DNA of 64,000 nucleotides from Bacteroidales bacterium. GTDB lineage: Bacteria > Bacteroidota > Bacteroidia > Bacteroidales > UBA12170. Positions 1 through 64,000 of this stretch are shown in pieces; the first letter of the stretch is position 1, and each line of letters opens with the position of its first letter. The notes under the pieces are model-generated. The model did not search any database. It was not told the DNA's origin and worked only from the letters and a program-made list of their open reading frames with translations. The stretch covers positions 3,845-67,844 of the forward strand of contig JAQIBR010000205.1 of the NCBI GenBank assembly GCA_027858955.1. The letters run 5' to 3'. Made by a program: the position numbers and the translations under genes.

Positions 1-1
1 T

Positions 2-565
2 CCTTCCGGTTCGGGAAAAACCACTTTGTTAAATATAATTGGAATGTTAACAAAACCCGATAAGGGAGAAGTGTTCTTTAATGGACATGATATCACAAAA
101 CTGGATGCTGACAGCGCTGCGTTTTACCGAAACAGAAAAATCGGGTTTATTTTTCAGGACCATCTCTTGCTTCCTCATCTTACAATATTCGAAAATATTA
201 TGCTTCCTCTATTGGCAAACAAGGAAAGCAGGAAAAGCAGTGAAGATGCTTCAAAATACGCCATTTCTTTAATGGATAAAACCGGAATTATAGATCTTAA
301 AAACAAATTTCCCGGACAGGTTTCAGGAGGTGAAGCTCAACGTGCAACTTTGGTGCGCGCTCTCATCAATAAACCGGACCTAATTCTTGCCGATGAGCCA
401 ACAGGTTCTCTGGATTCGGACAATGCGGAATTGATGGCAACTATTTTGGTTGAATTGAATAAGGAGTTGGGAACTACTTTGATTGTCGTTACGCATTCAG
501 ATAGTCTGGCATCAAAAATGCAAAAGAGAATGCAAATAGATAAAGGAGTTTTAAAACTTGCTTAA
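2..565 (+). CDS. ABC transporter ATP-binding protein (LolD/MacB-like), 5' end runs off the window
   Basis: The frame is open from base 2 (PSGSGKTTLLNIIG = Walker A). It also has the VSGGEAQR signature, LILADEPTG Walker B and VVTH H-loop. Confidence 0.9.
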   Translation, partial: PSGSGKTTLLNIIGMLTKPDKGEVFFNGHDITKLDADSAAFYRNRKIGFIFQDHLLLPHLTIFENIMLPLLANKESRKSSEDASKYAISLMDKTGIIDLKNKFPGQVSGGEAQRATLVRALINKPDLILADEPTGSLDSDNAELMATILVELNKELGTTLIVVTHSDSLASKMQKRMQIDKGVLKLA

Positions 566-572
566 AAAAAAT

Positions 573-654
573 CTTGGTGTGCCTTTGTGCTATCCTTAGC
601 GTGACTTAGTGGTAAAAAAATTAACCACAAAGTGCATCACAAAGGAGCACAAAG
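573..654. repeat. Periodic inverted heptamer array (CTTWGTG-like x4, then CACAAAG x3)
   Basis: Heptamers start at 573, 583, 595, 605 and inverted copies at 626, 638, 648, around a GTGGT/ACCAC stem. Confidence 0.7.
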
Positions 655-681
655 CTGACCAAAATTATAAATGCAATTACA

Positions 682-3600
682 ATGCGAAAAGGAATTTTAA
701 ATACGATATTCAGGTCGCTCATTTATTACAGAGCCCCGCTCTTTTTTCAGTTTCTTATAACTGCTTTTTTAGCAGCAATTATTGCTGGTTCTTTGCTTAC
801 AGGAAGCTCCGTAAGGCAAACCTTAAAAGCAAACACTGAGAAGAAGCTGAATAATGCTGGGATAGTAATCAGTTCTGGCTTAAGGTATTTCAATCCTGAA
901 TTAAGCGAAAAACTTCAGCAAAGAATAAATACTAGCTGTGTTAGCATACTTGAACTAAAAGGTTTTAGCAGCAATTTCAGCACAGGAGAATCTGCGATAA
1001 ATGTTCAAATTTTTGGAGTTGGTGTTGATTTTTTTAGTTTTAATCTGAATAATTCGACTAAAGATATAAAACCGGGTGAAGCACTCATTAATAATAAACT
1101 AGCCGAAAGACTGAATATTAATCTTGGCGACGAAATCATTATTCGATTCGAAAATATATCAAACATTCCACTAAATGCACCTTTTGCGCCCGAAGAAGAC
1201 CCAACGGAATCGATAATCCTCACAGTTGGAGGAATAGCGGATGATGATTCTTATGATAAATTCACTCTTAGAATAAGCCAGCTAAAGCCTTTAAATATTT
1301 TCTTAAATCTTTCCGACCTAGAAGATGCATTTGAAGGCGATATTAAGGTCAATCGCTTGCTTATAGAAAGCAATACAGCTACTTCCATCGAAAGTGTGGA
1401 AAATGCTTTAAGAGAATTTCTTTCGCTTGATGATGTTGGTTTGCAAATCAGAAAGATTGAAGATTTAAATCAATATGAAATTATCTCCGAAAGGATTTTT
1501 ATTGATAAAGATGTAATCGCAGAAATTACAAATGCTTCTCCTAAGGCAACTCCACTAATTACTTATTTGGCAAACAGCATAGCTGTGAATGGCAAAGCAA
1601 CTCCATATTCTTTTGTCTCTGCAATTCCAGTGAAATTATCTTCGGAAAGCCCACAAGGGAAAAATATTACAATCAATAACTGGCTTGCTCAGGACCTAAA
1701 TGCCAAGCCCGGCGATACACTTGTATTGAATTATTATGTGAGTGATTCTAAGAACACTATTTCAGAAGAATCATCGAAATTTATTGTCGATAAGATTGTA
1801 AATATGGAGAATCTTTGGGGAGATGCTATGTTAATGCCTGAATTTCCGGGAATTTCCGGAACCGAAAGTTGCTCCAATTGGGATGCTGGTGTTGCAATTA
1901 ACTTCGATAATATCAGAGATAAAGATGAGGATTATTGGAACGATTTTAAAGGAACACCTAAAGCATTTATAAATTATACCGAAGGCGTTAAAATCTGGGG
2001 CAATAATTTTGGTCCTGCAACAGCATTACGATTCTCCGATACATCGAAAGAAGAAGTTATTGCGGATTTATCAGGGATGCTAAATCCCGGAAAATTAGGA
2101 TTCTCAATTACCGATTCTTATGCCGATGGTATCCAAGCTGCCAACAGCGGAGTTGATTTTTCGACCCTCTTTCTGAGCCTTAGTTTTTTTATCATTGCTT
2201 CCGCCATCTTACTTTTGTCGCTGCTGGTTTCATCCTTTTTCGAAAGTAGGAAGAAACAGGTAAAAACACTATTCTCTTTGGGATTCAAGAATAACAGCAT
2301 TGCTAACATGCTTTTGTTCGAAACAGCTTTAATTTCATTTATAGCTTCCTTGTTAGGTGTTTTCCTTGGTGTTCTTTTCAACGATATCATCATTTATGCG
2401 CTTAATTCGGTTTGGGAAGGAGCCGTGCAAACAAATACCCTGTCCGCATATACAGATTTCGGGATGCTGTCCATAGCTTTTATTAGCACTTTTCTTATTT
2501 CACTTATTGTTTTATTTGTCAAGATCAAAAGTTTTTTGCGCAGCCTAAACGATGATAAAGCAAAGGAAAGCAATAGCCGAAATGTAAAATATATTCAGTG
2601 GCTTTTTCCTTTTTCAATTTTATTGGCCATCCTTCCGTTTTTAGCGACTTTCATTTTTCCCGATAAAACAACGATGCTGTTTTTTCTGGGAGGGAGTTTA
2701 GTTTTTATTAACCTCTTGCTATTTTTTAGATGGATCATTCGATTTTCCTCACCCGATAGTGATGAGTCGCTAATATCGCTGAAAAAATATTCCTGGTTCT
2801 ATTACGCGTTTTATCCATCCAAGGCCTTAAGTCCGATCATTTTTATCGCTGCAGGACTTTTTATTATCATTATCACAGGAGCCAACAGAAAGAGTTTCGA
2901 TCTCGATTATCTGTCAAACAAGAGTGGAACCGGAGGCTATATGTTCTGGGCTGAAACAATGAGCCCGATAAAGGAGAATCTTAATTTTCCTGCAGATAGA
3001 ATAAAAACAGGACTTGATCAGGACGCTTTTGCCGACTTATCATTTTTGCAAGCCCTGAAGCTGGAAGGCGATGATGCTAGCTGTCTCAATCTGAATCAGG
3101 TTGCTGTTCCTTCTGTTTTAGGTATCGATAGCGATATTCTTGCCGAAACGGAATCTTTTTCGTTTGCCGCTGTTTTGGAAGATTTAGCACTTGCCAATCC
3201 TTGGGATGCCCTAAAGATTCCTGCTAAAGAAAATGTTATCTATGGAATTGCCGATCAAACAGTCCTGATGTGGGGATTGAAAATGGCCATTGGCGATACT
3301 TTATCTATAATTGCAGAAAGCGGCGAAGCATTGCATATTGTATTCGCAGGCGGATTAAAACCATCGGTCTTTCAGGGCTCCATTCTTATTGGCCGCGAAA
3401 ACTTCAGTCGATTTATGCCTTCCATAGCCGGTAGTACTCTATTTCTGGCAAGAGGAAATCCGGATAAAAAGGAGGCCTATAAAGTTGATCTCAATAATTT
3501 GTTCAATAGCTACGGTCTGCATATTGAATATACCGAAGATCGTCTTTCCTCTTTTTACGAGGTTACCAATACCTATCTCACTGTGTTTATGACGCTTGGC

Positions 3601-3948
3601 GGCTTAGGAATGGTCTTGGGTATTTTTGGTCTTGGATTGATTATGATGCGAAATATCGATTCCAGAAAAAGTGAGTATGCCTTCCTTATCGCAAATGGAT
3701 TTACAACCAAAAAGCTGAGGTTTATGGTTTATAAGGAATATTCGATGATACTTTTTGCAGGAATTATTACGGGCACTTTGCCTGCAATTATAGCCACACT
3801 GCCATCATTGCTAACAGGAGTTGAGATTCCCTGGACGCTTTTAGTTTCTATCATTTTAATAATTTCATTAACGGGAATAATTATCATTAAAATATCTGCC
3901 GATAGGCTAATAAAAAACGAGCTTATTGGATTGATTAGGAAAGATTGA
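682..3948 (+). CDS. Large FtsX/MacB-type ABC transporter permease (two FtsX domains, 1088 aa)
   Basis: N-terminal TM, large periplasmic domain, TM cluster, second periplasmic domain and C-terminal FtsX-like TMs (ERKxE-like motifs SRKKQ, SRKSE). It follows a LolD-like ATPase. Confidence 0.8.
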   Translation: MRKGILNTIFRSLIYYRAPLFFQFLITAFLAAIIAGSLLTGSSVRQTLKANTEKKLNNAGIVISSGLRYFNPELSEKLQQRINTSCVSILELKGFSSNFSTGESAINVQIFGVGVDFFSFNLNNSTKDIKPGEALINNKLAERLNINLGDEIIIRFENISNIPLNAPFAPEEDPTESIILTVGGIADDDSYDKFTLRISQLKPLNIFLNLSDLEDAFEGDIKVNRLLIESNTATSIESVENALREFLSLDDVGLQIRKIEDLNQYEIISERIFIDKDVIAEITNASPKATPLITYLANSIAVNGKATPYSFVSAIPVKLSSESPQGKNITINNWLAQDLNAKPGDTLVLNYYVSDSKNTISEESSKFIVDKIVNMENLWGDAMLMPEFPGISGTESCSNWDAGVAINFDNIRDKDEDYWNDFKGTPKAFINYTEGVKIWGNNFGPATALRFSDTSKEEVIADLSGMLNPGKLGFSITDSYADGIQAANSGVDFSTLFLSLSFFIIASAILLLSLLVSSFFESRKKQVKTLFSLGFKNNSIANMLLFETALISFIASLLGVFLGVLFNDIIIYALNSVWEGAVQTNTLSAYTDFGMLSIAFISTFLISLIVLFVKIKSFLRSLNDDKAKESNSRNVKYIQWLFPFSILLAILPFLATFIFPDKTTMLFFLGGSLVFINLLLFFRWIIRFSSPDSDESLISLKKYSWFYYAFYPSKALSPIIFIAAGLFIIIITGANRKSFDLDYLSNKSGTGGYMFWAETMSPIKENLNFPADRIKTGLDQDAFADLSFLQALKLEGDDASCLNLNQVAVPSVLGIDSDILAETESFSFAAVLEDLALANPWDALKIPAKENVIYGIADQTVLMWGLKMAIGDTLSIIAESGEALHIVFAGGLKPSVFQGSILIGRENFSRFMPSIAGSTLFLARGNPDKKEAYKVDLNNLFNSYGLHIEYTEDRLSSFYEVTNTYLTVFMTLGGLGMVLGIFGLGLIMMRNIDSRKSEYAFLIANGFTTKKLRFMVYKEYSMILFAGIITGTLPAIIATLPSLLTGVEIPWTLLVSIILIISLTGIIIIKISADRLIKNELIGLIRKD
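3847..3948 (+). repeat. Direct repeat copy 1 (last 102 bp of the permease gene)
   Basis: Gap-free alignment to 21322-21423 with 14 mismatches in 102 bp by manual count. Confidence 0.9.
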
Positions 3949-3967
3949 TAAAATGTGAGCGTTTTTT

Positions 3968-4060
3968 CTTTGAGCAACTCTGTGAGTTCTTTGAGAAGCT
4001 TTGTGTTACAGATTTTTAATGTAAAGTTTTGCCACAAAGTCGAACAGAGCATGCACAGAT
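3968..4060. repeat. Periodic inverted heptamer array (CTYTGWG x4, then MACARAK x3)
   Basis: Left heptamers at 3968, 3978, 3989, 3999 and right at 4033, 4043, 4054, with mirror spacing 10/11. Confidence 0.7.
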
Positions 4061-4076
4061 TAAAAATAATTGATTT

Positions 4077-4461
4077 TTATCTAAAATGAACCTCCATTTC
4101 TTTTAAGAAATCTTTATCAATCCTGCCTGCCGCTACATGGTAACTAATAGTTTCCATTTTGTATAAAAACCTTTGTGCAGCATCTAAATATCCATTTTTT
4201 AAGAGGAAAATACTTCCTAGAGAAATAGCAATCCGTTTGTTACCATCTTGAAAACAATGACTTTTATTTGCTGCAAAAAAAAAGATGGGTTAACTTGTCA
4301 ATAAAAGTTGGATAATATAGGTCATTTTGAACATGTTCAAGAGCTGCATCTAATGACCCGATATTTATAATACCAATAGCTCCACCTCCACTAATAGCAA
4401 TTGTCTTTTTGTGAATATTGATAACATCTTGTATGTCTGTAATGTAGATTATTGTATTCAT
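4077..4461 (-). pseudogene. Doc/Fic family toxin, frameshifted in a 9-nt homopolymer
   Basis: Removing one base from the A9 run at 4275-4283 joins the 65-aa ORF to FFAANKSHCFQDGNKRIAISLG...HFR* (stop 4077-4079), 127 aa in total. HxFxDGNKR is the Doc-type motif. Confidence 0.85.
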
Positions 4462-5461
4462 TCACTATCCTTTAACCTTTTAAAAACATCTTTAGCCTCT
4501 TCCAGTTGTTTTTCGAAATTCACACTTTGTTCTCCAAGGAATCTTTCAAAATCGGCAGGTGATATTGAATGTATATATTCTTCAAGTTTTTTATGGAATG
4601 CATCTCTAAAATGCAAATCTCTTGAAGCCATTTTAATTCGTGCATCTTCAATATGTGGACGTTGAAGTGGATGTTCCGAAAAATATATAAAAATCTCATC
4701 TATCTGGTGTGGTTGTAATTTGCGACCAACTTTCTTATAGCATTTTTCTATTTCGTATGCTATTCCTGTTTCAAATGAAGCAACTAGATTTAAAATCTCA
4801 GCATACATTGTATCACGTGCATTCTCTTTAGCTTCAAGTTTTAGTATTTGTTTGTACTCTTGGGCATTTTCTATAAATATGCTTTGGTAAATTTTATCAG
4901 TATATAAAGAATACTTATAATTTCCCATATCTACATATCTGCTTAATGTAGAGGTAAATTCTTTACGATACTTGCTTTCACGTATAGCTGTTGGTAAATA
5001 GTCTGAATCTTTCCGGTTTATATACTTTGTACCTCCACCTGTTCGGTCATTAATTGTTTCAATAACAATATCTAGCATTTTAGAGCGTAATAACTTGGCA
5101 TTATCACTTTCAGCTAAAAGCATTCCTAAATTCAAAAAAGCTCGAAAATTAAAAAGTCCAAGTTGGGTGGTTTTGCTCGGGACATTTATGACATGACCAA
5201 ATTGCAACTTTAAGTCTTTTAATTGTTTACCCTTACTTAAAATATATCCATTGTGTTTTAATTCGTGGTTATAATTCTCAAGATATCTTTTAATAGTTCT
5301 TTCATCAACCCCATAAAAGCCGCTACCATTTGAATGGTAAATTTATATTCTTCCTCAAATAACATTCCTGATAAACCTACATATTCTTGAATTTTTTCAA
5401 GTGCAAAACGGTTATTTAGAATATTTTGCCTGTCAATATTTGAATCTGTTAAGTTTTTCAT
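4458..5461 (-). pseudogene. Doc-associated DNA-binding protein (RhuM/KilA-like N-terminal HTH), frameshifted
   Basis: Adding one base to the A4 run at 5315-5318 fuses ORFs 5258-5461 and 4458-5207 (..VAAFYGVDERTIKRYLENYNHELKHNGY..), 334 aa. Its stop overlaps the doc start (ATGA). Confidence 0.8.
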
Positions 5462-5476
5462 TTTTTTACCTTTTTA

Positions 5477-5484
5477 CAAAGATA
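5477..5484 (-). promoter_or_regulatory. Bacteroidota sigma70 -7 element for the DNA-binding/doc pair
   Basis: TATCTTTG (TAnnTTTG) on the minus strand, 15 bp upstream of the ATG at 5461. Confidence 0.6.
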
Positions 5485-5554
5485 CTTATTTTGCACAATG
5501 CTCTTTTTTACAATGAGAGGTAAGTTACAGATATCATCTAGAGGAAAAACCTTC

Positions 5555-6259
5555 TTAAACAAACTTCTCTCGCCTCTGCAAATTAACCATACTGCCTAAA
5601 ATGGCGATAACTGAAACGATAATAAGCATCAATCGGTTTTGATTAATCACATTCTGCCAAACGGTATGACTTAAATTAGACGGTGTATTCAATGGATTTA
5701 AGAAGATATTCCATTTGCTATATTCCAGAGGTTCAGCAAGTATAAAAAAGAACAGTCCAATAATGACCATAATTACTGCTGTGGCATTGGCATTCTTTAC
5801 CCATGTGGAAAAGAAAAAGGCCACACCGGCAATAAATAGCAGGGGATACATCAATTGATAGCTCAAGTAAAAAACGTGAACTTTAACCAAGGCGAAAACG
5901 GCGAACCAACTCATTAAAAGCAAAATTACAAACAAGAGTAATAAGCTGATGGCAAAGCGGAGAAGATAGACTTTATAACGGTAGTTTGGAACCCCAAATA
6001 TTATTTCGAGCATCCTGGCATCTTTATCATTTTGGATGCTGAAAATCACCGGATAAAAGATGACTAATATTCCAGGGAACAGGATGGTATTGTAGATCTC
6101 AAATTCCTGGACAGCATCATCATCAAATAACATAATGCCTATAATCATTAAATAAAAGGCCACAGCTGCGATTAAGAAGTAAATAAACTTACTTCCGAAA
6201 ACAATTTTTAGATTGTAAATCAAAGCATCTTTTACCAAATGTAGTTTTTCAAGTTTCAT
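5555..6259 (-). CDS. ABC-2-type membrane protein (about 6 TM)
   Basis: Hydrophobic 234 aa with an ABC-2-like TM pattern. It starts 2 bp after the RND-ATPase fusion stop. Confidence 0.65.
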   Translation of the reverse strand: MKLEKLHLVKDALIYNLKIVFGSKFIYFLIAAVAFYLMIIGIMLFDDDAVQEFEIYNTILFPGILVIFYPVIFSIQNDKDARMLEIIFGVPNYRYKVYLLRFAISLLLLFVILLLMSWFAVFALVKVHVFYLSYQLMYPLLFIAGVAFFFSTWVKNANATAVIMVIIGLFFFILAEPLEYSKWNIFLNPLNTPSNLSHTVWQNVINQNRLMLIIVSVIAILGSMVNLQRREKFV

Positions 6260-6261
6260 AT

Positions 6262-9200
6262 CTACAAGCCCCTTTTATTTGTGTTTAATAAACTTAAATA
6301 GGCATCTTCAAGATTGGCTTTTACAGATTTCGCATCCGCTGATGGAGCCTCATCAGCTAAACATCTTATGCGAATCTGATCGCCATCGCGCATGTGATGA
6401 ATTATCTTTAGATTGTCTTTTATATCATCAAATTCATCAGCTGGAATAGTCATCATCCAAACTTTGCCATCGGCTTTACCGGCCATATGAATAGGAGCAC
6501 CTAAATATTTTAGTTCGCCTTCTTTAATGACTGCCACACGATTACAAGAAGAGGCAACATCTTCGATAATATGTGTGGAGAAGATGACAATTCTTTCCTT
6601 GCTTAGTTCCACCAATAAATTACGGAAACGGATTCTCTCTCTTGGATCTAATCCGGCAGTTGGTTCATCTACAACAAGGATTCGAGGAAGATTCAGTAGA
6701 ATCTGGGCAATCCCAATACGTTGTTTCATTCCCCCTGAAAAGGAGCCTATCTTTTCGTTCCGATTGTCGAACATATGTACCGATTTTAGCACATAATCAA
6801 TCCTTTTTGAACGTTCTTCTTCATTATAAAGCTTTTTCAGAATACCCATATAATGCAAGAAATCGATGGCTTTCATATTTTCATACATGCCAAATTCCTG
6901 AGGGAGGTAACCGATCAAACCTTGCAGCTCTTCTCGTTTTTCTGAAACATCGATTCCATTGATGGTAATCTGACCATAACTTTGTTCCAATATTCCACAG
7001 ACAATGCGCATAAGTGTAGATTTACCAGCACCATTTGGACCTAGCAAGCCAAACATTCCTTTTTCTATGGTAAAGGAAACTCCTTTAACAGCTTTAAAGG
7101 GGACTTTCTTTTTTCCAATAATGGGGATGATTTTTACAAAGCGATAAAACGCCTTTCGGATGCCTTTAAACTTTCCTTTTAAGCGATTGACATTTACTTT
7201 TTCTTTATAAATTTTATCCGATGTAACCTTAATTAAAATAGCCAAATACCAAAGGAATCCCATCGGAATGATTAATCCAATCAAATCGTATTTTGCATTG
7301 AATAGATAGAGTGCAAAAGCAGGAAATCCCCAGAAAAGCATTTTGTAAGTGAACATAAACAAGAGCCTGATGAGCTTTCGTTTTTCCAAATCTTTAAGAT
7401 GCTGCGCATAGTGCTTGAATGGCGTTAAAATGCTTATAATAATTATATAAAGGAATACCGGTAAGAGAAAAGACCACAATCCGCTTTCTAAATGAAAATA
7501 GATGAAATAGATGCCAAAGGCGATTAACGGAAGTTGCCATAAGACTTGCTCAAAATCATTGATAGACTTGACTTCGTGAACTATACCAAGTCGTTTTCTG
7601 ATATTAATACCTGATTTCCATTCTCGTGTAAATTGACTGTCCCAATCGTAAATCTTAACCAGATTCCGAATATTAATAACCAAATCTTCATCTTCTCCGA
7701 TTAGCTTTTCTGAAGCCTGACGCAAACTGGTTTGTATAAAATATATAGTAACCGGAACACCGATAAGCAATACCAAATAGTCGATGAGTTGCCAGATTAT
7801 TGAATCGACTTCGGTATAGATGAGGTAGCCAAATCCTATATAAAGTACGCTCAGGATCAGCTTATTAGGGATTGATAATCCTTTTATCCATGCTAGTGAG
7901 CTTTGTAATCCAGAATATAAAGTTGGAATAAAAACCAGAGTCAGTATGGTGCTGATTGTTAGTCCGCCGATAACTGTAATTGCAAACGGCACACCGATTT
8001 GAGTTACATATTCGGCTTTGCCGAGAGCTAAAGGAATCAAGGCAATAATGGTGGTAATTGCCGTAATTAATATCGGCCTAACGCGAGCCAGTCCTGCCAT
8101 CATCAATGACCGGGTCTCGGTATATCCGCGTTTTTGGAGTACACGTGCATAATCGATCATAATAATCCCGTTATTCACCACAATTCCAAGCAAAATGAGG
8201 AAGCCTGTCAGCACATTTGCATTCATTAAGGATGTGCCCGTTAAGACCAATAATACCAATGAACCGATTGCTGCCAAAGGAATGGAAAACATCATCACCA
8301 CTGGAATTGTAAAGGATTCAAAAACTGATGCGAGTATCATATAAATCAAAACAAAAGCCATAAAGAGTAAGAAGCCAAATTCCGCCAATTGATTATCTTC
8401 ATGCTCAACTTCGATGGCCATATTTGAAGGTAGTTTTATCTTTTCAATGGTTTCATCAATCTCTAAACGAGCCGCTTCTAACAAATCATTGTCATCCGAA
8501 ATTTCAGATAAAAAAGAATAGGATAGCGTAAGTTGTTTTTCTTGATTGCTTCGGCGGATAGTGGACAGCCCTTGTGTAAAATTAAAACGACTAATATCTT
8601 GCATCTCAAAAGAGGTGCCCTGAGTTCCGCGTATATCCAGTTTTCGAAGATCGTCAACATTTCGTTCTTCTTGTTTATCATTACCAATGGTTTTGATGCG
8701 GATATCATAATCTTCCGTTCCTTGTTTAAAGGTAACACCGGTGGAGAACTCATGCTGGAAGGAATTTAATTCCGACATTACATTAGCTAAAGGAATATCA
8801 TAGGCAGCTAATAATTGCTTATCCATGTTAAGCTGAAGCTCCGGTCTCTTGTTTGGAATTCGGATATTGATGCGATTGATCGATGATAATTGCTCAATAT
8901 AGTATTTAACATCATTGGCCAGATTTAGCATCTGATCAAAATCTTGTCCTTTAATAATGATACTTTCGTTTTGGGAGCCTATTCCAAGAATGCTTCCAAA
9001 GTCATCTGCTTCATCGAAGCCACCATTTCCAAACCGACCACCAGAAGTAGGAGGGTCCCAGCTAAAATCGGCTAGAGGTAAATCGTCTATTTTCTCAAGG
9101 ATTTCATTTTTAATGGAAGGAATAGAAGAATTCCGAATCCCCTTATAGTCTTTTAAAAGCTTGATAGTTAATATGGCTTCTCCTTCATAAACCTGACTTA

Positions 9201-10977
9201 CAACATTCTCTTTTTCTTCTATTTCAATAATTTTTTTCTCTGCTTCGCGAATGATTAAATCAGTATTTTCAAGGGTAGTACCACTAGGTAAGGTGGCATA
9301 AAGGGTTAAATCTCTAAGCTCTGCTTCCTGATTACTCACTGCACTCAATGAAATACTTAATAATAAGGTGACAAAGAATAAACCCAGAGCTCCCATTACC
9401 GTTTTCCCAGGATTACGCATGCAAGTTTTTAAAAAGACAAAATAGATCTGAATGAGACGGTTATGATGATCAATATTTTCAAAGCAGACTGGTTTTGTAT
9501 CTTTTTTCAGGACAAGGAAAAAGTGAGTAACCATAGGCACCAAAAATAAGGCGACGGCCAAGGATACTACTAAAGTCGAAATAATAGAAACGCCAATGTT
9601 TTTTCCTAATATTCCAACAAAGAAATTGGTTGAGAATACGAAGGGTAAAAAGACCATAATTGTGGTCAAAGTAGCAGCGAATATCGAACGCCAAACTTCC
9701 TTTGTTCCTTGAATTACCGCTTGATCAGGATGCATTTTTTTAGCAGCCAGCCTGTAGATGTTTTCCAGTACCACAACACTATTGTCAAGGAGCATTCCAA
9801 TGGCTAAAGCCATGCCTAAAAGCGTTAAACTATTCAGGCTGATTTCTGCTGCGTAAAAGAAGTTAAATGCAGTAAAAACGGAGATAGGTATAGCCAGCGC
9901 AATAGCAGTAACCAATCGGATGTTCCGCAGAAAAATCCACAAAATAAAAATAGCTAATATTCCTCCAACCATCGCCAATTGCATGATAAGATCGATATTG
10001 TTTTCCATGGTTTCGGCCGTATTGGTTTGAATAACCAATTCAACATCTTTGTCGGCCAAAGCTTTATTTAGTACTGCAATCTGTTCTTTTACATCATCGG
10101 CTAAATCGATGATATTTGATTGAGCATCTCGTGTAAGCTGTATCGTAACAGCATCCATTCCGTTAACCCTACTGTAGGAATCTTCTTCGATAACTCCAAA
10201 ATTAATTTCAGCAATATCTTTTAATCGGATGGATCCTTGTTCTTTAATAATCAATTCATAGATGTCGGTGATATCATCAAATTCAGAAACCACATTTACG
10301 AAATGCAATTGATTGTTTTTTGTGACTTTCCCGGTAAAGACCCTGGCTCTGCTATTACTATTTAAAGCTGTACGAACATCTGCGGGACTGATGTCGTAGG
10401 CTTCACAAACGTCTTCTTTAAGTGTAATTTCGATGGATTTGTCGCGACCCCCAAATACTTCAGCATTGGCAACCCCTTCAATATTCTTCAGTTTATTGAT
10501 GATTTCTTTTTCCACTACCTGACGAACCCGATCAACGCCACCACTGCCTCGAACCTGAAGACTCATAAACATATTGTTCAAAGTCTCCAAATCGAATTTG
10601 AAAACATTGACAATAAATTCTTCAGGGATATTCTTTTTGGTTTCATCAATCTTCTCTACCAATTTTAGATAGGCATATTTGATATTGGTAGACTGCCTGA
10701 AACTGATACGGATATTGCCGCTTTGTTGTCCTGCAGTGGATTCAATTTTTTCAACGCCTTCCAATCCCCCAATGGCTCCTTCCAGTGGGATGATTGCCTG
10801 GCTTTCCATATAGCGCGGATCAACCTCGAGACCGGTATTTACTTGCACAAACAACATCGGTAGGGTTGCGTTCGGGTACAACTCCACATCCAGCTGCTTA
10901 TAGGAAAAATACCCCAACATGGTCAATGCTGTGAAGACCATGAGAATTAGGGTTTTTCTTTTTATGATAAAGTTCAT
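6262..10977 (-). CDS. AcrB-family RND permease fused to a C-terminal ABC ATPase (1571 aa)
   Basis: RND motifs GMLLDNSVVVLENI, GIVVNNGIIMID and RVRPILITAITT are followed by GPNGAGKS, FSGGMKQR, ILVVDEPTAG and IFSTH. Confidence 0.9.
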   Translation of the reverse strand: MNFIIKRKTLILMVFTALTMLGYFSYKQLDVELYPNATLPMLFVQVNTGLEVDPRYMESQAIIPLEGAIGGLEGVEKIESTAGQQSGNIRISFRQSTNIKYAYLKLVEKIDETKKNIPEEFIVNVFKFDLETLNNMFMSLQVRGSGGVDRVRQVVEKEIINKLKNIEGVANAEVFGGRDKSIEITLKEDVCEAYDISPADVRTALNSNSRARVFTGKVTKNNQLHFVNVVSEFDDITDIYELIIKEQGSIRLKDIAEINFGVIEEDSYSRVNGMDAVTIQLTRDAQSNIIDLADDVKEQIAVLNKALADKDVELVIQTNTAETMENNIDLIMQLAMVGGILAIFILWIFLRNIRLVTAIALAIPISVFTAFNFFYAAEISLNSLTLLGMALAIGMLLDNSVVVLENIYRLAAKKMHPDQAVIQGTKEVWRSIFAATLTTIMVFLPFVFSTNFFVGILGKNIGVSIISTLVVSLAVALFLVPMVTHFFLVLKKDTKPVCFENIDHHNRLIQIYFVFLKTCMRNPGKTVMGALGLFFVTLLLSISLSAVSNQEAELRDLTLYATLPSGTTLENTDLIIREAEKKIIEIEEKENVVSQVYEGEAILTIKLLKDYKGIRNSSIPSIKNEILEKIDDLPLADFSWDPPTSGGRFGNGGFDEADDFGSILGIGSQNESIIIKGQDFDQMLNLANDVKYYIEQLSSINRINIRIPNKRPELQLNMDKQLLAAYDIPLANVMSELNSFQHEFSTGVTFKQGTEDYDIRIKTIGNDKQEERNVDDLRKLDIRGTQGTSFEMQDISRFNFTQGLSTIRRSNQEKQLTLSYSFLSEISDDNDLLEAARLEIDETIEKIKLPSNMAIEVEHEDNQLAEFGFLLFMAFVLIYMILASVFESFTIPVVMMFSIPLAAIGSLVLLVLTGTSLMNANVLTGFLILLGIVVNNGIIMIDYARVLQKRGYTETRSLMMAGLARVRPILITAITTIIALIPLALGKAEYVTQIGVPFAITVIGGLTISTILTLVFIPTLYSGLQSSLAWIKGLSIPNKLILSVLYIGFGYLIYTEVDSIIWQLIDYLVLLIGVPVTIYFIQTSLRQASEKLIGEDEDLVINIRNLVKIYDWDSQFTREWKSGINIRKRLGIVHEVKSINDFEQVLWQLPLIAFGIYFIYFHLESGLWSFLLPVFLYIIIISILTPFKHYAQHLKDLEKRKLIRLLFMFTYKMLFWGFPAFALYLFNAKYDLIGLIIPMGFLWYLAILIKVTSDKIYKEKVNVNRLKGKFKGIRKAFYRFVKIIPIIGKKKVPFKAVKGVSFTIEKGMFGLLGPNGAGKSTLMRIVCGILEQSYGQITINGIDVSEKREELQGLIGYLPQEFGMYENMKAIDFLHYMGILKKLYNEEERSKRIDYVLKSVHMFDNRNEKIGSFSGGMKQRIGIAQILLNLPRILVVDEPTAGLDPRERIRFRNLLVELSKERIVIFSTHIIEDVASSCNRVAVIKEGELKYLGAPIHMAGKADGKVWMMTIPADEFDDIKDNLKIIHHMRDGDQIRIRCLADEAPSADAKSVKANLEDAYLSLLNTNKRGL

Positions 10978-11010
10978 TTTCTAGACTTTAGATAACAGAT
11001 GTAAACATCT

Positions 11011-14000
11011 TTATAAATCAATTTTTGTGAACCGGTCCTTTGTTGATTCAAATACATAATACACAGAAGGAATAACCACCAGGGTGAGCAGGGTAGAAGT
11101 TATTAATCCTCCAATAACTGCTATCGCCATAGGTGAACGTAAAGCCACGCTATCTCCAAAACCAATTGTTAGTGGTAATAGTGCAAGAATTGTAGTAACA
11201 CTAGTCATAAAAATTGGACGAATTCGATTTTCTCCTGCATTGATTATGGCGTCTTTTAGCGATAAGCCTTTTGCTTTGAATTTATTGATGGCATCCACCA
11301 AAATAATGGAATCGTTTACTGCAATTCCGGCTAACATGATTATCCCGATAAAGGCCATAATATTTAATGACTGACCCAGAAGGAAGAAAGCCCAAATGGC
11401 ACCCACGCCTGCCAATGGTATCGTTAATAAAATCGTAAATGGATGAATCAGGGATTCGAATTGAGATGCCATGACCATATAAACCAGTACTATGGATAAA
11501 ATTAATGCAAAGCCTAAGTTAGACATTGCTTCTTGCCTTTTTTGCTCTTCGCCAATCACATCTACCTGATATCCTTGTGGAATATCCATAGCCCCAATGA
11601 TGGCATCAACTTTTGCAATTGCCTGATCAAAAGCAATATCTTGTGAGATATCCGCGCTGATTTTGCTGATTCTATTTTGATTTCTACGGTGCAATTGCTT
11701 TGGAGATACAGATTCTTCAATATGTGCAAGCTCATAAAGCGGCACATAGTTGGAGCCACTACGAAGCTGGATATTGTTAAAATCGTATAAAGTTAACTCT
11801 GGCAAACGTAGTGTGATATCATTCATTTCACCCGATTGTTCATATTTTCCAGCATTTTTGCCCATGAGCAAATCTTTCAATTGTCCGCTAATATTATCTA
11901 CAGTCAGATTATGCATGGCAGCATTTTGTCGGTCGATAACAACGTCAATTTCGGGAGCACCTTCTTCAATAGAAGTTTCCAGATTCTGCAATTCGGGAAT
12001 ATTGGCCAATTGATTTTTTATATTATTTGAAATTTCCTCGAGTATATCAAGATCATCTCCTTTAACTTCGACCAATAAAGGAGCTTCATTGGTTCCCATT
12101 GTTGATTGAATGGCTGTTTCATCGCGTATGATTTGAATTTCTGCATCCGGAATATTTTCAAGTAAGCTTGATAGACTCGTGATAATTGTTTCCGATTGCT
12201 CGATTGCATCCTTTACCAAACGAACTTTTATGCTTGCTGTATTTTCGTTCTGGAAAACAGACTTATCTGTAGCAGTACCATCGGTTGGACCAATTTGGCT
12301 AAACACTAAATCGATGTTCTCTCCCAAAGCTTCTGTAATAAGATATTCGATGGAAGCAGTGGTGGAAACTGTTCGTTGTAGCTGTGTTCCTTCTTTTAAT
12401 TTTATCTCGATACTGAATTCTCCAGTCCCGCTTTTTGGCAGATACTCGCTTCCAACAAAGGGCAGTATTGCATAAGTTCCTCCTATCATGAGAAGGGCCA
12501 CTATAATTACAAGAACTCTTTGTTCAATAATTTTTGCCAGGAGTTTGCCATACCACCCAATGCGAATGGATTTGATTTCGTTTGGCTTGCTTGCTTTTTT
12601 TCGATAGGCCCAATTGAAAAGCATAGGAATTACTAAAATGGCTACAAATAGTGAAGCGAGCAAAGAGAAAGCCACGGTCCAGGCCTGATCTTTAAATAAA
12701 GCTCCCGAAGCACCATGAAGATAAACGATAGGAAGAAATACGACAATGGTGGTTAAGGTAGAAGCCGTAATCGCACCGGCAACTTCTGCTGTCCCGGATA
12801 TAGCTGCTTCTTTTACCGACATGCCTTGTTCCATATTTCGGAAGATATTCTCCATCACTACGATGGCATTGTCCACCAGCATTCCGGCCCCCAAGGCTAA
12901 ACCTCCCAAGGTCATGATATTTAGGCTTAGTCCATTAAAATACATCAGGTTAAATGTGGCAATAACAGATATAGGAATTGCAAAGGCGATGATTAGTGTA
13001 ACTTTTATTCTCCTCAAGAAAATAAAGAGTACAAACACCGCGATTAGTATCCCGATTAAGGCAGTTTCTTCGACTTCATCAATTGATTTTTGAATAAAAT
13101 CGCCCTGATTTTGCACCGTGATAAATTGATATCCTGGCAAAGCTTTACTTATTCCAATTAATGCTTCATTAAGATTTTTTACGGCAGTTACCGTATTGAA
13201 ACCTGTTTCTTTAAATATGGATAATCCAACACAGCGTTGTCCGTTGATACGGACGATATTTTTTGGGTCTTTATTTACAAAACTGACTTTAGCAATATCT
13301 TTTAGATAGACCGGTACTTTGTCTGCAACGGTAGCTTGTTGATTTTCTGATTGTGATGAAGAAGCTGTAGGAGCTTTATAGCTGACGATGATATTTTTAA
13401 GAGCATCAAGGTCTTCAACCAAACTACTCCCTTTAATAATGTATTTTTTCCCCATCTCAACAACAGTACCGCCACTAACACTACGGTTCATATTTTGAAT
13501 CTGGCTTACTACTTGATTTACACTTAATCCATGAGCATCCAAAAGGTAAGCTTCGGTTTCGATTAAAACTTCTTTTTCTTCGGTTCCAGTCAGGTTTACT
13601 TCAGCAATTCCTTCCAGTCGGATTAACTCATTTCGGATGTAGTTTTCTCCAACTTTACGGAGTTCATCCATATCGCTAATGGTGGGATTCAACATCCCAA
13701 TTGTCATTATGGGAGAAGCATTCGGATCGTGTTGGGTGATGGTAAATTCATCGATAGTAGACATTTGACTGTAGGTAGTCATTGCTTTTTGCAAGTCTAA
13801 AAAGGCTTCGTCCATATCCGTTCCCCAACTGTATTCAACGGTCACACGTGCCGATCCAACCATACAAACAGAAGAGACCTGAATAACGCCTTTTTGTCGG
13901 ATAGCCTGGGATTCTATACTTTCTATATACTGTTTCTCGATTTCTTCAGGTGGTTGTTCGCCAGCATTGATCTCAACAAAAATTCGGGGGGCATTCATCT

Positions 14001-14118
14001 CGGGCAACAAATTGACGCTTAGCTTGCTGAATGAAATATAGCCAAGCAAAAGAATCGCTAGTACCATCATGGAGACCGTTACCGGATAATTGACAGAAAA
14101 TTGAGTTATCTTCTTCAT
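11011..14118 (-). CDS. AcrB/AcrD/AcrF-family RND permease
   Basis: 1035 aa with GMLVDNAIVVMENI, RIRPIFMTSVTT and GGLITSTLLTLVVIP. Confidence 0.92.
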   Translation of the reverse strand: MKKITQFSVNYPVTVSMMVLAILLLGYISFSKLSVNLLPEMNAPRIFVEINAGEQPPEEIEKQYIESIESQAIRQKGVIQVSSVCMVGSARVTVEYSWGTDMDEAFLDLQKAMTTYSQMSTIDEFTITQHDPNASPIMTIGMLNPTISDMDELRKVGENYIRNELIRLEGIAEVNLTGTEEKEVLIETEAYLLDAHGLSVNQVVSQIQNMNRSVSGGTVVEMGKKYIIKGSSLVEDLDALKNIIVSYKAPTASSSQSENQQATVADKVPVYLKDIAKVSFVNKDPKNIVRINGQRCVGLSIFKETGFNTVTAVKNLNEALIGISKALPGYQFITVQNQGDFIQKSIDEVEETALIGILIAVFVLFIFLRRIKVTLIIAFAIPISVIATFNLMYFNGLSLNIMTLGGLALGAGMLVDNAIVVMENIFRNMEQGMSVKEAAISGTAEVAGAITASTLTTIVVFLPIVYLHGASGALFKDQAWTVAFSLLASLFVAILVIPMLFNWAYRKKASKPNEIKSIRIGWYGKLLAKIIEQRVLVIIVALLMIGGTYAILPFVGSEYLPKSGTGEFSIEIKLKEGTQLQRTVSTTASIEYLITEALGENIDLVFSQIGPTDGTATDKSVFQNENTASIKVRLVKDAIEQSETIITSLSSLLENIPDAEIQIIRDETAIQSTMGTNEAPLLVEVKGDDLDILEEISNNIKNQLANIPELQNLETSIEEGAPEIDVVIDRQNAAMHNLTVDNISGQLKDLLMGKNAGKYEQSGEMNDITLRLPELTLYDFNNIQLRSGSNYVPLYELAHIEESVSPKQLHRRNQNRISKISADISQDIAFDQAIAKVDAIIGAMDIPQGYQVDVIGEEQKRQEAMSNLGFALILSIVLVYMVMASQFESLIHPFTILLTIPLAGVGAIWAFFLLGQSLNIMAFIGIIMLAGIAVNDSIILVDAINKFKAKGLSLKDAIINAGENRIRPIFMTSVTTILALLPLTIGFGDSVALRSPMAIAVIGGLITSTLLTLVVIPSVYYVFESTKDRFTKIDL

Positions 14119-14181
14119 GTAAAATTAATTTTTAATAAATAGGTGACATGAAACTTGAGTGCATAGTATTTCTTGTTCCGT

Positions 14182-15231
14182 TTATTTTACAATTTTAACT
14201 TTAGAGCGATCACGAAGGGTTTCAAATCCTTTGATAACCAAACGGTCGTTTTCGCTCAAGCCACTAATGACTTGAACATTATCAGGATTTTCCAAACCGA
14301 AAGTAATAATGCGTTCTTCGGCAAGTCCTTTGTTAATGACAAAAACAGTATTTCCTTTTTGTTTTGATAAGATGTATTCCTTTGGGATGACAATCGTATT
14401 TTCAGCTTTAGAAATTATGATTTCGCTCTTGGTAAACATGCCCGGCAATAGGATCAAATCTTTATTGCTTATGTTTAAAACGGCTTTGAATGAAAGTGTT
14501 TCCGGGTCGAAGGAAGGCGAGATTTGGGCGATTATTCCCTTTAGGGTATCGTCTGGTAAAGTGTAATTCATTATTCTTACTTCCTGCCCTGTATTAATTG
14601 TTTTAAAGTTTTTGCCAGCCAGGTTGACTTCCATAAATAATTCGCTGTAATCCATTATTTTAATAACGTCTTGACCAGTTGCGATTTGGGTTTTTGGTGT
14701 ATAATAGGGTAGCTCAACAATTACACCGGTAAATGGTGCTACAACTGCCATTTTCTCCAGCTGAATAAGTGCATTGTCTAAATTATTTTGAGCATTGATA
14801 TAGGCGATTTCGGAGTCTTTCACATCTTTTTGAGTTACTCCGCCTTTTTCGAAAAGTGATTTTTGTTTTTCGTAAACTTGTTTGCTGATATCTAAACTCA
14901 GTTTTAGGGAGTTATGTTTGATGTTGTTTAGGTATTCTTTATTTTCAACTAACAGAACCACATCATTTTCTTTCACTTTATCACCCAATGCATATTTTTT
15001 TCCGGTTGCGGGATTGATTTGTAAATTATATATACCGCTGATTTCTGTTTTTAAAGTGGTTTCCTTTAGCGGTTTCACGGTGCCTGTTGTGCTAATATAT
15101 TTTTCAATAGATTGCGGTTTAATTTCAAGCACAGAGACTGGTATTGAGATGTCTTTATTCAAATCTCGCTCATCATCATTGCAAGAACTGAATACCAGGA
15201 TGGCTACTAAAAATACGAAAAATCGTTTCAT
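14182..15231 (-). CDS. RND efflux periplasmic adaptor (MFP) lipoprotein
   Basis: Lipobox LVFSSC, lipoyl/hairpin pattern (VVAPFTGVIV) and C-terminal VISGLSENDRLVIKG. Likely start is ATG 15231; the ORF track gives 15261. Confidence 0.9.
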   Translation of the reverse strand: MKRFFVFLVAILVFSSCNDDERDLNKDISIPVSVLEIKPQSIEKYISTTGTVKPLKETTLKTEISGIYNLQINPATGKKYALGDKVKENDVVLLVENKEYLNNIKHNSLKLSLDISKQVYEKQKSLFEKGGVTQKDVKDSEIAYINAQNNLDNALIQLEKMAVVAPFTGVIVELPYYTPKTQIATGQDVIKIMDYSELFMEVNLAGKNFKTINTGQEVRIMNYTLPDDTLKGIIAQISPSFDPETLSFKAVLNISNKDLILLPGMFTKSEIIISKAENTIVIPKEYILSKQKGNTVFVINKGLAEERIITFGLENPDNVQVISGLSENDRLVIKGFETLRDRSKVKIVK

Positions 15232-15306
15232 GGTATTAAATTTATAAAGTGTGTATTTCATGATATTTTCTTTTATCGATTTGCTCTAATTAATAAAACT
15301 GTCAGC

Positions 15307-16809
15307 TTAATTATCTTCATTGATTGGACTGCTCATATTACTTTGTAACTCTTGTGAAATAAAAGAACGGTTATTTTCAAAATCCCAAAGCGATTGAATT
15401 TTAAGGTTCAATAATTCCAATTTATAATTGATTAAAGCATTGGCTCTGTTCATTTTCTTTTCGGATAACTGATTTTGGAAACGCTCCAAATCTATACTTG
15501 TTAAATCACCATTTCGAAAGCGTTCTAAATTGATATCGTAGGTCATTTCTGCGTTCCTTACATTTTGATCGGCTATTCCAATCTGACGAATTAAATTATT
15601 CAGATTGCGATATACTTTTCGAATATTGATGATGATATCATTTTCAAGATCTTTCAGATCAATTTTGGTAGATTCTAAGGAAAGCTCCGCTGCTTTAATT
15701 CTTGCTTTGCGTGCGCCCCAATCAAAAAGTGGGATAGAGAAAGTAATATTTGCCTGAGGGCTTTTGGTGGGTTTATCATAAACATCGGTTAAAACGGGAT
15801 CATTTCCCATCATTCCCATCGATAAGCTTACATCGCCTCTAAATTTATTATTCGCGCTAGTTTGAATTAAATCGAACTGAGCATAAGTAATGCTGATTTC
15901 TTTTTGTTGAAGTTCCAATCTTTGTTTTAATCCGTTCTCAACTGCCTGGTCAAGATTGACAGGGACTTCTTTGTATTGGATATCAGCAATCACTTCTATT
16001 TCTTCATTAAGTGAAATTCCTAATAACCTTTTAAAATCATCTTTAGAGTTTTCAAGCGCTACTTTCTGGTCTTCAAGATTTGAGCTCGATGTTGCATAAT
16101 TTAATTCTGCCTGAAATAATTCTTCTCTGGCCAATAGATCACCTTCAACTTTACTTTCCACAATACTTCTGCTTACTTTTTGATTTTCAAAGTCTTCAAT
16201 CGCAATTTGTAAGGACATTTGTTTTTGATAAATATCGTAAAATGCTTGAGAAACATATTTTTCCATATTCAACATTTCGATGGAATATGCTAACGTCGCA
16301 TTCTCTAGATTAAGTTGATTGCGCTCCAAGTTCATCTTTGTTTGATTGTAGACAAAGAGGGGTTGAACATACTGCAAATACAAATTATTACTAAAGCCTT
16401 TATCTGCAATTTCAATTCCACCCGTCCCTGAAACATTATCATAATATTCAAATCGATTGATGAGCGACAAAGTACCATCAAAAATTTTAATGGGTTGTGA
16501 AACAGATAATTGCCCTGATGATTTCATCGATTCGCTTGAATACCATGCTGACCTAAGCTCATCGTAAGAATCCTGATTTACATAAGAGAAAGGTGTAATA
16601 TCAAAGGCAAATCTCGATTTTAAAGAAGCAAGTTGCGCATTCAAAAGCTCTTTATTTTGCTCCATATTCAATCTGGAACGTTTAATATCCGGACTGTTTT
16701 CAAAAGCAATATCCAAAGCTTCTTCCAAAGTTACTTTTTGTTGCGAAAAGCCTGGAGCACTTAGGCCAGCAATCAAGCAGGTGATGAAGAGCAGTTTTGT
16801 GAATTTCAT
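15307..16809 (-). CDS. TolC-family outer membrane factor
   Basis: Signal peptide, SIPLFDWG motif and helical repeats, adjacent to the MFP and RND genes. Confidence 0.9.
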   Translation of the reverse strand: MKFTKLLFITCLIAGLSAPGFSQQKVTLEEALDIAFENSPDIKRSRLNMEQNKELLNAQLASLKSRFAFDITPFSYVNQDSYDELRSAWYSSESMKSSGQLSVSQPIKIFDGTLSLINRFEYYDNVSGTGGIEIADKGFSNNLYLQYVQPLFVYNQTKMNLERNQLNLENATLAYSIEMLNMEKYVSQAFYDIYQKQMSLQIAIEDFENQKVSRSIVESKVEGDLLAREELFQAELNYATSSSNLEDQKVALENSKDDFKRLLGISLNEEIEVIADIQYKEVPVNLDQAVENGLKQRLELQQKEISITYAQFDLIQTSANNKFRGDVSLSMGMMGNDPVLTDVYDKPTKSPQANITFSIPLFDWGARKARIKAAELSLESTKIDLKDLENDIIINIRKVYRNLNNLIRQIGIADQNVRNAEMTYDINLERFRNGDLTSIDLERFQNQLSEKKMNRANALINYKLELLNLKIQSLWDFENNRSFISQELQSNMSSPINEDN

Positions 16810-16834
16810 TGTGTATTATTTATATTGTTATCGT

Positions 16835-19800
16835 TTAATTCTTTATCCATTTAATAGCGTCGGCAGAAATCATCATGCCTTTTGATTTATTGGTCATATC
16901 AACAATTGATGTTTCGGGTGTAATGAAGAAAGTCCCCATATAATTCCATCCACTTTCTACATCTTTATCAAGTAATGTAATGTCTTCAATGCCATCTTCG
17001 TGATGTATTCTAAAATTGAAACTTGCATTGTTGTTTCTGCTTCTACCATTTCTCCTAAAACTAACATTTATCTTTTCGATGTGGCAATAGATATCGTAAT
17101 AAGCTGGTTCTGTTATTTCAGCATTCCAGGTCGCCGTTCTATTACCTTCTCCTGATGCAGTGTACAAAGCAGATCTAACATATTTACCGTAATATCCAGA
17201 TCGAACTACTGCGGTCCATCTTGATGGCGGACTCCACCAGCGAATTCCCTGGTATTTATAGCCTTCTTTTCTGCTCTTGTCAACTAAAGATTTTAAATAG
17301 CTGAGATTTAAATCCTCAAAATAGGTGAATCCTTCATCCTCATTGTCAACGATAATAGCATTTGGCTCATCTAAATTTGCAAAGAATTCAGTTGATCTTT
17401 TACCTTCAAAACCTTTTCCTTTACGAATATCATCACTACCCTCTAAGTCGTAAATCAGATTATTAGGAAGGTTCTCGGAAATGTGTGTAAAGAAATTAAT
17501 CCGAGTGGGCTCATTATTGAATATATAACCAAACTCAATAGCTTTTCCTGCAGGAATATGAATTTTTTGTGTGAAATCCGGAAGCACTTGATTGTCTTCA
17601 TTTCTAGTTTCTTGGTTTTCCATATCCGCAATGAAAGTAATGAGGCCATCAACAGGTTCTGGATTGGCAATTTTAAAAGTAACTTGATATTTGGTATAAT
17701 CTCCATCCATCACTTTAAAAGATTCAATATCCTTAATTAAAAAGCCAGGTAATTTTTTTGTTTCATACCAATCTGCTATTTCAGTTGTGATATTACTCTT
17801 GAATTGTTTTTCGAACACTTCATTTAAATCTTCAAAAGAATAGCTTTGATGCTGATGATTCTCAACAAATTGATTTAAGACGGCATTGAATTCAGCTGTT
17901 CCGTATCGGGCTCTGAATAAACTAAATAAATGATCTCCTTTTGCTTGTATGATATCGTTTAGGCTAATTTGTTCATCAAAATCAAGCGTTTTGTCACGTA
18001 TTTCTAATCCGGAAATAAGCAATTCCTGAAGTGAAGCATCTTTCAGCTCTAAATTAATACGCTCTCCTTTATTGATATCGGTAAAGAACCAGCGATAACT
18101 AGACACAACATTAGAATTCCGTTCTTTAAGATAAATACCTAGAGAAAGATCCAGCATAGGCCATTTTTCACTTCTCAATTGGCTAATAAAATTGTAATAA
18201 TTAGGAAATATAGTGAAGGAATTTCGATCCATTATTTCTTCATACTGGTACCATTCCTGATGATTTGCCATATAATTACCTCGGACAAATCGCTTGAAAA
18301 TTCTCTCTTGAATATCTTGTGGTGTTACTTCTTCATTATCCCTTTCCATACGTCTTTCGAATCGGATTTTACGACTTCTAAAATCAGTTTCTTCTAGGGT
18401 AACTCCTTTTTCAGGGTAAAAAATGATTTCGGGCTGTACCGCGTCGCTGGCAATGGAATATATGTGTTTATCCAAAGCAAAGTGTACTGGAACTTCTGCC
18501 ATAAACAAGCGTTTAAACGGGTAGGTCAGGCCAATGGCTGTTTCGTATTCATTCTTCAAATCGCGAATCATCCCCGGTAGGCTATCTGAAATATCCGTGA
18601 AGTGCTGTGTAAAGAATTCATTTCCCTTAATGGCATAAATTCCATATTCGATGGAGTCTACTGTTAGGCTGTATTTCTGATAATCGCCAATTAACAAACT
18701 AAGTTGCGTTAATGGAAATTCAGGTTCAAAAGTAAATTCGCCTGCTGCATCAGAACTCTGGGCGCCTTGTGAAATAGCCACCAGATTGTCGCTTGTAATT
18801 ACCTTAAGATTAAAATTTGTAAAATCCGGGGCGTAGTAAGCGGGCCTAACAGTTGTATAGCTTACACCTGCCGTTGGATACCATAGGGATTCCCTAGTTA
18901 AGCATACAAAGTCTTCGTTTAGATAGGCAAAGCGTTTACGGACTCTAAAGATTTCAATATTAAAATCGTTTTTAAATTCTTCGGGATCTAAATCAAGAAA
19001 ATGCGTGCGTTCATCAATACCTCCTTCGTAGTCGAAACTTAGTTCATGAGTGGATAGTTCGGAAATGGCATTTGGAAGAATTAAACGAATAAGATGCAAG
19101 TCTCGTACAAAATCAATCGCTTGATCATCGAGCTTTACAGCTCTTATTTTTAACAAGGGATTCAGATTGAAAATTAAAGTATCGATGATGGTCCCGGAAT
19201 TATTCTGTATAATTAAATCGGACTGCATCTGGATGCTTTCTCCTTTGTGGTTTAAAACGATAGTGTTTTCTATAACATCCACTTTGGTTTTGAAAGCATA
19301 TTGATTGTTCAGGGCAATCATTTCTTGCTTGAGCTCAATGGTATCTTCTTTTAAGCTGATATATTTGTTAATCAATACCCCACCGAATGCAAGGAAAATG
19401 ATACCTATAATAAGAGGAAGTGATGTTAGTTTTTTTGATTGAGGCAAGCGATTAATCTTGAATATGGTAATGAAGATCAATCCCAGGCCAAGAAAGAAAT
19501 AGATGCTTCTGTGAATCACGATTTCATTTAGGTTTCCAAAACCAGCAATTTCGGAATTCATCATGGGTACTGTATAGGCTATAAAATCGAATAAATGATA
19601 CAGTTTATTATTTAAATAGAAGATGGTTAATGCAATATAACCGAGCAGAATAATAAATGTAATGGCTTGATTTTTAAAAAGTATCATCATGCTGAAGGAC
19701 AATCCCAGAATAAAAACAAGTGTTGGCAAACTAATGAGTAGAGGGTATAAAAAGAGCTGACCTAATCCAAGGGAAGAATCACTTGCGAGAAAAGAAAACC

Positions 19801-20191
19801 CGATTCCCACCAATAAAAGGATAAGGTTGAGAATTATAAAAACATAAAGGATGCCTATTGATTTCCCAATGATATATTCTGCATTTGTCATTGAGCGTGC
19901 ATAAATAACTTCAACGGTATCGTTTTTGCGATCTTGCTTCAAAAATTCCGAAGCTAAAAATACAGCCACTATGGCTTGACCAAGATTTAAGATTAGAAGA
20001 TTTACATAAGCGATATTTCCCGGTAATGCTCTATACAACCATGGTGCACCGCTGGATTCGACAAAAATAGCTGCATTAAAAATACCTAAAAAGACAATGG
20101 AAAGCCCTGCAAAAATCCGAAAGAACCAGGAGCGGAGCAGGGTCTTCATCTCAAAGCGAGCAATCGTATTTATTTTTTTTATTGAGAGCAT
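16835..20191 (-). CDS. ABC-2 permease fused to a large extracytoplasmic region (M1-peptidase-like, no HExxH) and a C-terminal golvesin/xanthan-lyase-CBM-like module
   Basis: About 6 N-terminal TMs (EMKTLLRSWFFR..., DTVEVIYARSMTNAEYIIGK), then WYPTAG, then C-terminal YDIYCH...GWNYMGTF...ADAIKW. Domain names come from motif recognition. Confidence 0.65.
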   Translation of the reverse strand: MLSIKKINTIARFEMKTLLRSWFFRIFAGLSIVFLGIFNAAIFVESSGAPWLYRALPGNIAYVNLLILNLGQAIVAVFLASEFLKQDRKNDTVEVIYARSMTNAEYIIGKSIGILYVFIILNLILLLVGIGFSFLASDSSLGLGQLFLYPLLISLPTLVFILGLSFSMMILFKNQAITFIILLGYIALTIFYLNNKLYHLFDFIAYTVPMMNSEIAGFGNLNEIVIHRSIYFFLGLGLIFITIFKINRLPQSKKLTSLPLIIGIIFLAFGGVLINKYISLKEDTIELKQEMIALNNQYAFKTKVDVIENTIVLNHKGESIQMQSDLIIQNNSGTIIDTLIFNLNPLLKIRAVKLDDQAIDFVRDLHLIRLILPNAISELSTHELSFDYEGGIDERTHFLDLDPEEFKNDFNIEIFRVRKRFAYLNEDFVCLTRESLWYPTAGVSYTTVRPAYYAPDFTNFNLKVITSDNLVAISQGAQSSDAAGEFTFEPEFPLTQLSLLIGDYQKYSLTVDSIEYGIYAIKGNEFFTQHFTDISDSLPGMIRDLKNEYETAIGLTYPFKRLFMAEVPVHFALDKHIYSIASDAVQPEIIFYPEKGVTLEETDFRSRKIRFERRMERDNEEVTPQDIQERIFKRFVRGNYMANHQEWYQYEEIMDRNSFTIFPNYYNFISQLRSEKWPMLDLSLGIYLKERNSNVVSSYRWFFTDINKGERINLELKDASLQELLISGLEIRDKTLDFDEQISLNDIIQAKGDHLFSLFRARYGTAEFNAVLNQFVENHQHQSYSFEDLNEVFEKQFKSNITTEIADWYETKKLPGFLIKDIESFKVMDGDYTKYQVTFKIANPEPVDGLITFIADMENQETRNEDNQVLPDFTQKIHIPAGKAIEFGYIFNNEPTRINFFTHISENLPNNLIYDLEGSDDIRKGKGFEGKRSTEFFANLDEPNAIIVDNEDEGFTYFEDLNLSYLKSLVDKSRKEGYKYQGIRWWSPPSRWTAVVRSGYYGKYVRSALYTASGEGNRTATWNAEITEPAYYDIYCHIEKINVSFRRNGRSRNNNASFNFRIHHEDGIEDITLLDKDVESGWNYMGTFFITPETSIVDMTNKSKGMMISADAIKWIKN

Positions 20192-20218
20192 CTCTGGCTT
20201 GTATTTAATGTGCTAATT

Positions 20219-21103
20219 TTACTTGTGATTTGTTAAATGTTCCATATAATAGACATAGGCATGTTCAAGGTTTGGTTCGATCTCAATGGCATTGCTGGCT
20301 TCAATATTGTCGCCAACCAATTGAACTTCCCATCCATCCTCTGTCGGAATAGTTGAAATGACTGCGTATTTTTCTTTCAGCATATCGTATTCGTATCCAG
20401 AGGCTGTTACTTGCCAAACATGTCCTTTTGTTTTAGCAATAAGCTCTTCTGGAGAACCTGTAAACTCAACAAATCCGTTGTTCAATAAGGCCAGATTATT
20501 ACAGCCACTCGAAATATCGCCAACAATATGTGTTGATAAAACGATAATGACATCTTTCTGACTCAGTTCGGATAAAATATTACGAAATCGGATACGTTCT
20601 TCAGGATCGAGGCCTGTAGTTGGTTCATCGACGACGATAATTTTCGGATCTCCAATTAAAGCTTGAGCAATACCAAGTCGTCTTTTCATACCGCCTGAAA
20701 GATTGTTTGCATCACGATCGCGGAAATCAAATAAGCCAACTTTTTCCAGCCATTCATCAACTTTGGCTGATCGTACTTTTTTCTGATTCAGTCCGGAAAG
20801 TCCAGCAGCATAGTCTAAGAATTCCCAGGTTTTAAGTTTGGTGAAAAAGCGGAAGTCTTGAGGTAGATAGCCTAACATTTGCCGAATTTCCTTTCTATTT
20901 TTAATCAGATCGAAATTATCTATTTTTACACTTCCTGCGCTTGGCAAAAGCATAGTTACAAGTATGCGCATCAAACTAGATTTCCCTGCGCCATTTGGCC
21001 CTAATAACCCAAACATTCCACTGCCAATTTCCAGATTTATATCAGAAAGAGCTTTCTTGCCGTTGCTATAAACCTGACTTAAATTGTTAATTTCGATCTT
21101 CAT
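20219..21103 (-). CDS. ABC transporter ATP-binding protein
   Basis: GPNGAGKS, LSGGMKRR, IIVVDEPTTG, LSTH. Confidence 0.93.
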   Translation of the reverse strand: MKIEINNLSQVYSNGKKALSDINLEIGSGMFGLLGPNGAGKSSLMRILVTMLLPSAGSVKIDNFDLIKNRKEIRQMLGYLPQDFRFFTKLKTWEFLDYAAGLSGLNQKKVRSAKVDEWLEKVGLFDFRDRDANNLSGGMKRRLGIAQALIGDPKIIVVDEPTTGLDPEERIRFRNILSELSQKDVIIVLSTHIVGDISSGCNNLALLNNGFVEFTGSPEELIAKTKGHVWQVTASGYEYDMLKEKYAVISTIPTEDGWEVQLVGDNIEASNAIEIEPNLEHAYVYYMEHLTNHK

Positions 21104-21186
21104 GTATTCTATCGTAAGCGTTAAGTATACTGATTTTTAAGCGTTTAAAAAATAGGGTATTCTTCCTTTTAATCTCTGATGCATAT

Positions 21187-21213
21187 GACGTTTAAAAGGG
21201 GCGAAGGGTTACA
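21187..21213 (-). promoter_or_regulatory. Putative ECF-sigma promoter of the ABC/RND operon
   Basis: TGTAAC-N17-CGTC on the minus strand, about 85 bp upstream of the first ATG. Confidence 0.5.
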
Positions 21214-21321
21214 GAAATCCACTGATTAGATGAATTAGGAAAGTGCTAATTACGCTCGTGTTTTATGTCTTACATATAAAGAACCAAAGGTATGACTTTT
21301 GATTATTCATTGAGTTTTACC

Positions 21322-21423
21322 TCTATCATTTTAATAATTTCTCAAACCGGAATTATTATCATTAAAATATCAGCCGATAGACTGAACAAGAATGAACTTA
21401 TTGGATTGATAAGGAAAGATTGA
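21322..21423 (+). repeat. Direct repeat copy 2: orphan 3' end of the ABC permease gene
   Basis: Translates SIILIISQTGIIIIKISADRLNKNELIGLIRKD*, versus SIILIISLTGIIIIKISADRLIKNELIGLIRKD* in copy 1. Confidence 0.9.
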
Positions 21424-21488
21424 ACGTGAAGCCAACAATTATCTAACATCCTTATTACACTATGACTCCAATTTATGGCTGATTAAAA

Positions 21489-22697
21489 CTATTTTTTAAA
21501 GATAAACGGAGTTATTGCACGCTGGTATAATCCATGAATATAGGAAATTGTCATACCATAATTTGAAACTGGTATGCCTGCTTCAATAGCAGGTTTTAGC
21601 CTGTTAATAATTTGCTTATTCGTAAGAACACAACCACCACATTGAATTACAATTGCATAATCATGAATATTTCGGGGTAAGTCATTTAAGCCGGAAACAA
21701 TGTCAAAATAAAGTTTTTTGTCTGTAAATTTACTGAGCCAGTACGGTAGTTTTTCTCTTCCTATATCTCCGCATTCAATCTGATGAGCACAAGATTCTAA
21801 AATCAATATTTTATCATTCTCTTTTAAATCAGATAATTTAGGTGTTCCTCTTAGGAAATTTTGGAAATCACCTTTATAATAGGCCAATAAAATACTGAAA
21901 CTTGTTAGTGGAATATCCAAAGGAATAAGCTTATTAACACTTTCAAATACCTGACTGTCAGTAATAACTAAATCTAGTTTTATATGGGTTTTATTTAAAA
22001 ATGATTCAATTTCGTTATCTTTTAATACAATTGCGCTACAGTCATTATCAAGAACATCTCTGATAGCCATCACTTCAGGCAAGATAAGTCTCCCCTCTGG
22101 AGTTTCTTTATCAATAGGCATTACTAGCATAATAATGTCACCTTTTGAAACCAAGTTATTTAATAAAGAGGTTTTTTTATAAATATTTGGTGGATTGTTT
22201 TTCTTTATAAGATTAATTATCTTATTTAAGTTAGTGGGAATTATAGTACTAAAATCGACAATATCAGTTTGGGCGATTTTCAGAATTTCTTTTCTCGTTT
22301 CCTTATTAATCTTCTCCAAATCAGATTTATTATGAATAATAAAATATGGAACAGAATATTCATCAAATTCTTTGATCAGATTTATCTCATATTCATTAAT
22401 ACTATTTTGAGCGATAAGCAAAATAGCAAGGTCAATAATTTTGACAATCTTCTTGGTTTTAGCAATCCTTTTTAATCCTAATTCGCCTTTATCGTCAATA
22501 CCTGCAGTATCGATAATAATGGCAGGTCCTACACCGAAAATCTCAATTGATTTTTTTACTGGATCTGTGGTAGTGCCTGATTTACTTGAAACAATAGCAA
22601 CATCCTGATTAATAATAGTATTTATGAATGAGCTTTTACCAGTATTTCTCTTGCCGAAAATTCCAATGTGTGGCTTTTGATCTCTTCCTTTTGACAT
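21489..22697 (-). CDS. hydF: [FeFe]-hydrogenase maturation GTPase HydF
   Basis: GKRNTGKS, TTTDPV, DTAG, NKSD, CAH...QCGGC. Confidence 0.95.
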   Translation of the reverse strand: MSKGRDQKPHIGIFGKRNTGKSSFINTIINQDVAIVSSKSGTTTDPVKKSIEIFGVGPAIIIDTAGIDDKGELGLKRIAKTKKIVKIIDLAILLIAQNSINEYEINLIKEFDEYSVPYFIIHNKSDLEKINKETRKEILKIAQTDIVDFSTIIPTNLNKIINLIKKNNPPNIYKKTSLLNNLVSKGDIIMLVMPIDKETPEGRLILPEVMAIRDVLDNDCSAIVLKDNEIESFLNKTHIKLDLVITDSQVFESVNKLIPLDIPLTSFSILLAYYKGDFQNFLRGTPKLSDLKENDKILILESCAHQIECGDIGREKLPYWLSKFTDKKLYFDIVSGLNDLPRNIHDYAIVIQCGGCVLTNKQIINRLKPAIEAGIPVSNYGMTISYIHGLYQRAITPFIFKK

Positions 22698-22719
22698 GGT
22701 TTTAAAATAAATTAGCGAA

Positions 22720-24144
22720 TTAGAAATATAAATCTCTTTCGTTTTCTTTAATCAGTTTTAGTTTTTCAATCAAAAGTTTTTTTAAACTGATTTCCTCCAT
22801 TTCCTTGAGTTTTTCATCTATCAATAAATAGCCTTTTTCTTTGGTTATTGGCGAGGCATAATCTTCCAAATATTCGGATAATGTTAGTATTGCATTTGGC
22901 TGGCAGTATCGTTTAATAAATCCCGGAATCGAAAATTCCATAAAATGCTCTCCGGTGCGTCCTAACCTATAACAAGCTGTACAAAACGATGGAATAAATC
23001 CTTGATCCAGAAGCTCTTGAATAACCTCCTCTAATGAACGATCATCATTAATTGCAAATTGCTCTTCATCAAGTTGCTGTTCCTTTTCTTTTTTGGAATA
23101 GCCTTTCATTTGAATATTTGTACCACCGTCAATTTGAGACACACCAAACTGCATTATCTCATTACGGATATTTGCAGGCTCTCTAGCAGTCAATATCATA
23201 CCTGTATATGGAACTGCCAGACGCAAGATGGCAACCAATTTTGTAAAATCATCATCGCTAATCAAATTGGATTTATCTATATCCAGATCTAATGCATTTT
23301 GAATTCTTGGAAAAGAAATTGTATGCGGGCCGATATTGTAAACAGCTTCAAAATGATTGACATGCCGAAGAAGCCCCATCACCTCAAATCGCCATTTATA
23401 AAGGCCAAACAGAACGCCAATGCCAACATCGTCAATAAGAGCTTCTTGAGCCCTATCTAATGCTGTCAGTCGCCAATTATAATCTCTTTTTTTGCCGCTT
23501 TGATGAACTTTCTTAAAAGTTTCGTTGTGATAAGTTTCCTGAAAAACCTGATAAGTACCAATACCGGCGTCTTTGATTATTTTATATCCTTCAATATCAA
23601 ATGGTGCAGCATTAATATTCACACGGCGAATTTCACCCATTCCCTTTTTTACTTTATAAACAGTTTGAACAGATTCGGCAATAAAATTAGCGTCATACTT
23701 TGGGTGTTCTCCATAAACAAGAATCAATCGTTTATGTCCGTTATCTTCAAGTTGTTCAACTTCCTCAATTAAATCTTTGTCTATAAGAGTTTCTCTTTTT
23801 ACAGTTTTATTACTCGCTTTAAAACCACAATAAGCACAATTATTGGCACAATAATTCCCAACATAAAGTGGTGCAAACAAAACAATTCTTTCTCCGTAAA
23901 TTTTTTTCTTTAACTCTCGAGCCCCTTGTTTTATTTCTTCAATCATTTCAGGCTCATTGGCATTCAAAAGATAAGCTGTATCTTCTAGGGATAATCGATT
24001 TTTGCCCAATGACTTTTGAATAATTTCTCTGACTTTTTCCTTAGTGGGATGACATTTTTTTAAATAATCATTAATTTCATCCTCATCAATAAAAGGCTTC
24101 ATCGCCTTGTCAGGAATCATGTATTTTTCAGGTGAAAGTATCAT
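22720..24144 (-). CDS. hydG: [FeFe]-hydrogenase maturation radical SAM protein HydG
   Basis: CANNCAYC radical SAM motif and C-terminal CTACYR...C auxiliary cluster motif. Confidence 0.95.
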   Translation of the reverse strand: MILSPEKYMIPDKAMKPFIDEDEINDYLKKCHPTKEKVREIIQKSLGKNRLSLEDTAYLLNANEPEMIEEIKQGARELKKKIYGERIVLFAPLYVGNYCANNCAYCGFKASNKTVKRETLIDKDLIEEVEQLEDNGHKRLILVYGEHPKYDANFIAESVQTVYKVKKGMGEIRRVNINAAPFDIEGYKIIKDAGIGTYQVFQETYHNETFKKVHQSGKKRDYNWRLTALDRAQEALIDDVGIGVLFGLYKWRFEVMGLLRHVNHFEAVYNIGPHTISFPRIQNALDLDIDKSNLISDDDFTKLVAILRLAVPYTGMILTAREPANIRNEIMQFGVSQIDGGTNIQMKGYSKKEKEQQLDEEQFAINDDRSLEEVIQELLDQGFIPSFCTACYRLGRTGEHFMEFSIPGFIKRYCQPNAILTLSEYLEDYASPITKEKGYLLIDEKLKEMEEISLKKLLIEKLKLIKENERDLYF

Positions 24145-24154
24145 CCTTAGTTTT

Positions 24155-24397
24155 TTAGATTAAAACTATTTTAATTTTAATATCTCGTAATCGACCTATT
24201 TTGCCAGCTAGTGTATTAATATGATTTATCTCGCCTTCAAAAATGATTACAATAATATTTAACCCTCGATCTTTAAATGAAACACCTTGGCGACTAAGAA
24301 TTAAAAAGGAATAATCAGATAAAAATGTATTTAAATCTGCTATGGATGGTGAAGCTTGATTTACAATAATTAACGCATTTCCAATTCTCTTCTCCAT
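24155..24397 (-). CDS. TM1266-family iron-only hydrogenase system putative regulator (ACT-like)
   Basis: 80 aa with ILSRQG...INTLAGKIGRL, located between hydA and hydG. Confidence 0.8.
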   Translation of the reverse strand: MEKRIGNALIIVNQASPSIADLNTFLSDYSFLILSRQGVSFKDRGLNIIVIIFEGEINHINTLAGKIGRLRDIKIKIVLI

Positions 24398-24512
24398 CAG
24401 TAATTCTTTTGTGTTAGAAATCTTTTTTTTATCTCATTGCTCAAACATGCTAACGGATTGCTCCGTTAGTCCTATGATTTGCATCTAGAAAACCAGTATT
24501 TATAAAGAACAA

Positions 24513-26291
24513 TCAAAATTTATTTCGTTTTGTATAGCTGGTGTGCAATAATTTATGAGACTTTTCTCCAAGCGGTTCTTTCAAAAAATCATCATAAATT
24601 TTCTTAACTTCAGAATTTTCGTGAGATTTCCTAAGTGTCATATTTCTGTCTTCTTCATAAATTGACTCAATCCTTTTTTTGCGAATTTCTGCATTGGTAG
24701 GTATTGGTTGCCCACCACCACCAATACACCCACCTGGACATGCCATAATTTCAATAAAGTGATATGGCGACTCTCCGGCTTCGATTTGTTTCATAATAAT
24801 TCGGGCATTTTTTAAGCCATGCGAAACCGCCACTTTCAATTCCACTCCTTCGAGGAAATTCCATTCGGGCAAACTGCCTTCAATTTTGATGCTTGCTTCT
24901 TTAATTCCATCTGTACCTCGAACCGGAAGAATCTCTAGGTTATCAAATGGAACTTGTCGTCCTGTAACTACTTCATAAGCAGTTCGTAAGGCGGCTTCCA
25001 TAACACCGCCAGTAGCACCAAAAATAACTCCAGCACCTGACGATTCACCCATGAGGCTATCAAAAGGTTGCGGCTCCAAATCAAGGAAATTAATACCTGA
25101 CTGTTTAATCATGTGTCCTAATTCACGTGTTGTCAATCCTGCATCAATATCTTGATATCCGCTGCTATGCATTTCAGGTCGATTGGCTTCAAATTTCTTT
25201 GCTGAACAAGGCATAATAGACACTGAAACAATATCCTTTGGATCTAAATGCATTTTTTCGGCATAATAAGTTTTTGCCAAAGCCCCAAACATCTGTTGCG
25301 GTGATTTACAAGTTGAAAGATGTGCTAATTGGTATGGGAACATATGTTCAATATACTTTATCCAGCCAGGCGAACATGATGTAATCATGGGTAACGACAC
25401 ATCTTCTTTATCTACTAAAGCTTTTTTTAGACGTTGAAGAAGCTCATGTCCTTCCTCAATAATTGTTAAATCTGCAGTAAAATCGGTATCCAATACAGAA
25501 TCAGCACCAATTTGCCTTAAAGCAGCAGCCATTTTTCCTGTTACTCTTGTTCCAGTAGGATATCCTAACATTTCTCCCAATGCCACTCGAACCGAAGGTG
25601 CAGTATTAACAATAACATGTTTGGAATCGTCACCCATTGCTTCCCATATTTCATCGTAATACATCCTTTCGGTTAGAGCTCCAGTGGGACAATGGTTTAC
25701 ACATTGTCCGCAATTTGTACAAGGGACATTATTCAATGGTAATCCCATAAATGTCTGAATGTGCATGTCTTTTCCTTTTTCTGCTACAGTTATTACATTT
25801 ACACCTTGAATCTCAGAACAAGTACGTACACATCGTTGGCATTTCACACATTTACTGGGATCAAATTGAATAGCAGGTGAGGAATCATCAATTTTATATT
25901 CTTTTCCTTCGCATAAATCCATAAATAAATAATCGCCAACAGTGTATTTGCTTGCCAAATCCTGTAATTCACAATTTCCGTTTTTATAACACTTTGTGCA
26001 TTTTTCGTCATGTTCACTCAGTAAAAGCTCAACAATATGCTTTCTGGATGTTTGCACCTTAGCAGAATGGGTTAAAATTTTCATACCTTCGATCACAGGT
26101 GTAGCACAAGAAGCGGTTAATGTATTTTTACCTTTTTCTTCCACCACACACACGCGACAATTCCCTGCAATGCACAAATCATCGTGATGGCAAAGTGTTG
26201 GTATTTCGATACCAATTTTCTGAGCGGCTTCCAAGATTGTTGTCCCTTCTTCTACTTTAACCGGAACATTATCTATATTAATGGTTAACAT
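24513..26291 (-). CDS. hydA: Group A [FeFe]-hydrogenase catalytic subunit (HydA/HndD-like)
   Basis: H-cluster motifs TSCSPGW, MPCSAKKFE and EIMACPGGCIGGGGQP, plus N-terminal 2Fe-2S, His-ligated 4Fe-4S and 2x4Fe-4S motifs. Confidence 0.95.
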   Translation of the reverse strand: MLTINIDNVPVKVEEGTTILEAAQKIGIEIPTLCHHDDLCIAGNCRVCVVEEKGKNTLTASCATPVIEGMKILTHSAKVQTSRKHIVELLLSEHDEKCTKCYKNGNCELQDLASKYTVGDYLFMDLCEGKEYKIDDSSPAIQFDPSKCVKCQRCVRTCSEIQGVNVITVAEKGKDMHIQTFMGLPLNNVPCTNCGQCVNHCPTGALTERMYYDEIWEAMGDDSKHVIVNTAPSVRVALGEMLGYPTGTRVTGKMAAALRQIGADSVLDTDFTADLTIIEEGHELLQRLKKALVDKEDVSLPMITSCSPGWIKYIEHMFPYQLAHLSTCKSPQQMFGALAKTYYAEKMHLDPKDIVSVSIMPCSAKKFEANRPEMHSSGYQDIDAGLTTRELGHMIKQSGINFLDLEPQPFDSLMGESSGAGVIFGATGGVMEAALRTAYEVVTGRQVPFDNLEILPVRGTDGIKEASIKIEGSLPEWNFLEGVELKVAVSHGLKNARIIMKQIEAGESPYHFIEIMACPGGCIGGGGQPIPTNAEIRKKRIESIYEEDRNMTLRKSHENSEVKKIYDDFLKEPLGEKSHKLLHTSYTKRNKF

Positions 26292-26307
26292 ATCTTCAAT
26301 TTTTTTA

Positions 26308-27492
26308 TTAATAAATAATTTCTTCTGTAAATTCTTCGACTATGGATTGGAAAGAATTGGCAATTGATTGTCCAAGTCCGCATTTGGAAGAAACACGCAT
26401 AGTGTCTGCCAATTTTACCAATGTTTTTAAATAGGAAGATGGTTTATTATTTGCTTTAATTGCCTCAATACCTAATAAAAGTTGCTGTACTCCAACTCTG
26501 CATGGTGTGCATTGTCCGCAAGATTCTTCACAGAAAAAATCTAAATAATTATGTAGGACATTATACATGGAACGGGAGCTATTAAAGATCATTATAGAGC
26601 CGCCTGTAGGTAATGAATCTCCAGTAAACTTACCGGTAAATCCGATTGTGCGTTTAGCAAAAGATTTTCTTGGGACACAAAAACCAGAAACACCACCCAC
26701 TTGAACAGCTTTCGTATCTCCATCGCCGAATTCATCTACAAGGTCTTGAACAGTCAATCCTAATTCCAATTCATAAACACCTCCTTTAGGAGTATCACCT
26801 GAAATTGAGAATAACTTAGATCCTTTTTGTCCGTGAATCCCGAATTTATTAAATTCCTTTGCCCCAATGCTGCAAACCATCCTTGCCGAAACAAATGTTT
26901 CAACATTATTTACAACAGTCGGCTTTCCAAGATAACCATTTACAACCGGAAATGGAGGTTTATTCCTTGGTTCTCCACGTTTTCCTTCCATAGACTCTAT
27001 CAATGCAGTTTCTTCACCACAAACATAAGCTCCTGATCCTGAAAAAATTTCGATTGAAAAATCCAGATTTAATTTCTTTGCTTCTGCTTCAAAAATATTA
27101 ATTTCCTTTTGCAAGTCCTTTTTCAAAAAATTGTATTCAGCCCGTAGATAAATAATTCCTTTATTTGCACCAATAATACTAGCACATAATGCCATCCCCG
27201 AAAAAACTTTTCTTGGAACTTGTGAAAGAATTTCCCTGTCTTTAAATGTTCCGGGTTCTCCTTCATCTGCATTACAAATCACATATTTTTCATTGCCCTT
27301 GGCTTCTTTTGCGAGTTTCCATTTCAGTCCGGTTAAAAAACCGGCTCCTCCTCTGCCTTTTAATCCCGATTCAATTAATTCTTGAATAATGGCATCCTTA
27401 TCTTTTTTTAACAATTCGCTCAATAACTTATATGGAGATGTAGAATAGGGTGCAAAAATGATATCTAATCGTTTTAATGAATTCTTACTCAT
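26308..27492 (-). CDS. hydB: NuoF-like NADH/FMN-binding hydrogenase subunit (short HydB)
   Basis: GRGGAGF, NADEGEPGTFKDR, GAYVCGEETAL, CGQCTPCRVG...CGLG. It is 394 aa and has no extra Fe-S domains. Confidence 0.9.
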   Translation of the reverse strand: MSKNSLKRLDIIFAPYSTSPYKLLSELLKKDKDAIIQELIESGLKGRGGAGFLTGLKWKLAKEAKGNEKYVICNADEGEPGTFKDREILSQVPRKVFSGMALCASIIGANKGIIYLRAEYNFLKKDLQKEINIFEAEAKKLNLDFSIEIFSGSGAYVCGEETALIESMEGKRGEPRNKPPFPVVNGYLGKPTVVNNVETFVSARMVCSIGAKEFNKFGIHGQKGSKLFSISGDTPKGGVYELELGLTVQDLVDEFGDGDTKAVQVGGVSGFCVPRKSFAKRTIGFTGKFTGDSLPTGGSIMIFNSSRSMYNVLHNYLDFFCEESCGQCTPCRVGVQQLLLGIEAIKANNKPSSYLKTLVKLADTMRVSSKCGLGQSIANSFQSIVEEFTEEIIY

Positions 27493-27974
27493 TATAATTC
27501 CTCCTGTTTGTTTTGTTTATATGCATTGATAATTCTTCTTACTTTATCAGGTGTTAATTCAGTATATACCTCATTATTAATAAGCATAACCGGGCCTTTA
27601 TGACACCACCCCAAACAGTTTGTATAAAGTAATGAGAACTTATTATTTCTGGTTGTTTCTCCTATCCTAATATCTAGGCAATTCTCTATAGCTTCAATTA
27701 TTTCTCTTTTGCCCTGCATATCACAGACAATGGTTTTGCAAACGCGAATAACATATTTGCCTAATTTCTTATTTGTTTCCAAAAAAGAATAAAAAGAAGC
27801 AGTGCCATATACATCTGCTGCAGAAATGTCAAGACTCTTCGCAACCTGTAACAGCGACTCAGAGCTCAGATAGTGATCTCTTTCAACAATTGATTGTAAA
27901 ATGGGTAATAAAACTTCGCGTTTTTTACCGGATTGGTTAATTTGTTTTTTTATTATTTCAGTTACATCAGACAT
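27492..27974 (-). CDS. hydC: NuoE-like [2Fe-2S] hydrogenase subunit (HydC)
   Basis: VYGTASFYSF, CKTIVC, CLGWC. Confidence 0.9.
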   Translation of the reverse strand: MSDVTEIIKKQINQSGKKREVLLPILQSIVERDHYLSSESLLQVAKSLDISAADVYGTASFYSFLETNKKLGKYVIRVCKTIVCDMQGKREIIEAIENCLDIRIGETTRNNKFSLLYTNCLGWCHKGPVMLINNEVYTELTPDKVRRIINAYKQNKQEEL

Positions 27975-27993
27975 TTTATCCTCCTTGTATTTG

Positions 27994-28011
27994 TTGTTAT
28001 TTATTTAACAA
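27994..28011. promoter_or_regulatory. Rex-like operator 1
   Basis: TTGTTAT-TTAT-TTAACAA, one mismatch to TTGTTAA-N4-TTAACAA. Confidence 0.6.
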
Positions 28012-28013
28012 TG

Positions 28014-28043
28014 CAAAAGTATAACTTAATAACAGATAAACAA
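28014..28043 (-). promoter_or_regulatory. Bacteroidota sigma70 promoter of the hyd operon
   Basis: TTG (28043-28041)-N19-TACTTTTG (28021-28014). Confidence 0.6.
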
Positions 28044-28049
28044 TAACTA

Positions 28050-28067
28050 TTGTTAAATAAATAACAG
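28050..28067. promoter_or_regulatory. Rex-like operator 2
   Basis: TTGTTAA-ATAA-ATAACAG. Confidence 0.5.
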
Positions 28068-28357
28068 TTATAAATAATATAAATCCAATTGCTGTTATCT
28101 ATTACTATTTATCATTACTCATGATGTAGTAGACACAAAAGTTATGGCTAAGAAAAAGAACTAAAAACTATAAGGTTTGGCAAAATGAGAATTAGGATAA
28201 AGCAATATTTTTCACATTATTCTTTTATCAAAAACTTGGACACCAGAATATTAATCAGGTTGGTGATGGGATTGTTTTAATATCCGATGAATTCAAGTTC
28301 AGATATGCTAGAAATTAAGATGATTCTTATAATCGTTTAGAAGTGTTTCTTACTTGA

Positions 28358-29233
<876 letters not shown>

Positions 29234-29321
29234 TAATTTATTTCTCTTTAAGAAGTAGAGATAAATTATAGTTGTAAAATGTTAAATACTATTTTACCTT
29301 CTATATTTGAGTAACTCCAAC

Positions 29322-30023
29322 TTATTTAGCATGCAATCCGCATTCCTTGGTTTCCGGATTTTCCCACCACCAACGACCTGCGCGTAAATCTTCACCTTCA
29401 ACTATGGCTCGCGTACAAGGCTGACAACCAACACTTGGGAAGCCTTTATCATGCAAAAGATTATATGGAACCTTATTTGTTTTTATATAATCCCAAACCT
29501 GATCTTCAGTCCAGTCAACAATAGGATTTAATTTAATTAATCCGTTTGCTTCATCCCATTCAACAACTTGAACATCAGTTCGCGTAATACTCTGATCTCT
29601 TCGCAAACCGCAAATCCAAACATCCAAGCTCTTAAAAGCACGCTTTAGCGGTTCCATTTTACGGATATGACAACATTGTTTTCTGTTTTCAATGCTTTCA
29701 AAAAACAAATTGATTCCTTTATCTTGTACCATTTTTTCAACCTGACTATAATCAGGAAAATAGATTTTAATTGAGATTTTATATCGTTTTGTTGTTCTGT
29801 CTATTAAATCATAAGTCTCAGGGAATACGCGTCCTGTATCCAAAGTGAAAATATTTGCAGACTTATCTATCTTAGAAATCATATCAATAATTACCTGATC
29901 TTCTGCACCAAGACTACTTGAAAAAGCAATTTTATCGCCAAATTTTTCAAGAAATATTTTAATGACTTCTTGTGGAGTTTTATTTTGTACAAGATTTTGT
30001 AATTCTTCAATTTGTGGCTGCAT
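29322..30023 (-). CDS. cysH: Adenylyl-sulfate/PAPS reductase (4Fe-4S type)
   Basis: SSSLGAED, LDTG, CCHIRK, GCQPCT, ECGLH. Confidence 0.92.
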   Translation of the reverse strand: MQPQIEELQNLVQNKTPQEVIKIFLEKFGDKIAFSSSLGAEDQVIIDMISKIDKSANIFTLDTGRVFPETYDLIDRTTKRYKISIKIYFPDYSQVEKMVQDKGINLFFESIENRKQCCHIRKMEPLKRAFKSLDVWICGLRRDQSITRTDVQVVEWDEANGLIKLNPIVDWTEDQVWDYIKTNKVPYNLLHDKGFPSVGCQPCTRAIVEGEDLRAGRWWWENPETKECGLHAK

Positions 30024-30221
30024 ATAGTTTTAAATTTATTTAATCAGCAAATATAAACTATTTCCATTTTTTTCTGCCTGCGAAATATCAACATAATTTG
30101 AATAGAAAGACTTAAATAAAAACAAACATAATTAAAAATAGGCTGTTAACAAGATTTCAGTAAATGGGATTATCAAACTTAAGTTGTATGTAATTTCGTT
30201 GGAAATAAACTCTAAAGCTTG

Positions 30222-31601
30222 ATGTACATTCATTTTATTGCCATTGGGGGAGCAGCTATGCATAATTTGGCAATTGCTTTGCATTTAAAAGGAAATATTG
30301 TAACGGGTTCCGATGATGAAATATTTGAACCTTCAGAATCACGTTTATCTAAATATGATTTATTGCCCAAAGAATTTGGTTGGTTTCCCGAGAAGCTTTC
30401 TGATAAAACAGATGCTGTGATATTAGGAATGCATGCTAGAGAAGATAATCCAGAACTTCAGAGAGCAAAGGAATTAAATTTGTCCATTTATTCTTACCCT
30501 GAATATCTTTTTGAACAATCGAAAAATAAAATAAGAGTAGTTATTGGTGGAAGTCATGGAAAAACAACAATTACGGCAATGGTTCTTCATGTTCTTCAAC
30601 AATTAGGACATGCTCCTGATTATATGGTCGGCTCTAAACTCGATGGCTTTGAAGTGATGGTACGCTTATCGGAAGAATCAAAAATTATGGTTCTTGAAGG
30701 AGATGAATATCTGAGTTCTCCAATTGATCACCGTCCAAAATTTCATCTATATAAACCTAATATTGCTTTATTGAGCGGAATCGCCTGGGATCATATGAAT
30801 GTGTTCCCAACATTTGAAAATTATATTGAGCAGTTTAAGACATTTATCGATTTAATCGAAGAAAATGGAATATTGGTTTACTCGGCAAACGATAAGAATG
30901 TTATGGAGCTAGCAGATGGTAGGAGAGATACTATAACTGCTTTTCCGTATCGAGGATGTGACTCTTTAATTAAAAAAGGACAAACTTTTATTGTTTTTGA
31001 AGCCAAACGTTATCCTTTGCAAGTATTTGGGGAGCATAATTTGCAGAATATAAATGGGGCACGTTGGGTATGTCAGGCTCTAGGTGTAAGGCCTATTGAA
31101 TTTTTCAATGCAATCACTTCCTTTTCAGGTACTTCAAACCGTTTAGAGTTAATTGCTAAAAATGAAAAAACAATTATTTATAAAGATTTTGCACATTCTC
31201 CGTCAAAATTAAAAGCAACCACATCAGCTGTTAAAGAGCAATTTGAAGAAACGAAATTATTGGCTTGTATGGAATTGCACACTTTTAGCAGCTTAAACAA
31301 GGCCTTTCTTTCTCAGTATGCAGGTGCTATGGATAATGCTGATATTCCAATTGTTTACTATAATCCTAAGACACTTGAACATAAAAAACTACCTCCAATT
31401 TCTATTGCAGAAATAAAATTAGCTTTTACAAATGATCAATTAGAAGTATTTACCGATACCATTCAACTTCAAGAATTTTTATTTAAACAAAATTGGCAAA
31501 ATATGAATTTGCTTTTAATGAGTTCGGGTAATTTTGGTGGAATGGATTATAATGCAATAGCTAATGAAATTTTAGGTACTGAAATGAATAGTGATCACTA
31601 G
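30222..31601 (+). CDS. mpl: Murein peptide ligase Mpl / MurC-like
   Basis: HFIAIGGAAM, GSHGKTT, LEGDEY, DFAHSP. Confidence 0.85.
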   Translation: MYIHFIAIGGAAMHNLAIALHLKGNIVTGSDDEIFEPSESRLSKYDLLPKEFGWFPEKLSDKTDAVILGMHAREDNPELQRAKELNLSIYSYPEYLFEQSKNKIRVVIGGSHGKTTITAMVLHVLQQLGHAPDYMVGSKLDGFEVMVRLSEESKIMVLEGDEYLSSPIDHRPKFHLYKPNIALLSGIAWDHMNVFPTFENYIEQFKTFIDLIEENGILVYSANDKNVMELADGRRDTITAFPYRGCDSLIKKGQTFIVFEAKRYPLQVFGEHNLQNINGARWVCQALGVRPIEFFNAITSFSGTSNRLELIAKNEKTIIYKDFAHSPSKLKATTSAVKEQFEETKLLACMELHTFSSLNKAFLSQYAGAMDNADIPIVYYNPKTLEHKKLPPISIAEIKLAFTNDQLEVFTDTIQLQEFLFKQNWQNMNLLLMSSGNFGGMDYNAIANEILGTEMNSDH

Positions 31602-31622
31602 TTTAAATTTTCTTAAAAGAAA

Positions 31623-31653
31623 AAACCGCTAATTCATTATAAATTAGCGGTTT
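31623..31653. terminator. Bidirectional hairpin between convergent mpl and rho
   Basis: AAACCGCTAATT-7nt-AATTAGCGGTTT, a 12-bp perfect stem. Confidence 0.75.
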
Positions 31654-31672
31654 AATGTTAAAATAAATTGAT

Positions 31673-33487
31673 TTAACTATTCATTGAAATTAAAAATTCT
31701 TCGTTACTTTTCGTATATGTAATCTTGTCTTTTATAAACTCCATAGCTTCGATAGGATTCATATCGGCTAAATGGTTTCTTAAAATCCATACCCTTTGCA
31801 ATATTTCTTTATCTACGAGTAAATCATCGCGTCGTGTACTTGATGCAACAATATCAATTGCGGGGAAAATCCTTTTATTTGATAATTTTCTATCGAGTTG
31901 AAGCTCCATATTTCCTGTTCCCTTAAATTCTTCAAAAATAACTTCATCCATTTTTGATCCAGTATCGATTAGAGCAGTTGCTATAATAGTTAAGGAGCCA
32001 CCATTTTCGATTTGGCGAGCGGCACCAAAGAAGCGTTTTGGCTTTTGAAGTGCATTAGCCTCAACACCACCTGACAATACTTTTCCTGAAGAAGGACTTA
32101 CAGTATTATAAGCACGTGCAAGCCGTGTAATAGAATCTAATAAAATTACCACATCATGACCACATTCAACCATTCGTTTTGCTTTTTCTAAAACGATATT
32201 GGCAATTTTTACGTGTCGATCAGCAGGTTCGTCAAAAGTAGAAGCAATAACTTCGGCTCTTACACTTCGCTGCATATCAGTAACTTCCTCAGGACGCTCA
32301 TCGATAAGCAATATCATCAAATAAGCTTCAGGATGATTGGCAGCAATTGCATTAGCAACATCTTTTAAGAGCACTGTTTTACCTGTTTTAGGTTGTGCCA
32401 CAATTAAACCTCGCTGGCCTTTTCCGATAGGAGAAAATAAATCAATCATTCTGGCAGAAATATTTTCTTCAGCATGACCAGTTAAATTAAATTTCTTGTT
32501 TGGGAAAAGAGGAGTGAGGAAATCAAAAGGTATTCTATCTCGTGCATCTTCGGGAAGTTTGCCATTGATATAGCTAACCTTAATTAAAGGGAAGTATTTT
32601 TCACCCTCTTTCGGTGGGCGAATACTGCCTTCAATGTTGTCACCGGTTTTTAATCCGAAAAGCTTAATTTGAGATTGCGAAACATAAATATCATCTGGAG
32701 AATTAAGATAATGATAATCAGACGAACGGAGAAAACCATAACCATCGGGCATAATTTCTAAAACGCCTTCACTACTTATAATTCCTTCGATTTCATACGT
32801 AAATTTAGGTTTTTCAACTTGCTGTTTAACTATACGTTCTGGTCGTACATTGGGTTTTTCTATCTTCTTTTCTTTCGATTCTACTTTATCGTCAGAAATC
32901 TTAATTGCTTGCTTTATTTCTTCTTGTTTCTCAGCAACTGATTCCGAAACAGGTACTTCTTTTGTAAGCTCAGGAGAAACATTTTTTTGTTCAGCTAATT
33001 CTTCTACATCTTTGGCAACAGGTTCAACTTTCCTACGACCTCTTGGGCGCGGGTTTGGTTTTGGCCTTTTTGTGGGAGCAACTTTCTCTAGTTTTTCTGA
33101 AGTTTCATCAACTTCTTTTTTAGGAACGTCTTCCTTTATAATTGAAGATTTAGTATTTTGAGTTTCTCTCGTCTTATTTGCTTCTTTTTTTGCTTGAGGT
33201 TCTTTTGCTGCTTTTGAATCAGTCTTGTCTTTTGTTGGAATTTTAGATGGAATAGATGATCCTTCTGGCTTCTTTTGGATCCGTTGTCTCTTTTCACGGA
33301 TGTTTTTCTTAGCATCTTTTTTTTCTTTTTCCAGAATATCGATGCTAGGGTTAAGAGCTTGCTGATCCAGAATTTTGTAAATCAAATCTTGCTTTGGCAG
33401 CTTTTCGAACTTGGGAACATTTAGTTCTTTTGCAATTTCTTTCAATTCGGGATGTTGCTTCCCATTGAGTTCAATAATATCGTACAT
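31673..33487 (-). CDS. rho: Transcription termination factor Rho with a long N-terminal insertion
   Basis: [44 protein letters not shown]. Confidence 0.97.
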
Positions 33488-33582
33488 TATGATTGTTTAA
33501 ATATTTTTAATTGTATTTGAGGTAACTTACAGAAATTGGTAAATTGAATTTTCTTGAAATATAAGTTGGGATAATTGAAAAG

Positions 33583-33590
33583 CAAATGTA
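33583..33590 (-). promoter_or_regulatory. Bacteroidota -7 element for rho
   Basis: TACATTTG on the minus strand. Confidence 0.55.
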
Positions 33591-33645
33591 CAACAAATAC
33601 AATACAAAAATGTAAAAAAATTTATTTCTATAAAATAAATGCCTG

Positions 33646-33653
33646 TATCTTTG
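33646..33653 (+). promoter_or_regulatory. Bacteroidota -7 element for the DUF4293 gene
   Basis: TATCTTTG, 20 bp before ATG 33674. Confidence 0.6.
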
Positions 33654-33673
33654 TATATAAAATTTTTAGTAAT

Positions 33674-34156
33674 ATGATTCAACGAATTCAATCTGTGTTT
33701 CTATCGCTAGCTTCTATTGCTGGTATTCTAATGCTTATCCCTTTCGAGAAAATGCCTCTTGCTAAGTTCTATGGTGAAATGTATAGCTTACATCTTCATA
33801 GCTTATATCTAGAGAATCTTATTCCAGGAGAAATAAGCCCATTTAATGAATATTTTACATTGCCTTTATTTGCAGGACTTGTTTTAATTACAGTTATTTC
33901 TCTCATTTCCATATTTTTGTATAAAAATCGTTCTATGCAAATGTTGTTTATCAAAATTAACATTTTTATTTCAATAATTGTTCTAGGCGGATTCTTTTTT
34001 GGCTACATAAATGCCATAGAAGATAAATTAGGAGTACAAGCCATTTACAATTATAACAGCTTTTTACCAGCTCTTATCTTATTATTTTTGGTATTGGCAT
34101 TTAGGAGTGTAAAAAAAGACGATAAGCTTGTAAAATCAATGGATAGAATACGTTAG
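33674..34156 (+). CDS. DUF4293 family membrane protein
   Basis: MIQRIQSVFL... and ...KKDDKLVKSMDRIR termini are typical of the family. Start moved to ATG 33674. Confidence 0.85.
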   Translation: MIQRIQSVFLSLASIAGILMLIPFEKMPLAKFYGEMYSLHLHSLYLENLIPGEISPFNEYFTLPLFAGLVLITVISLISIFLYKNRSMQMLFIKINIFISIIVLGGFFFGYINAIEDKLGVQAIYNYNSFLPALILLFLVLAFRSVKKDDKLVKSMDRIR

Positions 34157-34158
34157 CA

Positions 34159-34653
34159 TCAATTACGTGGAGCATCAAACACTTCCAAATCATCAATTCT
34201 GTTTCCTTCAATTTTAAATCGTAACAATGTTACTCGTTGATGAATCCCTTGTATTCCTGCTGCTCCAGGGTTCATATGAAGTAAGTTAAGTGAATGGTCA
34301 TTCATCACTTTGAGTATATGTGAGTGACCACTAATAAAAAGTTTTATCTTCTCATTTTTGATTATTTTTTTTATTCCCGAATGATAGCGGCCGGGATAAC
34401 CTCCAATATGAGTTATCATCACTTTGACATCCTCACAAAAAAATATTTCTGTTTGTTTTAGTTGTGCCCTTAGTTCAATTCCATCAATATTTCCAAAAAC
34501 GGCTCTAACAGGTTTAAATTTAATTAAGCGATTTAGAATCTCTGAATTACCAATATCTCCAGCATGCCAAATCTCATCAACATCTTTTAAAAAGTTTTCC
34601 AACTTAGGATGATAGTAGGAGTGGGTATCTGAAAGTAAGCCAATAGATTTCAC
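34159..34653 (-). CDS. Metallophosphoesterase (YfcE/calcineurin-like)
   Basis: LSDTH, HAGDIG, VFGNID, GHSH, NPGAAG. Start at GTG 34653 is inferred. Confidence 0.88.
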   Translation of the reverse strand: MKSIGLLSDTHSYYHPKLENFLKDVDEIWHAGDIGNSEILNRLIKFKPVRAVFGNIDGIELRAQLKQTEIFFCEDVKVMITHIGGYPGRYHSGIKKIIKNEKIKLFISGHSHILKVMNDHSLNLLHMNPGAAGIQGIHQRVTLLRFKIEGNRIDDLEVFDAPRN

Positions 34654-34768
34654 AGAATGAGATTTATATGCAAATCTAAATAGTTTGCACTTCAAAAAAA
34701 AATCAATAAAATAGAATAAAATGGCAATCTGGCATAATTCTTGGATTTTCACAGCAAAATTCGAAGCT

Positions 34769-36016
34769 ATGTTTAAAAAGATTTTTTTATTATCGGTATT
34801 TGTAGCTATTCTATCATCTTGCGCTACACATAAATATTCACAAATTAATCATTCAAAATTTTATCAGGAAGATTACCCTGGTAATGTATTCAAATCAAAA
34901 GTATTTAACACCAATGATAGTATCTCAGAGCTATTTATTCAAGTCGATTTAAACGCTTTAGCAGTACTAAGCGGTGAATCAAAAGAGGAAGTTGTAAAAA
35001 ATTACGTGTTCGATTATAGTTTTATCGAAGGCGAAAAGGAAAAAGAAGTCCTTCAAGTTGGTCGAATTAATTTGGTTTACAGTCCAGGCAATAGTGAAAA
35101 TTATAAATTCTTCAAAATAAAATTGCGTACTCAAGCAAGCGGCTCTTATGTATTGTTTGCTAACGTTGAGGACAAATTGGCCACAAAGGCTTTCGTCTCA
35201 AGGATTAATATATTAAAAGGTGTCCCAAATTCTGAAGAGAATTTTATGCTTTTAAATGATGATGGAAGTATTCATTGGGATAACTTTGCAAGAGGCGACG
35301 AAAAACTAAGCATAAAAGTAAGCGATCTTTCAATAAAAGAATTATTTATCAGTTGGTATCCTCCAAAATTTTCACCTGCTGTTGTACCTTTTGATCCTGT
35401 AAAACCAAATGAGTTAAAGACATTGGAAAGCACAGAACCTTTTAAAATTGATATTATTAATGGCAAATCTGCTCCATTGGCATTTAAAGATTTGGGAGTA
35501 TATCTTTTTCATTTAAAAGCTGATGAAAAACGCGGTTTTAGTGTGTTTAAATTTTTCGGTGAGTTTCCATATGTAGCTACAGATGCGCAGCGCCTATTTA
35601 CACTGCGTTATTTAAATCCTCGATGGGAATTTGAAGAATTGATGGGAATGGAGCCTAAAATGGCAGTTGATGAATTCTGGTATTTTAAATCGCGCAAGCA
35701 AGAAAGAAGCGATGATATGATGCGCACATATTATAGTCGTGTTCAACGTGCAAATGAACTTTTTACTTCATACAAAGAAGGCTGGAAAACTGATAGAGGA
35801 ATGATTTTTATGATCTATGGTTCGCCTGATAAAGTATATAAATTTAAAGACAGAGAAATTTGGGAATATGGTCATGATGCATTCTATAGTGGATTGCGAT
35901 TCTCATTTAAAAGAATAGACAATCCATTCAGTCAAAACGATTTTAGATTATTCCGTCAACCACATTACGAGATCAGTTGGCAAGGTATTGTAGATAATTG
36001 GCGAACAGATATTTAA
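34769..36016 (+). CDS. GWxTD domain lipoprotein
   Basis: Lipobox ILSSC and EGWKTDRGMIFMIYGSPD. Confidence 0.85.
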   Translation: MFKKIFLLSVFVAILSSCATHKYSQINHSKFYQEDYPGNVFKSKVFNTNDSISELFIQVDLNALAVLSGESKEEVVKNYVFDYSFIEGEKEKEVLQVGRINLVYSPGNSENYKFFKIKLRTQASGSYVLFANVEDKLATKAFVSRINILKGVPNSEENFMLLNDDGSIHWDNFARGDEKLSIKVSDLSIKELFISWYPPKFSPAVVPFDPVKPNELKTLESTEPFKIDIINGKSAPLAFKDLGVYLFHLKADEKRGFSVFKFFGEFPYVATDAQRLFTLRYLNPRWEFEELMGMEPKMAVDEFWYFKSRKQERSDDMMRTYYSRVQRANELFTSYKEGWKTDRGMIFMIYGSPDKVYKFKDREIWEYGHDAFYSGLRFSFKRIDNPFSQNDFRLFRQPHYEISWQGIVDNWRTDI

Positions 36017-36064
36017 TTTTTGTTTTGGATGAAGACAATTGTACTTTTGCAAAAAAGTATTTAG

Positions 36065-36805
36065 ATGGAGAATCAACAGATGATCTTTGGCCTCAGAGCA
36101 ATAATTGAGGTCATTCAAGACGGAAAAGAAATAGATAAAATTTTTATACAAAGAGGATTAAGGGGAGAGCTCTATTCAGAGCTCTTTCACCTTATCAAAG
36201 AGCACGATGTACCTTATGCCCTTGTTCCCATAGAAAAACTAAATCGTTTTACGCGGAAAAACCATCAAGGTGTTGTTGCCTTAATTTCTGCTATAACTTA
36301 TCATAAAATTGAGCAACTTTTGCCAACTCTTTATGAACAAGGGAAAACACCTTTTATCTTGGTTTTAGATAGAGTTACCGATGTCCGTAATTTTGGAGCA
36401 TTAGCAAGAACAGCTGAATGTGCTGGAGTAGATGCAATTCTAATTCCTGCTAGAGGCGGAGCTTCGATTAATGCTGATGCCATTAAAACTTCAGCAGGAG
36501 CTTTGCATAAAATTCCTGTTTGCAGAGCACAATATTTGCAGGATGATTTAAAATATTTAAAAGAAAGCGGATTGAAAATTGTCGGCGTATCAGAAAAAGC
36601 TGAAAAAGCCTATTATGAAGAAACTTATCCCGGCCCGATAGCATTAGTACTCGGATCTGAAGAAGACGGTATTTCGCAAGCTTATATTCCGTTATTAGAT
36701 GATTTTGTAACAATTCCTATGCTTGGAACTATAGGATCATTAAATGTTAGTGTCGCAGGTGGGATTTTAATGTTTGAAGTAAGCAAACAAAGGTTAAATT
36801 CTTAA
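36065..36805 (+). CDS. rlmB: 23S rRNA (Gm2251) 2'-O-methyltransferase
   Basis: NHQGVVA, DVRNFGALAR, GSEEDG, SLNVSVA (SpoU fold). Confidence 0.92.
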   Translation: MENQQMIFGLRAIIEVIQDGKEIDKIFIQRGLRGELYSELFHLIKEHDVPYALVPIEKLNRFTRKNHQGVVALISAITYHKIEQLLPTLYEQGKTPFILVLDRVTDVRNFGALARTAECAGVDAILIPARGGASINADAIKTSAGALHKIPVCRAQYLQDDLKYLKESGLKIVGVSEKAEKAYYEETYPGPIALVLGSEEDGISQAYIPLLDDFVTIPMLGTIGSLNVSVAGGILMFEVSKQRLNS

Positions 36806-38766
36806 GAATTTCTGCCTAAATCCTTAAAGGCTTTTAATAAAATTTGCAAATCGTTTTTCAATTTATAATCCTGAGAATACATTAAGTTCAGTCTTGCTGA
36901 TATATCAGTGGAAATTTCTTTATCAGGAAATGCATCTTTGGGAAACAAAATTCCTTTCTTGATTGATGGTAGTTTTTCATTTGAAAAATAAGCGTTTTTA
37001 TCATATCCAATCCAACTATTAAAGCCTAAAAGCACCGAAAATAAATTTGAGAAAAATAATTTTTTTCGTTTGACGAATAATATGCAAATCGGGCTAAAAA
37101 TCAAAAGGATTAATGCCGATATAAAATCGAATAATCTTTTTGCTCTTTTATTATTTGGCTTTAGAATCCCGTCAATATCAATCATATATAAATTACCTGC
37201 CTGAGAAATACTTTGGCTTCCGATAATAGCGGAGCTTTTATGAGGCGCAATTTTGAAAGCAAGTTTGGCAGAGTTTAAACGCGTCATATGACGAATAATT
37301 TCTGAAGCATCCAAACTGTCGGAGCAAAAAACCAGTTCACTGATTCCATAAATGGTAATCAAATCTCCCAATTGCTTTATATCGCCAATTACTCCTTCTT
37401 GAAATTGGTCAACTTCAATGGAATTAACCAATCCAATAAATCCGGGAGAATAAGGAGTATTCCGAATCAATTCTGCAACTCTTCGAGTTTCTTTAATATC
37501 ACCGATAATAGCAATTCGCTTTTCCCTGATTTTATTTTGAGTAAAATCATTAATTTTTAAAATACCTAAAACCCATCTCAATAAACCCAATGAAAACATT
37601 GCCCAAATTGTGCTGAATAAAATAATTGCGCGACTAAAGCGTAGTGATTCAGGCAATAAAGCATAAATCACCAAAATAATCAGAGTTCCCAAACCAATTC
37701 CTTTAATACTTTTCCAAACACTAAAGGGTCGATCGTAAGCACCGCTTAGCAAAGCTGATAACATCCAAATTAAAATATAAGTCGGTAAAACATAAACAAC
37801 ATAATACCAAGGGTAAGCATCTACAGTTAAATATGTTTTCTCCCAATAATTTTGTATAAAATAAATTCCGGCATAAAGCAGAACTATTTCAATTATAGGA
37901 AGATATATTTTTTGAATAAAACGTGAGATAATCGCAATTGATGCTCTTGCATAAATAGCGATATTGATTAAAAATTGGAACAAACGGGCATGTTTATAAG
38001 AAAAATGTTTTTGAGCAAACAAAATCATGGCTCTATAAAAAATATACACATAATTGACACTGCTTTTTTTTGTGCTTTCGCCTTTAAAATGAATAATACT
38101 TGTTTTTGGAAAATAAATGTTTTTATATCCTGCCTTTTTTATTCGATAGGAAAGGTCGATATCTTCACCATACATAAAAAAGCGTTCGTCAAGCACGCCA
38201 ATTTCATTCAATACTTTTTTTGGTATCAGCATAAATGCACCGGCCAAAACATCTACTTCATGAATTTCATCTTTGTTAAAAAAGCCCAAATGATATCTTC
38301 CGAATATCTTGGACTTAGGGAATAATTTAGCTAAGCCGAATATTTTGTAAAAAGCAACTTGCGGAGTAGGTAAACCGCGTTTTGATTCTGCTAGAAAGTT
38401 TCCTTTTCCATCGAGCATTTTTACTCCTAAGCCACCGGTCTCAGGATTTTCATCAATATAAGTGAGCACTTTGTGGAAGGTATCTTCTTCAACTATTGTA
38501 TCAGGATTTAGCAAAAGAATATAGTCTCCTGCCGATTTTTTAATTGCTTGATTATTAGCAATAGCAAAGCCCACATTTTCTTTATTCAAAATTAAATTGA
38601 CTTTCGGGAATTTGCTTTTCAACATTCGAACAGAATAATCGACAGAATTATTATCGACTACCCAAATTTCACTATCAATGTCTGATAAAGCTTTTTCAAC
38701 TGACAACAGGCATTGCTCCAAAAAGAATTCTACATTATAATTGACAATGATTACAGATAGTTTCAT
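36802..38766 (-). CDS. Glycosyltransferase family 2 with C-terminal membrane and Rossmann-like domains
   Basis: IIVNYN, VVDNNS, LLNPDT, FMYGEDID, followed by TM helices. Confidence 0.85.
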   Translation of the reverse strand: MKLSVIIVNYNVEFFLEQCLLSVEKALSDIDSEIWVVDNNSVDYSVRMLKSKFPKVNLILNKENVGFAIANNQAIKKSAGDYILLLNPDTIVEEDTFHKVLTYIDENPETGGLGVKMLDGKGNFLAESKRGLPTPQVAFYKIFGLAKLFPKSKIFGRYHLGFFNKDEIHEVDVLAGAFMLIPKKVLNEIGVLDERFFMYGEDIDLSYRIKKAGYKNIYFPKTSIIHFKGESTKKSSVNYVYIFYRAMILFAQKHFSYKHARLFQFLINIAIYARASIAIISRFIQKIYLPIIEIVLLYAGIYFIQNYWEKTYLTVDAYPWYYVVYVLPTYILIWMLSALLSGAYDRPFSVWKSIKGIGLGTLIILVIYALLPESLRFSRAIILFSTIWAMFSLGLLRWVLGILKINDFTQNKIREKRIAIIGDIKETRRVAELIRNTPYSPGFIGLVNSIEVDQFQEGVIGDIKQLGDLITIYGISELVFCSDSLDASEIIRHMTRLNSAKLAFKIAPHKSSAIIGSQSISQAGNLYMIDIDGILKPNNKRAKRLFDFISALILLIFSPICILFVKRKKLFFSNLFSVLLGFNSWIGYDKNAYFSNEKLPSIKKGILFPKDAFPDKEISTDISARLNLMYSQDYKLKNDLQILLKAFKDLGRNS

Positions 38767-38930
38767 AAGTTTTGCAAATTCATTTAAGAAAGCGAAATTT
38801 ATTCCAGACGTTTATTAATAATGCCTTTACTTAAAAATTATTGTTTTAATCAATTTATTCAGTCTAAAAATTAATACGAATAGGTTTTCATGCTTGAGTT
38901 TGCTACGAAAAGTCTGAAAATGTGAAAACA

Positions 38931-39144
38931 GTCCTAAAAGGACTGAATTTGAATAACCGTGGGCATAGCCCACGGAAAAATGAAAGACAATCCATCAAAC
39001 CTGAAAGGGTTGAACATTAACAAATTAGAAGTTCAACCCTTTCAGGGTTGTGATTTCAATTTCGCATATTTCCCACCGGTTCCACCAGTGGTTATTCAAG
39101 TTTATCCCTTCGGGATAATCTATTTACTTTTCGGAGTGGACTCA
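38931..39144 (+). repeat. REP/REPIN-like palindromic element, copy A (214 bp)
   Basis: Modules GTCCTAAAAGGAC, CCGTGGG..CCCACGG, CCTGAAAGGGTTGAA/TTCAACCCTTTCAGG, ATCCCTTCGGGAT. It is collinear with 53647-53911. Confidence 0.85.
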
Positions 39145-39173
39145 TACTTAACTCTTTTAATTTCTTTTTGTTA

Positions 39174-39247
39174 TTTGGTGAATTAGTGTTTTAGTCGCCA
39201 ATTTTTATTCGACACTAAAGCACAAAAGCACCAAAAAAGGCACTAAT
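39174..39247. repeat. Periodic inverted heptamer array (8-nt period)
   Basis: TTTGGTG/ATTAGTG/TTTAGTC at 39174, 39182, 39190 and CACTAAA/CACAAAA/CACCAAA/CACTAAT at 39213, 39221, 39229, 39241. Confidence 0.65.
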
Positions 39248-39285
39248 TTTTATACTGAGGCAATTTAAAAAAGAAATGTGGATTA

Positions 39286-40149
39286 TTACTTATCATTATT
39301 GATTGTTTTAGTAGAAATATGATAATCTGCCAAATCTTCAATCGGTTTTTGACTAATTTTTCCAAGAATAAACCCTAATTTATTGACAATATACTCCAAT
39401 TCCTTCTTAAAAAACCAAGCTATAGAACCTGTAAAATGAACAGCTAAATTTTTATTCGGATTGAGCGGAGCAACCACTAACTCTAAAAATTCTTCAAACG
39501 TCTTATAAACTAAATCCAATATAAAAGGATTACTGATGTTCTGAGCTATGTATTTTGTAAATGAAGCTAAAAAACGATTAGGGTTTGGCTTTTGATAAAG
39601 TTCAATTAGCAAATCTTCAACTGTCAGATTGAAAGTTTTTTGAAAATCCTGAATTATATTTTCAGGAGCAGTTTTAAGATAAACAGCATGAATTAGTTTT
39701 TTCCCCAACTTATATCCCGATCCTTCATCACCTAAGATATAGCCTAAAGAAATAGCGCTTTTTTGTATTTCTCGACCATTATAATAAGCAGCATTTGAAC
39801 CTGTGCCTAATATGCATGCAATACCTTTCGTAGTTTTGCATAAAGCACGACAAGCACCTTCTAAATCGTGATAGACTTCGATTTTAGAATTGGTGAAAAG
39901 TGCACTTAAGCCATTCAAAATAATTAGTTTATTTGCATTTGTTGAACAACCGGAACCGTAAAAATAAATATTCGAAACAGAAGAAATATCCAAGCTTTCA
40001 AACATTATAAATACTTCCTTAGATATACTTTTAGAATCTGAATAATAAGGATTCAGACCTAATCCTTCAAAATAAGTTCGTTGTCCTGATTCTTTTTCAA
40101 TTAAAACCCAATCTGTTTTTGTAGAACCGCTGTCGGCAATTAATATCAT
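39286..40149 (-). CDS. BadF/BadG/BcrA/BcrD ATPase family, N-acetylglucosamine kinase-like
   Basis: IADSGSTKTDW, ILGTGSN, GYILGDEGSG, FTGSIA. Start at ATG 40149. Confidence 0.85.
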   Translation of the reverse strand: MILIADSGSTKTDWVLIEKESGQRTYFEGLGLNPYYSDSKSISKEVFIMFESLDISSVSNIYFYGSGCSTNANKLIILNGLSALFTNSKIEVYHDLEGACRALCKTTKGIACILGTGSNAAYYNGREIQKSAISLGYILGDEGSGYKLGKKLIHAVYLKTAPENIIQDFQKTFNLTVEDLLIELYQKPNPNRFLASFTKYIAQNISNPFILDLVYKTFEEFLELVVAPLNPNKNLAVHFTGSIAWFFKKELEYIVNKLGFILGKISQKPIEDLADYHISTKTINNDK

Positions 40150-40205
40150 AAAAATGCTTTTGGCTAAATTAAAAAAAACTCGCATTTGAAATACAGATAA
40201 AAAAA

Positions 40206-41258
40206 ATGCACTTTTGTAAAGTGAGTAATCAAAAACAAACAGCGCAAGTTATTTTCATCAGTCTTAACATTTTATTGCTTGGATTTGTTTTTTTAAATTT
40301 AGCAATTGGGTCAGTATCTGTTCCATTTTCCGCTTTTATTCATTTTTTTGATGCTCAATTACCTGAAAATGAAATAATATGGCGTCATATTATTATTGAA
40401 TCAAGATTCCCGCAAATAGTGACAGCTATTTTATCTGGTGCAGCATTAGGATTGGCAGGTTTGCAAATGCAAACTCTTTTTCGAAATCCGCTTGCAGGGC
40501 CGTCCATTTTAGGAATCAGTTCAGGTGCAAGCTTGGGTGTCGCTTTAGTAACACTTGGGTCAGGAATAGGCGGTATTTTTATTGCTCAGAATTTAATGGG
40601 AGGAATAGGAATACATTTAGCTGCATTTACAGGAGCATTTCTTGTTCTTTTTATTGTTTTGTTGGCAGCCAAAAAAGTTAGAAATAATGCTTCTCTTCTT
40701 ATTATTGGAATTATGGTCGGTTATGCTGTTTCATCAATAATCGGGCTTTTAAATTTTGTCGGTCAACAAGGGGAGGTGCATGCATTTGTAATTTGGGGCT
40801 TGGGTAGTTTTGCCAATGTCCAAAATAATCAATTGCTTTTATTCACTGCTTTAGTTTTTCCTGCATTGATTTTGTCAACTTTACTGATGAAACCAATGAA
40901 TGCAATGCTTTTAGGCGATGCTTATGCACAAAATTTAGGAGTAAATCTTAAACAAATTCGCTGGCAATTAATCTTACTTTCGGGTTTTTTAACTGCCATA
41001 ATTACTGCTTATACCGGACCAATTGCATTTATCGGATTAGCAACTCCACATTTAGCACGCTTGCTATTTAAATCTTCAGATCATAAAAAATTAATACCTG
41101 CAGTATTATTACTTGGAATGTTGGTTGCACTTGGCTGCAATTTATTGGCAAGATTGCCTTTTTTCCAAGATGTGTTACCCATAAATGTAATCACATCTTT
41201 ATTTGGAGCTCCTTTGGTAATTTATTTAATTGTTAAACGAAAGCAAATCGGATTTTGA
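40206..41258 (+). CDS. FecCD/BtuC-family iron/cobalamin ABC permease
   Basis: RFPQIVTA, MQTLFRNPLAGPSILGISSGA, GPIAFIGL. Confidence 0.92.
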   Translation: MHFCKVSNQKQTAQVIFISLNILLLGFVFLNLAIGSVSVPFSAFIHFFDAQLPENEIIWRHIIIESRFPQIVTAILSGAALGLAGLQMQTLFRNPLAGPSILGISSGASLGVALVTLGSGIGGIFIAQNLMGGIGIHLAAFTGAFLVLFIVLLAAKKVRNNASLLIIGIMVGYAVSSIIGLLNFVGQQGEVHAFVIWGLGSFANVQNNQLLLFTALVFPALILSTLLMKPMNAMLLGDAYAQNLGVNLKQIRWQLILLSGFLTAIITAYTGPIAFIGLATPHLARLLFKSSDHKKLIPAVLLLGMLVALGCNLLARLPFFQDVLPINVITSLFGAPLVIYLIVKRKQIGF

Positions 41259-42271
41259 TGGACTATACTGATAATATACTTGATATCAGAGATTTGACTA
41301 TTGGCTATTTAAATGACGATAAGGTTGTTACCATACAATCAGATCTCAATTTGCAATTAAAAAAAGGTGAACTTTGTTGTTTGATAGGTCCGAATGGTGT
41401 TGGGAAATCGACATTGTTGAGAAGCATTAGCACTCAGCTTAGCAAATTAAAAGGTGAGATTTTATTAAACGGAATCTCTATCAATGATTACGATAACCAA
41501 ACTCTGGCTAAAACCTTGAGTGTAGTTTTAACGGAAAGTGTTCAAGTTCCAAATTTGAAAGTTAATGAATTGGTAGCTATGGGTCGCTTCCCTTACACTA
41601 ATTTTTGGGGAAAATTAAATAATGAAGATCAGGAAAAAATTGATGAATCTATTCATTTAGTCGGTTTGCAAACTTTAGCAGAGCGAAATTTTATTGAACT
41701 CAGCGACGGTGAAAAACAAAAAGCCTTAATTGCCAAAGCACTTGCTCAGGATACGGCACTTATTCTTTTGGATGAACCAACCGCTTTTCTTGATTTCCCT
41801 TCTAAAATGGCAATATTGGCCGAACTTCGTAAAATTGCACACAGTAGGAATGTAGCTATAATTTTATCGACTCATGATCTTGAACTTGCACTAAAAATGG
41901 CAGATAAAATTTGGCTGTTTCCAAATAAAAATGAATTTAAAACAGGTATACCTGAAGATTTGGTTTTAAGCGGAGCAATAAGCAATGCTTTCTCAAATGA
42001 ATTACTCTCCTTCGATCTGAAAACAGCTCACTTTACACAGCGAATAAAAACAAGAGATATATTAAATGTAGAAGGTAATTCAATTGAAGTGGAATGGTTA
42101 AAACGTGCACTTATTCGGAAAGGAATTAGTGCTAATCCTAATAATAATATGATGTTTAAAGCATTATATGACGGCTCAAATAATAAATATATCCTTCAAA
42201 ATGAGAATGACATAATAGGTATATTTGACAACATCAATGAAATATTAAAAAAAATAGAAAACATAAACTAA
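41255..42271 (+). CDS. FecE/BtuD-like ABC ATP-binding protein
   Basis: GPNGVGKS, LSDGEKQK, LLDEPT, STH. Confidence 0.92.
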   Translation: MMDYTDNILDIRDLTIGYLNDDKVVTIQSDLNLQLKKGELCCLIGPNGVGKSTLLRSISTQLSKLKGEILLNGISINDYDNQTLAKTLSVVLTESVQVPNLKVNELVAMGRFPYTNFWGKLNNEDQEKIDESIHLVGLQTLAERNFIELSDGEKQKALIAKALAQDTALILLDEPTAFLDFPSKMAILAELRKIAHSRNVAIILSTHDLELALKMADKIWLFPNKNEFKTGIPEDLVLSGAISNAFSNELLSFDLKTAHFTQRIKTRDILNVEGNSIEVEWLKRALIRKGISANPNNNMMFKALYDGSNNKYILQNENDIIGIFDNINEILKKIENIN

Positions 42272-42282
42272 AAAACCAAATC

Positions 42283-43926
42283 ATGCAGAAAACACATTTT
42301 TATTTGTTAATCATCATTCTTGGAGTTATTCCTTCTTGCAGCAGTCAGAAAAAAGTAGATTTAATCGTAATAAATACTAATGTTTATACTGTAAATGAAG
42401 AATTTGCAGTTGCAGAAGCTTTTGCTGTTGATGACGGAAAATTTGTTGCTGTTGGTACATCAGAAGAAATTTCTTCTCAGTTTCAAGCTGAAGAAATTCT
42501 TGATCTCAACGGACAATTTGTATATCCCGGATTTATTGATGCTCACGCTCATTTTTTTGGATATGGAAAGGGAATTCAGACTGAAGCTCAACTCTATGAA
42601 ACACAATCGGAAGAAGAAATATTAAACTTATTGGATGGTTTTCAAGAAGATAGACAAAATGCTTGGATTCTGGGTCGTGGATGGGATCAAAACGATTGGT
42701 CTTCTTTAGAATTTCCAAATAAAAATGGCTTAGATATACTTTTCCCTGAAACACCTGTATATTTAACACGCATCGATGGTCATGCCGCCTGGGTAAACAG
42801 TAAAGCACTTGAGCTGGCAGGAATAAATTCCAAAACATATATTGAAGGGGGAGATATAATATTGCAAAATGGAGAGCCAAGTGGAATACTGATTGATAAT
42901 GCAATGAGTTTAGTACGTTCTTTGATTCCTGAGCTTACTAAGTCGGCGCAAATAAAAGCACTGAAAGCTGCCGAAAAAAATTGCTTCGCTGTTGGATTAA
43001 CAGGAGTTACAGATGCAGGGCTCAGCTTAGAAGCAGTTCAATTAGTAGATAGTTTGCATAAATCAAATGGTTTAAGTATTCGAATAAACGCTATGCTAAA
43101 TCCAAGTGAAGAAAATTTCAATTATTTTTTGCCGAATGGACCTTATATTACTGACAAACTGAGTGTTCGTACTATTAAAATATATGCTGACGGTGCTTTA
43201 GGGTCTCGTGGTGCCTGCATGATTGAACCTTATTCTGATAGCCCAAATAATTATGGTTTAATGATTAAGGCAGAAAATTATTATCGTGAAATATGTGCAA
43301 AAGCTATAGAACATAATTACCAGGTTGCAACTCATGCCATAGGTGACTCTGCCAACAGAGTTATGTTACGAATTTATGGCGAAGCACTTAAAGAGAAAAA
43401 CGATAAACGTTGGAGAATTGAACATGCGCAAATAATTGCTCCTGAAGATTTTGAACTTTTCGGTAAATATTCAATTATTCCATCTGTTCAACCAACTCAT
43501 GCAACCTCCGATATGTATTGGGCAGATGAACGTGTAGGTCTGGAGAGATTAAAAGGTGGCTATGCATACAAACAGCTCTTAGATCAGAATAATTGGATTC
43601 CTTTAGGTACAGATTTTCCAATTGAAAAAGTTGATCCACTTTTAACTTTTTATGCGGCTGTTGTCAGGAAGGACCTAAATAATTATCCTTCAGAAGGGTT
43701 TCAAATTGAAAATGCTTTAAGTCGAGAAGAAACATTAAAAGGAATGACTATTTGGGCTGCCAAAACTGCTTTTGAAGAAAATGTAAAAGGCAGTATAGAA
43801 AAAGGGAAATTTGCTGATTTTGTTGTTCTAAATCAAGATATTATGGAATGTAATGATGCAGACATTCCATCAACAGAGATTAATTATACGGTAGTAGGAG
43901 GGGAAATACTTTTTAAAAGGGATTAA
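42283..43926 (+). CDS. Amidohydrolase 3 (YtcJ-like) lipoprotein
   Basis: PGFIDAHAH, RIDGHA, HAIGD, RIEHAQ, GTDFP. Confidence 0.88.
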   Translation: MQKTHFYLLIIILGVIPSCSSQKKVDLIVINTNVYTVNEEFAVAEAFAVDDGKFVAVGTSEEISSQFQAEEILDLNGQFVYPGFIDAHAHFFGYGKGIQTEAQLYETQSEEEILNLLDGFQEDRQNAWILGRGWDQNDWSSLEFPNKNGLDILFPETPVYLTRIDGHAAWVNSKALELAGINSKTYIEGGDIILQNGEPSGILIDNAMSLVRSLIPELTKSAQIKALKAAEKNCFAVGLTGVTDAGLSLEAVQLVDSLHKSNGLSIRINAMLNPSEENFNYFLPNGPYITDKLSVRTIKIYADGALGSRGACMIEPYSDSPNNYGLMIKAENYYREICAKAIEHNYQVATHAIGDSANRVMLRIYGEALKEKNDKRWRIEHAQIIAPEDFELFGKYSIIPSVQPTHATSDMYWADERVGLERLKGGYAYKQLLDQNNWIPLGTDFPIEKVDPLLTFYAAVVRKDLNNYPSEGFQIENALSREETLKGMTIWAAKTAFEENVKGSIEKGKFADFVVLNQDIMECNDADIPSTEINYTVVGGEILFKRD

Positions 43927-43991
43927 GAATTTATTTTTAAGATATTAGGTATTTAAATTGCCTTTCTTTACGCATAACTTTCTAAGTCATT

Positions 43992-44852
43992 TCATTCATT
44001 TTTAGGTTCTACATGAATGTTTATATCCACTTCGATATATATTTTTCGAAGACTTAATTCAAGCTTATCGCATATATTATGTGCATCTCTAACAGACATT
44101 TGGGGTGGTACTTTTAAAACAAAATCAATTATATACAAAGAACCATTCTGACGTGAGCGAAGATTAATAATACAAGTTTCAGGTGGTAATTCTGATTTTA
44201 TGAAGGCATTTAATTTGTTATACTCCATTGAGTCTATTCCTGCATCTATCAGCGGATTAAATGCTTTTTGAATCAATTGATAGGCTTCCTTAATAATTAG
44301 CAAAGCCACTGCTATAGCAAAAATTGGATCAAAAATAGTGATCCCTGTAAGCCAGATAAGTAATATTCCTAAGCTTACTCCCAAACTTGTATATACATCA
44401 GTTTTCAGATGCAATGCATCTGCTTCCAATGCAATAGAATTAGTTTCTTTAGCAACCTTATAGAGTTGTCGACTAACAAAAAAATTGATTACAGCAGAAA
44501 AAAGCATTACACCCATAGCTAAGCCAAATGATGAAATTTCTTCAGGTTTTATCAATTTATGTATTGCTTCATAAATAATCCAGATTGCTGCAATAAAAAT
44601 CAGTAATCCTTCCAATACACCTGAAATATTTTCATATTTCCCATGTCCATAAGGATGCTTAATATCAGGTTCTTTTGCGGAAATTCGAACTGCAATAAAT
44701 GCAATCACCGATGCAAGCAAGTCCATAGCAGAATGTATAGCCTCTGATAAAATACTGACCGATCCACTTAGCAAACCCACTATAAGTTTTAAGAGTGTTA
44801 ACAAAGAATTGGAAAATATTGAAATCGCTGCTATTCTAGCTTTTTTGTCCAT
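43992..44852 (-). CDS. Cation diffusion facilitator (FieF-like)
   Basis: EAIHSAMD, HPYGHGKYE, DALHLKTD, IHVEP. Confidence 0.92.
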   Translation of the reverse strand: MDKKARIAAISIFSNSLLTLLKLIVGLLSGSVSILSEAIHSAMDLLASVIAFIAVRISAKEPDIKHPYGHGKYENISGVLEGLLIFIAAIWIIYEAIHKLIKPEEISSFGLAMGVMLFSAVINFFVSRQLYKVAKETNSIALEADALHLKTDVYTSLGVSLGILLIWLTGITIFDPIFAIAVALLIIKEAYQLIQKAFNPLIDAGIDSMEYNKLNAFIKSELPPETCIINLRSRQNGSLYIIDFVLKVPPQMSVRDAHNICDKLELSLRKIYIEVDINIHVEPKNE

Positions 44853-44986
44853 ATTAGTAGCAAATGTATTATTTATTTCTTATATTTGTGAGTGACTTAA
44901 GTAATTGAATTATTTTATGATTTCTAAAATCATCTTTATAAATAAGATAAATAAATGACTAATTATTTATAATAATCATTAAGATT

Positions 44987-45571
44987 ATGAAGACAGATTT
45001 AAATTATGATCCTGAAGAATGGCGGCGCCTAAGCTTTAAGGATTTAAAACCGGAAGAAATTTACGAGATATCTAACTATGGGCGTTTGCGCCATTGGTCA
45101 ACAAAAACAAATGAATATAAAATAATGAAACTCTCAACAGTTAGAGGGTACCGTTATTTTATGTGGTTTAAATCTATTCAAGGATGGGATAATAAGATTA
45201 AACGGATTATTCATAGGTTAGTGGCCGAAGAATTCTGTGAACATACAAGTGATAAACAAATTTTTGTAATTCATCTCGATCACGATAAGGGCAATAATTA
45301 TTACAAAAATCTTAAATGGGTTACTCGCGAAGAAATGACCTTGCATAACAAGAGTAATCCTAGAGTAATAGAATCACACTTTAAGCGGAGAGGAAAAATT
45401 ACTAATTCTAAGCTTACCGAAGCCGACGTAATCAATCTTAAATTAATGGTGAAGTCAGGTGATCATAAGCTTTATAAAGTAGCTGAGCATTTCGGAATTA
45501 CTCATACTCAACTTAACAGAATTCGAAAAGGGCTTAATTGGGCACATGTTAAATTGCCTGACGAAAAATAG
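44987..45571 (+). CDS. NUMOD4-HNH endonuclease-like protein with C-terminal HTH
   Basis: EEW...YEISNYGR (NUMOD4), IHRLVAEEF..VIHLDHDKGNNYYKNLKW (HNH), KVAEHFGITHTQLNRIR (HTH). TATATTTG promoter at 44881. Confidence 0.8.
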   Translation: MKTDLNYDPEEWRRLSFKDLKPEEIYEISNYGRLRHWSTKTNEYKIMKLSTVRGYRYFMWFKSIQGWDNKIKRIIHRLVAEEFCEHTSDKQIFVIHLDHDKGNNYYKNLKWVTREEMTLHNKSNPRVIESHFKRRGKITNSKLTEADVINLKLMVKSGDHKLYKVAEHFGITHTQLNRIRKGLNWAHVKLPDEK

Positions 45572-45607
45572 CCCAATATAATCTATTCTGTAATTAATTT
45601 TGACAAA

Positions 45608-46891
45608 ATGAGAAAGAAAATTTTGATTCTAATAGCAAGTTTGTTTTTCTTGATATCTGTTCAAGGTCAAACGTGGGAAACAATTGGATCAGGAGTTGCA
45701 GATTTTCTGCTTTCCAATCCAAAGACAGCAAATAGAATGAATACAGATCAGCAAGTGGCATTGAATATAATAGGGAACTTACTAAAAAATGCGGGTGCGA
45801 GAAAACACGATATTAATGTCGCCGAAGCTGGAAAAACTGAAATAAATTTAAGTACTAATACTGGGCAACATATACAACTTGTAGTTGATGCAAATGGAGC
45901 CTTTTATGCATTGAGTAATGGTAAAATATACCCCATTTCTAATAATATTGTAAAAGAAGCTGAAGATTATGTACTTAATCAGCAATCTGGTTACATGAAT
46001 TATGTTAAAAATAATACTGTTCCAGTAAATGATAAACAACTGATGCTTCCTGATTACAATTATTCCAAAATTAAGAATGAATGGGATTCTAAGAAGCCAA
46101 CTAGCAGACAAAATATTATAATGCATAAATCTCCTCTTTACATTTCAGATATCTTAAATATTTTTGAAGTTACAAAGAAAGAGATATATGTATGGTATAG
46201 AAAAGCATTGAAACCTATTGAAGAGCCAGGTTTATATTCCAAATATATTTCGAACAAACTTCCATTAAGACCATTAAAAATAAAAAAAGTTAAGTATGCT
46301 ACAGTTATCAAAGGCTTATTTAATAAGAGTTATATATATCTTTATTTAACAGATACATATTTTAGAGGCGCTTTTGTAGCAAAATGGCTAAATGATATAA
46401 ATAAAGATGGTAGATTTGAATTTGAAGAATTTCAAGATTTGAGACGTAATTTTTATGAGAATGAACCTTTTTTAATTGCAGCAGGGATGTATTCCCAGTA
46501 TTTTTACAATATTAGAATTACAGTATTAAATCAACAAACAGGGAAAATCGTATATGAAAATATTATTCATTCTTCTAATGAAAAGATAGATTCAGGATGC
46601 TTTAAATTTGAAGCTGGCACATTTAATCCTGGGATGTATGTCTTCAACATTTCTATTATTCGAACAAAGACTAATGAAGAATTAAAAAAAATTTCTGACA
46701 AATTCCAAATATTAGCAATTAACCAATCTAAGCATATTGAAAAAAAAGATCGCCCTGTTATTAATACGAACATTAATAAATTTGATTCAAAGGAGAAAAT
46801 GATTAGTGATTTGATACAATTGTTAAAAGATGGGAAAATCTCTGAAGAAACATTCAAGGTTTCAATGAAAGCAATAGAAAATAATAATTAA
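45608..46891 (+). CDS. Secreted hypothetical protein with SHOCT-like C-terminus
   Basis: Signal peptide, DINKDGRFE motif and C-terminal LIQLLKDGKISEETF. Confidence 0.6.
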   Translation: MRKKILILIASLFFLISVQGQTWETIGSGVADFLLSNPKTANRMNTDQQVALNIIGNLLKNAGARKHDINVAEAGKTEINLSTNTGQHIQLVVDANGAFYALSNGKIYPISNNIVKEAEDYVLNQQSGYMNYVKNNTVPVNDKQLMLPDYNYSKIKNEWDSKKPTSRQNIIMHKSPLYISDILNIFEVTKKEIYVWYRKALKPIEEPGLYSKYISNKLPLRPLKIKKVKYATVIKGLFNKSYIYLYLTDTYFRGAFVAKWLNDINKDGRFEFEEFQDLRRNFYENEPFLIAAGMYSQYFYNIRITVLNQQTGKIVYENIIHSSNEKIDSGCFKFEAGTFNPGMYVFNISIIRTKTNEELKKISDKFQILAINQSKHIEKKDRPVINTNINKFDSKEKMISDLIQLLKDGKISEETFKVSMKAIENNN

Positions 46892-47198
46892 TTATGATTA
46901 AAGCTATTGTAGACTGTACTTTTTTTGCTTAAAAAAAATTTAACGCAAGACTTCTATTGAACTGTAGGCTGTCTATTCAATTGTCAAAAACACTTTTTAT
47001 GATGTTTTTATGATGTTGTCTAATACAGGTTCAGATAATTTGGATCAAAGAAAGTTTTTTTGTTTACTATTCGGTATTCTTTCTTATTTCACATATCTAA
47101 ATAAATTAATTTCATTCGTATTTGCTTAATTCGGAATTGTTTGTACTTTTACTAATTCTTGAATATTTATAATTATAAAAATTTAAAACCAATAGACA

Positions 47199-47738
47199 AT
47201 GAAAACAAAAATTACCGGTTTATTAGTGGCCCTCTTATTTCTGGGAGGAGATTTATTTTCAACTTTGCCAGTTGGCCAAAATCCTGAAGTAATTACTTTA
47301 AGCGAAAAAGATGGAGGCCGACTTGATGGCACTGCATGGAGTAGTTCCGAATTGGTTGGCAAAGTCTGGGTTTTGTTTTATTCTGATCCAGATGAAAAAG
47401 ATTTGAATAATGATGCTTCTGAAGCTTTAAAAGCACGTGATTATGCTGATGATGTGTACGGCTCTGTTGCTGTTGTGAATATGGCCGCTACTTGGATGCC
47501 TAATTTTGCAATCAAAATTGCTATAAAAGGCAAACAAAAAAAATATCCTGATACAGTATATGTAAAAGATATGAACAAAACGCTTGTCGCCAAATGGGGA
47601 TTAGCTGATGATTCAAACGATATTGTTGTTTTTGATCCAACTGGAAAGGTGATATTTAGTTTTGATGGACAATTAGGACCGGAAGCTATTGAAGAAATGC
47701 TTAGCCTTATAGATGCTGAAATTGCAAATATGCAGTAG
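47199..47738 (+). CDS. YtfJ family periplasmic protein
   Basis: GGRLDGTAWSSSEL.GKV.VLFY.DPDE..LN and thioredoxin-like remainder. Confidence 0.75.
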   Translation: MKTKITGLLVALLFLGGDLFSTLPVGQNPEVITLSEKDGGRLDGTAWSSSELVGKVWVLFYSDPDEKDLNNDASEALKARDYADDVYGSVAVVNMAATWMPNFAIKIAIKGKQKKYPDTVYVKDMNKTLVAKWGLADDSNDIVVFDPTGKVIFSFDGQLGPEAIEEMLSLIDAEIANMQ

Positions 47739-47758
47739 TCTACTATAAAAAATCAATT

Positions 47759-47800
47759 GAAAAGAGAATTCTGGGTGCTCCTGGAATTCTCTTTTTCTTT
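47759..47800 (+). terminator. Intrinsic terminator after the YtfJ gene
   Basis: AAAGAGAATTC-12nt-GAATTCTCTTT followed by T-rich sequence. Confidence 0.75.
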
Positions 47801-47843
47801 TTTGGGCATACGCTTAACGATTGATAATACCGATTAGTCAACT

Positions 47844-47945
47844 AAATGCCGCATATTTTCACTTCGTTCAATTTGCGCTTTTGTTGATCTATCGGCATTA
47901 ATCCCGAAAATTCGGGATAAATTCAAAATTTGCTATGCGGCATTT
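47844..47945. repeat. MITE-like 102-bp element with 12-bp terminal inverted repeats
   Basis: AAATGCCGCATA / TATGCGGCATTT, with internal ATCCCGAA-AA-TTCGGGAT hairpin. Confidence 0.5.
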
Positions 47946-47991
47946 TGAACTACAATTGGTATAAATTGTAAATTTGCAAAAAAAAAATTCT

Positions 47992-49104
47992 ATGAATTCA
48001 TTAAATCGAAGAAAACAAGCGTTTATTAAACTTGGAAAGTATTTAGACATCTTTTCTGATTCGATGACAATGAATCAAAAGTTTTTAAAGTTAATTGAAG
48101 AACTTGAGCCTAATTACCAAAAGAAATTGCAGTTGATCCATGAACAAATACTGGAGTATATCGAAAATTCTGTTCATTTCAATGCGTGGTTTACCAAAGA
48201 CTTTTTGATACAAGCGATAAAATCTATTGGAGAAAGTCTTACTACTGAAAAAATGAATCTATGGCTTGAAAAACATGAAAATGATATAAATAGTTTAAAA
48301 ACTCCTAAAACCATTGGTGTAGTAATGGCCGGGAATTTACCACTTGTTGGATTTCACGATTATTTATGTGTATTAATCAGTGGCCATAACATTTTGGCAA
48401 AATTATCAAAAGACGACAGTAAGCTACTTCCACTTCTTCAGCAGGTTTTAGCTTCTTTTGAACCCGAACTCGAAAATAAGGCAAATTTTACTCAAGAAAC
48501 TCTAACTGATTTTGATGCTATTATTGCCACAGGGAGCGACAATACCGCACGTTATTTCGAATACTATTTTGGAAAATACCCTAATATTATTCGTAAAAAC
48601 AGAAATGGAATAGCAGTTTTAAATGGGAAAGAAACTGATATTGAGTTAGAAAACTTATCGAACGATATATTTATGTACTTTGGATTGGGTTGCCGTAATG
48701 TTTCTAAATTATTTGTCCCTAAAGGATACTCATTCGACAAATTATTTGAAGCTTTCAATAAATATAGTCATCTGACTCATCATAACAAATACACCAATAA
48801 TTACGATTATAACAAATCTATTTATCTCATAAACAAAATTAAATATTTGGATAATGGATTCGTATTGCTGAAGGAAGACGTCCTATTCTCATCACCTATT
48901 TCCGTGCTATATTTTGAATATTACGAAAGTTTAGAAGATTTAAATAAATTGATTTATAATCAAAAAGATAAGATTCAATGTTTGGTAAGTAAGGAATCTT
49001 TCAAAAAAATTGAGCATTTACCCATTGGTAAAGCACAACAACCAAAATTATGGGACTATGCCGATGGAATTGACACTCTTCAATTTATTTTAAACCTTAA
49101 TTAA
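47992..49104 (+). CDS. Acyl-CoA reductase (LuxC family)
   Basis: GVVMAGNLPLVGFHD, ATGSDNT, YFGLGCRNVSK, LWDYADGIDT. Confidence 0.88.
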   Translation: MNSLNRRKQAFIKLGKYLDIFSDSMTMNQKFLKLIEELEPNYQKKLQLIHEQILEYIENSVHFNAWFTKDFLIQAIKSIGESLTTEKMNLWLEKHENDINSLKTPKTIGVVMAGNLPLVGFHDYLCVLISGHNILAKLSKDDSKLLPLLQQVLASFEPELENKANFTQETLTDFDAIIATGSDNTARYFEYYFGKYPNIIRKNRNGIAVLNGKETDIELENLSNDIFMYFGLGCRNVSKLFVPKGYSFDKLFEAFNKYSHLTHHNKYTNNYDYNKSIYLINKIKYLDNGFVLLKEDVLFSSPISVLYFEYYESLEDLNKLIYNQKDKIQCLVSKESFKKIEHLPIGKAQQPKLWDYADGIDTLQFILNLN

Positions 49105-49213
49105 TGCATTAAATTTCAAACAAATTATTGTTTATAAAACAATTTATATGTCTCATTATCAATTATTTATTTAATTAGTGTAATTTTTATGTAAAAATCT
49201 TAAATAGAAAGGT

Positions 49214-49243
49214 TTTGAAACTTAAAATTTTAATGTAATTTTG
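49214..49243 (+). promoter_or_regulatory. Bacteroidota sigma70 promoter of rpmE2
   Basis: TTTG-N18-TAATTTTG. Confidence 0.65.
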
Positions 49244-49265
49244 CACACCCAAAAACAAAGAAGAA

Positions 49266-49529
49266 ATGAAAAAAGATATCCATCCAACTGATTATAGATT
49301 TGTCGTTTTTAAAGACATGTCAAACGATTATGCATTTTTAACCAAATCGACTGCAAAAACCAAAGAAACAATTGAGTGGGAAGATGGCAAAGAATATCCA
49401 CTGTTTAAACTTGAAATCTCTGACCAATCGCATCCATTTTACACGGGTAAGATGAAATTGGTTGATTCAGCAGGACGTGTTGATAAGTTTAGAAATAAGT
49501 ACAAAAAACATATAGCTGATAAGCAATAA
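49266..49529 (+). CDS. rpmE2: 50S ribosomal protein L31 type B
   Basis: MKKDIHP..YR.VVFKD...SHPFYTGK...AGRVDKF, with no Zn-binding cysteines. Confidence 0.95.
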
Positions 49530-49552
49530 AATATTGTTTGATCAAATGTGAC

Positions 49553-49588
49553 AAAAAGCCCTGATTCAATTTTGAGTCGGGGCTTTTT
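49553..49588 (+). terminator. Intrinsic terminator after rpmE2
   Basis: AAAAAGCCCTGATTCAA-TT-TTGAGTCGGGGCTTTTT. Confidence 0.8.
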
Positions 49589-49724
49589 GTATCATTCAGA
49601 GTTTCTCAAAATATCTTTGTTTAATAAATAATTTTTTTTGGGGAAATCAAAGTTTTTTTTCGTAAACTTGTTATCGATTTTATATTTGTTTAAATTACAG
49701 GATTAACGCAATAAACTTAACCTC

Positions 49725-50906
49725 ATGAATTACATTCTTTTTGACGACAATTCCCGCAATACCTTGCTTCCATTAACCTTTATGCGTCCTGTAGCCGATA
49801 TTCGTATCGGAATATTAACTATACGTGAAAAATGGGAGCACCATTTAAATACTAAAACATCTACGCTTACAGAAGTATATTTAAGCGAAAAATATCCGAT
49901 TGTAAGAGGCGAAGAAAATATTTTAATAAATGGCTCCATAAATCCATCTCCCGAATTGGTAGAAAAAATTCTTGACTTAAAGCCCAAAGAAATTCTCGTT
50001 GGAGAAGATTATATTATTGCTATGCGCTTATCAGATGATAAATTTGATATGCTTGAAGGAATTGATGCAACAAAAGAGATTAACACAGATATCAATCATT
50101 TTAAGCTAAATCATCCTTGGGAAATTTTCCAATTCAATGGCGAATCTATAATCATGGATTTTGTTCGCTTAACAAAGAATAGAACATCTGAACCTATCAG
50201 TCCAACCAATAATATTTTGGGCCAAGAAAATATTTTTATAGAAAAAGGAGCCAAAATTGAGTTTGCAACACTAAATGCCACAGCCGGACCGATTTATATT
50301 GGCAAAAATGCCGAAATAATGGAGAATGCTGTTATTCGCGGACCTTTTGCCCTGTGTGAAAATTCCACTGTAAAAATTGGAGCAAAAATATATGGACCAA
50401 CAACTATAGGACCATGGTCTAAAGTTGCAGGAGAAATTAGCAATTCAGTGATTTTTGGATACAGCAATAAAGCGCACGATGGTTTTATGGGAAACTCCGT
50501 TATTGCCGAATGGTGTAATTTAGGTTCAGACACTAATACATCTAATCTTAAAAATACTTACGAGAAAGTTCGAATTTGGAGTTATTCACAAAAGTCTTTT
50601 ATTGACACAGGCCTTACTTTCTGCGGTTTAATTATGGGCGATCATTCAAAGTGCGGAATTAATACTATGTTTAATACAGGATCTGTTGTAGGAATAAATT
50701 CAAGCATTTTTGGAAGTGGTTATCAACGAAATTTTATTTCCAGCTTTAAATGGGGCGGACCAAGCGGTTTTACCAAATACGATTTAGAAAAAGCTATTAA
50801 AGTTGCAAGAATTGTTTACGAACGTCGAGGTTTAGATTTTGATGAAGTGAATGAAAATTTATTCCGATCTGTCTTTGATACGACAGCTGGAACAATCAAT
50901 TATTAA
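49725..50906 (+). CDS. GlmU-family putative sugar nucleotidyltransferase
   Basis: LLPLTFMRPVADIRIGILTIREKW N-terminus, hexapeptide repeats, NKAHDGFMGNS. Confidence 0.85.
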   Translation: MNYILFDDNSRNTLLPLTFMRPVADIRIGILTIREKWEHHLNTKTSTLTEVYLSEKYPIVRGEENILINGSINPSPELVEKILDLKPKEILVGEDYIIAMRLSDDKFDMLEGIDATKEINTDINHFKLNHPWEIFQFNGESIIMDFVRLTKNRTSEPISPTNNILGQENIFIEKGAKIEFATLNATAGPIYIGKNAEIMENAVIRGPFALCENSTVKIGAKIYGPTTIGPWSKVAGEISNSVIFGYSNKAHDGFMGNSVIAEWCNLGSDTNTSNLKNTYEKVRIWSYSQKSFIDTGLTFCGLIMGDHSKCGINTMFNTGSVVGINSSIFGSGYQRNFISSFKWGGPSGFTKYDLEKAIKVARIVYERRGLDFDEVNENLFRSVFDTTAGTINY

Positions 50907-50928
50907 TTAATTGATAAAACTATTAAAG

Positions 50929-50951
50929 AAATGCCCGATAAGGGCATTTTT
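50929..50951 (+). terminator. Intrinsic terminator
   Basis: AAATGCCC-GATAA-GGGCATTT followed by Ts. Confidence 0.7.
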
Positions 50952-51121
50952 GGTATATGATTTGAACAGACATTAACTGCAAAAGATGAAGAATATTGTA
51001 ATTTCTTCCAGTTGCCTGATACTCTGATGATTTTGATCTTCTCGATTGATTCAGATTTTAAAAAAATAAATCTATTTTAATAACTTGCTGACAAATTGTC
51101 TCAAAATATATAAATTTTAAA

Positions 51122-53581
51122 ATGTCGAATTTTCTAGAATTCTCCGATCTCATTAGTAACGAAAGCGAATTTATTCCTCTTTTAACTGAAGAAGACGAAG
51201 AACAAATGAATACCGAACAGGTTCCCGATTCTCTACCTGTTCTTCCTTTAAGAAATACAGTTTTGTTTCCCGGAGTAGTCGTACCGATTACAGTTGGTCG
51301 CGATAAATCCATTCAGCTTATTAAGGATTCTTACAATACGGGAAATAAAACAATTGCCGTTGTGGCTCAAAAAGACGTAAAAATTGAAGAGCCAGAGTTT
51401 GATGATTTACATAAAACCGGCACACAGGCGTATATATTAAAACTACTTACAATGCCCGATGGCAATACAACTGCCATTATTCAAGGCAAAAGGCGCATAA
51501 AACTTGAAGAAATGATTAGTAACGAGCCTTATTATATTTCTACTATTACTCCCATTCTTGAAGATAGAAGTCAGATAAATGATAAAAATTTTAAAGCATT
51601 ACTCGAATCCGTTAAAGATTTATCTATTCAAATTATAAAACTGTCGCCCAATTTGCCTTCAGAAGCTGCTTTTGCACTTAAAAATATCGAAAGTCCAAGT
51701 TTTCTGGTCAATTTTATAGCATCAAACCTAAATATTGAAGTCGAGGAAAAGCAAAAATTGCTTAAAATTGATTCAATTCAAGTTCGTACTCAGAATATTC
51801 TGAGCATATTAACTAAAGAGCTTCAAATGCTGGAGCTGAAGAATAAAATCCAAAGTAAGGTTAAGACAGATTTAGATAAGCAGCAACGCGATTATATTCT
51901 TAACCAACAATTAAGAACTATTCAGGAAGAATTAGGTGATGTTCCCAACGATACTGAGATTAAAGATTTGGATGAAAAGGCCAAAACTAAGAAGTGGTCG
52001 AAGGAAGTAGCGGACACTTTTTCCAAAGAACTCAAAAAGCTTAAAAGAATGAATCACCAGGCTGCTGAGTTTTCAATACAACTGAATTATTTGGAGACTT
52101 TAATAGAACTGCCTTGGAACGAATATACCAAAGACAAACTTGATCTTAATCATGCCGAAAAGATTCTAAATCAGGATCATTACGGGATGGAGAAAATTAA
52201 AGAACGTATTATAGAATATTTAGCCGTTATTCGATTGAAAGGCGATTTGAAATCACCGATTCTATGTTTAGTAGGCCCTCCGGGTGTCGGAAAAACTTCT
52301 TTAGGTAAATCTATTGCACGCGCTCTTAATCGTAAATATATCAGAATGTCTTTGGGTGGATTGCGTGATGAATCAGAATTGCGCGGTCATCGGAAAACTT
52401 ATATTGGTGCGTTGCCGGGAAGGATTATCCAAAATCTTAAAAAGGCAAAATCGGCAAATCCAGTATTTGTACTAGATGAAATTGATAAAGTGAGCGGAAA
52501 CAATATAAGTGGCGATCCGCAAGCTGCATTATTGGAGATTTTAGATCCAGAACAAAACAGTAATTTCCACGATAATTATTTGGAAGTCGATTTCGATTTA
52601 TCAAAAATTATGTTTGTTGCTACCGCCAATACGCTTTCAACAATCCATCCTGCTTTAAGAGACCGAATGGAAATTATTGATTTGAGCGGTTATTTGCTTG
52701 AAGAAAAAATCGAAATCGCTAAAAAACACCTTGTTCCTAAACAATTAAAAGAACATGGAGTTAAACCAAAGCAGATTTCCTTTACAAAGAAAGTGCTTGA
52801 AAAAATCATCGACGATTATACGCGTGAATCTGGAGTTAGAGGCCTTGAAAAAAATATTGCAAAAGTTATTCGTAACCGAGTCAAATATTTAGTTACAGAA
52901 GCTGATTACAATAAATCTATTACAAGAGAAGACATAATTGATATTTTAGGACGTGCTCGTTTTCAACGTGATAGAGATTTAAATAATGATGTAGCAGGCG
53001 TTGTTACGGGTTTGGCTTGGACACAAGTTGGAGGTGAAATTTTATTTATCGAATCGAGTTTAAGTAAAGGAAAAGGGCAACTTAGCCTGACCGGAAATTT
53101 AGGCGAAGTGATGAAAGAATCGGCAACTATATCTTTTGAGTATTTAAAGGCACATGCCGCTCGTTTTAATATCGATCCAGAATTATTTCAACAATTTAAT
53201 CCGCATATCCATATTCCGGAAGGAGCAACTCCTAAAGATGGACCATCTGCCGGTATAACCATGATCACTGCTTTAGTTTCTTTGTTTACTCAGCGTAAGC
53301 TTAAAAATAATATTGCTATGACAGGCGAAATTACTCTTAGAGGAAAAGTTTTACCGGTAGGAGGGATTAAGGAAAAAATTCTTGCTGCAAAGCGTGCTAA
53401 AGTGAAAGAAATATTGCTCTCAGAGGCCAATCGTAAAGATATTGAAGAAATTAACGAAAAATATATTGAAGGATTAAAATTCAGTTATTTTGATAATATG
53501 CTCGAATTGGTTGATTATGCTTTATTAAAAGAAAAAGTGAAAAACCCACTGGATCTGTCTTTTGTAAAAAACGGAAAATGA
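51122..53581 (+). CDS. lon: ATP-dependent protease La (LonA)
   Basis: LPLRNTVLFPG, GPPGVGKTS, DEIDK, PKDGPSAG. Confidence 0.97.
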   Translation: MSNFLEFSDLISNESEFIPLLTEEDEEQMNTEQVPDSLPVLPLRNTVLFPGVVVPITVGRDKSIQLIKDSYNTGNKTIAVVAQKDVKIEEPEFDDLHKTGTQAYILKLLTMPDGNTTAIIQGKRRIKLEEMISNEPYYISTITPILEDRSQINDKNFKALLESVKDLSIQIIKLSPNLPSEAAFALKNIESPSFLVNFIASNLNIEVEEKQKLLKIDSIQVRTQNILSILTKELQMLELKNKIQSKVKTDLDKQQRDYILNQQLRTIQEELGDVPNDTEIKDLDEKAKTKKWSKEVADTFSKELKKLKRMNHQAAEFSIQLNYLETLIELPWNEYTKDKLDLNHAEKILNQDHYGMEKIKERIIEYLAVIRLKGDLKSPILCLVGPPGVGKTSLGKSIARALNRKYIRMSLGGLRDESELRGHRKTYIGALPGRIIQNLKKAKSANPVFVLDEIDKVSGNNISGDPQAALLEILDPEQNSNFHDNYLEVDFDLSKIMFVATANTLSTIHPALRDRMEIIDLSGYLLEEKIEIAKKHLVPKQLKEHGVKPKQISFTKKVLEKIIDDYTRESGVRGLEKNIAKVIRNRVKYLVTEADYNKSITREDIIDILGRARFQRDRDLNNDVAGVVTGLAWTQVGGEILFIESSLSKGKGQLSLTGNLGEVMKESATISFEYLKAHAARFNIDPELFQQFNPHIHIPEGATPKDGPSAGITMITALVSLFTQRKLKNNIAMTGEITLRGKVLPVGGIKEKILAAKRAKVKEILLSEANRKDIEEINEKYIEGLKFSYFDNMLELVDYALLKEKVKNPLDLSFVKNGK

Positions 53582-53646
53582 ACTTGACTACGATTTTTGA
53601 TTTTAAATATATAGTCTGCTCCGAAAAGATTGAAAATATAAAAAAA

Positions 53647-53911
53647 GTCCTGAAAGGACTGAATTTGAATAACCGTGGGCTTCGGCGTGAGCGTTCGACT
53701 GAGCTCACGCCGAAGTCTCAGTCGAACGGTGCAACCCACGGAAGGATGATAGACGAATTCACAACCCTGAAAGGGTTGAATATTAACGTATTAGAAGTTC
53801 AACCCTTTCAGGGTTGCGATTTCAATTTTGCATATTCTCCACCGGTTACACCGATGGTTATTCAAATTTTATCCCTTCGGGATAATCTATCGACTTTTAG
53901 GAGTGGACTCA
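53647..53911 (+). repeat. REP/REPIN-like element copy B (265 bp) with a 50-bp nested insertion
   Basis: Same module order as 38931-39144, plus extra sequence at 53680-53729 in the CCGTGGG/CCCACGG loop. Confidence 0.85.
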
Positions 53912-53970
53912 GTATTAGAAAAAAATAATTGGCGAGCTGCATCTGGCCAAATACTTTAAATTATTATCAG

Positions 53971-54357
53971 ATGAAGAATCTAAAAAAATATTACAATCTA
54001 CAGGCTAGCACGCAAGACGTTTATACGGCATTGACAAACCCTCTTACCATTGAGCTTTGGACAGGCGAAAAAGCGATAATGAGTGAAGAAGAAGGCTTTG
54101 AATTTAATCTCTGGGATGGTGATATTGTTGGAAAAAACATTGCTATTGAACCTGGCGTCAGCATCAAACAACAATGGTATTTTGGCGATGAAGATGAAGA
54201 AAATCCATCCATCGTAAATATCAAACTGTGGGAAGTAAAGGGAGGAACATCAGTAGAATTACTTCATACAAATATTCCCGACGAAGCCTTTGAAAATATT
54301 GTCGATGGTTGGGATAATGCATATTTTGGTGCTATTTCCAAGCTTTTAGATGTTTAG
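53971..54357 (+). CDS. SRPBCC/AHSA1 domain protein
   Basis: VYTALTNPL.IELWTGE, FNLWDG, GWDNAYFG. Start at ATG 53971. Confidence 0.85.
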   Translation: MKNLKKYYNLQASTQDVYTALTNPLTIELWTGEKAIMSEEEGFEFNLWDGDIVGKNIAIEPGVSIKQQWYFGDEDEENPSIVNIKLWEVKGGTSVELLHTNIPDEAFENIVDGWDNAYFGAISKLLDV

Positions 54358-54464
54358 TTTTTGACCTTCATAGCGAGATTATTAATTCATTTTAATTGTA
54401 TTTAATATTGGCAAGGCTATAAAAAGATTTGCGAATTATTATTTCAATATTGATGCCCGTCAGT

Positions 54465-54487
54465 CTTCGGCGCGTGCTCAGTCGAGC
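54465..54487 (+). repeat. Degenerate copy of the 23-bp unit CTTCGGCGTGAGCTCAGTCGAAC
   Basis: CTTCGGCGCGTGCTCAGTCGAGC, 20/23 identical. Confidence 0.7.
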
Positions 54488-54631
54488 GCTGCCGGATGGT
54501 GCATTAGTGTTTTGTGCCAGAGGCATCCCTTTATAAGTGGCAAAATTATTTTTAGCCCATTTTTTACTTAACAGCAAATAAATTCCTATAGTCGAAACCC
54601 AATAAAACACTTATTTATTCGTTTTAATGCT

Positions 54632-55150
54632 ATGCGATTTAAATACTTGATATTAGCATTACTTCTGCCTCATTACTATGTATCTTATAGCCAAAGTTTT
54701 AAGGGGATACCAGAAGGGACTGAAGATGTTGAAATTCAGAATTTAAAGTTTGAAATAGAAGTGCTTGATTTAGTAAATGAAATTCGCATTAAACAAGGAG
54801 TAGAAGTTCTTGTTTGGCATGAAGACTTAGCACGAGCTGCACGATATCACGCACAAGATATGGCTAATGATGATTATATGGAACATCAAACCTACGATCG
54901 AAATAAAAATCAATTATTCAAAGTATGTGAAACTTTTGAGAGAATACAAAAATTCATTAAAATGTCTTACTTAGCAGAAAATATTTCTGCGGGCAAAACC
55001 AACGCCAAAGAAACTGTAGATGCTTGGATGAAAAGTAAAAGTCACCACGATAATATTCTTAACCCAAATTTTAAGTTTTTAGGGGTGGGCTACTATTATA
55101 AGAAAAACACCAAATATCTCCATTATTGGGTGCAAGATTTTGGAGGATAA
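54632..55150 (+). CDS. CAP (SCP) domain protein
   Basis: LARAARYHAQDM, AENI, WMKSKSHHDNIL, YWVQDFG. Confidence 0.88.
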   Translation: MRFKYLILALLLPHYYVSYSQSFKGIPEGTEDVEIQNLKFEIEVLDLVNEIRIKQGVEVLVWHEDLARAARYHAQDMANDDYMEHQTYDRNKNQLFKVCETFERIQKFIKMSYLAENISAGKTNAKETVDAWMKSKSHHDNILNPNFKFLGVGYYYKKNTKYLHYWVQDFGG

Positions 55151-55227
55151 ATCACAAATAACATAAGATTCTAAATATAAAAACCAGAGCTAAAAAGAAA
55201 CTACTATCTTTGCCAAAAACTTTAATA

Positions 55228-55599
55228 ATGCCATTAAAAATACTTGTGATTGGTGCAAGTTCAAACCCAGAACGTTATTCTTTCAAAGCAATTAATTTGC
55301 TTAAAAAATACGAGCATTCAGTTATTGCGCTTGGCTTGCGTGAGGATTGGATAGGGGATACAAAAATTCTTATTGGTTTCCCTAAATTTGATGATATTGA
55401 TACCATTACACTTTATATTGGCTCAAAGAATCAAGTAAATTTCTATAATTATATATTTGAAATAAATCCTAGACGAATTATATTTAATCCCGGAACACAT
55501 AATCCATATTTAATCGATAAGGCCAAAGAAAAAGGTATAGAAATTATTGAAGATTGTACCTTAGTTATGCTTAATACTGGAAAATTTGAAATGAATTAA
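55228..55599 (+). CDS. CoA-binding protein (YccU-like)
   Basis: VIGASSNPERYS, PRRIIFNPGT, CTLVML. Confidence 0.88.
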   Translation: MPLKILVIGASSNPERYSFKAINLLKKYEHSVIALGLREDWIGDTKILIGFPKFDDIDTITLYIGSKNQVNFYNYIFEINPRRIIFNPGTHNPYLIDKAKEKGIEIIEDCTLVMLNTGKFEMN

Positions 55600-55601
55600 T
55601 T

Positions 55602-56942
55602 ATGAAGGTCTTAAGAAACAAAATGTATCAAATTTTAATCATTGTTGGAAGCTTCTTTTTATTTCCTCTAATTTCATCAGCTCAACTTGAAGTAAATCTT
55701 TTAACTGATTGTCCTACAGATAATATCCAGATACCAGTTCAAATTAAAAATTTCGACAATGTTTCATCTTTTGAACTAATATTAAAATACAATGCCGACG
55801 TACTAACTTTTCAAAAGAGCCTAATTCATAATCCAATATTCACTATTAATAACGATAGCCGATATACTATCCAAGTAGTAAATGAGGATAATAGTTTGAA
55901 GATCCGATGGTCGGCCTATTATGGTATTAGCATTAGTGAGGAACCTTTGCTTTTTCTTGAATTTCAACAAGTTGGTAATGGAAGTAGCGATTTTACTTGG
56001 ATCGATACCTTGTCGCATGTTTATAGAATTGGTAATGTAGAGCAAGTAGTAGACTATTCAGCGGATTCTAATTTCTTGATTCCAAATTCTAGTCCATTCA
56101 AAATCAATATCAATCAGCTAAGTACAGGTTGCAGAGATGATAGCGAAAATGGATGTAAAGCTCAGGCAGAAGTTATCATTACCGGTGCTTCAGAACCTTT
56201 CAAATATCAATGGCAAGATAAATTCAATCAGCAAACTAAAACGGCCATTGGACTTTGCCAAGACCCTGTTTCAGTAGTTGTTAGTGATTCCAAAGGATGT
56301 GTTTTTGGAGATATTTTTCAAGCTGAGATTTATCCGGCTAACAATATGCAGATTTTTTCAAATCCCGAAATTGCTTTTATAACAAAACCTGTTGTAGAAT
56401 TTCAAAGTGAATATTCAGGTGATGAACCACAAATTTATAAATGGGATTTTGGCGATGGCGGAACTTCAGCAACTGCAAACACAGAACATACTTTTGAGCA
56501 AGTTGGTAATTATATAATTTCACTAAGGACACGTAGTGATGAGGGCTGTGATACAACTGTATACATCAATAATTTTGAGGTTAGGGAATTGGATTTTTGC
56601 ATTCCTAATGTATTTACTCCAAATGGTGATAATATTAACGATCGTTGGTTTTTCAAAATAGGAGAGCCGCCAAGTATAGATGAAGATGAGAATTTAAAGA
56701 CAGGCTACTTTGAAACAAAAAATTGCTCAGGTGAAGATTTAATATTTAATGAACATTTTAAGCATACTCGTTTGATTGTCATCAATCGTAGTGGTGGTAA
56801 AGTATACGATTGTAACGACTGTGAAGAAAACTGGGATGGAGGTTCACTTCCCGATGGAGTTTATTTTTACGTATTTGAATGGGAAGGTGAATATTCGAGC
56901 GGTAGAGAACAAGGCGATGTAACTATTTTAAGAGGAAAATAA
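55602..56942 (+). CDS. T9SS type B (gliding-motility-associated) CTD protein with cohesin-like and PKD domains
   Basis: IPVQIKNFDNVSSFEL (cohesin-like), WDFGDG (PKD), IPNVFTPNGDNIND...WDG..LPDGVYFY (CHU_C-type CTD). Confidence 0.8.
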   Translation: MKVLRNKMYQILIIVGSFFLFPLISSAQLEVNLLTDCPTDNIQIPVQIKNFDNVSSFELILKYNADVLTFQKSLIHNPIFTINNDSRYTIQVVNEDNSLKIRWSAYYGISISEEPLLFLEFQQVGNGSSDFTWIDTLSHVYRIGNVEQVVDYSADSNFLIPNSSPFKININQLSTGCRDDSENGCKAQAEVIITGASEPFKYQWQDKFNQQTKTAIGLCQDPVSVVVSDSKGCVFGDIFQAEIYPANNMQIFSNPEIAFITKPVVEFQSEYSGDEPQIYKWDFGDGGTSATANTEHTFEQVGNYIISLRTRSDEGCDTTVYINNFEVRELDFCIPNVFTPNGDNINDRWFFKIGEPPSIDEDENLKTGYFETKNCSGEDLIFNEHFKHTRLIVINRSGGKVYDCNDCEENWDGGSLPDGVYFYVFEWEGEYSSGREQGDVTILRGK

Positions 56943-56953
56943 TAAATTAATTT

Positions 56954-57799
56954 ATGGATAAAATTGAGGAAATTCAAGCTTTTGCGACTCAGGTTAGGAG
57001 AGATATTTTACGGATGGTACATGGCGCTAAATCAGGTCACCCTGGAGGCTCTTTAGGCTGCGCCGATTTTATTAGTGTATTGTATAAGCATATTCTAAAA
57101 TACGATAGGAATAATTTTACAATGGATGGATTAAACGAAGACCTTTTCTTTATATCAAACGGACATATTGCACCAGTTTGGTATAGTGTTTTGGCACGTT
57201 CAGGATTCTTTCCTTTGGAAGAATTAAGCACACTGCGTCAGTTAGATTCGCGACTACAGGGTCATCCAACTAACCATGATGGCTTACCTGGAATTAGAAT
57301 TGCTTCAGGATCACTTGGACAAGGATTATCAGTTGCCTTAGGTGCTGCTCAGGCTAAAAAACTCAATAACGACAATAGTTTGGTTTTTTCATTACATGGT
57401 GATGGCGAATTGGACGAAGGGCAAATTTGGGAAGCTTTAACTTATGGAGCAGCAAAAAAAATAGATAATATTATTAGTACCATCGATTACAATCAAAAAC
57501 AAATTGATGGTCCTATTCAAGATGTTCTTGACCTTGGCGATCTAAATGCAAAACTTCTAGCTTTTGGATGGGATGTTTTGGAAATGCGGGGAAATGATGT
57601 AGCCAATGTGATTGATGTACTAAAACAAGCTATTGCTAAAACTGGCAAAGGCAAGCCCATAGCAATTATCATGCATACCGAAATGGGAGCAGGAGTTGAT
57701 TTTATGATGGGAACCCACAAATGGCATGGTAATGCTCCAAACGATGACCAGTTGGCTACAGCTTTGGCCCAACTTCCTGAAACTTTGGGCGATTACTAG
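56954..57799 (+). CDS. Transketolase N-terminal subunit
   Basis: SGHPGGSLG, SNGH, GSLGQG, GDGELDEGQIWEA. Confidence 0.93.
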   Translation: MDKIEEIQAFATQVRRDILRMVHGAKSGHPGGSLGCADFISVLYKHILKYDRNNFTMDGLNEDLFFISNGHIAPVWYSVLARSGFFPLEELSTLRQLDSRLQGHPTNHDGLPGIRIASGSLGQGLSVALGAAQAKKLNNDNSLVFSLHGDGELDEGQIWEALTYGAAKKIDNIISTIDYNQKQIDGPIQDVLDLGDLNAKLLAFGWDVLEMRGNDVANVIDVLKQAIAKTGKGKPIAIIMHTEMGAGVDFMMGTHKWHGNAPNDDQLATALAQLPETLGDY

Positions 57800-57829
57800 T
57801 ATTCACAATCCTAAATCAATGAAAAAAGA

Positions 57830-58786
57830 ATGAAAAAATATACTTTTACGGAAAAAATTGATACTAGATCAGGTTTTGGAGCAGGACTCTATGAATTGGG
57901 GAAAACAAATCCAAATGTTGTAGCACTGGTTGCTGATCTCACAGGTTCATTAAAGATGAATGCATTTAAAAATGAATTCCCTGATCGCTTTTTTCAGTCA
58001 GGAATTGCTGAAGCTAATATGATGGGAATGGCTGCAGGATTAACTATTGGAGGTAAAATTCCATTTGCTGGAACTTTCGCTGCTTTTGCAACTGGCCGTG
58101 TTTACGATCAAGTAAGGCAATCTATCGCTTATTCAAATAAAAATGTTAAGATTTGTGCTTCACATGCTGGTATAACACTCGGTGAAGATGGCGCAACTCA
58201 CCAAATTTTGGAAGATATTGGCCTGATGAAAATGCTTCCGGGCATGATAGTAATTTGCCCTTGCGATTATAATCAAACTAAAGCTGCAACTCTTGCAATT
58301 GCTGATTATGTTGGCCCTGTTTATTTACGCTTTGGTCGACCTGCAGTACCTAATTTTACTAATCCTAATGAGAAATTTGAAATAGGAAAAGCACAACTTC
58401 TGAGTGAAGGAACTGATATTACTATTGTAGCTACAGGACATATGGTTTGGGAAGCAATACAAGCTGGAGAAGATTTAGCTAAAGATGGTATAAGTGCGGA
58501 AATTATTAATATCCATACTATTAAACCACTAGATAAAGATGCTATTTTGGCTTCTGTGAAAAAAACGGGCTGTGTTGTTAGTGCTGAGGAACATCAAAAA
58601 GCGGGTGGACTTGGAGAAAGCATAGCGTCTTTATTAAGTACAAATCTACCAACTCCTATGGATATAATTTCCATTAATGATGAATGGGGTCAAAGTGGAA
58701 CACCTACCGCTTTAATGGAAAAATATGGCTTAAATGCCGCTAATATAAAGGACGCAGCAAAACGCTTAGTCGCTAAAAAAGATTGA
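57830..58786 (+). CDS. Transketolase C-terminal subunit
   Basis: GIAEANM, GEDGATHQ, YLRFGR, AEEH. Confidence 0.93.
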   Translation: MKKYTFTEKIDTRSGFGAGLYELGKTNPNVVALVADLTGSLKMNAFKNEFPDRFFQSGIAEANMMGMAAGLTIGGKIPFAGTFAAFATGRVYDQVRQSIAYSNKNVKICASHAGITLGEDGATHQILEDIGLMKMLPGMIVICPCDYNQTKAATLAIADYVGPVYLRFGRPAVPNFTNPNEKFEIGKAQLLSEGTDITIVATGHMVWEAIQAGEDLAKDGISAEIINIHTIKPLDKDAILASVKKTGCVVSAEEHQKAGGLGESIASLLSTNLPTPMDIISINDEWGQSGTPTALMEKYGLNAANIKDAAKRLVAKKD

Positions 58787-58869
58787 TTATCTTAGTTTTT
58801 GAGAATATTTTTGTTGATTATATAGAATATTGTCCATATTTTAAAAAGGCTGTATAAAATAAAAAAACT

Positions 58870-59010
58870 TAATTGTCTGGTATGTAAACCTATAGTTCTT
58901 TGGCATAAATATTGAGCAATGATGTCCGAGTTCTTTCATTAAGTTAATCTTAATTATAGTGTCGGAGTGGTTACCGCGCTATTCAGGAGTAGTGATACTC
59001 CATGTAATTA
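58870..59010 (+). ncRNA. Candidate structured RNA (unassigned)
   Basis: GC-richer intergenic island with a GGAGTA-GTGA-TACTCC hairpin, TCCGA/TCGGA pairing and a downstream plus-strand terminator. No family recognised. Confidence 0.25.
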
Positions 59011-59032
59011 ATATTTTTTTAATAATTGTTCG

Positions 59033-59065
59033 AAAGCCAAAGTTTAATTTCTTTGGCTTTTTTTT
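59033..59065. terminator. Bidirectional intrinsic terminator
   Basis: AAAGCCAAAG-8nt-CTTTGGCTTT with a T-run on the plus strand. Confidence 0.8.
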
Positions 59066-59082
59066 GTTTAATAAGTATCTGA

Positions 59083-59976
59083 TTATGTAATTTTCTTTAA
59101 TTGAGAAAGGAATAAACCAAATAAAACAATAATCATACCACCTAATTTAACTATTGTTATAGATTCATCCAATACAAAATAGGCAAATACCAGCGTAAAT
59201 ACAGGAATGCTATAAGAGAATGCAGTAGCTTTACTCGGTCCAATTTTGCTAATTCCATAAGCAAATAATACAAAAGCAATAGAAGAAGCAAATAGAGCCA
59301 AATTAAATAAAGAAAATGCTAAATCGAGTGTAATTAGCTTTGGGAAATTCATCATATTCTTCCATTCAAAAGCAAAAATTAATGGAAAAAACAAAATGAT
59401 TCCAATCAGATTCTGATAGGTTGTTATGGTGATGGAATTATAGTTCGATGTTAATTTTTTAAGTCCTAATCCATATATAGTGCCTGTTATAACAGCCAAA
59501 AATAACATCAATATTCCCAACCAAGAGAATGTGAATTTATTTCCAAATTCTAATACCACTAATGAAACTCCTCCAAACGAAATAAACAATCCAAAAATAT
59601 TCATTCTTGTTAGTTTTTCACGAAAAAGAAAAAAAGCCCCTATAGGCGTAAATAGAGGAATTGTTGCAATTAAAATAGAAGATATAGACGCAGATGTGTA
59701 TTTAATTCCATAACCTTCAAATATAAAATATAAAAATGGCTGCGTAAAGGAAAGAAACAGTAAAAATAGGTAATCTTTCTTTTGAATCTTTTGCAATTTA
59801 CGACTGACGCTTGCAATCGAAAATAATAGGAAGAAAGATAAAATCAATCGAAAAAAGATAATTAATAAAGGAGTAAATACTTCTAAAAGTTGGCGTGTCC
59901 AAACAAAGGACAAGCCCCAAAACATCATAGAAAAGAATAGGGCAGGATAGGCATTATTAATACTCTTGATTTTCAT
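59083..59976 (-). CDS. DMT/EamA family transporter
   Basis: FWGLSF, about 10 TMs, GIKYTSASIS, IGPSKATAF. Confidence 0.9.
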   Translation of the reverse strand: MKIKSINNAYPALFFSMMFWGLSFVWTRQLLEVFTPLLIIFFRLILSFFLLFSIASVSRKLQKIQKKDYLFLLFLSFTQPFLYFIFEGYGIKYTSASISSILIATIPLFTPIGAFFLFREKLTRMNIFGLFISFGGVSLVVLEFGNKFTFSWLGILMLFLAVITGTIYGLGLKKLTSNYNSITITTYQNLIGIILFFPLIFAFEWKNMMNFPKLITLDLAFSLFNLALFASSIAFVLFAYGISKIGPSKATAFSYSIPVFTLVFAYFVLDESITIVKLGGMIIVLFGLFLSQLKKIT

Positions 59977-62018
59977 TTCTTATTATATTCAATATTTATT
60001 TTTACTCCTGCCTTTAACCATTTTCCGGACTGCAAGATACCATATTCGAAGTATTTTTGATCAAATAGATTAAGTCCATCTGCAAATAAGGTAAAATACT
60101 TGTGTTTGTATTGCAATTTCGCGATCGCTAAAATTACGGCTTTATATGATTCATCTTGATATTCCTGATTTTCAAAATTATAAGTTTGATAAATTCCCAC
60201 TCTATCTCGATAACTTACCGAAAAACCGGCAAAAAGATTAGGCATAATTTTAAAAGTTCCTCCTAAATTTAGTTGATGTTTTAAATGTGTACTTGTATAT
60301 TTAGTGAGATAGGGAATTTCTTTTAATAGCACATCTATATATGTATAATTAAAAAATAAATTATTGATAGTAGACTTGTATGGGGAATAAATAATACCTG
60401 TTTCAAGTCCTGATACTCTTTGCTCAATAATATTCTGAGTTTGCCATTTCCCGATGTCTTCCAACCAAACCCAGTCGATTACATCTTTGCCAAAACGTGA
60501 AAAGTAAACTGCATCGATCTGAATATTAGACTTTTGATATTTTAATCCAAATTCCAAGGATGCCGCTTTTTCAGGTAATAATTCTGCATTCCCCAAATTT
60601 GCAGGTCCTGAATAATACAAATCAGTAAAAGTTGGTAATCGCATTGCCTGATTAATAGAAGCTATTATTTTTAAGTTTGGATTGATTGAATAACTCAAAT
60701 CAAGTCCGGGATATATTGTCAAATTATCATTATAATCTGAATTCCAATTGATTAAAAATCCAAATGCAGCATGAAATTTTGAGCTGATATTCAGTTGATG
60801 GTCTATAAAAACACTTGCATTCGATCGCTGAAAATAATGAGAGAAGTTAAATTCTCCATTCCAAGGAACAGGTTTTAATTCTGTTTGACTTTCTCCCAAA
60901 CTTGTACTCCAAATCGATTCTGATTTAATTTCTGTTCCTATTTGTGTTTTTCCTAAATTACTTGTGAAGCGATGGTTGGATTTAAAACCGTATGTGTCTG
61001 TTTGATGAAAGTTTTGATAAATAGAAGGATTTTCTCGCGTTAGCACCCATTGATCCTGATGTCTTCGCCAAAACAAACTGATTCGGGAAACAAATTGATT
61101 ACCGAAATTCAAATTTGCATTCCCATTATACGCATTATTGTATTCGTACTGCAGAGGATATTTTGCTGAATAAAATCCATTTGCTCCAAATTCTTTTTGT
61201 TGTGCTCCAAATAGAAAATCAACCGTAAATTTATTTGCAATCCATTGAGAATGGAGGAAAATATTGTTCATCTTAAAATCCGTATTTTCCATATAGCCAT
61301 CGCTACCAGATTTTTGATAGCTCAAAAAAGTTCTATTTCGATTTATGGAAAAATTAGCTGAAGTACCAAAACCATAATAAGCATTTTGACCACTTTCACC
61401 ACTTATTTGAAGTTGATTTTTCTCTGAAGGCTGTGTTACAATATTTACTGCTCCAGCAAAAGCATTTGCGCCATATATGCGAGCTGCAGATCCTTCTAAA
61501 ATTTCTATTCGTTCAATTGCATTTGAAACTAGTGGAATATTTAAACTAAAATGTCCTGTTTGTGCATCGGAGAGAGGAATACCATTTAATAAAATAAGAA
61601 CCTGATCGAATGAGCTTGCTCGAAAAGAAATATCGCTTTGAATTCCAAGACCGCCCCTTTGTCTTATATCTAATGCTCTTTGATTACTAAGAATTCCTGC
61701 AATATCCTGTTGGGCAGATTGAAGAATTGTTTGTCTGCTGATTAGGTTTACCAGTCGTGCTTGCTGACTAAAAACCAAAGGTTCAACTGCAGAAATAATC
61801 TCTATTTCTTCAAGCTCCATTTTTTTATCAATCCGCAAAGAATCTTCCTGCGCAAATGAAGTAGCTGTTCCCAAAGCAAGAAGACTGTATGCTACATTCA
61901 GAAAGGCAATTTTGATAATCCTTTTTAAACTGTTAAAAACAGCATAAGGTTTATTTGTCCACTTGCGAAAAGTCATTAACTCTTGTTGGGAAAAAACTGC
62001 AGATTTGAATTGTTTCAT
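59973..62018 (-). CDS. TonB-dependent receptor (BtuB-like)
   Basis: Plug motifs DIRQRG, QVLILLNGIP, IERIEILEGSAARIYGANAFAGAVNI, and RLPTFTDLYY. Confidence 0.9.
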   Translation of the reverse strand: MKQFKSAVFSQQELMTFRKWTNKPYAVFNSLKRIIKIAFLNVAYSLLALGTATSFAQEDSLRIDKKMELEEIEIISAVEPLVFSQQARLVNLISRQTILQSAQQDIAGILSNQRALDIRQRGGLGIQSDISFRASSFDQVLILLNGIPLSDAQTGHFSLNIPLVSNAIERIEILEGSAARIYGANAFAGAVNIVTQPSEKNQLQISGESGQNAYYGFGTSANFSINRNRTFLSYQKSGSDGYMENTDFKMNNIFLHSQWIANKFTVDFLFGAQQKEFGANGFYSAKYPLQYEYNNAYNGNANLNFGNQFVSRISLFWRRHQDQWVLTRENPSIYQNFHQTDTYGFKSNHRFTSNLGKTQIGTEIKSESIWSTSLGESQTELKPVPWNGEFNFSHYFQRSNASVFIDHQLNISSKFHAAFGFLINWNSDYNDNLTIYPGLDLSYSINPNLKIIASINQAMRLPTFTDLYYSGPANLGNAELLPEKAASLEFGLKYQKSNIQIDAVYFSRFGKDVIDWVWLEDIGKWQTQNIIEQRVSGLETGIIYSPYKSTINNLFFNYTYIDVLLKEIPYLTKYTSTHLKHQLNLGGTFKIMPNLFAGFSVSYRDRVGIYQTYNFENQEYQDESYKAVILAIAKLQYKHKYFTLFADGLNLFDQKYFEYGILQSGKWLKAGVKINIEYNKK

Positions 62019-62126
62019 ACTTTTAGCTAATAAGCCGCAAATGTAAACAAATGTAAAAAGTATAAAAGCAAATAAAAAATAATAGTGCCTAGAGTAAATA
62101 TGCGGTATTTTATTGACTAATCGGTA

Positions 62127-63212
62127 TTATTTAAAAATACGTTCTTTATTTAGAAAGTTCCTATATGCCTGAGCATTAATGTTATGTTCTATATTATTTT
62201 TTGCGAAATTATGAAAACCTGAATAATCGGGTTTTGCACAGAAATACATATAACTATGATCCTCGGCATTTAATACAGCATCGATCGAAGAAATTGATGG
62301 GATGCAAATAAGTCCAGGAGGAAGGCCTCTATATTTATATGTATTGTATGGTGAATCCAAAGACATATATTCAGTGAGTACTCGATTTATAGTAAAATCA
62401 CCTAATGCAAAGATAAGTGTTGGATCTGCCTGTAATCTCCATTCTCGCTTTAACCTATTGAGATAAACACCAGCAATGCTAGCTTTTTCAGCGTTTTGCT
62501 GAGTTTCTTTTTCAACAATACTGGCTAATATTGAAACTTGAGCAGGAGTGAATTCAATCGCTATCGCCTTTTTTATTCGTTCTTCGTTCCAAAACTGACG
62601 GTATTCATAATTCATTCGTTCAATGAATTTGTTGGCAGGTGTATTCCAATTAATAAAATACGTATTAGGAATAAACATTGAAATAAAAGTCTCTGTAGAA
62701 AATCCATATTTAGCAGCAATTACACTGTCGTTCAACATTCTTAAAAGCTCTGTGCTATCAGTATAAATTAAATTTGAAATTTTTTCTGCCAAATCTTTTT
62801 TCAGTCTGATATTATTAAAGATTAAGCGAACAGGTTCTTGTTCGCCTGAGCGAAGTTTATTAATTAAATCTTCGTTAGATAAGCCATTTGTAAGTTTATA
62901 CATACCAGGCTTCATATATAGGTTATATTTCTTGTATTTTGCCCACCATTCAAAATTAGCCCGATGTATAATCAAGCCATTGGAATAGAGCTGAGTCTTT
63001 AGATCATCAAAAGTATCTGTAGGTTTAATGTATATAGCAAACTCTGCTTTTTCCTCAGAAACCCAAACGTTAGGTGAAAATATAGCCTGATATGCGAAAT
63101 ATCCACTACCTCCCAAACCTATAAAAATTAAAATAAGTATAGATGTGATTATTTTACCAAATTTACTCTTTTTTTTACGAGACCTGCTGTAGTTGCTGTG
63201 ATAGTATGCCAT
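62127..63212 (-). CDS. mltG: Endolytic transglycosylase MltG
   Basis: LASIVEKET, IAGVYLNRL, LQADPT, SPYNTY..GLPPG.I. Confidence 0.95.
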   Translation of the reverse strand: MAYYHSNYSRSRKKKSKFGKIITSILILIFIGLGGSGYFAYQAIFSPNVWVSEEKAEFAIYIKPTDTFDDLKTQLYSNGLIIHRANFEWWAKYKKYNLYMKPGMYKLTNGLSNEDLINKLRSGEQEPVRLIFNNIRLKKDLAEKISNLIYTDSTELLRMLNDSVIAAKYGFSTETFISMFIPNTYFINWNTPANKFIERMNYEYRQFWNEERIKKAIAIEFTPAQVSILASIVEKETQQNAEKASIAGVYLNRLKREWRLQADPTLIFALGDFTINRVLTEYMSLDSPYNTYKYRGLPPGLICIPSISSIDAVLNAEDHSYMYFCAKPDYSGFHNFAKNNIEHNINAQAYRNFLNKERIFK

Positions 63213-63214
63213 TT

Positions 63215-63754
63215 CTATATAGACTTTTGATTGATCAATTGAAGGATGTATTCATCCTGCCATTTATTATTTAGTAAAACCCAATCTTTTTTTAATCCAA
63301 TAATTGAGAATTGTTGATTCTTGAATAAATCCAAACTGCTTGTATTTGATTCCAAAATGGAACAATAAAGCTGACGCAAATTAAGCACATTAAAACTGTA
63401 TTCAATTAATTTTGTTAAAGCTTTATTTGCATAACCTTTTCTCCGATAATTTTTGTCAATTAAAATTCCAACACCAGCACGCTGATTTTTAGGATCAAAA
63501 TCATATAAATCGATTGCTCCAATAATATCCAGCTCTTTTTTATCGGAGTTGATTAAAGAAATTATAAATCTAGCCTGTTTTTTGGAATAAATATCTTCCT
63601 GTTCGTTGATGATATATTGTTCAACTGCAAAATGAGAAAAGGGGAGAAGCGTATTGCTTAAATGCCACAATTCCATGTCGTTTTCCCAAGCTAGAATTTG
63701 ATCTAAATCATTTAATTCGGGGGTTCTAAGTACAATTTCTAAAGAAGTATCCAT
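63215..63754 (-). CDS. GNAT N-acetyltransferase (RimJ/RimL-like)
   Basis: IGAIDLYDFDP.NQRAGVGI, YRRKGYA. Confidence 0.88.
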   Translation of the reverse strand: MDTSLEIVLRTPELNDLDQILAWENDMELWHLSNTLLPFSHFAVEQYIINEQEDIYSKKQARFIISLINSDKKELDIIGAIDLYDFDPKNQRAGVGILIDKNYRRKGYANKALTKLIEYSFNVLNLRQLYCSILESNTSSLDLFKNQQFSIIGLKKDWVLLNNKWQDEYILQLINQKSI

Positions 63755-63765
63755 TCTTTGCTATT

Positions 63766-63999
63766 TTAAAATTTAATGCTTCCTTTAAAAACATATTCGG
63801 CAGGACCTTCTAAGAAAATATTTGTAAAAATATTCTTTTCTGCCTGAAAGCTCACTTTTAAAACACCTCCCAATGTTTGAATTTGGTAAGAATTATATCT
63901 GTCAGAATTGTTTAAATAGGCTCCAATTGCAGCGGCAGTAACTCCAGTTCCACATGCAAGTGTTTCATTTTCAACCCCACGTTCGTATGTACGAACAAA
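63766..63999 (-). CDS. dapF: Diaminopimelate epimerase, 3' part (gene runs off the window)
   Basis: [19 protein letters not shown]...GGVLKV...[10 protein letters not shown]. Confidence 0.92.
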
Positions 64000-64000
64000 T

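What the first reader, a model, noticed from the sequence alone, without database searches (positions are those of the whole stretch)
3847..21423. 17.4-kb block flanked by a diverged 102-bp duplication of a gene 3' end
The last 102 bp of the permease (3847-3948) recur gap-free at 21322-21423 with 14 mismatches. Of the 12 changed codons, 10 are synonymous (only L>Q and I>N change), and both copies end at the same TGA. The two copies therefore probably diverged as coding alleles in different lineages. This fits integration or recombination at a gene 3' end, where the incoming DNA supplies a replacement end and leaves the old end orphaned. The enclosed cargo is the Doc pair plus the ABC/RND operon, and no integrase is inside.
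Basis: partly seen in the sequence, partly recalled or inferred. Interest (0 to 1): 0.65.

Follow-up and report, generated by a model that had tools for sequence, protein, structure and literature searches.

The report
Orphaned permease gene end: recombination scar
A stray second copy of the last 102 bases of a transporter gene is real, but it is most likely an ordinary scar of DNA exchange or rearrangement between related bacteria, not the footprint of a mobile element that brought in the 17-kb efflux operon.

Summary
The 102-nt direct repeat (3847-3948 and 21322-21423) is exactly as described. It has 88/102 identity, no gaps and sharp edges. Eleven of 14 changes are at codon position 3 (dN/dS 0.04, dS 0.85).

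Copy B therefore evolved as part of a working permease gene. It is about as far from copy A as sister species are, and it was orphaned only recently.

The "cargo" reading fails.
- The seven-gene ABC/RND operon is conserved across the order.
- In a distant relative it lies in the same place and orientation right after the permease, with no permease orphan.
- The 64-kb window has no integrase, transposase or tRNA gene.
- Composition is uniform.
- No relative shows a permease-to-21424 empty site.

The break is on the operon's promoter side. The neighbour gene seen there in relatives (PQQ_2) is gone, and hydE, which follows hydF in relatives, is missing. An icd 3' fragment lies beyond the hyd cluster. 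In the relative, the same operon is bracketed by a diverged orphan of the PQQ_2 3' end.

Best explanation: integrase-free recombination between related lineages, either homology-facilitated illegitimate recombination or single crossover of a recircularised fragment. Which side came in is unresolved. This is a known kind of scar and of modest interest.

The parts
682..3948 (+). FtsX-type ABC permease (1088 aa), partner of the ABC ATPase at 2-565. Its upstream synteny is conserved in all close relatives.
   Evidence: Pfam FtsX E 2e-17. Orthologues at 83-70% aa identity with the same upstream genes.
3847..3948 (+). Copy A: the functional last 33 codons plus TGA of the permease.
3949..4070 (.). 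Conserved palindromic spacer after the permease, made of CTYTGWG / CACAAAG heptamers in helical phase. It is shared with L102 (93% over 58 nt) and L042.
   Evidence: No Rfam match.
4077..5461 (-). Doc-type toxin gene and its large partner gene, both frameshifted. L102 has only a 216-bp spacer at this position.
   Evidence: Fic motif piece E 8e-5. ORFs. An ~83% identical homologue at about 10-fold depth in the same metagenomes differs by single-base indels at 4275 and 5318/5321.
5462..5554 (-). Possible decayed remnant of the 3' end of a PQQ_2 gene, directly after the ABC-2 stop. It is weak here but clear at the same position in L102.
   Evidence: Window: 38-57 of 1000 shuffles reach its score. 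L102 13400-13459: 0 of 1000 shuffles, tblastn E 8e-4.
5555..21103 (-). Seven-gene efflux operon: ABC ATPase, 1118-aa Golvesin_C membrane protein, OEP, MFP, RND, RND-ABC fusion (1571 aa) and ABC-2 permease.
   Evidence: Pfam. The same gene order is seen in L103, L104 and L105.
21104..21225 (-). Promoter-side leader of the operon. It is alignable with relatives and contains the motif TGTAACCCTTCGCCCCTTTTAAACGTCATAT.
21226..21321 (.). Unassigned 96 bp between the conserved leader and copy B. The left joint lies at 21321/21322.
   Evidence: no similarity to PQQ_2 or to relatives.
21322..21423 (+). Copy B: orphaned last 33 codons plus TGA of a diverged permease allele. It is the tail of a 42-codon ORF starting at ATG 21295 (42 aa; JGI lists it as 43 residues).
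   Evidence: JGI annotation calls the small ORF as a gene.
21424..21488 (.). A 65-bp spacer that holds the second joint. Relatives start hydE 4 nt after hydF here.
21489..27974 (-). [FeFe]-hydrogenase cluster hydC-hydB-hydA-TM1266-hydG-hydF, lacking hydE.
   Evidence: Pfam. hydE follows hydF in L106-L109. No hydE was found in the window.
28358..29233 (+). Orphan 3' part of the monomeric isocitrate dehydrogenase gene, a further rearrangement scar bordering the hyd cluster.
   Evidence: Pfam IDH positions 446-734 of 734, E 9e-152. Stop codons lie upstream in frame.

Best explanation
Copy B is the stranded 3' end of a second, homeologous allele of the permease gene. It was left at a joint where two chromosome segments were brought together by recombination between related lineages, without a site-specific recombinase.

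The left segment runs from the upstream genes through the permease, the palindromic spacer, the efflux operon and its leader. It is collinear with a distant relative. The right segment is the hyd cluster.

Two routes are likely. One is homology-facilitated illegitimate recombination, where one end of incoming DNA from a related species is anchored by homology and the other end is joined illegitimately 102 bp inside the resident copy of the permease gene. The other is a single crossover of a recircularised chromosomal fragment. Either route duplicates the gene end and leaves one allele's end untranslated.

Shown here:
- The repeat is real.
- It diverged under coding constraint, to about species-level distance.
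- No recombinase gene is present in the window.
- The operon is conserved and sits in the same position in a relative.
- PQQ_2 and hydE are absent at the joint.
- A mirror-image orphan of PQQ_2 exists in the relative.

Inferred: the mechanism itself, and that DNA from another lineage was involved. Unresolved: whether the permease end plus operon came in (B would be the old resident end), or B plus the hyd cluster came in.
For: 1. dN/dS 0.04 and dS 0.85 between A and B. B is as far from A (85/99) as A is from the sister-species orthologues L101 (84/99) and L042 (82/99).
2. Polarising with L042, all three non-third-position changes (the two radical replacements) fall on B, and there are no indels or stops. 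This points to a short time as an orphan.
3. No integrase, transposase or tRNA gene in 64 kb, and uniform composition.
4. L102/L103 carries the permease, the palindromic spacer and the same operon in the same order, with no permease orphan.
5. In L102 the operon is bracketed by a PQQ_2 3' orphan and an intact PQQ_2. The orphan resembles the L042/L100 allele (0 of 1000 shuffles) and not its own genome's PQQ_2 (247 of 1000). This is the same kind of scar on the other side of the operon.
6. The gene after the permease differs in every relative (L100, L101, L042, L001, L064, L102), and the operon's upstream neighbour differs in L103, L104 and L105. Both borders are therefore recombination-prone.
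7. hydE is missing and an icd fragment lies next to the hyd cluster.
8. The literature documents both routes, including duplications of 109-950 bp of the homologous locus beside the insert (PMC3240628) and orphaned 3' regions attributed to HFIR (PMC5361080).
Against: - No donor or recipient lineage and no empty site was found. All relatives in hand are distant (whole-gene dS 1.1 or more).
- No recombination breakpoint is detectable inside the permease, although the star-like phylogeny leaves little power.
- Microhomology at the 21321/21322 joint is only a displaced TTTTA.
- Two joints lie within 170 bp (21321/2 and 21424-21488). This needs either two events or an earlier permease-hydF adjacency that no relative shows.
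Confidence: 0.55

Rival explanations
1. In-genome paralogue plus deletion. The ancestor carried a second ABC ATPase/permease operon next to hydF. A single illegitimate deletion, running from just beyond the efflux operon's leader to 102 bp before the paralogue's stop, removed PQQ_2, everything between, and most of the paralogue. No horizontal transfer is needed.
For: One event explains the left joint and the loss of PQQ_2. B evolved under coding constraint, as a working paralogue would. The own genome could not be searched.
Against: Each of the 56 genome and 37 metagenome loci with a relative of this permease comes from a different contig or assembly, and no genome shows two copies. No second permease-like contig at 80% or more was found in the three source metagenomes over 3000-3846. 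This rival does not explain the missing hydE. A paralogue kept at dS 0.85 with 94% aa identity would be unusual.
Confidence: 0.2
2. One reading: an integrative element, with its integrase lost or acting in trans, inserted into the permease 3' end. It supplied a replacement end (A) and carried the Doc pair and the efflux operon as cargo. B is then the old end (attR side).
For: Direct repeats of a gene end bracketing a block are the classic pattern (for example e14 and phage 21 in icd; own knowledge). A 20-nt identical run lies at the left edge of the repeat. Degraded Doc-type genes, typical of mobile DNA, lie just inside the left border.
Against: No integrase, excisionase, transfer or mobilisation gene in the block or anywhere in the window. 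The operon is vertically conserved across the order and sits at the same place in L102 without a permease orphan. The flank after copy A is ancestral. Composition is uniform. No empty site exists in relatives, and no alternative joints appear in the contigs of three metagenomes. The analogous scar in L102 uses a different gene (PQQ_2) and the other end of the operon, so there is no common attachment site.
Confidence: 0.1
3. B is kept because it now does something. It could be the tail of a small membrane protein (ORF from ATG 21295), or on the minus strand a terminator hairpin for the hyd operon.
For: The ORF is intact and was called as a gene in JGI assemblies. Two B-specific substitutions extend a hairpin at 21370-21385 on the minus strand, and a T-rich run follows it.
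Against: Both amino-acid changes put polar residues (Q, N) into the hydrophobic helix and tail. No orphan occurs in any relative. One terminator-like site is within shuffle expectation (0.4 +/- 0.7). The metatranscriptome runs of the same study hold none of the region's words.
Confidence: 0.05
4. Assembly chimera joining two organisms at a shared 102-bp sequence.
For: The source is a metagenome and the repeat could mislead an assembler.
Against: The two copies differ at 14 positions. Several independent assemblies give the same junctions, and single contigs span each of them at even depth of about 14-18.
Confidence: 0.02

Closest known systems
Homology-facilitated illegitimate recombination and single-crossover integration of recircularised fragments (Acinetobacter, S. 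pneumoniae, P. stutzeri and E. coli conjugation; PMC3240628; de Vries & Wackernagel 2002 and Prudhomme et al. 2002 as cited in PMC5361080)
   Same: No dedicated recombinase is needed. A homologous anchor gene lies beside non-homologous DNA. When the second joint falls inside the anchor, part of the anchor is duplicated next to the inserted DNA (109-950 bp in the E. coli study). The two copies are different alleles.
   Different: Here it is only inferred from a natural scar. Donor, recipient and anchor crossover are unknown. The segment is large (17 kb or the hyd side). A second joint lies 65-170 bp away.
Prophages and islands that integrate into the 3' end of a protein gene and regenerate it (e14 and phage 21 in E. 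coli icd; own knowledge)
   Same: An intact gene with one end, a block of DNA, then a diverged orphan copy of the same end in direct orientation.
   Different: No integrase, no att-like common core shared with the second scar, no phage or transfer genes, and the block is a conserved chromosomal operon present at this place in a relative.
C-terminal displacement arrays of rhs, CDI and T6SS effector genes (PMC5361080 and the works it cites)
   Same: Old 3' ends are pushed downstream and left as orphans after recombination anchored in the conserved 5' part.
   Different: Those genes have hypervariable toxic C-termini with immunity genes, and selection acts on the variation. Here the C-terminus is conserved (94% aa) and the gene is an ordinary transporter permease.

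Membership tests
Integrase-mediated integrative element with replacement gene end | Tyrosine or serine recombinase gene at or near one end of the element | tested here: not met
   Every sizeable ORF of the block and of the rest of the window was scanned against Pfam/NCBIfam. No integrase, transposase or relaxase was found.
Integrase-mediated integrative element with replacement gene end | Empty site in relatives (target gene joined to the DNA beyond the far repeat) | tested here: not met
   Relatives without the operon join the permease to PQQ_2 (L100, L042) or to other genes. None joins it to the hydF side. These relatives are distant.
Integrase-mediated integrative element with replacement gene end | Block is accessory or foreign (patchy distribution, own composition) | tested here: not met
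   The operon is conserved across the order, lies at the same position in L102, and GC is 0.34-0.40 as in the flanks.
Integrase-mediated integrative element with replacement gene end | Excised circular form or alternative junction in reads | tested here: inconclusive
   No alternative joints in Logan contigs of three metagenomes. Contigs drop rare variants, and raw reads were not available.
HFIR / homeologous single-crossover recombination scar | Partial direct duplication of a gene bordering non-homologous DNA, with the two copies being different alleles | tested here: met
   88/102 identity, dS 0.85, dN/dS 0.04. B is as distant from A as sister-species orthologues are.
HFIR / homeologous single-crossover recombination scar | Microhomology of a few bases at the illegitimate joint | tested here: inconclusive
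   Only a TTTTA lies 2-3 nt left of the 21321/21322 boundary in both copies. The parental sequences are unknown.
HFIR / homeologous single-crossover recombination scar | Homologous crossover (mosaic) in the anchor gene or upstream | tested here: inconclusive
   Sliding identity of the permease against five relatives shows no switch. The phylogeny is star-like and synonymous sites are near saturation.
HFIR / homeologous single-crossover recombination scar | Identified donor and recipient lineages | not testable with these tools
   No relative closer than 83% aa was found.
rhs/CDI/T6SS C-terminal displacement | Polymorphic toxin C-terminus with a cognate immunity gene after each orphan | tested here: not met
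   The gene is an FtsX permease with a conserved C-terminus. No ORF follows B before hydF.

The most novel reading that the evidence does not exclude
The efflux operon may be relocated repeatedly among related Marinilabiliales-like Bacteroidota by an integrase-free process that joins it inside the last ~100 bp of whichever convergent or neighbouring gene it lands beside. The two examples are 96 bp of PQQ_2 in L102 and 102 bp of the permease here. The similar orphan lengths, and the conserved palindromic heptamer array next to the permease end, could mean a directed mechanism such as a trans-acting recombinase or nuclease that recognises the palindrome, rather than chance illegitimate joints.
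Probability: 0.08. Interest if true: 0.6.

Novelty: new member of a known kind. Interest (0 to 1): 0.3.

Why it matters
The locus is a clean natural example of how recombination between related species reshuffles core operons and leaves datable fossils. dN/dS separates the time copy B spent as a gene from its time as a scar. It also shows that the pattern "diverged duplicated gene end plus block" is not enough to call a mobile element. Here the bracketed operon is ancestral and the rearranged DNA lies outside it. Practically, the joint removed hydE from the hydrogenase maturation cluster, which raises the question whether this organism still matures its [FeFe] hydrogenase.

Tried and rejected
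- Empty-site search. Permease orthologues with 10-kb flanks were fetched from genome contigs (56 loci), metagenome contigs (37 loci) and the closest Logan contigs. None joins the permease to the hydF side.
- B-type intact allele. No locus or protein has the B sequence, and contigs of three source metagenomes laid at 80% likeness show only the two known copies.
- Recent transfer from the L102 lineage. Rejected, because four-fold sites are saturated (0.27-0.43 identity) in flank and operon genes alike.
- Mosaic in the permease. None was detectable.
- hydE remnant in 21300-21495. None found.
- PQQ_2 remnant in 21104-21321. None found.
- Rfam and tRNA scans of both junction regions found nothing.
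- The palindromic spacer as a dispersed repeat. It occurs only at this locus in the sequences in hand.
- Expression of the small ORF. Metatranscriptomes of the same study hold none of the region's words.
- Two encoding-contig look-ups for HydF found nothing; the first used a wrongly trimmed reference.
The window's own genome could therefore not be searched for a paralogue, hydE, PQQ_2 or a full icd.
Full report
**Observation.** The last 102 nt of the permease gene (3847-3948) recur in direct orientation at 21322-21423.
- They align without gaps at 88/102 identity.
- The 14 mismatches fall in 12 codons: 10 synonymous, plus L>Q and I>N. Both copies end in TGA.
- Identity collapses immediately outside both edges.
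- A chance match of this quality is expected about 1e-25 times in the window.
- Eleven of the 14 changes are at third codon positions (P = 7e-4). By Nei-Gojobori, dS = 0.85, dN = 0.033 and dN/dS = 0.04.

**Anatomy.** The organism is a low-GC Bacteroidota close to Draconibacterium/Prolixibacteraceae-like MAGs. From left to right the region holds:
- an ABC ATPase (2-565) and a 1088-aa FtsX-type permease (682-3948);
- a 120-nt palindromic spacer;
- a frameshifted Doc-type toxin gene and its frameshifted partner (4077-5461; Fic motif piece E 8e-5);
- a seven-gene minus-strand operon at 5555-21103, comprising ABC ATPase, a 1118-aa Golvesin_C membrane protein, OEP, MFP, RND, a 1571-aa RND-ABC fusion and an ABC-2 permease;
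- a 385-bp spacer that holds copy B;
- hydF, hydG, a TM1266-like gene, hydA, hydB and hydC on the minus strand.

No integrase, transposase, relaxase or tRNA gene occurs anywhere in the 64 kb. Composition shows no step at either border. Copy B is the tail of a small ORF starting at ATG 21295, which JGI annotation called as a gene.

**Assembly.** Both junctions are reproduced at 99.9-100% identity in independent per-sample assemblies (Logan contigs and two JGI metagenomes). One 16,948-bp contig covers 5217-22164 and one 6,811-bp contig runs from the permease into the Doc region. Depth is even at about 14-18. No alternative joint appears in contigs of three saline-spring metagenomes. A chimera is excluded for practical purposes.

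**Relatives.** Orthologues of the permease at 83% (L100), 82% (L101), 80.5% (L042), 76% (L001) and 70-75% (L102) aa identity all share the upstream genes: Fer4_5, PQQ, NuoF-like, GltD-like, a 371-aa protein, a glycosyltransferase and the ABC ATPase. Downstream of the stop codon every relative differs.
- L100 and L042 have a convergent 451-aa PQQ_2 gene.
- L101 has an asparaginase gene.
- L001 has a 502-aa ORF.
- L064 has a LytTR two-component pair.
- L102/L103, two loci from one 60-kb contig (ERR14790501_933), carries the permease, the same palindromic spacer (93% identity over 58 nt), then the same seven-gene operon in the same orientation, then PQQ_2. It has no Doc pair and no permease orphan.

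The 1118-aa operon protein has homologues at 82, 80, 79 ... 55% identity throughout the order, including cultured Labilibaculum and Marinifilum. The operon keeps its gene order in L103, L104 and L105, each time with a different upstream neighbour. Between the window and L102, four-fold sites are saturated in flank and operon genes alike. The shared arrangement is therefore old and not a recent transfer.

The block is thus a conserved chromosomal operon in what looks like its ancestral place. Only the 1.4-kb Doc pair is clearly added. That pair has an ~83% identical homologue at ten-fold higher depth in the same community, differing by single-base indels at 4275 and 5318/5321.

**A second, mirror-image orphan.** In L102, directly after the ABC-2 stop, lies a decayed remnant of the last ~30 codons of PQQ_2. 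It reads SDVCIIIPVISENVAFFKTQK, against PLGDICMVSPAITENVIYFRTQK in the intact protein (tblastn E 8e-4; 0 of 1000 shuffles at both nucleotide and protein level). The intact PQQ_2 sits on the other side of the operon.

This remnant resembles the PQQ_2 alleles of L042 and L100 and not the PQQ_2 of its own genome (247 of 1000 shuffles). The same operon is therefore bracketed in another lineage by a diverged pair of ends of its other neighbour. At the same position the window has only a weak trace (38-57 of 1000 shuffles).

**The right-hand side.** In the closest hyd clusters (L106-L109; HydF 69-76%, HydA 87%) hydE starts 4 nt after hydF. In the window hydE is absent from that place and from all 64 kb, and no trace lies in the 65 bp between hydF and copy B. 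To the right of hydC lies only the last 289 codons of monomeric icd, preceded by in-frame stops. The operon leader is alignable with relatives for about 120 nt. After that come 96 unassignable bases and then copy B. The discontinuities are therefore concentrated at 21226-21488 and around the hyd cluster, not at the permease end.

**Dating the copies.**
- A and B differ by 14/99 coding nucleotides.
- A differs from L101 by 15/99 and from L042 by 17/99. B differs from L101 by 17/99.
- Whole-gene dS among these species is 1.1-1.6. In the last 33 codons it is 0.86-2.15.
- Polarised with L042, B carries 8 derived changes, including all three non-third-position changes. A carries 4, all at third positions.

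B was therefore part of a functional permease in a lineage about one species-distance from A. It has been non-coding only briefly: two radical replacements, no indel and no stop.

**Mechanism.** The best fit is recombination between related lineages without a dedicated recombinase. One route is homology-facilitated illegitimate recombination, with one end anchored in homologous sequence and the other joined illegitimately 102 bp inside the resident permease gene. The other route is a single crossover of a recircularised fragment. Both are documented experimentally. The E. coli study found duplications of 109-950 bp of the homologous locus beside the insert (PMC3240628). HFIR has been proposed for orphaned 3' regions in T6SS, rhs and CDI loci (PMC5361080).

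The polarity is open. In one version a relative's permease end, spacer and operon were added to a genome whose permease abutted hydF, so B is the old resident end. In the other, B came in with the hyd cluster and replaced PQQ_2.

The main rival is a lost in-genome paralogue truncated by one deletion. It is weakened because no assembly among 93 loci shows two copies, but it could not be tested on this genome. The integrative-element reading is disfavoured for five reasons: no recombinase gene, an ancestral operon, an ancestral flank after copy A, no empty site, and the different gene and different operon end used in L102.

**Limits.**
- No relative closer than 83% aa was available.
- Read evidence was contig-level only.
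- Notes from earlier scans describe many similar orphan-end scars in other genomes with the same explanation. These are unchecked AI notes and are used only as an indication that the pattern is common.

**Verdict.** The feature itself is an ordinary recombination scar of a known kind. The only unusual point is that the same operon carries such scars on opposite sides in two lineages.

Noticed in passing
window 21424-21488 and 21489-27974: The [FeFe]-hydrogenase maturation cluster lacks hydE. In the closest clusters (L106-L109) hydE starts 4 nt after hydF. No hydE was found anywhere in the 64-kb window.
   Followed up: partly
window 28358-29233 (+): Orphan 3' part of monomeric isocitrate dehydrogenase (Pfam IDH positions 446-734 of 734, E 9e-152), preceded by in-frame stops. 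It is a second stranded gene end bordering the hyd cluster.
   Followed up: partly
L102:13400-13459 (-), between the ABC-2 stop and the permease spacer: Decayed orphan of the PQQ_2 3' end, bracketing the same operon together with the intact PQQ_2 on the other side. It resembles the alleles of L042 and L100, not its own genome's PQQ_2.
   Followed up: yes
window 3949-4070; L102:13265-13395; L042:10440-10570: A ~100-nt palindromic array of heptamers (CTYTGWG on the left arm, CACAAAG on the right, about 10-11 nt apart) directly after the permease stop. It is 93% identical between the window and L102 although synonymous sites of the flanking genes are saturated. It folds as a long hairpin (L102 z = -3.8). 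No Rfam match, and it is not repeated elsewhere in the sequences in hand.
   Followed up: partly
window 4099-5523: The frameshifted Doc-type pair has an ~83% identical homologue at about ten-fold higher depth in the same three metagenomes. Its differences are mostly at third codon positions, with single-base indels at 4275 and 5318/5321. A more abundant community member probably carries the working version.
   Followed up: partly
window 6262-10977 (-): A 1571-aa fusion of a full RND (AcrB-type) transporter with a C-terminal ABC ATPase domain. It is conserved at 1556-1568 aa in L102, L104 and L105, inside an operon that also has a separate RND, MFP, OEP, ABC ATPase and ABC-2 permease.
   Followed up: no
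window 21370-21385 (-): Within copy B, two B-specific substitutions lengthen a hairpin on the minus strand that is followed by a T-rich run. It might act as a terminator for hydF. One such site is within chance expectation.
   Followed up: no
window 44987-45571 (+): A free-standing HNH_3/NUMOD4 homing-endonuclease-like gene among housekeeping genes. It is the only mobile-DNA-type nuclease in the window.
   Followed up: no
L060:5050-7674 (JGI 3300051638): In one JGI assembly of the same population the OEP and MFP genes are split by two indels (8 mismatches, 2 gaps over 11.6 kb). This is either strain variation or assembly error.
   Followed up: no

What the first reader, a model, noticed from the sequence alone, without database searches (positions are those of the whole stretch)
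5555..21103. Seven-gene ABC-RND hybrid export system
One tightly packed operon runs: ABC ATPase, ABC-2 TMD with large periplasmic domain, TolC, MFP, RND, RND-ABC ATPase fusion, ABC-2 TMD. The parts add up to one heterodimeric ABC transporter (two TMDs, two paralogous NBDs, one carried on an RND chain) plus a two-subunit RND-MFP-TolC pump. Characterised tripartite pumps are either proton-driven RND (AcrAB-TolC, MdtABC) or ATP-driven ABC (MacAB-TolC). I know of no characterised RND chain carrying an NBD. Inference: a physically tethered ABC-to-RND relay, or an ATP-energised RND exporter, for a large or processed substrate.
Basis: partly seen in the sequence, partly recalled or inferred. Interest (0 to 1): 0.85.

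Follow-up and report, generated by a model that had tools for sequence, protein, structure and literature searches.

The report
Conserved RND pump fused to ABC ATPase
A seven-gene operon found in hundreds of Bacteroidota species really does encode an efflux-pump subunit (RND type) permanently joined to an ATP-burning ABC domain, a combination no paper in the searched library describes, though what it exports and how the two engines cooperate is still unknown.

Summary
Seven tightly packed minus-strand genes (5555-21103) encode an ABC ATPase, an ABC-2-like permease with a large periplasmic domain, a TolC-family channel, an RND-type adaptor, an RND permease, an RND permease fused to an ABC ATPase (1571 aa), and a 6-TM permease.

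The fusion is not an artefact. Three independent metagenome runs hold it without differences. At least 120 protein clusters have the same length and domains. Relatives of its linker occur in 457 species genomes, almost all Bacteroidota. Gene order is kept wherever enough flank is available.

New details:
- The "linker" is six extra transmembrane helices. Four of them appear to be inserted inside the ATPase domain, between its first strand (A-loop) and the rest.
- Both ATPases keep all catalytic motifs.
- The periplasmic domain of gene 2 has an M1-aminopeptidase fold but lacks the zinc motifs.
- Both RNDs lack AcrB's D408 and K940. So do unfused relatives from Firmicutes and spirochaetes, so this does not argue for ATP-driven RND.

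Best reading (inferred): a NosFY/ABC-2-type heterodimeric ABC module tethered to an MdtBC-like two-paralog RND-adaptor-channel pump, working as a relay. No publication describing it was found. The mechanism is untested.

The parts
20219..21103 (-). g1: free ABC ATPase (NBD1, 294 aa), a paralog of the NBD carried on g6
   Evidence: Pfam ABC_tran E=1.2e-30. Canonical Walker A, Q-loop, LSGGM signature, Walker B with Glu, D-loop and H-loop. It aligns end to end with the g6 NBD, including a shared C-terminal extension. An ABC ATPase of about 295 aa lies directly upstream of g2 in L001 and L084, and one gene away in L085.
19301..20191 (-). g2 N-terminal membrane domain (residues 1-297, about 7 TM helices), ABC-2/NosY-like permease
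   Evidence: Hydropathy gives about 7 TM segments and the AF2 model shows helices over 4-297. JGI names homologs 'ABC-type transport system involved in multi-copper enzyme maturation permease subunit'. No Pfam model matches this domain.
16838..19300 (-). g2 periplasmic C-terminal part (residues 298-1118): M1-aminopeptidase-like fold without catalytic motifs, then a Golvesin_C/CBD-like beta-sandwich
   Evidence: AF2 pTM 0.75. Foldseek best matches are ERAP1, IRAP and PepN, E about 1e-17 over about 640 columns. No HExxH or GxMEN motif. Pfam Golvesin_C at 991-1115, E=4.3e-11.
15307..16809 (-). g3: TolC-family outer-membrane factor (500 aa)
   Evidence: Pfam OEP, two repeats, E=1.6e-37. NCBIfam type_I_sec_TolC E=1.3e-23, below its cutoff.
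14182..15261 (-). g4: RND-type periplasmic adaptor (MFP, 359 aa), probably a lipoprotein
   Evidence: NCBIfam RND_mfp 175.9 bits, above the 94.9 cutoff. Pfam HlyD_D23 and HlyD_3, plus a weak LPAM_1 match at 11-28.
11011..14118 (-). g5: stand-alone RND permease (1035 aa), the companion paralog of the g6 RND domain (about 29% identity)
   Evidence: Pfam ACR_tran over 1-1020 of 1021, E=8.6e-216. Best solved relative is MdtB, 9lyq. TM4 reads VD416N; TM10 reads VN935D936.
7912..10977 (-). g6 residues 1-1022: complete RND permease domain
   Evidence: Pfam ACR_tran over 3-1018 of 1021, E=4.9e-156. Best solved relative is MdtB. TM4 LLD398N and TM10 VVN935N936 are conserved in nearly all family members compared.
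7711..7872 (-). g6 residues 1036-1089: extra TM hairpin (TM13-TM14) after the RND domain
   Evidence: Hydropathy. AF2 helices at 1036-1056 and 1060-1089, pLDDT 80-89. The charge distribution in the loops fits the positive-inside rule.
7645..7689 (-). g6 residues 1097-1111, 'VINIRNLVKIYDWDS': displaced first strand and A-loop Tyr of the NBD
   Evidence: It aligns with the g1 N-terminus KIEINNLSQVY. Ile and Lys are invariant and Tyr nearly invariant across 15 members whose linkers share 22-61% identity with the window's. Splicing it onto the NBD extends profile matches to model positions 1-3 and adds 2.6-8.8 bits. AF2 predicts a strand at 1101-1104, at low confidence.
7129..7644 (-). g6 residues 1112-1283: insertion inside the NBD, made of an amphipathic helix, four TM helices (TM15-18) and a basic helix
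   Evidence: AF2 helices at 1112-1129, 1139-1162, 1166-1197, 1201-1230, 1233-1258 and 1271-1283, with the TM helices at pLDDT about 80-91. The segment is absent from paralog g1. This domain is found only in proteins of this family.
6265..7128 (-). g6 residues 1284-1571: remainder of the ABC ATPase (NBD2) with a C-terminal extension domain
   Evidence: Pfam ABC_tran at 1298-1441, E=2.5e-29. Walker A at 1313, Q-loop at 1358, FSGGM at 1413, Walker B D1437-E1438, D-loop at 1442, H-loop at 1467. Foldseek best matches are TM_1403, NosF of NosDFY and ABCA NBDs.
5555..6259 (-). g7: 6-TM ABC-2-like permease (234 aa). Its ATG starts 2 nt after the g6 stop codon.
   Evidence: Six hydrophobic segments. 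Weak Pfam ABC2_membrane_3 match, E=5.7e-4, below the cutoff. A homolog lies downstream of the fusion in nearly every locus whose sequence reaches that far, 45-82% identity.

Best explanation
WHAT IT IS (shown). This is a conserved seven-gene operon of Bacteroidota. It encodes one composite envelope machine built from two known engines.

Engine 1 is a tripartite RND pump. It has two distant RND paralogs (g5 and the first 1022 residues of g6), one RND-type adaptor (g4) and one TolC-family channel (g3). The gene layout matches MdtABC/MuxABC.

Engine 2 is an ABC-2 ('type V', NosFY/ABCA-like) transporter with two different halves:
- free ATPase g1, encoded next to permease g2;
- the ATPase at the C-terminus of g6, encoded next to permease g7.

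Both ATPases have intact catalytic motifs. The g6 ATPase is welded to the RND chain through six extra TM helices. Two follow the RND domain. Four are inserted within the ATPase, between its first strand/A-loop and the rest.

Permease g2 carries an ~820-residue periplasmic module with an M1-aminopeptidase fold that has lost the zinc-binding motifs, plus a carbohydrate-binding-like beta-sandwich.

HOW IT WORKS (inferred).
1. The two NBDs form a heterodimer under the g2/g7 membrane domains.
2. ATP binding and hydrolysis move those domains and the periplasmic pseudo-peptidase clamp. This would extract a substrate from the cytoplasm or inner membrane, or capture and present it in the periplasm.
3. 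The substrate is handed to the periplasmic entrance of the adjacent RND pump.
4. The RND pump uses the ion gradient to expel it through the adaptor and the channel.

The covalent tether and the extra helices would fix the two engines side by side at a defined stoichiometry. An MdtB2C-like (g5)2(g6)1 trimer would supply exactly one NBD to pair with one g1. A (g6)3 trimer with three g1 is equally possible.
For: Genes, domains and spacing.

The fusion is real here.

The fusion is conserved:
- The best 120 listed protein clusters (67-100% identity) are almost all 1544-1591 aa (two shorter, truncated entries) and all carry ACR_tran plus ABC_tran. They include isolates of Marinifilum, Labilibaculum and Ancylomarina.
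- The linker domain occurs in only 94 clusters at 50% identity. Every full-length hit is 1550-1585 aa with the linker at about 1025-1300.
- Distant members keep the architecture at 31-53% RND identity, 23-40% linker identity and 50-67% NBD identity.
- 457 GTDB species genomes encode a linker relative.

The operon is conserved:
- The order g2-g3-g4-g5-g6-g7 holds in every locus with enough flank.
- g1 lies upstream of g2 in three genomes whose outer neighbours differ from the window's.

The NBDs:
- They are paralogs and both look catalytically complete.
- The NBD fold is closest to TM_1403, NosF and ABCA.

The split NBD. TM topology obeys the positive-inside rule.

The g2 periplasmic domain has an M1 fold without catalytic motifs.

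Both RNDs are full length and closest to MdtB, a subunit of a known heterotrimeric RND (PMC8277102 for MdtBC heterotrimers).

The RND transmembrane signature equals that of unfused relatives, so there is no sign that ion coupling was abandoned.
Against: - No experiment, no multimer model and no substrate clue exists. Flanking genes are not conserved, so there is no biosynthetic or regulatory context.
- The TMD assignment of g2 and g7 to the ABC-2 family rests on weak or sub-threshold matches.
- Whether the displaced strand really docks into the NBD sheet could not be inspected. Only summary data of the model were available, and pLDDT there is 47-63.
- Heterodimer and heterotrimer stoichiometries are inferred from gene content only.
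- Both RNDs lack two of the three residues essential in AcrB. Their coupling ion and mechanism are themselves uncharacterised.
Confidence: 0.5

Rival explanations
1. ATP-energised or ATP-gated RND. The NBD heterodimer, acting through the six extra TM helices packed against the RND transmembrane domain, drives or licenses the RND conformational cycle itself. ATP would replace or supplement the ion gradient. g2 and g7 would serve as accessory membrane partners.
For: - The NBD is covalently attached to the RND chain through well-predicted TM helices rather than a flexible cytoplasmic linker.
- Both RND paralogs lack the AcrB-type D408 and K940, and all the closest solved RND structures whose alignments were shown keep DD and K.
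- The fusion has been kept over deep divergence.
Against: - Unfused RND pumps of the same clade (Brevibacillus, Acetoanaerobium, Treponema, Leptospira) show the same single-Asp TM4 and Lys-less TM10. The pattern therefore predates the fusion and is not linked to it.
- The conserved TM4 Asp and the TM11 RxRP motif are retained in both paralogs.
- A full complement of ABC-2-like TMDs (g2, g7) is present, as expected for an ordinary ABC transporter whose NBDs act on their own TMDs.
- No precedent is known.
Confidence: 0.18
2. Two functionally separate transporters that are merely co-expressed and co-localised. The fusion would only ensure co-assembly, equal dosage or membrane targeting, or let the NBD act as an ATP or energy-state sensor that regulates the RND pump. 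No substrate would pass from one to the other.
For: - Each engine has a complete set of parts on its own.
- Gene fusions of operon neighbours often arise without new mechanisms.
- One genome carries the gene split by a frameshift between TM14 and the NBD strand. If that split is real, the two halves may be able to work apart.
Against: - The fusion and the family-specific six-helix module are conserved in all intact loci across 457 species. They show purifying conservation of specific residues.
- The two split cases sit in assemblies where frameshift errors are plausible. L054 has many frameshifts.
- The linker domain was not seen in any complete protein outside the fused context.
Confidence: 0.25
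3. Assembly, read-through or annotation artefact. The RND and ABC genes would really be separate.
For: None found beyond two loci with frameshifts (L002, L054).
Against: - Three independent runs assemble the junction identically.
- At least 120 clusters and more than 70 species loci have a continuous ORF.
- Complete genomes of cultured isolates carry it.
Confidence: 0.01

Closest known systems
MdtABC / MuxABC-type RND pumps (two different RND permease genes with one adaptor; MdtB2C heterotrimer)
   Same: Two adjacent paralogous full-length RND genes lie next to a single RND-type adaptor gene. MdtB (9lyq) is the best solved-structure match for both g5 and g6. A TolC-family channel is used.
   Different: - g5 and g6 share only about 29% identity.
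- One paralog carries six extra TM helices and an ABC ATPase.
- TM4 has D-N instead of D-D, and TM10 lacks the Lys.
- The outer-membrane channel is encoded in the operon.
- Heterotrimer formation has not been tested.
MacAB-TolC (ATP-driven tripartite ABC efflux pump)
   Same: An ABC ATPase, a permease with a large periplasmic domain, an adaptor and a TolC-family channel are encoded together. An ATP-powered periplasmic 'mechanotransmission' step is plausible.
   Different: - MacB is NBD + 4 TM + periplasmic domain of the FtsX type and forms a homodimer.
- Here the permeases are 6-7 TM and ABC-2-like, with no FtsX match.
- Here the NBDs are two different paralogs, and an RND pump is also present.
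- The adaptor scores as RND type (175.9 bits) and only weakly against MacA (62.7 bits, cutoff 342).
NosDFY (ABC-2/type V ABC complex that powers a periplasmic partner)
   Same: NosF is among the best structural matches of the g6 NBD (7osf_B, 7o0y). JGI names g2 homologs as the NosY-type permease. In both, a large periplasmic protein module sits on the permease.
   Different: - NosFY is a homodimer with a separate beta-helix protein, NosD.
- Here there are two different NBDs and two different TMDs.
- Here the periplasmic module is an M1-peptidase-like fold fused to the permease.
- No nos genes are nearby.
E. coli YbhGFSR (ABC-2 exporter with two different permeases YbhS/YbhR, a two-NBD ATPase YbhF and an adaptor-like YbhG)
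   Same: It has the ABC-2 class, two non-identical TMDs, two NBDs, and association with an adaptor-family protein (own knowledge; the system is described in PMC7190983, found).
   Different: - In YbhF the two NBDs are fused to each other, not to an RND.
- It has no RND partner.
- It has no large periplasmic domain.
M1 zinc aminopeptidases (PepN, ERAP1, IRAP)
   Same: The predicted multi-domain fold of g2 residues ~300-960 matches them (Foldseek E about 1e-17 over about 640 aligned columns). There is also a weak Pfam Peptidase_M1 hit.
   Different: - HExxH-18-E and GxMEN are absent.
- Sequence identity is 10-13%.
- The domain is anchored to a 7-TM permease and followed by a Golvesin_C domain.
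- It is most likely a non-catalytic binding or clamp module.

Membership tests
RND permease (Pfam ACR_tran; HAE-type) | Full-length match to the family profile, with 12 TM helices and two large periplasmic loops | tested here: met
   g5 covers 1-1020 of 1021 (719 bits). g6 covers 3-1018 of 1021 (522 bits). The TM segments lie in the expected places.
RND permease (AcrB-type proton relay) | TM4 Asp-Asp pair (AcrB D407/D408) and TM10 Lys (K940); residue numbering is from own knowledge | tested here: not met
   - g6 has D398-N399 and N935-N936.
- g5 has D416-N417 and N935-D936.
- MdtB and the other solved RNDs whose alignments were shown have DD and K.
- The pattern is conserved in orthologs.
- It is shared with unfused relatives.
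- The TM11 RxRP...T motif is kept.
ABC ATPase (ABC_tran) | Walker A, Q-loop, LSGGQ-type signature, Walker B with catalytic Glu, D-loop and H-loop | tested here: met
   All six motifs are present in g1 and in g6 residues 1313-1469. Pfam E-values are 1e-30 and 2.5e-29.
ABC ATPase (ABC_tran) | A contiguous NBD with the first strand and A-loop immediately before Walker A | tested here: not met
   In g6 the strand/A-loop (1097-1111) is separated from the rest by about 170 residues containing four TM helices. g1 is contiguous.
ABC-2 / type V permease (NosY, GldF, YbhS/R class) | Six TM helices and a significant match to an ABC-2 membrane profile | tested here: inconclusive
   - g7 has 6 TM helices, but ABC2_membrane_3 reaches only 19.5 bits against a 31.6 cutoff.
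- g2 has about 7 TM helices and no Pfam TMD hit; JGI's COG-based name is NosY-like.
- hhalign of g7 against the g2 TMD gives E=0.022, not significant.
- There are no PDB sequence hits.
MacB-type tripartite ABC pump | N-terminal NBD fused to a 4-TM FtsX-type permease with a periplasmic domain between TM1 and TM2 | tested here: not met
   No FtsX or MacB_PCD match occurs in any of the seven proteins. The TM counts are 6-7.
MdtBC-type heteromeric RND | Two different RND permease genes adjacent to each other and to one adaptor gene | tested here: met
   The order g4-g5-g6 is conserved in all loci with enough flank.
MdtBC-type heteromeric RND | The two paralogs assemble into one heterotrimer | not testable with these tools
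   No multimer prediction or biochemical data are available.
M1 zinc aminopeptidase | HExxH-(18)-E zinc site and GxMEN exopeptidase motif | tested here: not met
   Neither motif is present in g2. The fold is nevertheless M1-like.
TolC-family outer-membrane factor | Two OEP repeats | tested here: met
   Pfam OEP, two stretches, E=1.6e-37.
RND-type periplasmic adaptor (MFP) | A score above the curated cutoff of TIGR01730 | tested here: met
   175.9 bits against a cutoff of 94.9.

The most novel reading that the evidence does not exclude
The ABC ATPase pair does not merely feed the RND pump. It would drive or gate the RND conformational cycle through the six family-specific TM helices. That would make this the first RND transporter coupled to ATP hydrolysis, either a dual-energised pump or an ATP-licensed one. 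The NBD's own first strand would be pulled apart by a membrane insertion that acts as the force-transmitting element.
Probability: 0.15. Interest if true: 0.95.

Novelty: new variant of a known kind. Interest (0 to 1): 0.78.

Why it matters
Tripartite efflux pumps are classified by the energy source of their inner-membrane component: ABC, RND or MFS (PMC8277102). This system is a natural, widely conserved chimera that puts an ATPase and an RND permease on one polypeptide. It is surrounded by the remaining parts of both machines.

If the two engines cooperate, the system would give:
- a direct model for how substrates are passed from a cytoplasm- or membrane-facing ABC transporter to a periplasm-facing RND pump, a hand-off long proposed for separate pumps;
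- a test of whether RND cycling can be coupled to ATP.

It also shows an ABC ATPase domain that tolerates a four-helix membrane insertion after its A-loop. And it adds a non-catalytic M1-peptidase scaffold as a periplasmic module of a permease.

Cultured hosts exist (Marinifilum, Labilibaculum, Ancylomarina, Perlabentimonas), so the system is experimentally reachable.

Tried and rejected
1. Proton-relay argument for ATP energisation. Both RNDs lack AcrB D408 and K940. I rejected this as evidence after fetching unfused RNDs from Brevibacillus, Acetoanaerobium, Treponema and Leptospira plasmids. They have the same single-Asp TM4 and Lys-less TM10.

2. Profile search of the 5.8-billion-protein set with a 15-sequence linker alignment (A1). 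It returned only 16 mostly fragmentary proteins, probably because of the word prefilter. It did reveal a split copy and an Ignavibacteriales fragment.

3. A1 was too diverse for the genome scan. A narrower alignment, A2, worked. A first attempt with wrong frame coordinates failed.

4. Split copies.
- L002 has a single frameshift between TM14 and the NBD strand.
- L054 has many frameshifts in g5 and g6.
- I judged both most likely assembly errors or a recent pseudogene, not a natural two-gene form.
- P0252 and similar short proteins are contig-end fragments.

5. Relatedness of g7 and the g2 TMD by hhalign was not significant. PDB sequence searches for g2, its TMD and g7 gave no hits.

6. The terminator and promoter scan downstream of g7 was uninformative. 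The sigma-70 consensus is not appropriate for Bacteroidota.

7. Literature searches for an RND-NBD fusion, and a targeted term search in a comprehensive 2021 review, found nothing. A search on 'golvesin' gave only the eukaryotic namesake and a lectin survey.

8. The model coordinates could not be inspected, so docking of the displaced strand into the NBD sheet remains unverified.

Full report
OBSERVATION

The window carries seven consecutive minus-strand ORFs at exactly the stated coordinates. The intergenic gaps are 27, 25, 45, 63, 33 and 2 nt.

Pfam and NCBIfam identify the genes as follows:
- g1 (20219-21103): an ABC ATPase.
- g2 (16835-20191, 1118 aa): a membrane protein with about seven N-terminal TM helices, a weak Peptidase_M1 match and a Golvesin_C domain.
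- g3 (15307-16809): a TolC-family outer-membrane factor.
- g4 (14182-15261): an RND-type adaptor, above the curated cutoff.
- g5 (11011-14118): a full-length RND permease.
- g6 (6262-10977, 1571 aa): a full-length RND permease (residues 2-1022) followed by an ABC ATPase (ABC_tran at 1298-1441).
- g7 (5555-6259): a 6-TM protein with a sub-threshold ABC-2 match.

Upstream, after a 385-nt gap, lie the unrelated [FeFe]-hydrogenase maturation genes HydF and HydG.

IS THE FUSION REAL?

Three saline-spring metagenome runs hold the junction. One 16.9-kb contig spans 5400-11200 with no mismatch or indel.

A search of 5.8 billion proteins returned at least 120 clusters of 67-100% identity. Nearly all are 1544-1591 aa (two are shorter, truncated entries), and all have ACR_tran and ABC_tran. 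They include cultured Marinifilum, Labilibaculum and Ancylomarina.

The ~273-residue segment between the two domains was searched alone against 1.84 billion cluster representatives.
- It matched only 94 proteins.
- Every full-length one is 1550-1585 aa, with the segment at about residues 1025-1300.
- The rest have lengths and match positions consistent with being fragments.

Distant members still have the same architecture at 31-53% (RND), 23-40% (linker) and 50-67% (NBD) identity to the window protein. Names attached to them include Cyclobacteriaceae, Rikenellaceae and, as a partial sequence, Ignavibacteriales.

A scan of one genome per GTDB species found 457 genomes encoding a linker relative. 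The closest is an uncultured Draconibacterium, with 80% identity in the linker and 88% over the fusion.

Two loci have the gene interrupted:
- L002 has one frameshift between TM14 and the NBD strand.
- L054 has many frameshifts across g5 and g6, typical of an error-prone assembly.

IS THE GENE SET CONSERVED?

tblastn of the seven proteins against 83 fetched loci shows the order g2-g3-g4-g5-g6-g7 wherever the flank reaches far enough. In all but L002 and L054, g6 aligns as one continuous segment.

g1 lies upstream of g2 in Marinifilum fragile (L001) and in two other genomes (L084, L085). Their outer neighbours differ from the window's, and in L085 a small PDDEXK_3 gene is inserted between g1 and g2. 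The conserved unit is therefore exactly these seven genes.

ANATOMY OF THE FUSION

The segment between the RND and the recognised ABC_tran match is not a flexible linker. Hydropathy and an AlphaFold2 model of residues 1020-1571 (mean pLDDT 76) give the following order:
- two TM helices (1036-1056, 1060-1089);
- a short strand (1101-1104);
- an amphipathic helix (1112-1129);
- four TM helices (1139-1258, pLDDT about 80-91);
- a basic helix (1271-1283);
- the NBD.

Loop charges follow the positive-inside rule, which places the NBD in the cytoplasm.

The motif around the strand, 'I.IRNLVKIYD..RF.REW', is the most conserved part of the segment. Ile and Lys are invariant and Tyr nearly so, across 15 members with 22-61% linker identity. 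It aligns with the N-terminus of paralog g1 (KIEINNLSQVY), that is, with the first beta-strand and the A-loop aromatic residue of an ABC ATPase.

NCBIfam models match the native g6 NBD only from model position ~15. When the motif is spliced directly in front of residue ~1272, the matches extend to positions 1-3 and gain 2.6-8.8 bits.

I therefore read the NBD as interrupted after its A-loop by a ~170-residue, four-helix membrane insertion. The sequence evidence is good. Whether the strand docks into the NBD sheet in the model could not be inspected, and local confidence there is low.

THE TWO ATPASES AND THE TWO PERMEASES

g1 and the g6 NBD are paralogs (about 41% identity). They align over their whole length, including a C-terminal extension. 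Both have canonical Walker A, Q-loop, signature, Walker B with Glu, D-loop and H-loop, so neither ATP site looks degenerate.

Foldseek places the g6 NBD nearest to TM_1403, to NosF of the NosDFY complex and to ABCA-family NBDs. This is the ABC-2/type V class.

- g7 has six TM helices.
- g2 has six plus a seventh helix that puts its C-terminal ~820 residues in the periplasm.
- Assignment of both to the ABC-2 class is weak at the sequence level.

Gene adjacency (g1-g2, and g6 NBD-g7 with a 2-nt gap) suggests two unlike half-transporters forming one heterodimeric ABC module. This is inference.

THE g2 PERIPLASMIC DOMAIN

The AlphaFold2 model has pTM 0.75. It shows a beta-domain, a helical/thermolysin-like domain and further beta-sandwiches.

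Foldseek matches M1 aminopeptidases (ERAP1, IRAP, PepN) at E about 1e-17 over about 640 columns. The HExxH and GxMEN motifs are absent, and no PDB sequence match exists.

The C-terminal beta-sandwich is Pfam Golvesin_C, which UniRef names 'Golvesin/Xly CBD-like'.

The domain is best read as a non-catalytic binding or clamp module.

THE RND HALVES

Both g5 and the g6 RND domain are complete and are most similar to MdtB among solved structures.

Relative to AcrB and MdtB:
- Both have Asp-Asn instead of Asp-Asp in TM4.
- Both have Asn instead of Lys in TM10.
- g5 has Asn-Asp there in 49 of 70 orthologs and Asn-Asn in 20.
- g6 nearly always has Asn-Asn.
- The TM11 RxRP motif is kept.

Every closely matching solved RND whose alignment was shown has DD and K. 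This looked like evidence that proton coupling had been given up in favour of ATP.

However, the nearest unfused RNDs in the plasmid collection show the same single-Asp TM4 and Lys-less TM10. They come from Brevibacillus, Acetoanaerobium, Treponema and Leptospira. The pattern is a clade trait that predates the fusion, so I withdrew the argument.

MECHANISM

Shown:
- the parts;
- their conservation;
- the covalent tether;
- catalytic competence of both NBDs at motif level;
- the pseudo-peptidase fold.

Inferred: a heterodimeric ABC-2 module (g1 + g6 NBD; g2 + g7) sits beside, and is physically tied to, a g5/g6 RND pump that works with g4 and g3. ATP-driven movements of g2/g7 and the periplasmic clamp would deliver substrate to the RND entrance. 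The ion gradient would drive expulsion through the adaptor and channel.

An MdtB2C-like (g5)2(g6)1 trimer would give one NBD to pair with one g1. A (g6)3(g1)3 arrangement is also possible.

Rivals:
- an RND cycle driven or gated by ATP through the extra helices;
- two independent pumps fused only for co-assembly or regulation;
- an artefact, which is refuted.

The substrate is unknown. Flanking genes vary between genomes and give no hint.

COMPARISON AND NOVELTY

The system combines features of:
- MdtABC (two RND paralogs and one adaptor);
- MacAB-TolC (an ATP-driven tripartite pump, but with a different permease fold);
- NosDFY and YbhGFSR (ABC-2 modules with periplasmic or adaptor partners).

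None of these has an NBD on an RND chain, an NBD interrupted by TM helices, or an M1-like periplasmic module.

Automatic annotation already labels the protein with both functions (JGI: 'multidrug efflux pump subunit AcrB/ABC-type multidrug transport system ATPase subunit'). No paper describing or characterising it was found in the searched library. A term search in the major 2021 review found no mention of one, and that review sorts inner-membrane components into ABC, RND and MFS.

I rate it a new variant of known kinds rather than categorically new, because every module is known and no function has been demonstrated. It is a well-supported and experimentally reachable oddity.

Noticed in passing
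window 28565-29233 (+): A 222-aa ORF matches only the C-terminal part (profile positions 515-734 of 734) of monomeric isocitrate dehydrogenase. No ORF for the N-terminal ~510 residues lies upstream. It looks like a truncated gene remnant.
   Followed up: partly
window 21489-27492 (-): Directly upstream of the operon lie HydF, HydG, an [FeFe]-hydrogenase large subunit with its small-subunit domain, and an NuoF-like flavoprotein. The host is probably a fermentative anaerobe. These genes are unrelated to the pump and are not its neighbours in other genomes.
   Followed up: partly
window 682-3948 (+): A 1088-aa protein with two FtsX-type permease domains (MacB/LolC-like class) lies convergent to the operon, about 1.6 kb downstream of g7. 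No ATPase partner was looked for.
   Followed up: no
window 4458-5207 (-): A 249-aa ORF with a TTG start lies 347 nt downstream of g7 on the same strand. It has no Pfam or NCBIfam match. It is not part of the conserved set in L001 or L002.
   Followed up: partly
L087 (Leptospira interrogans plasmid NZ_CP097317.1, 7465-11058): Leptospira plasmids carry an adaptor followed by two tandem RND permease genes of the same single-Asp, Lys-less clade. This is another possible two-paralog RND pump outside Proteobacteria.
   Followed up: no
L001 14736-14912; L085 9512-9898: Small lineage-specific insertions occur inside the operon. Marinifilum fragile has a 58-aa ORF between the fusion and g7. Another genome has a PDDEXK_3 gene between g1 and g2.
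   Followed up: no
L034 versus L046: A 3.47-kb contig binned as 'Candidatus Neomarinimicrobiota' matches the window proteins with the same identities and coordinates as a 3.47-kb contig from a Bacteroidetes MAG in the same isolate series (BH27 and BH23). This is probably a binning error, not occurrence of the system outside Bacteroidota. The two contigs were not aligned to each other.
   Followed up: no
window 34721-36016 (+): A GWxTD-domain protein lies next to a 654-aa family-2 glycosyltransferase at 36802-38766. It was not examined.
   Followed up: no

Follow-up and report, generated by a model that had tools for sequence, protein, structure and literature searches.

Textbook NBDs of ABC transporters are compact, soluble cassettes that contact the membrane only through non-covalent coupling helices. 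The locus described here lies in a 64,000-nucleotide stretch of a Bacteroidales contig (the window, meaning the whole stretch of DNA that was analysed). It raises the question of whether an NBD can be interrupted by membrane helices between its first two beta-strands and still form a complete ATP site, and what such a domain would do when it is attached to an RND transporter. An earlier note, made from the letters of the DNA, had proposed exactly such a split NBD and regarded its topology as very unusual.

The fusion gene and its neighbourhood

The fusion protein consists, in this order, of an RND transporter, two extra TM helices, a segment resembling beta1 and the A-loop of an NBD, a four-TM insert, the remainder of the NBD and a C-terminal domain (Table 1). 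The two segments that flank the insert, LVINIRNLVKIYD and FKAVKGVSFTIEKGMFGLLGPNGAGKS, share a single open reading frame of 1571 codons on the minus strand. Public annotation of the fusion proteins varies between 'RND permease' and 'ABC ATP-binding protein'.

Table 1. Features of the fusion gene and of its gene cluster; positions are those of the window, residues those of the fusion protein
Feature	Residues	Position	Strand	Basis or remark
Putative ABC-2-type permease, 6 predicted TM	234 aa	5555..6259	(-)	ABC2_membrane_3, weak (E 5.7e-4)
Whole fusion gene	1571 aa/codons	6262..10977	(-)	Stop codon 6262-6264
C-terminal beta-rich domain, common to free ATPase	1501-1571	6265..6477	(-)	BLASTP, AlphaFold2 (AF2), fold match
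NBD core from beta2 onward	1294-1500	6478..7098	(-)	Pfam ABC_tran, residues 1298-1441
NBD motifs	Walker A 1313-1320; Q-loop 1358-1361; signature 1413-1420; Walker B 1433-1440; D-loop 1441-1444; H-loop H1469			
Basic helix leading back to NBD, KGIRKAFYRFVKI	1271-1283	7129..7167	(-)	AF2 H247-259
Four predicted TM helices inside NBD	1139-1162, 1166-1197, 1201-1230, 1233-1259	7201..7563	(-)	AF2, 24-32 residues each, pLDDT 86-94
Basic amphipathic helix right after A-loop, QFTREWKSGINIRKR	1115-1129	7591..7635	(-)	AF2 H91-105
Putative displaced NBD beta1 and A-loop (K1108, Y1110), LVINIRNLVKIYD	1099-1111	7645..7683	(-)	Conservation, PSSM, AF2
Two extra TM helices after RND TM12	TM13 1036-1056; TM14 1060-1089	7711..7872	(-)	AF2 H12-32 and H36-65, pLDDT 83-95
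RND (AcrB-like) transporter domain, 12 TM helices	1-1024	7906..10977	(-)	Pfam ACR_tran
Unfused RND paralog, directly upstream	1035 aa	11011..14118	(-)	ACR_tran, E 8.6e-216; keeps TM10 Asp
Membrane-fusion lipoprotein (MFP)		14182-15261	(-)	Pfam HlyD_D23/HlyD_3; 63/63 loci
Outer-membrane factor (OMF)		15307-16809	(-)	Pfam OEP; 62/62 loci
Protein with 7 N-terminal TM segments and M1-peptidase-like/Golvesin_C parts	1118 aa	16835-20191	(-)	
Free ABC ATPase, at cluster start	294 aa	20219-21103	(-)	

The RND part matches ACR_tran (PF00873) over residues 2-1022 with an E value of 4.9e-156, covering profile positions 3-1018 of 1021 and scoring 521.6 bits where the cut-off is 28; with its twelve hydrophobic segments it is a full-length 12-TM member of this family. 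It lies outside the curated NCBIfam RND families: its score for RND_permease_2 is 457.8 bits, where 1250 would be required, and the MdtC and MdtB equivalogs give 263 and 257 bits with cut-offs of 1774 and 1584, respectively. D398 of TM4 and R967 of TM11 are conserved. The TM10 position occupied by N936 is N in 43, P in eight, G in one and D in one of 53 fusions, and the same column holds D in 38 of 40 orthologs of the unfused partner. AcrB carries a Lys at the neighbouring position.

The seven genes of the cluster are separated by gaps of only 2-63 nt, and the permease gene starts 2 nt past the stop codon of the fusion. The permease of this genome scores 19.5 bits against ABC2_membrane_3, below the cut-off of 31.6, and 17 of 36 orthologs match the same profile, the best with an E value of 2.5e-7. 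Six TM segments are predicted in it, and a profile search returned no relative in the PDB. The unfused RND gene lies upstream of the fusion in 64 of 65 loci. The pair formed by the free ATPase and the 1118-aa protein is also found ahead of the RND genes in L088, a locus from a cluster whose members bear the label Latescibacterota.

The fusion family is widespread: relatives are encoded in 419 of 500 pattern-matched stretches from a collection that holds one genome per species. The scanning pattern, P[IVF]IGK[KR][KH]xPF, represents the conserved IGKKKxPF that follows the KGIRKAFYRFVKI helix and was taken from an alignment of five sequences, as an alignment of 16 sequences held no sufficiently conserved stretch. 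Fusions occur in Bacteroidales and on contigs labelled Gammaproteobacteria and Latescibacterota; the best 80 loci, which were kept, bear Bacteroidales- or Bacteroidota-type labels with the exception of one 3.5-kb contig labelled Candidatus Neomarinimicrobiota. In members with a long loop between A-loop and beta2, the ABC-2 permease gene follows the fusion at 67 of 68 loci, as well as in L088 and L087 (hhalign 92%), and this association extends to distant phyla. Four fusions have short loops of 22-47 residues and no adjoining ABC-type permease. These short-loop relatives represent fusions of an NBD to an RND transporter without a nearby ABC permease, which argues that the NBD may address the RND transporter itself.

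A complete NBD with a displaced first strand

The contiguous part of the NBD matches ABC_tran (PF00005) with 103 bits, well above the cut-off of 25, and carries the full set of NBD motifs, including the signature FSGGMKQR and the Walker B motif ILVVDE with the catalytic Glu. The Walker A, Walker B, signature and H-loop elements named in the earlier note are all present and, together with the Q-loop and D-loop, invariant in 67 sequences; judged by these motifs and by the structure model the NBD is catalytically competent. The closest PDB relatives by sequence are the NBDs of ABCA4, ABCA3 and ABCA1 together with 1vpl and 4yer, and the nearest solved NBDs also include NosF. The best NCBIfam matches are GldA and DrrA, both below the equivalog or subfamily cut-offs, and by sequence the domain is assigned to the ABCA/DrrA/GldA class (ABC-2 or type V exporter). 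In a BLASTP comparison the fusion NBD is 42% identical to the free ATPase over residues 17-284 of the latter's 294, an alignment that includes the C-terminal extension, which the two proteins share as previously noted, and leaves out beta1. The AF2 elements E482-516 of the C-terminal domain correspond to E229-263 in the control model of the free ATPase. The top fold match of NBD plus C-terminal domain is 4yer (TM_1403) with an E value of 1e-20 and a TM-score of 0.75-0.78 on the target, in a Foldseek alignment of about 274 columns that covers the contiguous part only and is blind to beta1.

What this contiguous part does not contain is its own beginning. Pfam and NCBIfam NBD profiles match the fusion only from profile position ~14-15, as opposed to positions 1-3 for the free ATPase, which begins with MKIEINNLSQVYS. 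The aromatic residue of the A-loop in ABC NBDs is located on or after beta1, usually about 25 residues upstream of Walker A. In the fusion a conserved aromatic residue, Y1110, follows a beta1-like strand and is located 203 residues upstream of Walker A (G1313), compared with 23 in the free ATPase. The resemblance of LVINIRNLVKIYD to the start of the free ATPase holds at the coordinates originally given (7683-7645), and the remainder of the NBD does resume at 7098 (FKAVKGVSFTIEKGMFGLLGPNGAGKS, 7098-7018 on the minus strand) after an interval that the earlier note put at about 180 residues and that measures 182 (1112-1293).

The 13-residue beta1 match is the top-scoring position of the whole fusion protein, but shuffled sequences equal its score 26% of the time and in this single sequence alone it is not significant. 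Across homologous sequences, by contrast, the match is significant: the top PSSM match coincides with the aligned beta1 in 64 of 66 homologs, out of about 1270 pre-NBD positions and down to ~27% identity, and the aligned strand precedes Walker A by 190-235 residues. Among 67 sequences that likewise reach down to ~27% identity, K1108 never varies and Y1110 is at least 90% conserved, and in close homologs the conservation of the strand (0.88) is above that of its flanks (~0.7) and near that of the NBD core (0.91). The AF2 model, a monomer with a pLDDT of 88.8 and a pTM of 0.75, places residues 1101-1110 in a 10-residue strand (E77-86) that it builds into a sheet with a pLDDT of ~90, and all remaining strands fall in the NBD or the C-terminal domain. 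In the control model of the free paralog beta1 (E3-11) directly precedes beta2, and its elements map one to one onto those of the fusion model. The pairing of beta1 with beta2 is read from the DSSP strand assignment in a model that can place a recognisable motif through learned habit, and covariation (Neff ~79) shows no clear signal between the two strands. On account of the conserved K1108 and Y1110, the PSSM matches, the truncated profile start, the modelled strand and the one-to-one mapping, the upstream segment is read as a true part of the NBD, and both sequence and model support the view that it acts as beta1 and A-loop. On the question posed earlier of whether beta1 rejoins the NBD, the strand assignment of the structure model supports that it does.

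The insert and the accessory helices

The segment between A-loop and beta2 is dominated by four hydrophobic stretches that AF2 folds into long helices joined by turns of 2-3 residues. Their scores on a Hessa-type scale range from -1.3 to +3.9 kcal/mol, compared with -3.0 to +3.4 for the twelve RND TM helices of the same protein, and the NBD has no segment at or below 4. TM13 and two of the insert helices (+3.4 and +3.9 kcal/mol) are only marginally hydrophobic. Across 40 distant homologs, loops rich in K/R and loops poor in K/R take turns between the four hydrophobic peaks in a positive-inside pattern, and the K/R residues of the insert fall on the predicted cytoplasmic loops. Both the count of about four hydrophobic helices and the conservation of the insert, for which the earlier note had suggested an alignment of homologs, are therefore borne out, and a membrane-spanning insert is supported by sequence and model. 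Since the numbers of added helices are even (two and four), beta1 and beta2 are both predicted to remain cytoplasmic. The predicted topology puts residues ~1058, ~1164 and ~1228 in the periplasm and residues ~1095, ~1195 and ~1265 in the cytoplasm. The insert and linker have no Pfam family and no PDB relative that could be detected by sequence search.

The insert is bordered by two basic helices. The QFTREWKSGINIRKR helix has a K/R fraction of 0.30-0.34 in distant homologs and a conserved REW motif, and by analogy it is possibly the counterpart of the gate helix discussed below. The hydropathy of TM13-14 is preserved in 40 distant homologs, and both helices are missing from the short-loop relatives, so that TM13-14 and the four-TM loop are either present together or absent together. 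Because of this joint presence and absence, and because of the co-occurrence with the permease, the six accessory helices are taken as a unit tied to the permease. The idea that they are a disguised ABC-2 TMD was rejected, as hhalign gives a probability of 0.4% for the linker profile against the permease profile.

Comparison with known systems

The closest precedent for the insertion site is found in the type V exporters. In Wzt of Wzm-Wzt and TarH of TarGH a gate helix is inserted right after the A-loop tyrosine, reaches toward the membrane and contacts the TMD; its conformation is nucleotide-dependent and it is essential for function (PMC13018209). With the site defined as in that work (PMC13018209), the insert of the fusion starts at W1112, two residues past Y1110. 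The NBDs are of the same class (ABC-2/type V), and the loops of the short-loop relatives are of gate-helix size. The fusion differs in that its insert comprises 182 residues and four TM helices, rather than ~23 residues at the interface, and in that its NBD is attached to an RND transporter; the likeness to the gate helix is a likeness of site. The genetic context differs as well, as the operon encodes RND, MFP and OMF proteins but lacks genes for polysaccharide or glycan synthesis. Because the gate helix is inserted at exactly the same point, the topology is, by analogy, an extreme extension of a site already known to be permissive and not an arbitrary split. The earlier description of it as very unusual thus stands for the four-TM insert and for the RND-ABC fusion with its interrupted NBD, of which no description was found in the searchable literature, but not for the site itself, which is precedented.

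A second insertion is known in CFTR, where the regulatory insertion (RI) is located between beta1/A-loop and beta2 of NBD1. Like the fusion, CFTR has an extra segment inside its NBD, and the RI indicates that the site tolerates insertion without loss of ATP binding. The RI (residues 405-436; PMC3776845) is, however, short at ~32 residues, disordered and soluble, contains a phosphorylation site and is not embedded in the membrane, and its removal stabilises the domain.

At the level of gene arrangement, the locus is reminiscent of MdtBC, with two tandem RND paralogs behind one MFP gene. MdtC and MdtB are the top equivalog-level NCBIfam matches of the fused RND part, and the paralogs differ at the putative proton-relay residue; however, the fused RND part scores far under the MdtB and MdtC cut-offs, and one paralog here bears six extra TM helices and an NBD. 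MacAB-TolC and other ABC-driven tripartite pumps likewise group an ABC ATPase, an MFP and an outer-membrane factor in a single operon for efflux, but these pumps do without an RND transporter, and the NBD of MacB carries a 4-TM FtsX-type domain of its own, whereas the ATPase described here is fused to an RND transporter and has an ABC-2 permease as its putative TMD partner. The ABC-2-class ATPases TM_1403 (4yer), which has a C-terminal domain and is the best fold match, and TM0544 (1vpl), which is among the best bacterial sequence matches of the fusion NBD, are both stand-alone soluble subunits with contiguous beta1 and beta2.

Proposed mechanism

At the level of sequence and model, the C-terminal third of the fusion constitutes one complete, catalytically competent ABC NBD of the ABC-2/type V class. 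The chain is predicted to exit this NBD right after Y1110, cross the membrane four times and re-enter at beta2, with beta1 and the A-loop folding back so that the ATP site of the NBD is completed. The co-occurrence patterns suggest that the four insert helices and TM13-14 form one six-helix accessory membrane domain, which would anchor the NBD in the membrane in three places and dock the separately encoded 6-TM ABC-2 permease. More tentatively, NBD and permease would act as an ATP-driven exporter or flippase that is physically tied to the tripartite pump made of the unfused RND (RND1), the fused RND, MFP and OMF. Substrate from the cytoplasm or the inner leaflet might then be passed directly to the RND pump and expelled across the outer membrane. 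An NBD dimer would be needed, and a heterotrimer of two fused and one unfused protomer could supply exactly two NBDs. The insert, located at the gate-helix site of Wzt and TarH, may also couple the nucleotide state of the A-loop to the membrane domain. Taken as a whole, this combination of a split NBD, a six-helix domain that docks the permease and an ATP exporter tied to the RND tripartite pump is considered moderately probable.

Alternative explanations

Several alternatives concern the reality of the split domain. That separate genes have been joined artificially, through a frameshift, misassembly or faulty gene calling, has a negligible chance of being correct and is refuted by the homologs: in 67 of 68 related loci from independent genomes one reading frame runs without interruption from the RND part through the linker into the NBD, more than 120 full-length homologs (1544-1591 aa, 67-100% identity) come from many sources, and an identical architecture recurs in about 40 clusters at 50% identity. 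The observation that could speak for such an artefact is the 526-aa homolog P0133, which starts 14 codons past an in-frame stop on a 2.4-kb contig. Candidates for unfused stand-alone versions (~500-540 aa) are present in the representative list, and P0133, the one examined, most likely represents a gene fragment or a disrupted gene with its contig-edge position and upstream stop. It is also very improbable that the insert is a peripheral or soluble helical bundle on the NBD or on the inner membrane face. Two of its four segments are marginally hydrophobic, one contains a lysine (K1212) and the topology rests on prediction, but the scores lie in or close to the range of bona fide RND TM helices and have no counterpart in the NBD, while the length of the helices, the tightness of their turns and the conserved alternation of peaks and loops also speak against this reading. 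A further possibility is that the beta1-like strand does not serve its own NBD in cis and is either donated in trans to the NBD of a neighbouring protomer by a strand swap or a relic without which the NBD functions. A tether of 182 residues would permit the trans arrangement, the structure model is that of a monomer, the motif match in the single sequence lacks significance, and the top partners of beta1 in the NBD by MI with APC (251 sequences, Neff ~79) are scattered and barely above the 99.9th percentile. Nevertheless this reading is improbable, as AF2 confidently puts beta1 in cis and no second candidate for beta1 or for the A-loop aromatic exists within the contiguous NBD, and a relic would conflict with K1108 being invariant, Y1110 nearly so and the strand better conserved than its flanks.

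The remaining alternative accepts the split NBD and concerns what it drives. The NBD may drive or gate the RND transporter itself, in which case the fused protomer would be ATP-coupled and the small permease accessory, with ATP binding and hydrolysis in an NBD dimer acting through beta1, the A-loop and the six helices on the RND transmembrane domain. This would be in keeping with the absence of the TM10 Asp from the fused RND, with the covalent continuity of the NBD with RND TM12 through TM13-14, and with the four short-loop fusions, which have N or S at the same TM10 position. It is nonetheless rather unlikely, since the long-loop class, including the fusion in this window, nearly always precedes an ABC-2 permease, as is the case for an ordinary NBD-TMD pair. 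Moreover, the trimer of RND transporters and the dimer of NBDs are mismatched in symmetry, no ATP-driven RND transporter is known, and the TM10 Asp is only a putative proton-relay residue in this RND subfamily. A specific version, to which only a small chance is given, has two fused, ATP-coupled protomers and one unfused, proton-coupled protomer in a heterotrimer, with the NBDs dimerising beneath and their closure transmitted via beta1/A-loop and the six helices. If this were true, ATP and the proton-motive force would together power or gate one tripartite pump, and the TM insert at the A-loop would convert nucleotide binding into movement of the membrane domain.

Implications

Irrespective of what the NBD drives, sequence and model suggest that a conserved family threads the chain of an NBD four times through the membrane at the predicted adenine-binding residue, and the ATP site would therefore be covalently wired to a bundle of membrane helices. 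That chain also contains a full RND transporter, so one gene combines a primary transporter (ATP) with a secondary one (proton) and places an ATP motor directly on a proton-driven pump. This raises the question of whether the gate-helix site serves as a mechanical transmission element, and of how the mismatch between threefold and twofold symmetry is solved. It also raises the question of whether two-stage efflux, from the cytoplasm to the periplasm and from there to the outside, may be hard-wired into one machine.

A nucleotide-binding domain split by a predicted membrane insert

The RND-ABC fusion protein combines a full-length AcrB/RND domain (residues 2-1022, Pfam E 4.9e-156) with an ABC ATPase domain (residues 1298-1441, E 2.5e-29), and the ~270 residues between the two matches carry no Pfam assignment. 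Its nucleotide-binding domain (NBD) is 42% identical to residues 17-284 of the free ATPase of the same cluster in a BLASTP alignment which takes in the C-terminal extension that an earlier note had described as common to both, and omits the first strand. In curated NBD profiles the match begins at position 1-3 for the free ATPase and not before ~14-15 for the fusion, so that beta1 and the A-loop are missing from the contiguous part of the fusion NBD. The earlier note had placed this strand upstream of a membrane insert, and the two peptides that it quoted are encoded where it located them.

A beta1 position matrix for which 35 free ATPases of this class supplied the N-termini scores highest, over the whole fusion, at residue 1099; shuffled sequences equal this score 26% of the time, and the match in the single fusion sequence is not beyond chance. 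When homologs are compared, the upstream strand stands out at the sequence level as more than a chance match: among ~1270 pre-NBD positions the top-scoring one coincides with the aligned beta1 in 64 of 66 homologs, and the aligned beta1 always lies 190-235 residues ahead of Walker A. K1108 is invariant and Y1110 at least 90% conserved in a 67-sequence alignment, and in close homologs the conservation of the strand is 0.88, as against 0.91 for the NBD core and ~0.7 for the flanks. Y1110 appears to occupy the place of the A-loop aromatic residue, which in ABC domains stacks on adenine (PMC9867378); this tyrosine lies 203 residues ahead of Walker A, compared to 23 in the free paralog.

The AlphaFold2 model of residues 1025-1571, computed with the 67-sequence alignment, has a mean pLDDT of 88.8 and a pTM of 0.75. 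DSSP calls strands only for residues in a beta-ladder, and the model has no other strands outside the NBD and its C-terminal domain; the upstream strand is therefore predicted to be laddered onto these, probably by pairing with the NBD sheet. Covariation across 251 sequences (Neff ~79) shows no clear signal between beta1 and beta2. The elements of the free ATPase in a control model (pLDDT 95.3; E3-11, E17-26, E29-34, H41-48 onward) map one-to-one and in unchanged order on the fusion model, shifted by 254 throughout, with the exception of beta1 (E3-11), the counterpart of which is the displaced strand. The NBD and C-terminal domain are closest to TM_1403 (4yer), LptB, TM0544 (1vpl) and NosF in Foldseek and to ABCA-family NBDs in a sequence search of the PDB, which identifies an ATPase of the ABC-2/type V class. 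Sequence and model together indicate that the fusion NBD is complete and catalytically intact, with beta1 and the A-loop parted from beta2 by a membrane excursion. The observation in the earlier note is confirmed, and its reading of the upstream strand as NBD beta1 is supported by the comparison of homologs and by the structure model it had called for.

Features of the fusion, the free ATPase and the short-loop fusions
Feature	Position	Strand	Fusion residues or length	Remark
Fusion ORF	window 6262-10977	-	1571 codons	split NBD in last third
Free ATPase ORF	window 20219-21103	-	294 aa	
Beta1/A-loop strand LVINIRNLVKIYD	window 7683-7645	-	1099-1111	
NBD segment FKAVKGVSF...GPNGAGKS	window, from 7098	-	1294 onward	
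Two long helices			1036-1056, 1060-1089	AlphaFold2
10-residue strand			1101-1110	AlphaFold2
Short basic helix after strand			1115-1129	AlphaFold2
Four helices, 24-32 residues each			within 1139-1259	AlphaFold2
Second short basic helix			1271-1283	AlphaFold2
NBD, first strands			1294-1304, 1307-1312	AlphaFold2
Short-loop fusion	L082 601-4878			
Short-loop fusion	L083 2276-6547			
Short-loop fusion	L085 6001-10326			
Short-loop fusion	L090 1109-5464			

Conservation and genomic context

The fusion is real and conserved. The homolog alignment that had been proposed as a check starts from residues 1025-1571 as query against 1.84 billion cluster representatives; the search recovers ~40 clusters at 50% identity with the whole C-terminal architecture, down to ~27-35% identity. 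More than 120 full-length homologs (1544-1591 aa, 67-100% identity) come from many sources including cultured Marinifilum, Labilibaculum and Ancylomarina, and their public names vary between 'efflux RND transporter permease subunit', 'ABC transporter ATP-binding protein' and 'ATP-binding cassette domain-containing protein'; among public records only JGI uses a double name. Across a collection with a single genome for each species, a relative is encoded in 419 of 500 pattern-matched stretches, and the best 80 loci carry Bacteroidales or Bacteroidota-type labels with the exception of one 3.5-kb contig labelled Candidatus Neomarinimicrobiota. Within these 80, RND part, linker and NBD share one frame in 67/68 loci, a predicted 6-TM ABC-2-type permease lies downstream (67/68) and an unfused RND paralog upstream (64/65), accompanied by a membrane-fusion protein (MFP, 63/63) and an outer-membrane factor (62/62).

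Among the more distant clusters, some members bear the labels Gammaproteobacteria (OM182 group) and Latescibacterota. At the locus of P0204, from the cluster with gammaproteobacterial members, a 224-aa downstream gene is homologous to the permease (hhalign 92%). At that of P0139, from the cluster with Latescibacterota-labelled members, the gene cluster is repeated, with a leading ATPase and a ~1120-aa protein, and the called genes include no outer-membrane factor. A 526-aa homolog spanning TM13 through the NBD (P0133; L081 1-1645), at one end of a 2.4-kb contig, starts 14 codons past an in-frame stop; it may represent a naturally unfused form, a damaged gene or a misassembly.

Between 21103 and 5555 the window has seven genes with gaps of only 2-63 nt. 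The cluster begins (16835-21103, minus strand) with the free ABC ATPase and an 1118-aa protein that has seven TM segments at its N-terminus as well as a large M1-peptidase-like/Golvesin_C part. In the P0139 locus, a pair of this type (L088 400-4680) stands ahead of the MFP-RND-fusion-permease genes, which suggests a functional link between the two ABC systems. Just upstream of the efflux cluster (21489-24144, minus strand), a HydF-type GTPase gene (HydF_dimer/HydF_tetramer domains) and one for a protein of the radical-SAM/BATS type resemble genes of [FeFe]-hydrogenase maturation and hint at an anaerobe. A 249-aa ORF without a Pfam match (4458-5207, minus strand) follows the permease after 347 nt and probably does not belong to the operon. 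On the opposite strand (26-3948, plus), a 179-aa ORF matching the C-terminal part of Pfam ABC_tran (profile positions 28-136 of 137) comes before the gene of a 1088-aa protein carrying two FtsX-type permease domains, and the two look like a MacB/LolE-like ABC system.

The predicted membrane insert and the probable partner of the NBD

The count of about four hydrophobic helices in the insert, made in the earlier note, holds. On an insertion scale of the Hessa type (Hessa et al. 2005) the insert helices score -1.3 to +3.9 kcal/mol and the twelve RND helices of the fusion -3.0 to +3.4, and the NBD has no segment at 4 or below. The four peaks and two more ahead of beta1 (TM13-14) are conserved in 40 homologs of less than 55% identity, with K/R-rich segments on predicted cytoplasmic loops and K/R-poor turns on the other side. 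The end of RND TM12 we take, from AcrB, to be cytoplasmic, and the even helix counts from there (2 + 4) would place both beta1 and beta2 in the cytoplasm.

No Pfam family, solved-structure relative or homology to the downstream permease was detected for the linker region. The six helices probably form one accessory membrane domain which goes with the permease, mainly because TM13-14, the four insert helices and the permease occur jointly or not at all. The beta1/A-loop motif persists in four clusters of shorter fusions (1423-1451 aa), which have a beta1-beta2 loop of 22-47 residues without hydrophobic segment and lack TM13-14; none of the four loci has an adjoining ABC-2 permease, and here the RND itself is the only obvious membrane partner of the NBD. 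This favours the main alternative, an NBD which acts on the RND itself, as does the TM10 position that is Asp in 38 of 40 orthologs of the unfused partner (11011-14118) and N936 in the fusion (N 43, P 8, G 1, D 1 in 53 homologs). Part of a proton relay may be lost in the fused paralog; TM4 D398 and TM11 R967 are conserved in fused and unfused RND. The alternative is nonetheless considered unlikely. The N936 codon lies at window 8170-8172 (minus strand), in the TM10 context IVVN-N-G.

It is proposed instead that the accessory helices serve as a dock for the ABC-2 permease and pin the NBD beneath the membrane. An NBD dimer and a permease dimer would then constitute a flippase or exporter that runs on ATP and is tethered to the RND tripartite pump, with substrate passed on from this module to the pump. 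More speculatively, a 2:1 heterotrimer of fused and unfused RND would provide exactly two NBDs.

Relation to known systems

The gate helix of the type V exporters Wzt and TarH, inserted after the A-loop tyrosine, extends towards the membrane and is essential, and its arrangement changes with nucleotide (PMC13018209); CFTR NBD1 carries a disordered regulatory insertion (residues 405-436; PMC3776845) in the same NBD region as the fusion insert. The site is thus known to be both permissive and functionally important. RND-ABC fusions or split NBDs were not found described in the literature searched. What is new here is an insertion of 182 residues with four TM helices combined with an RND fusion, a gate-helix-site insertion at its extreme, and such an RND-ABC hybrid with a split NBD is of high interest for transporter biologists.
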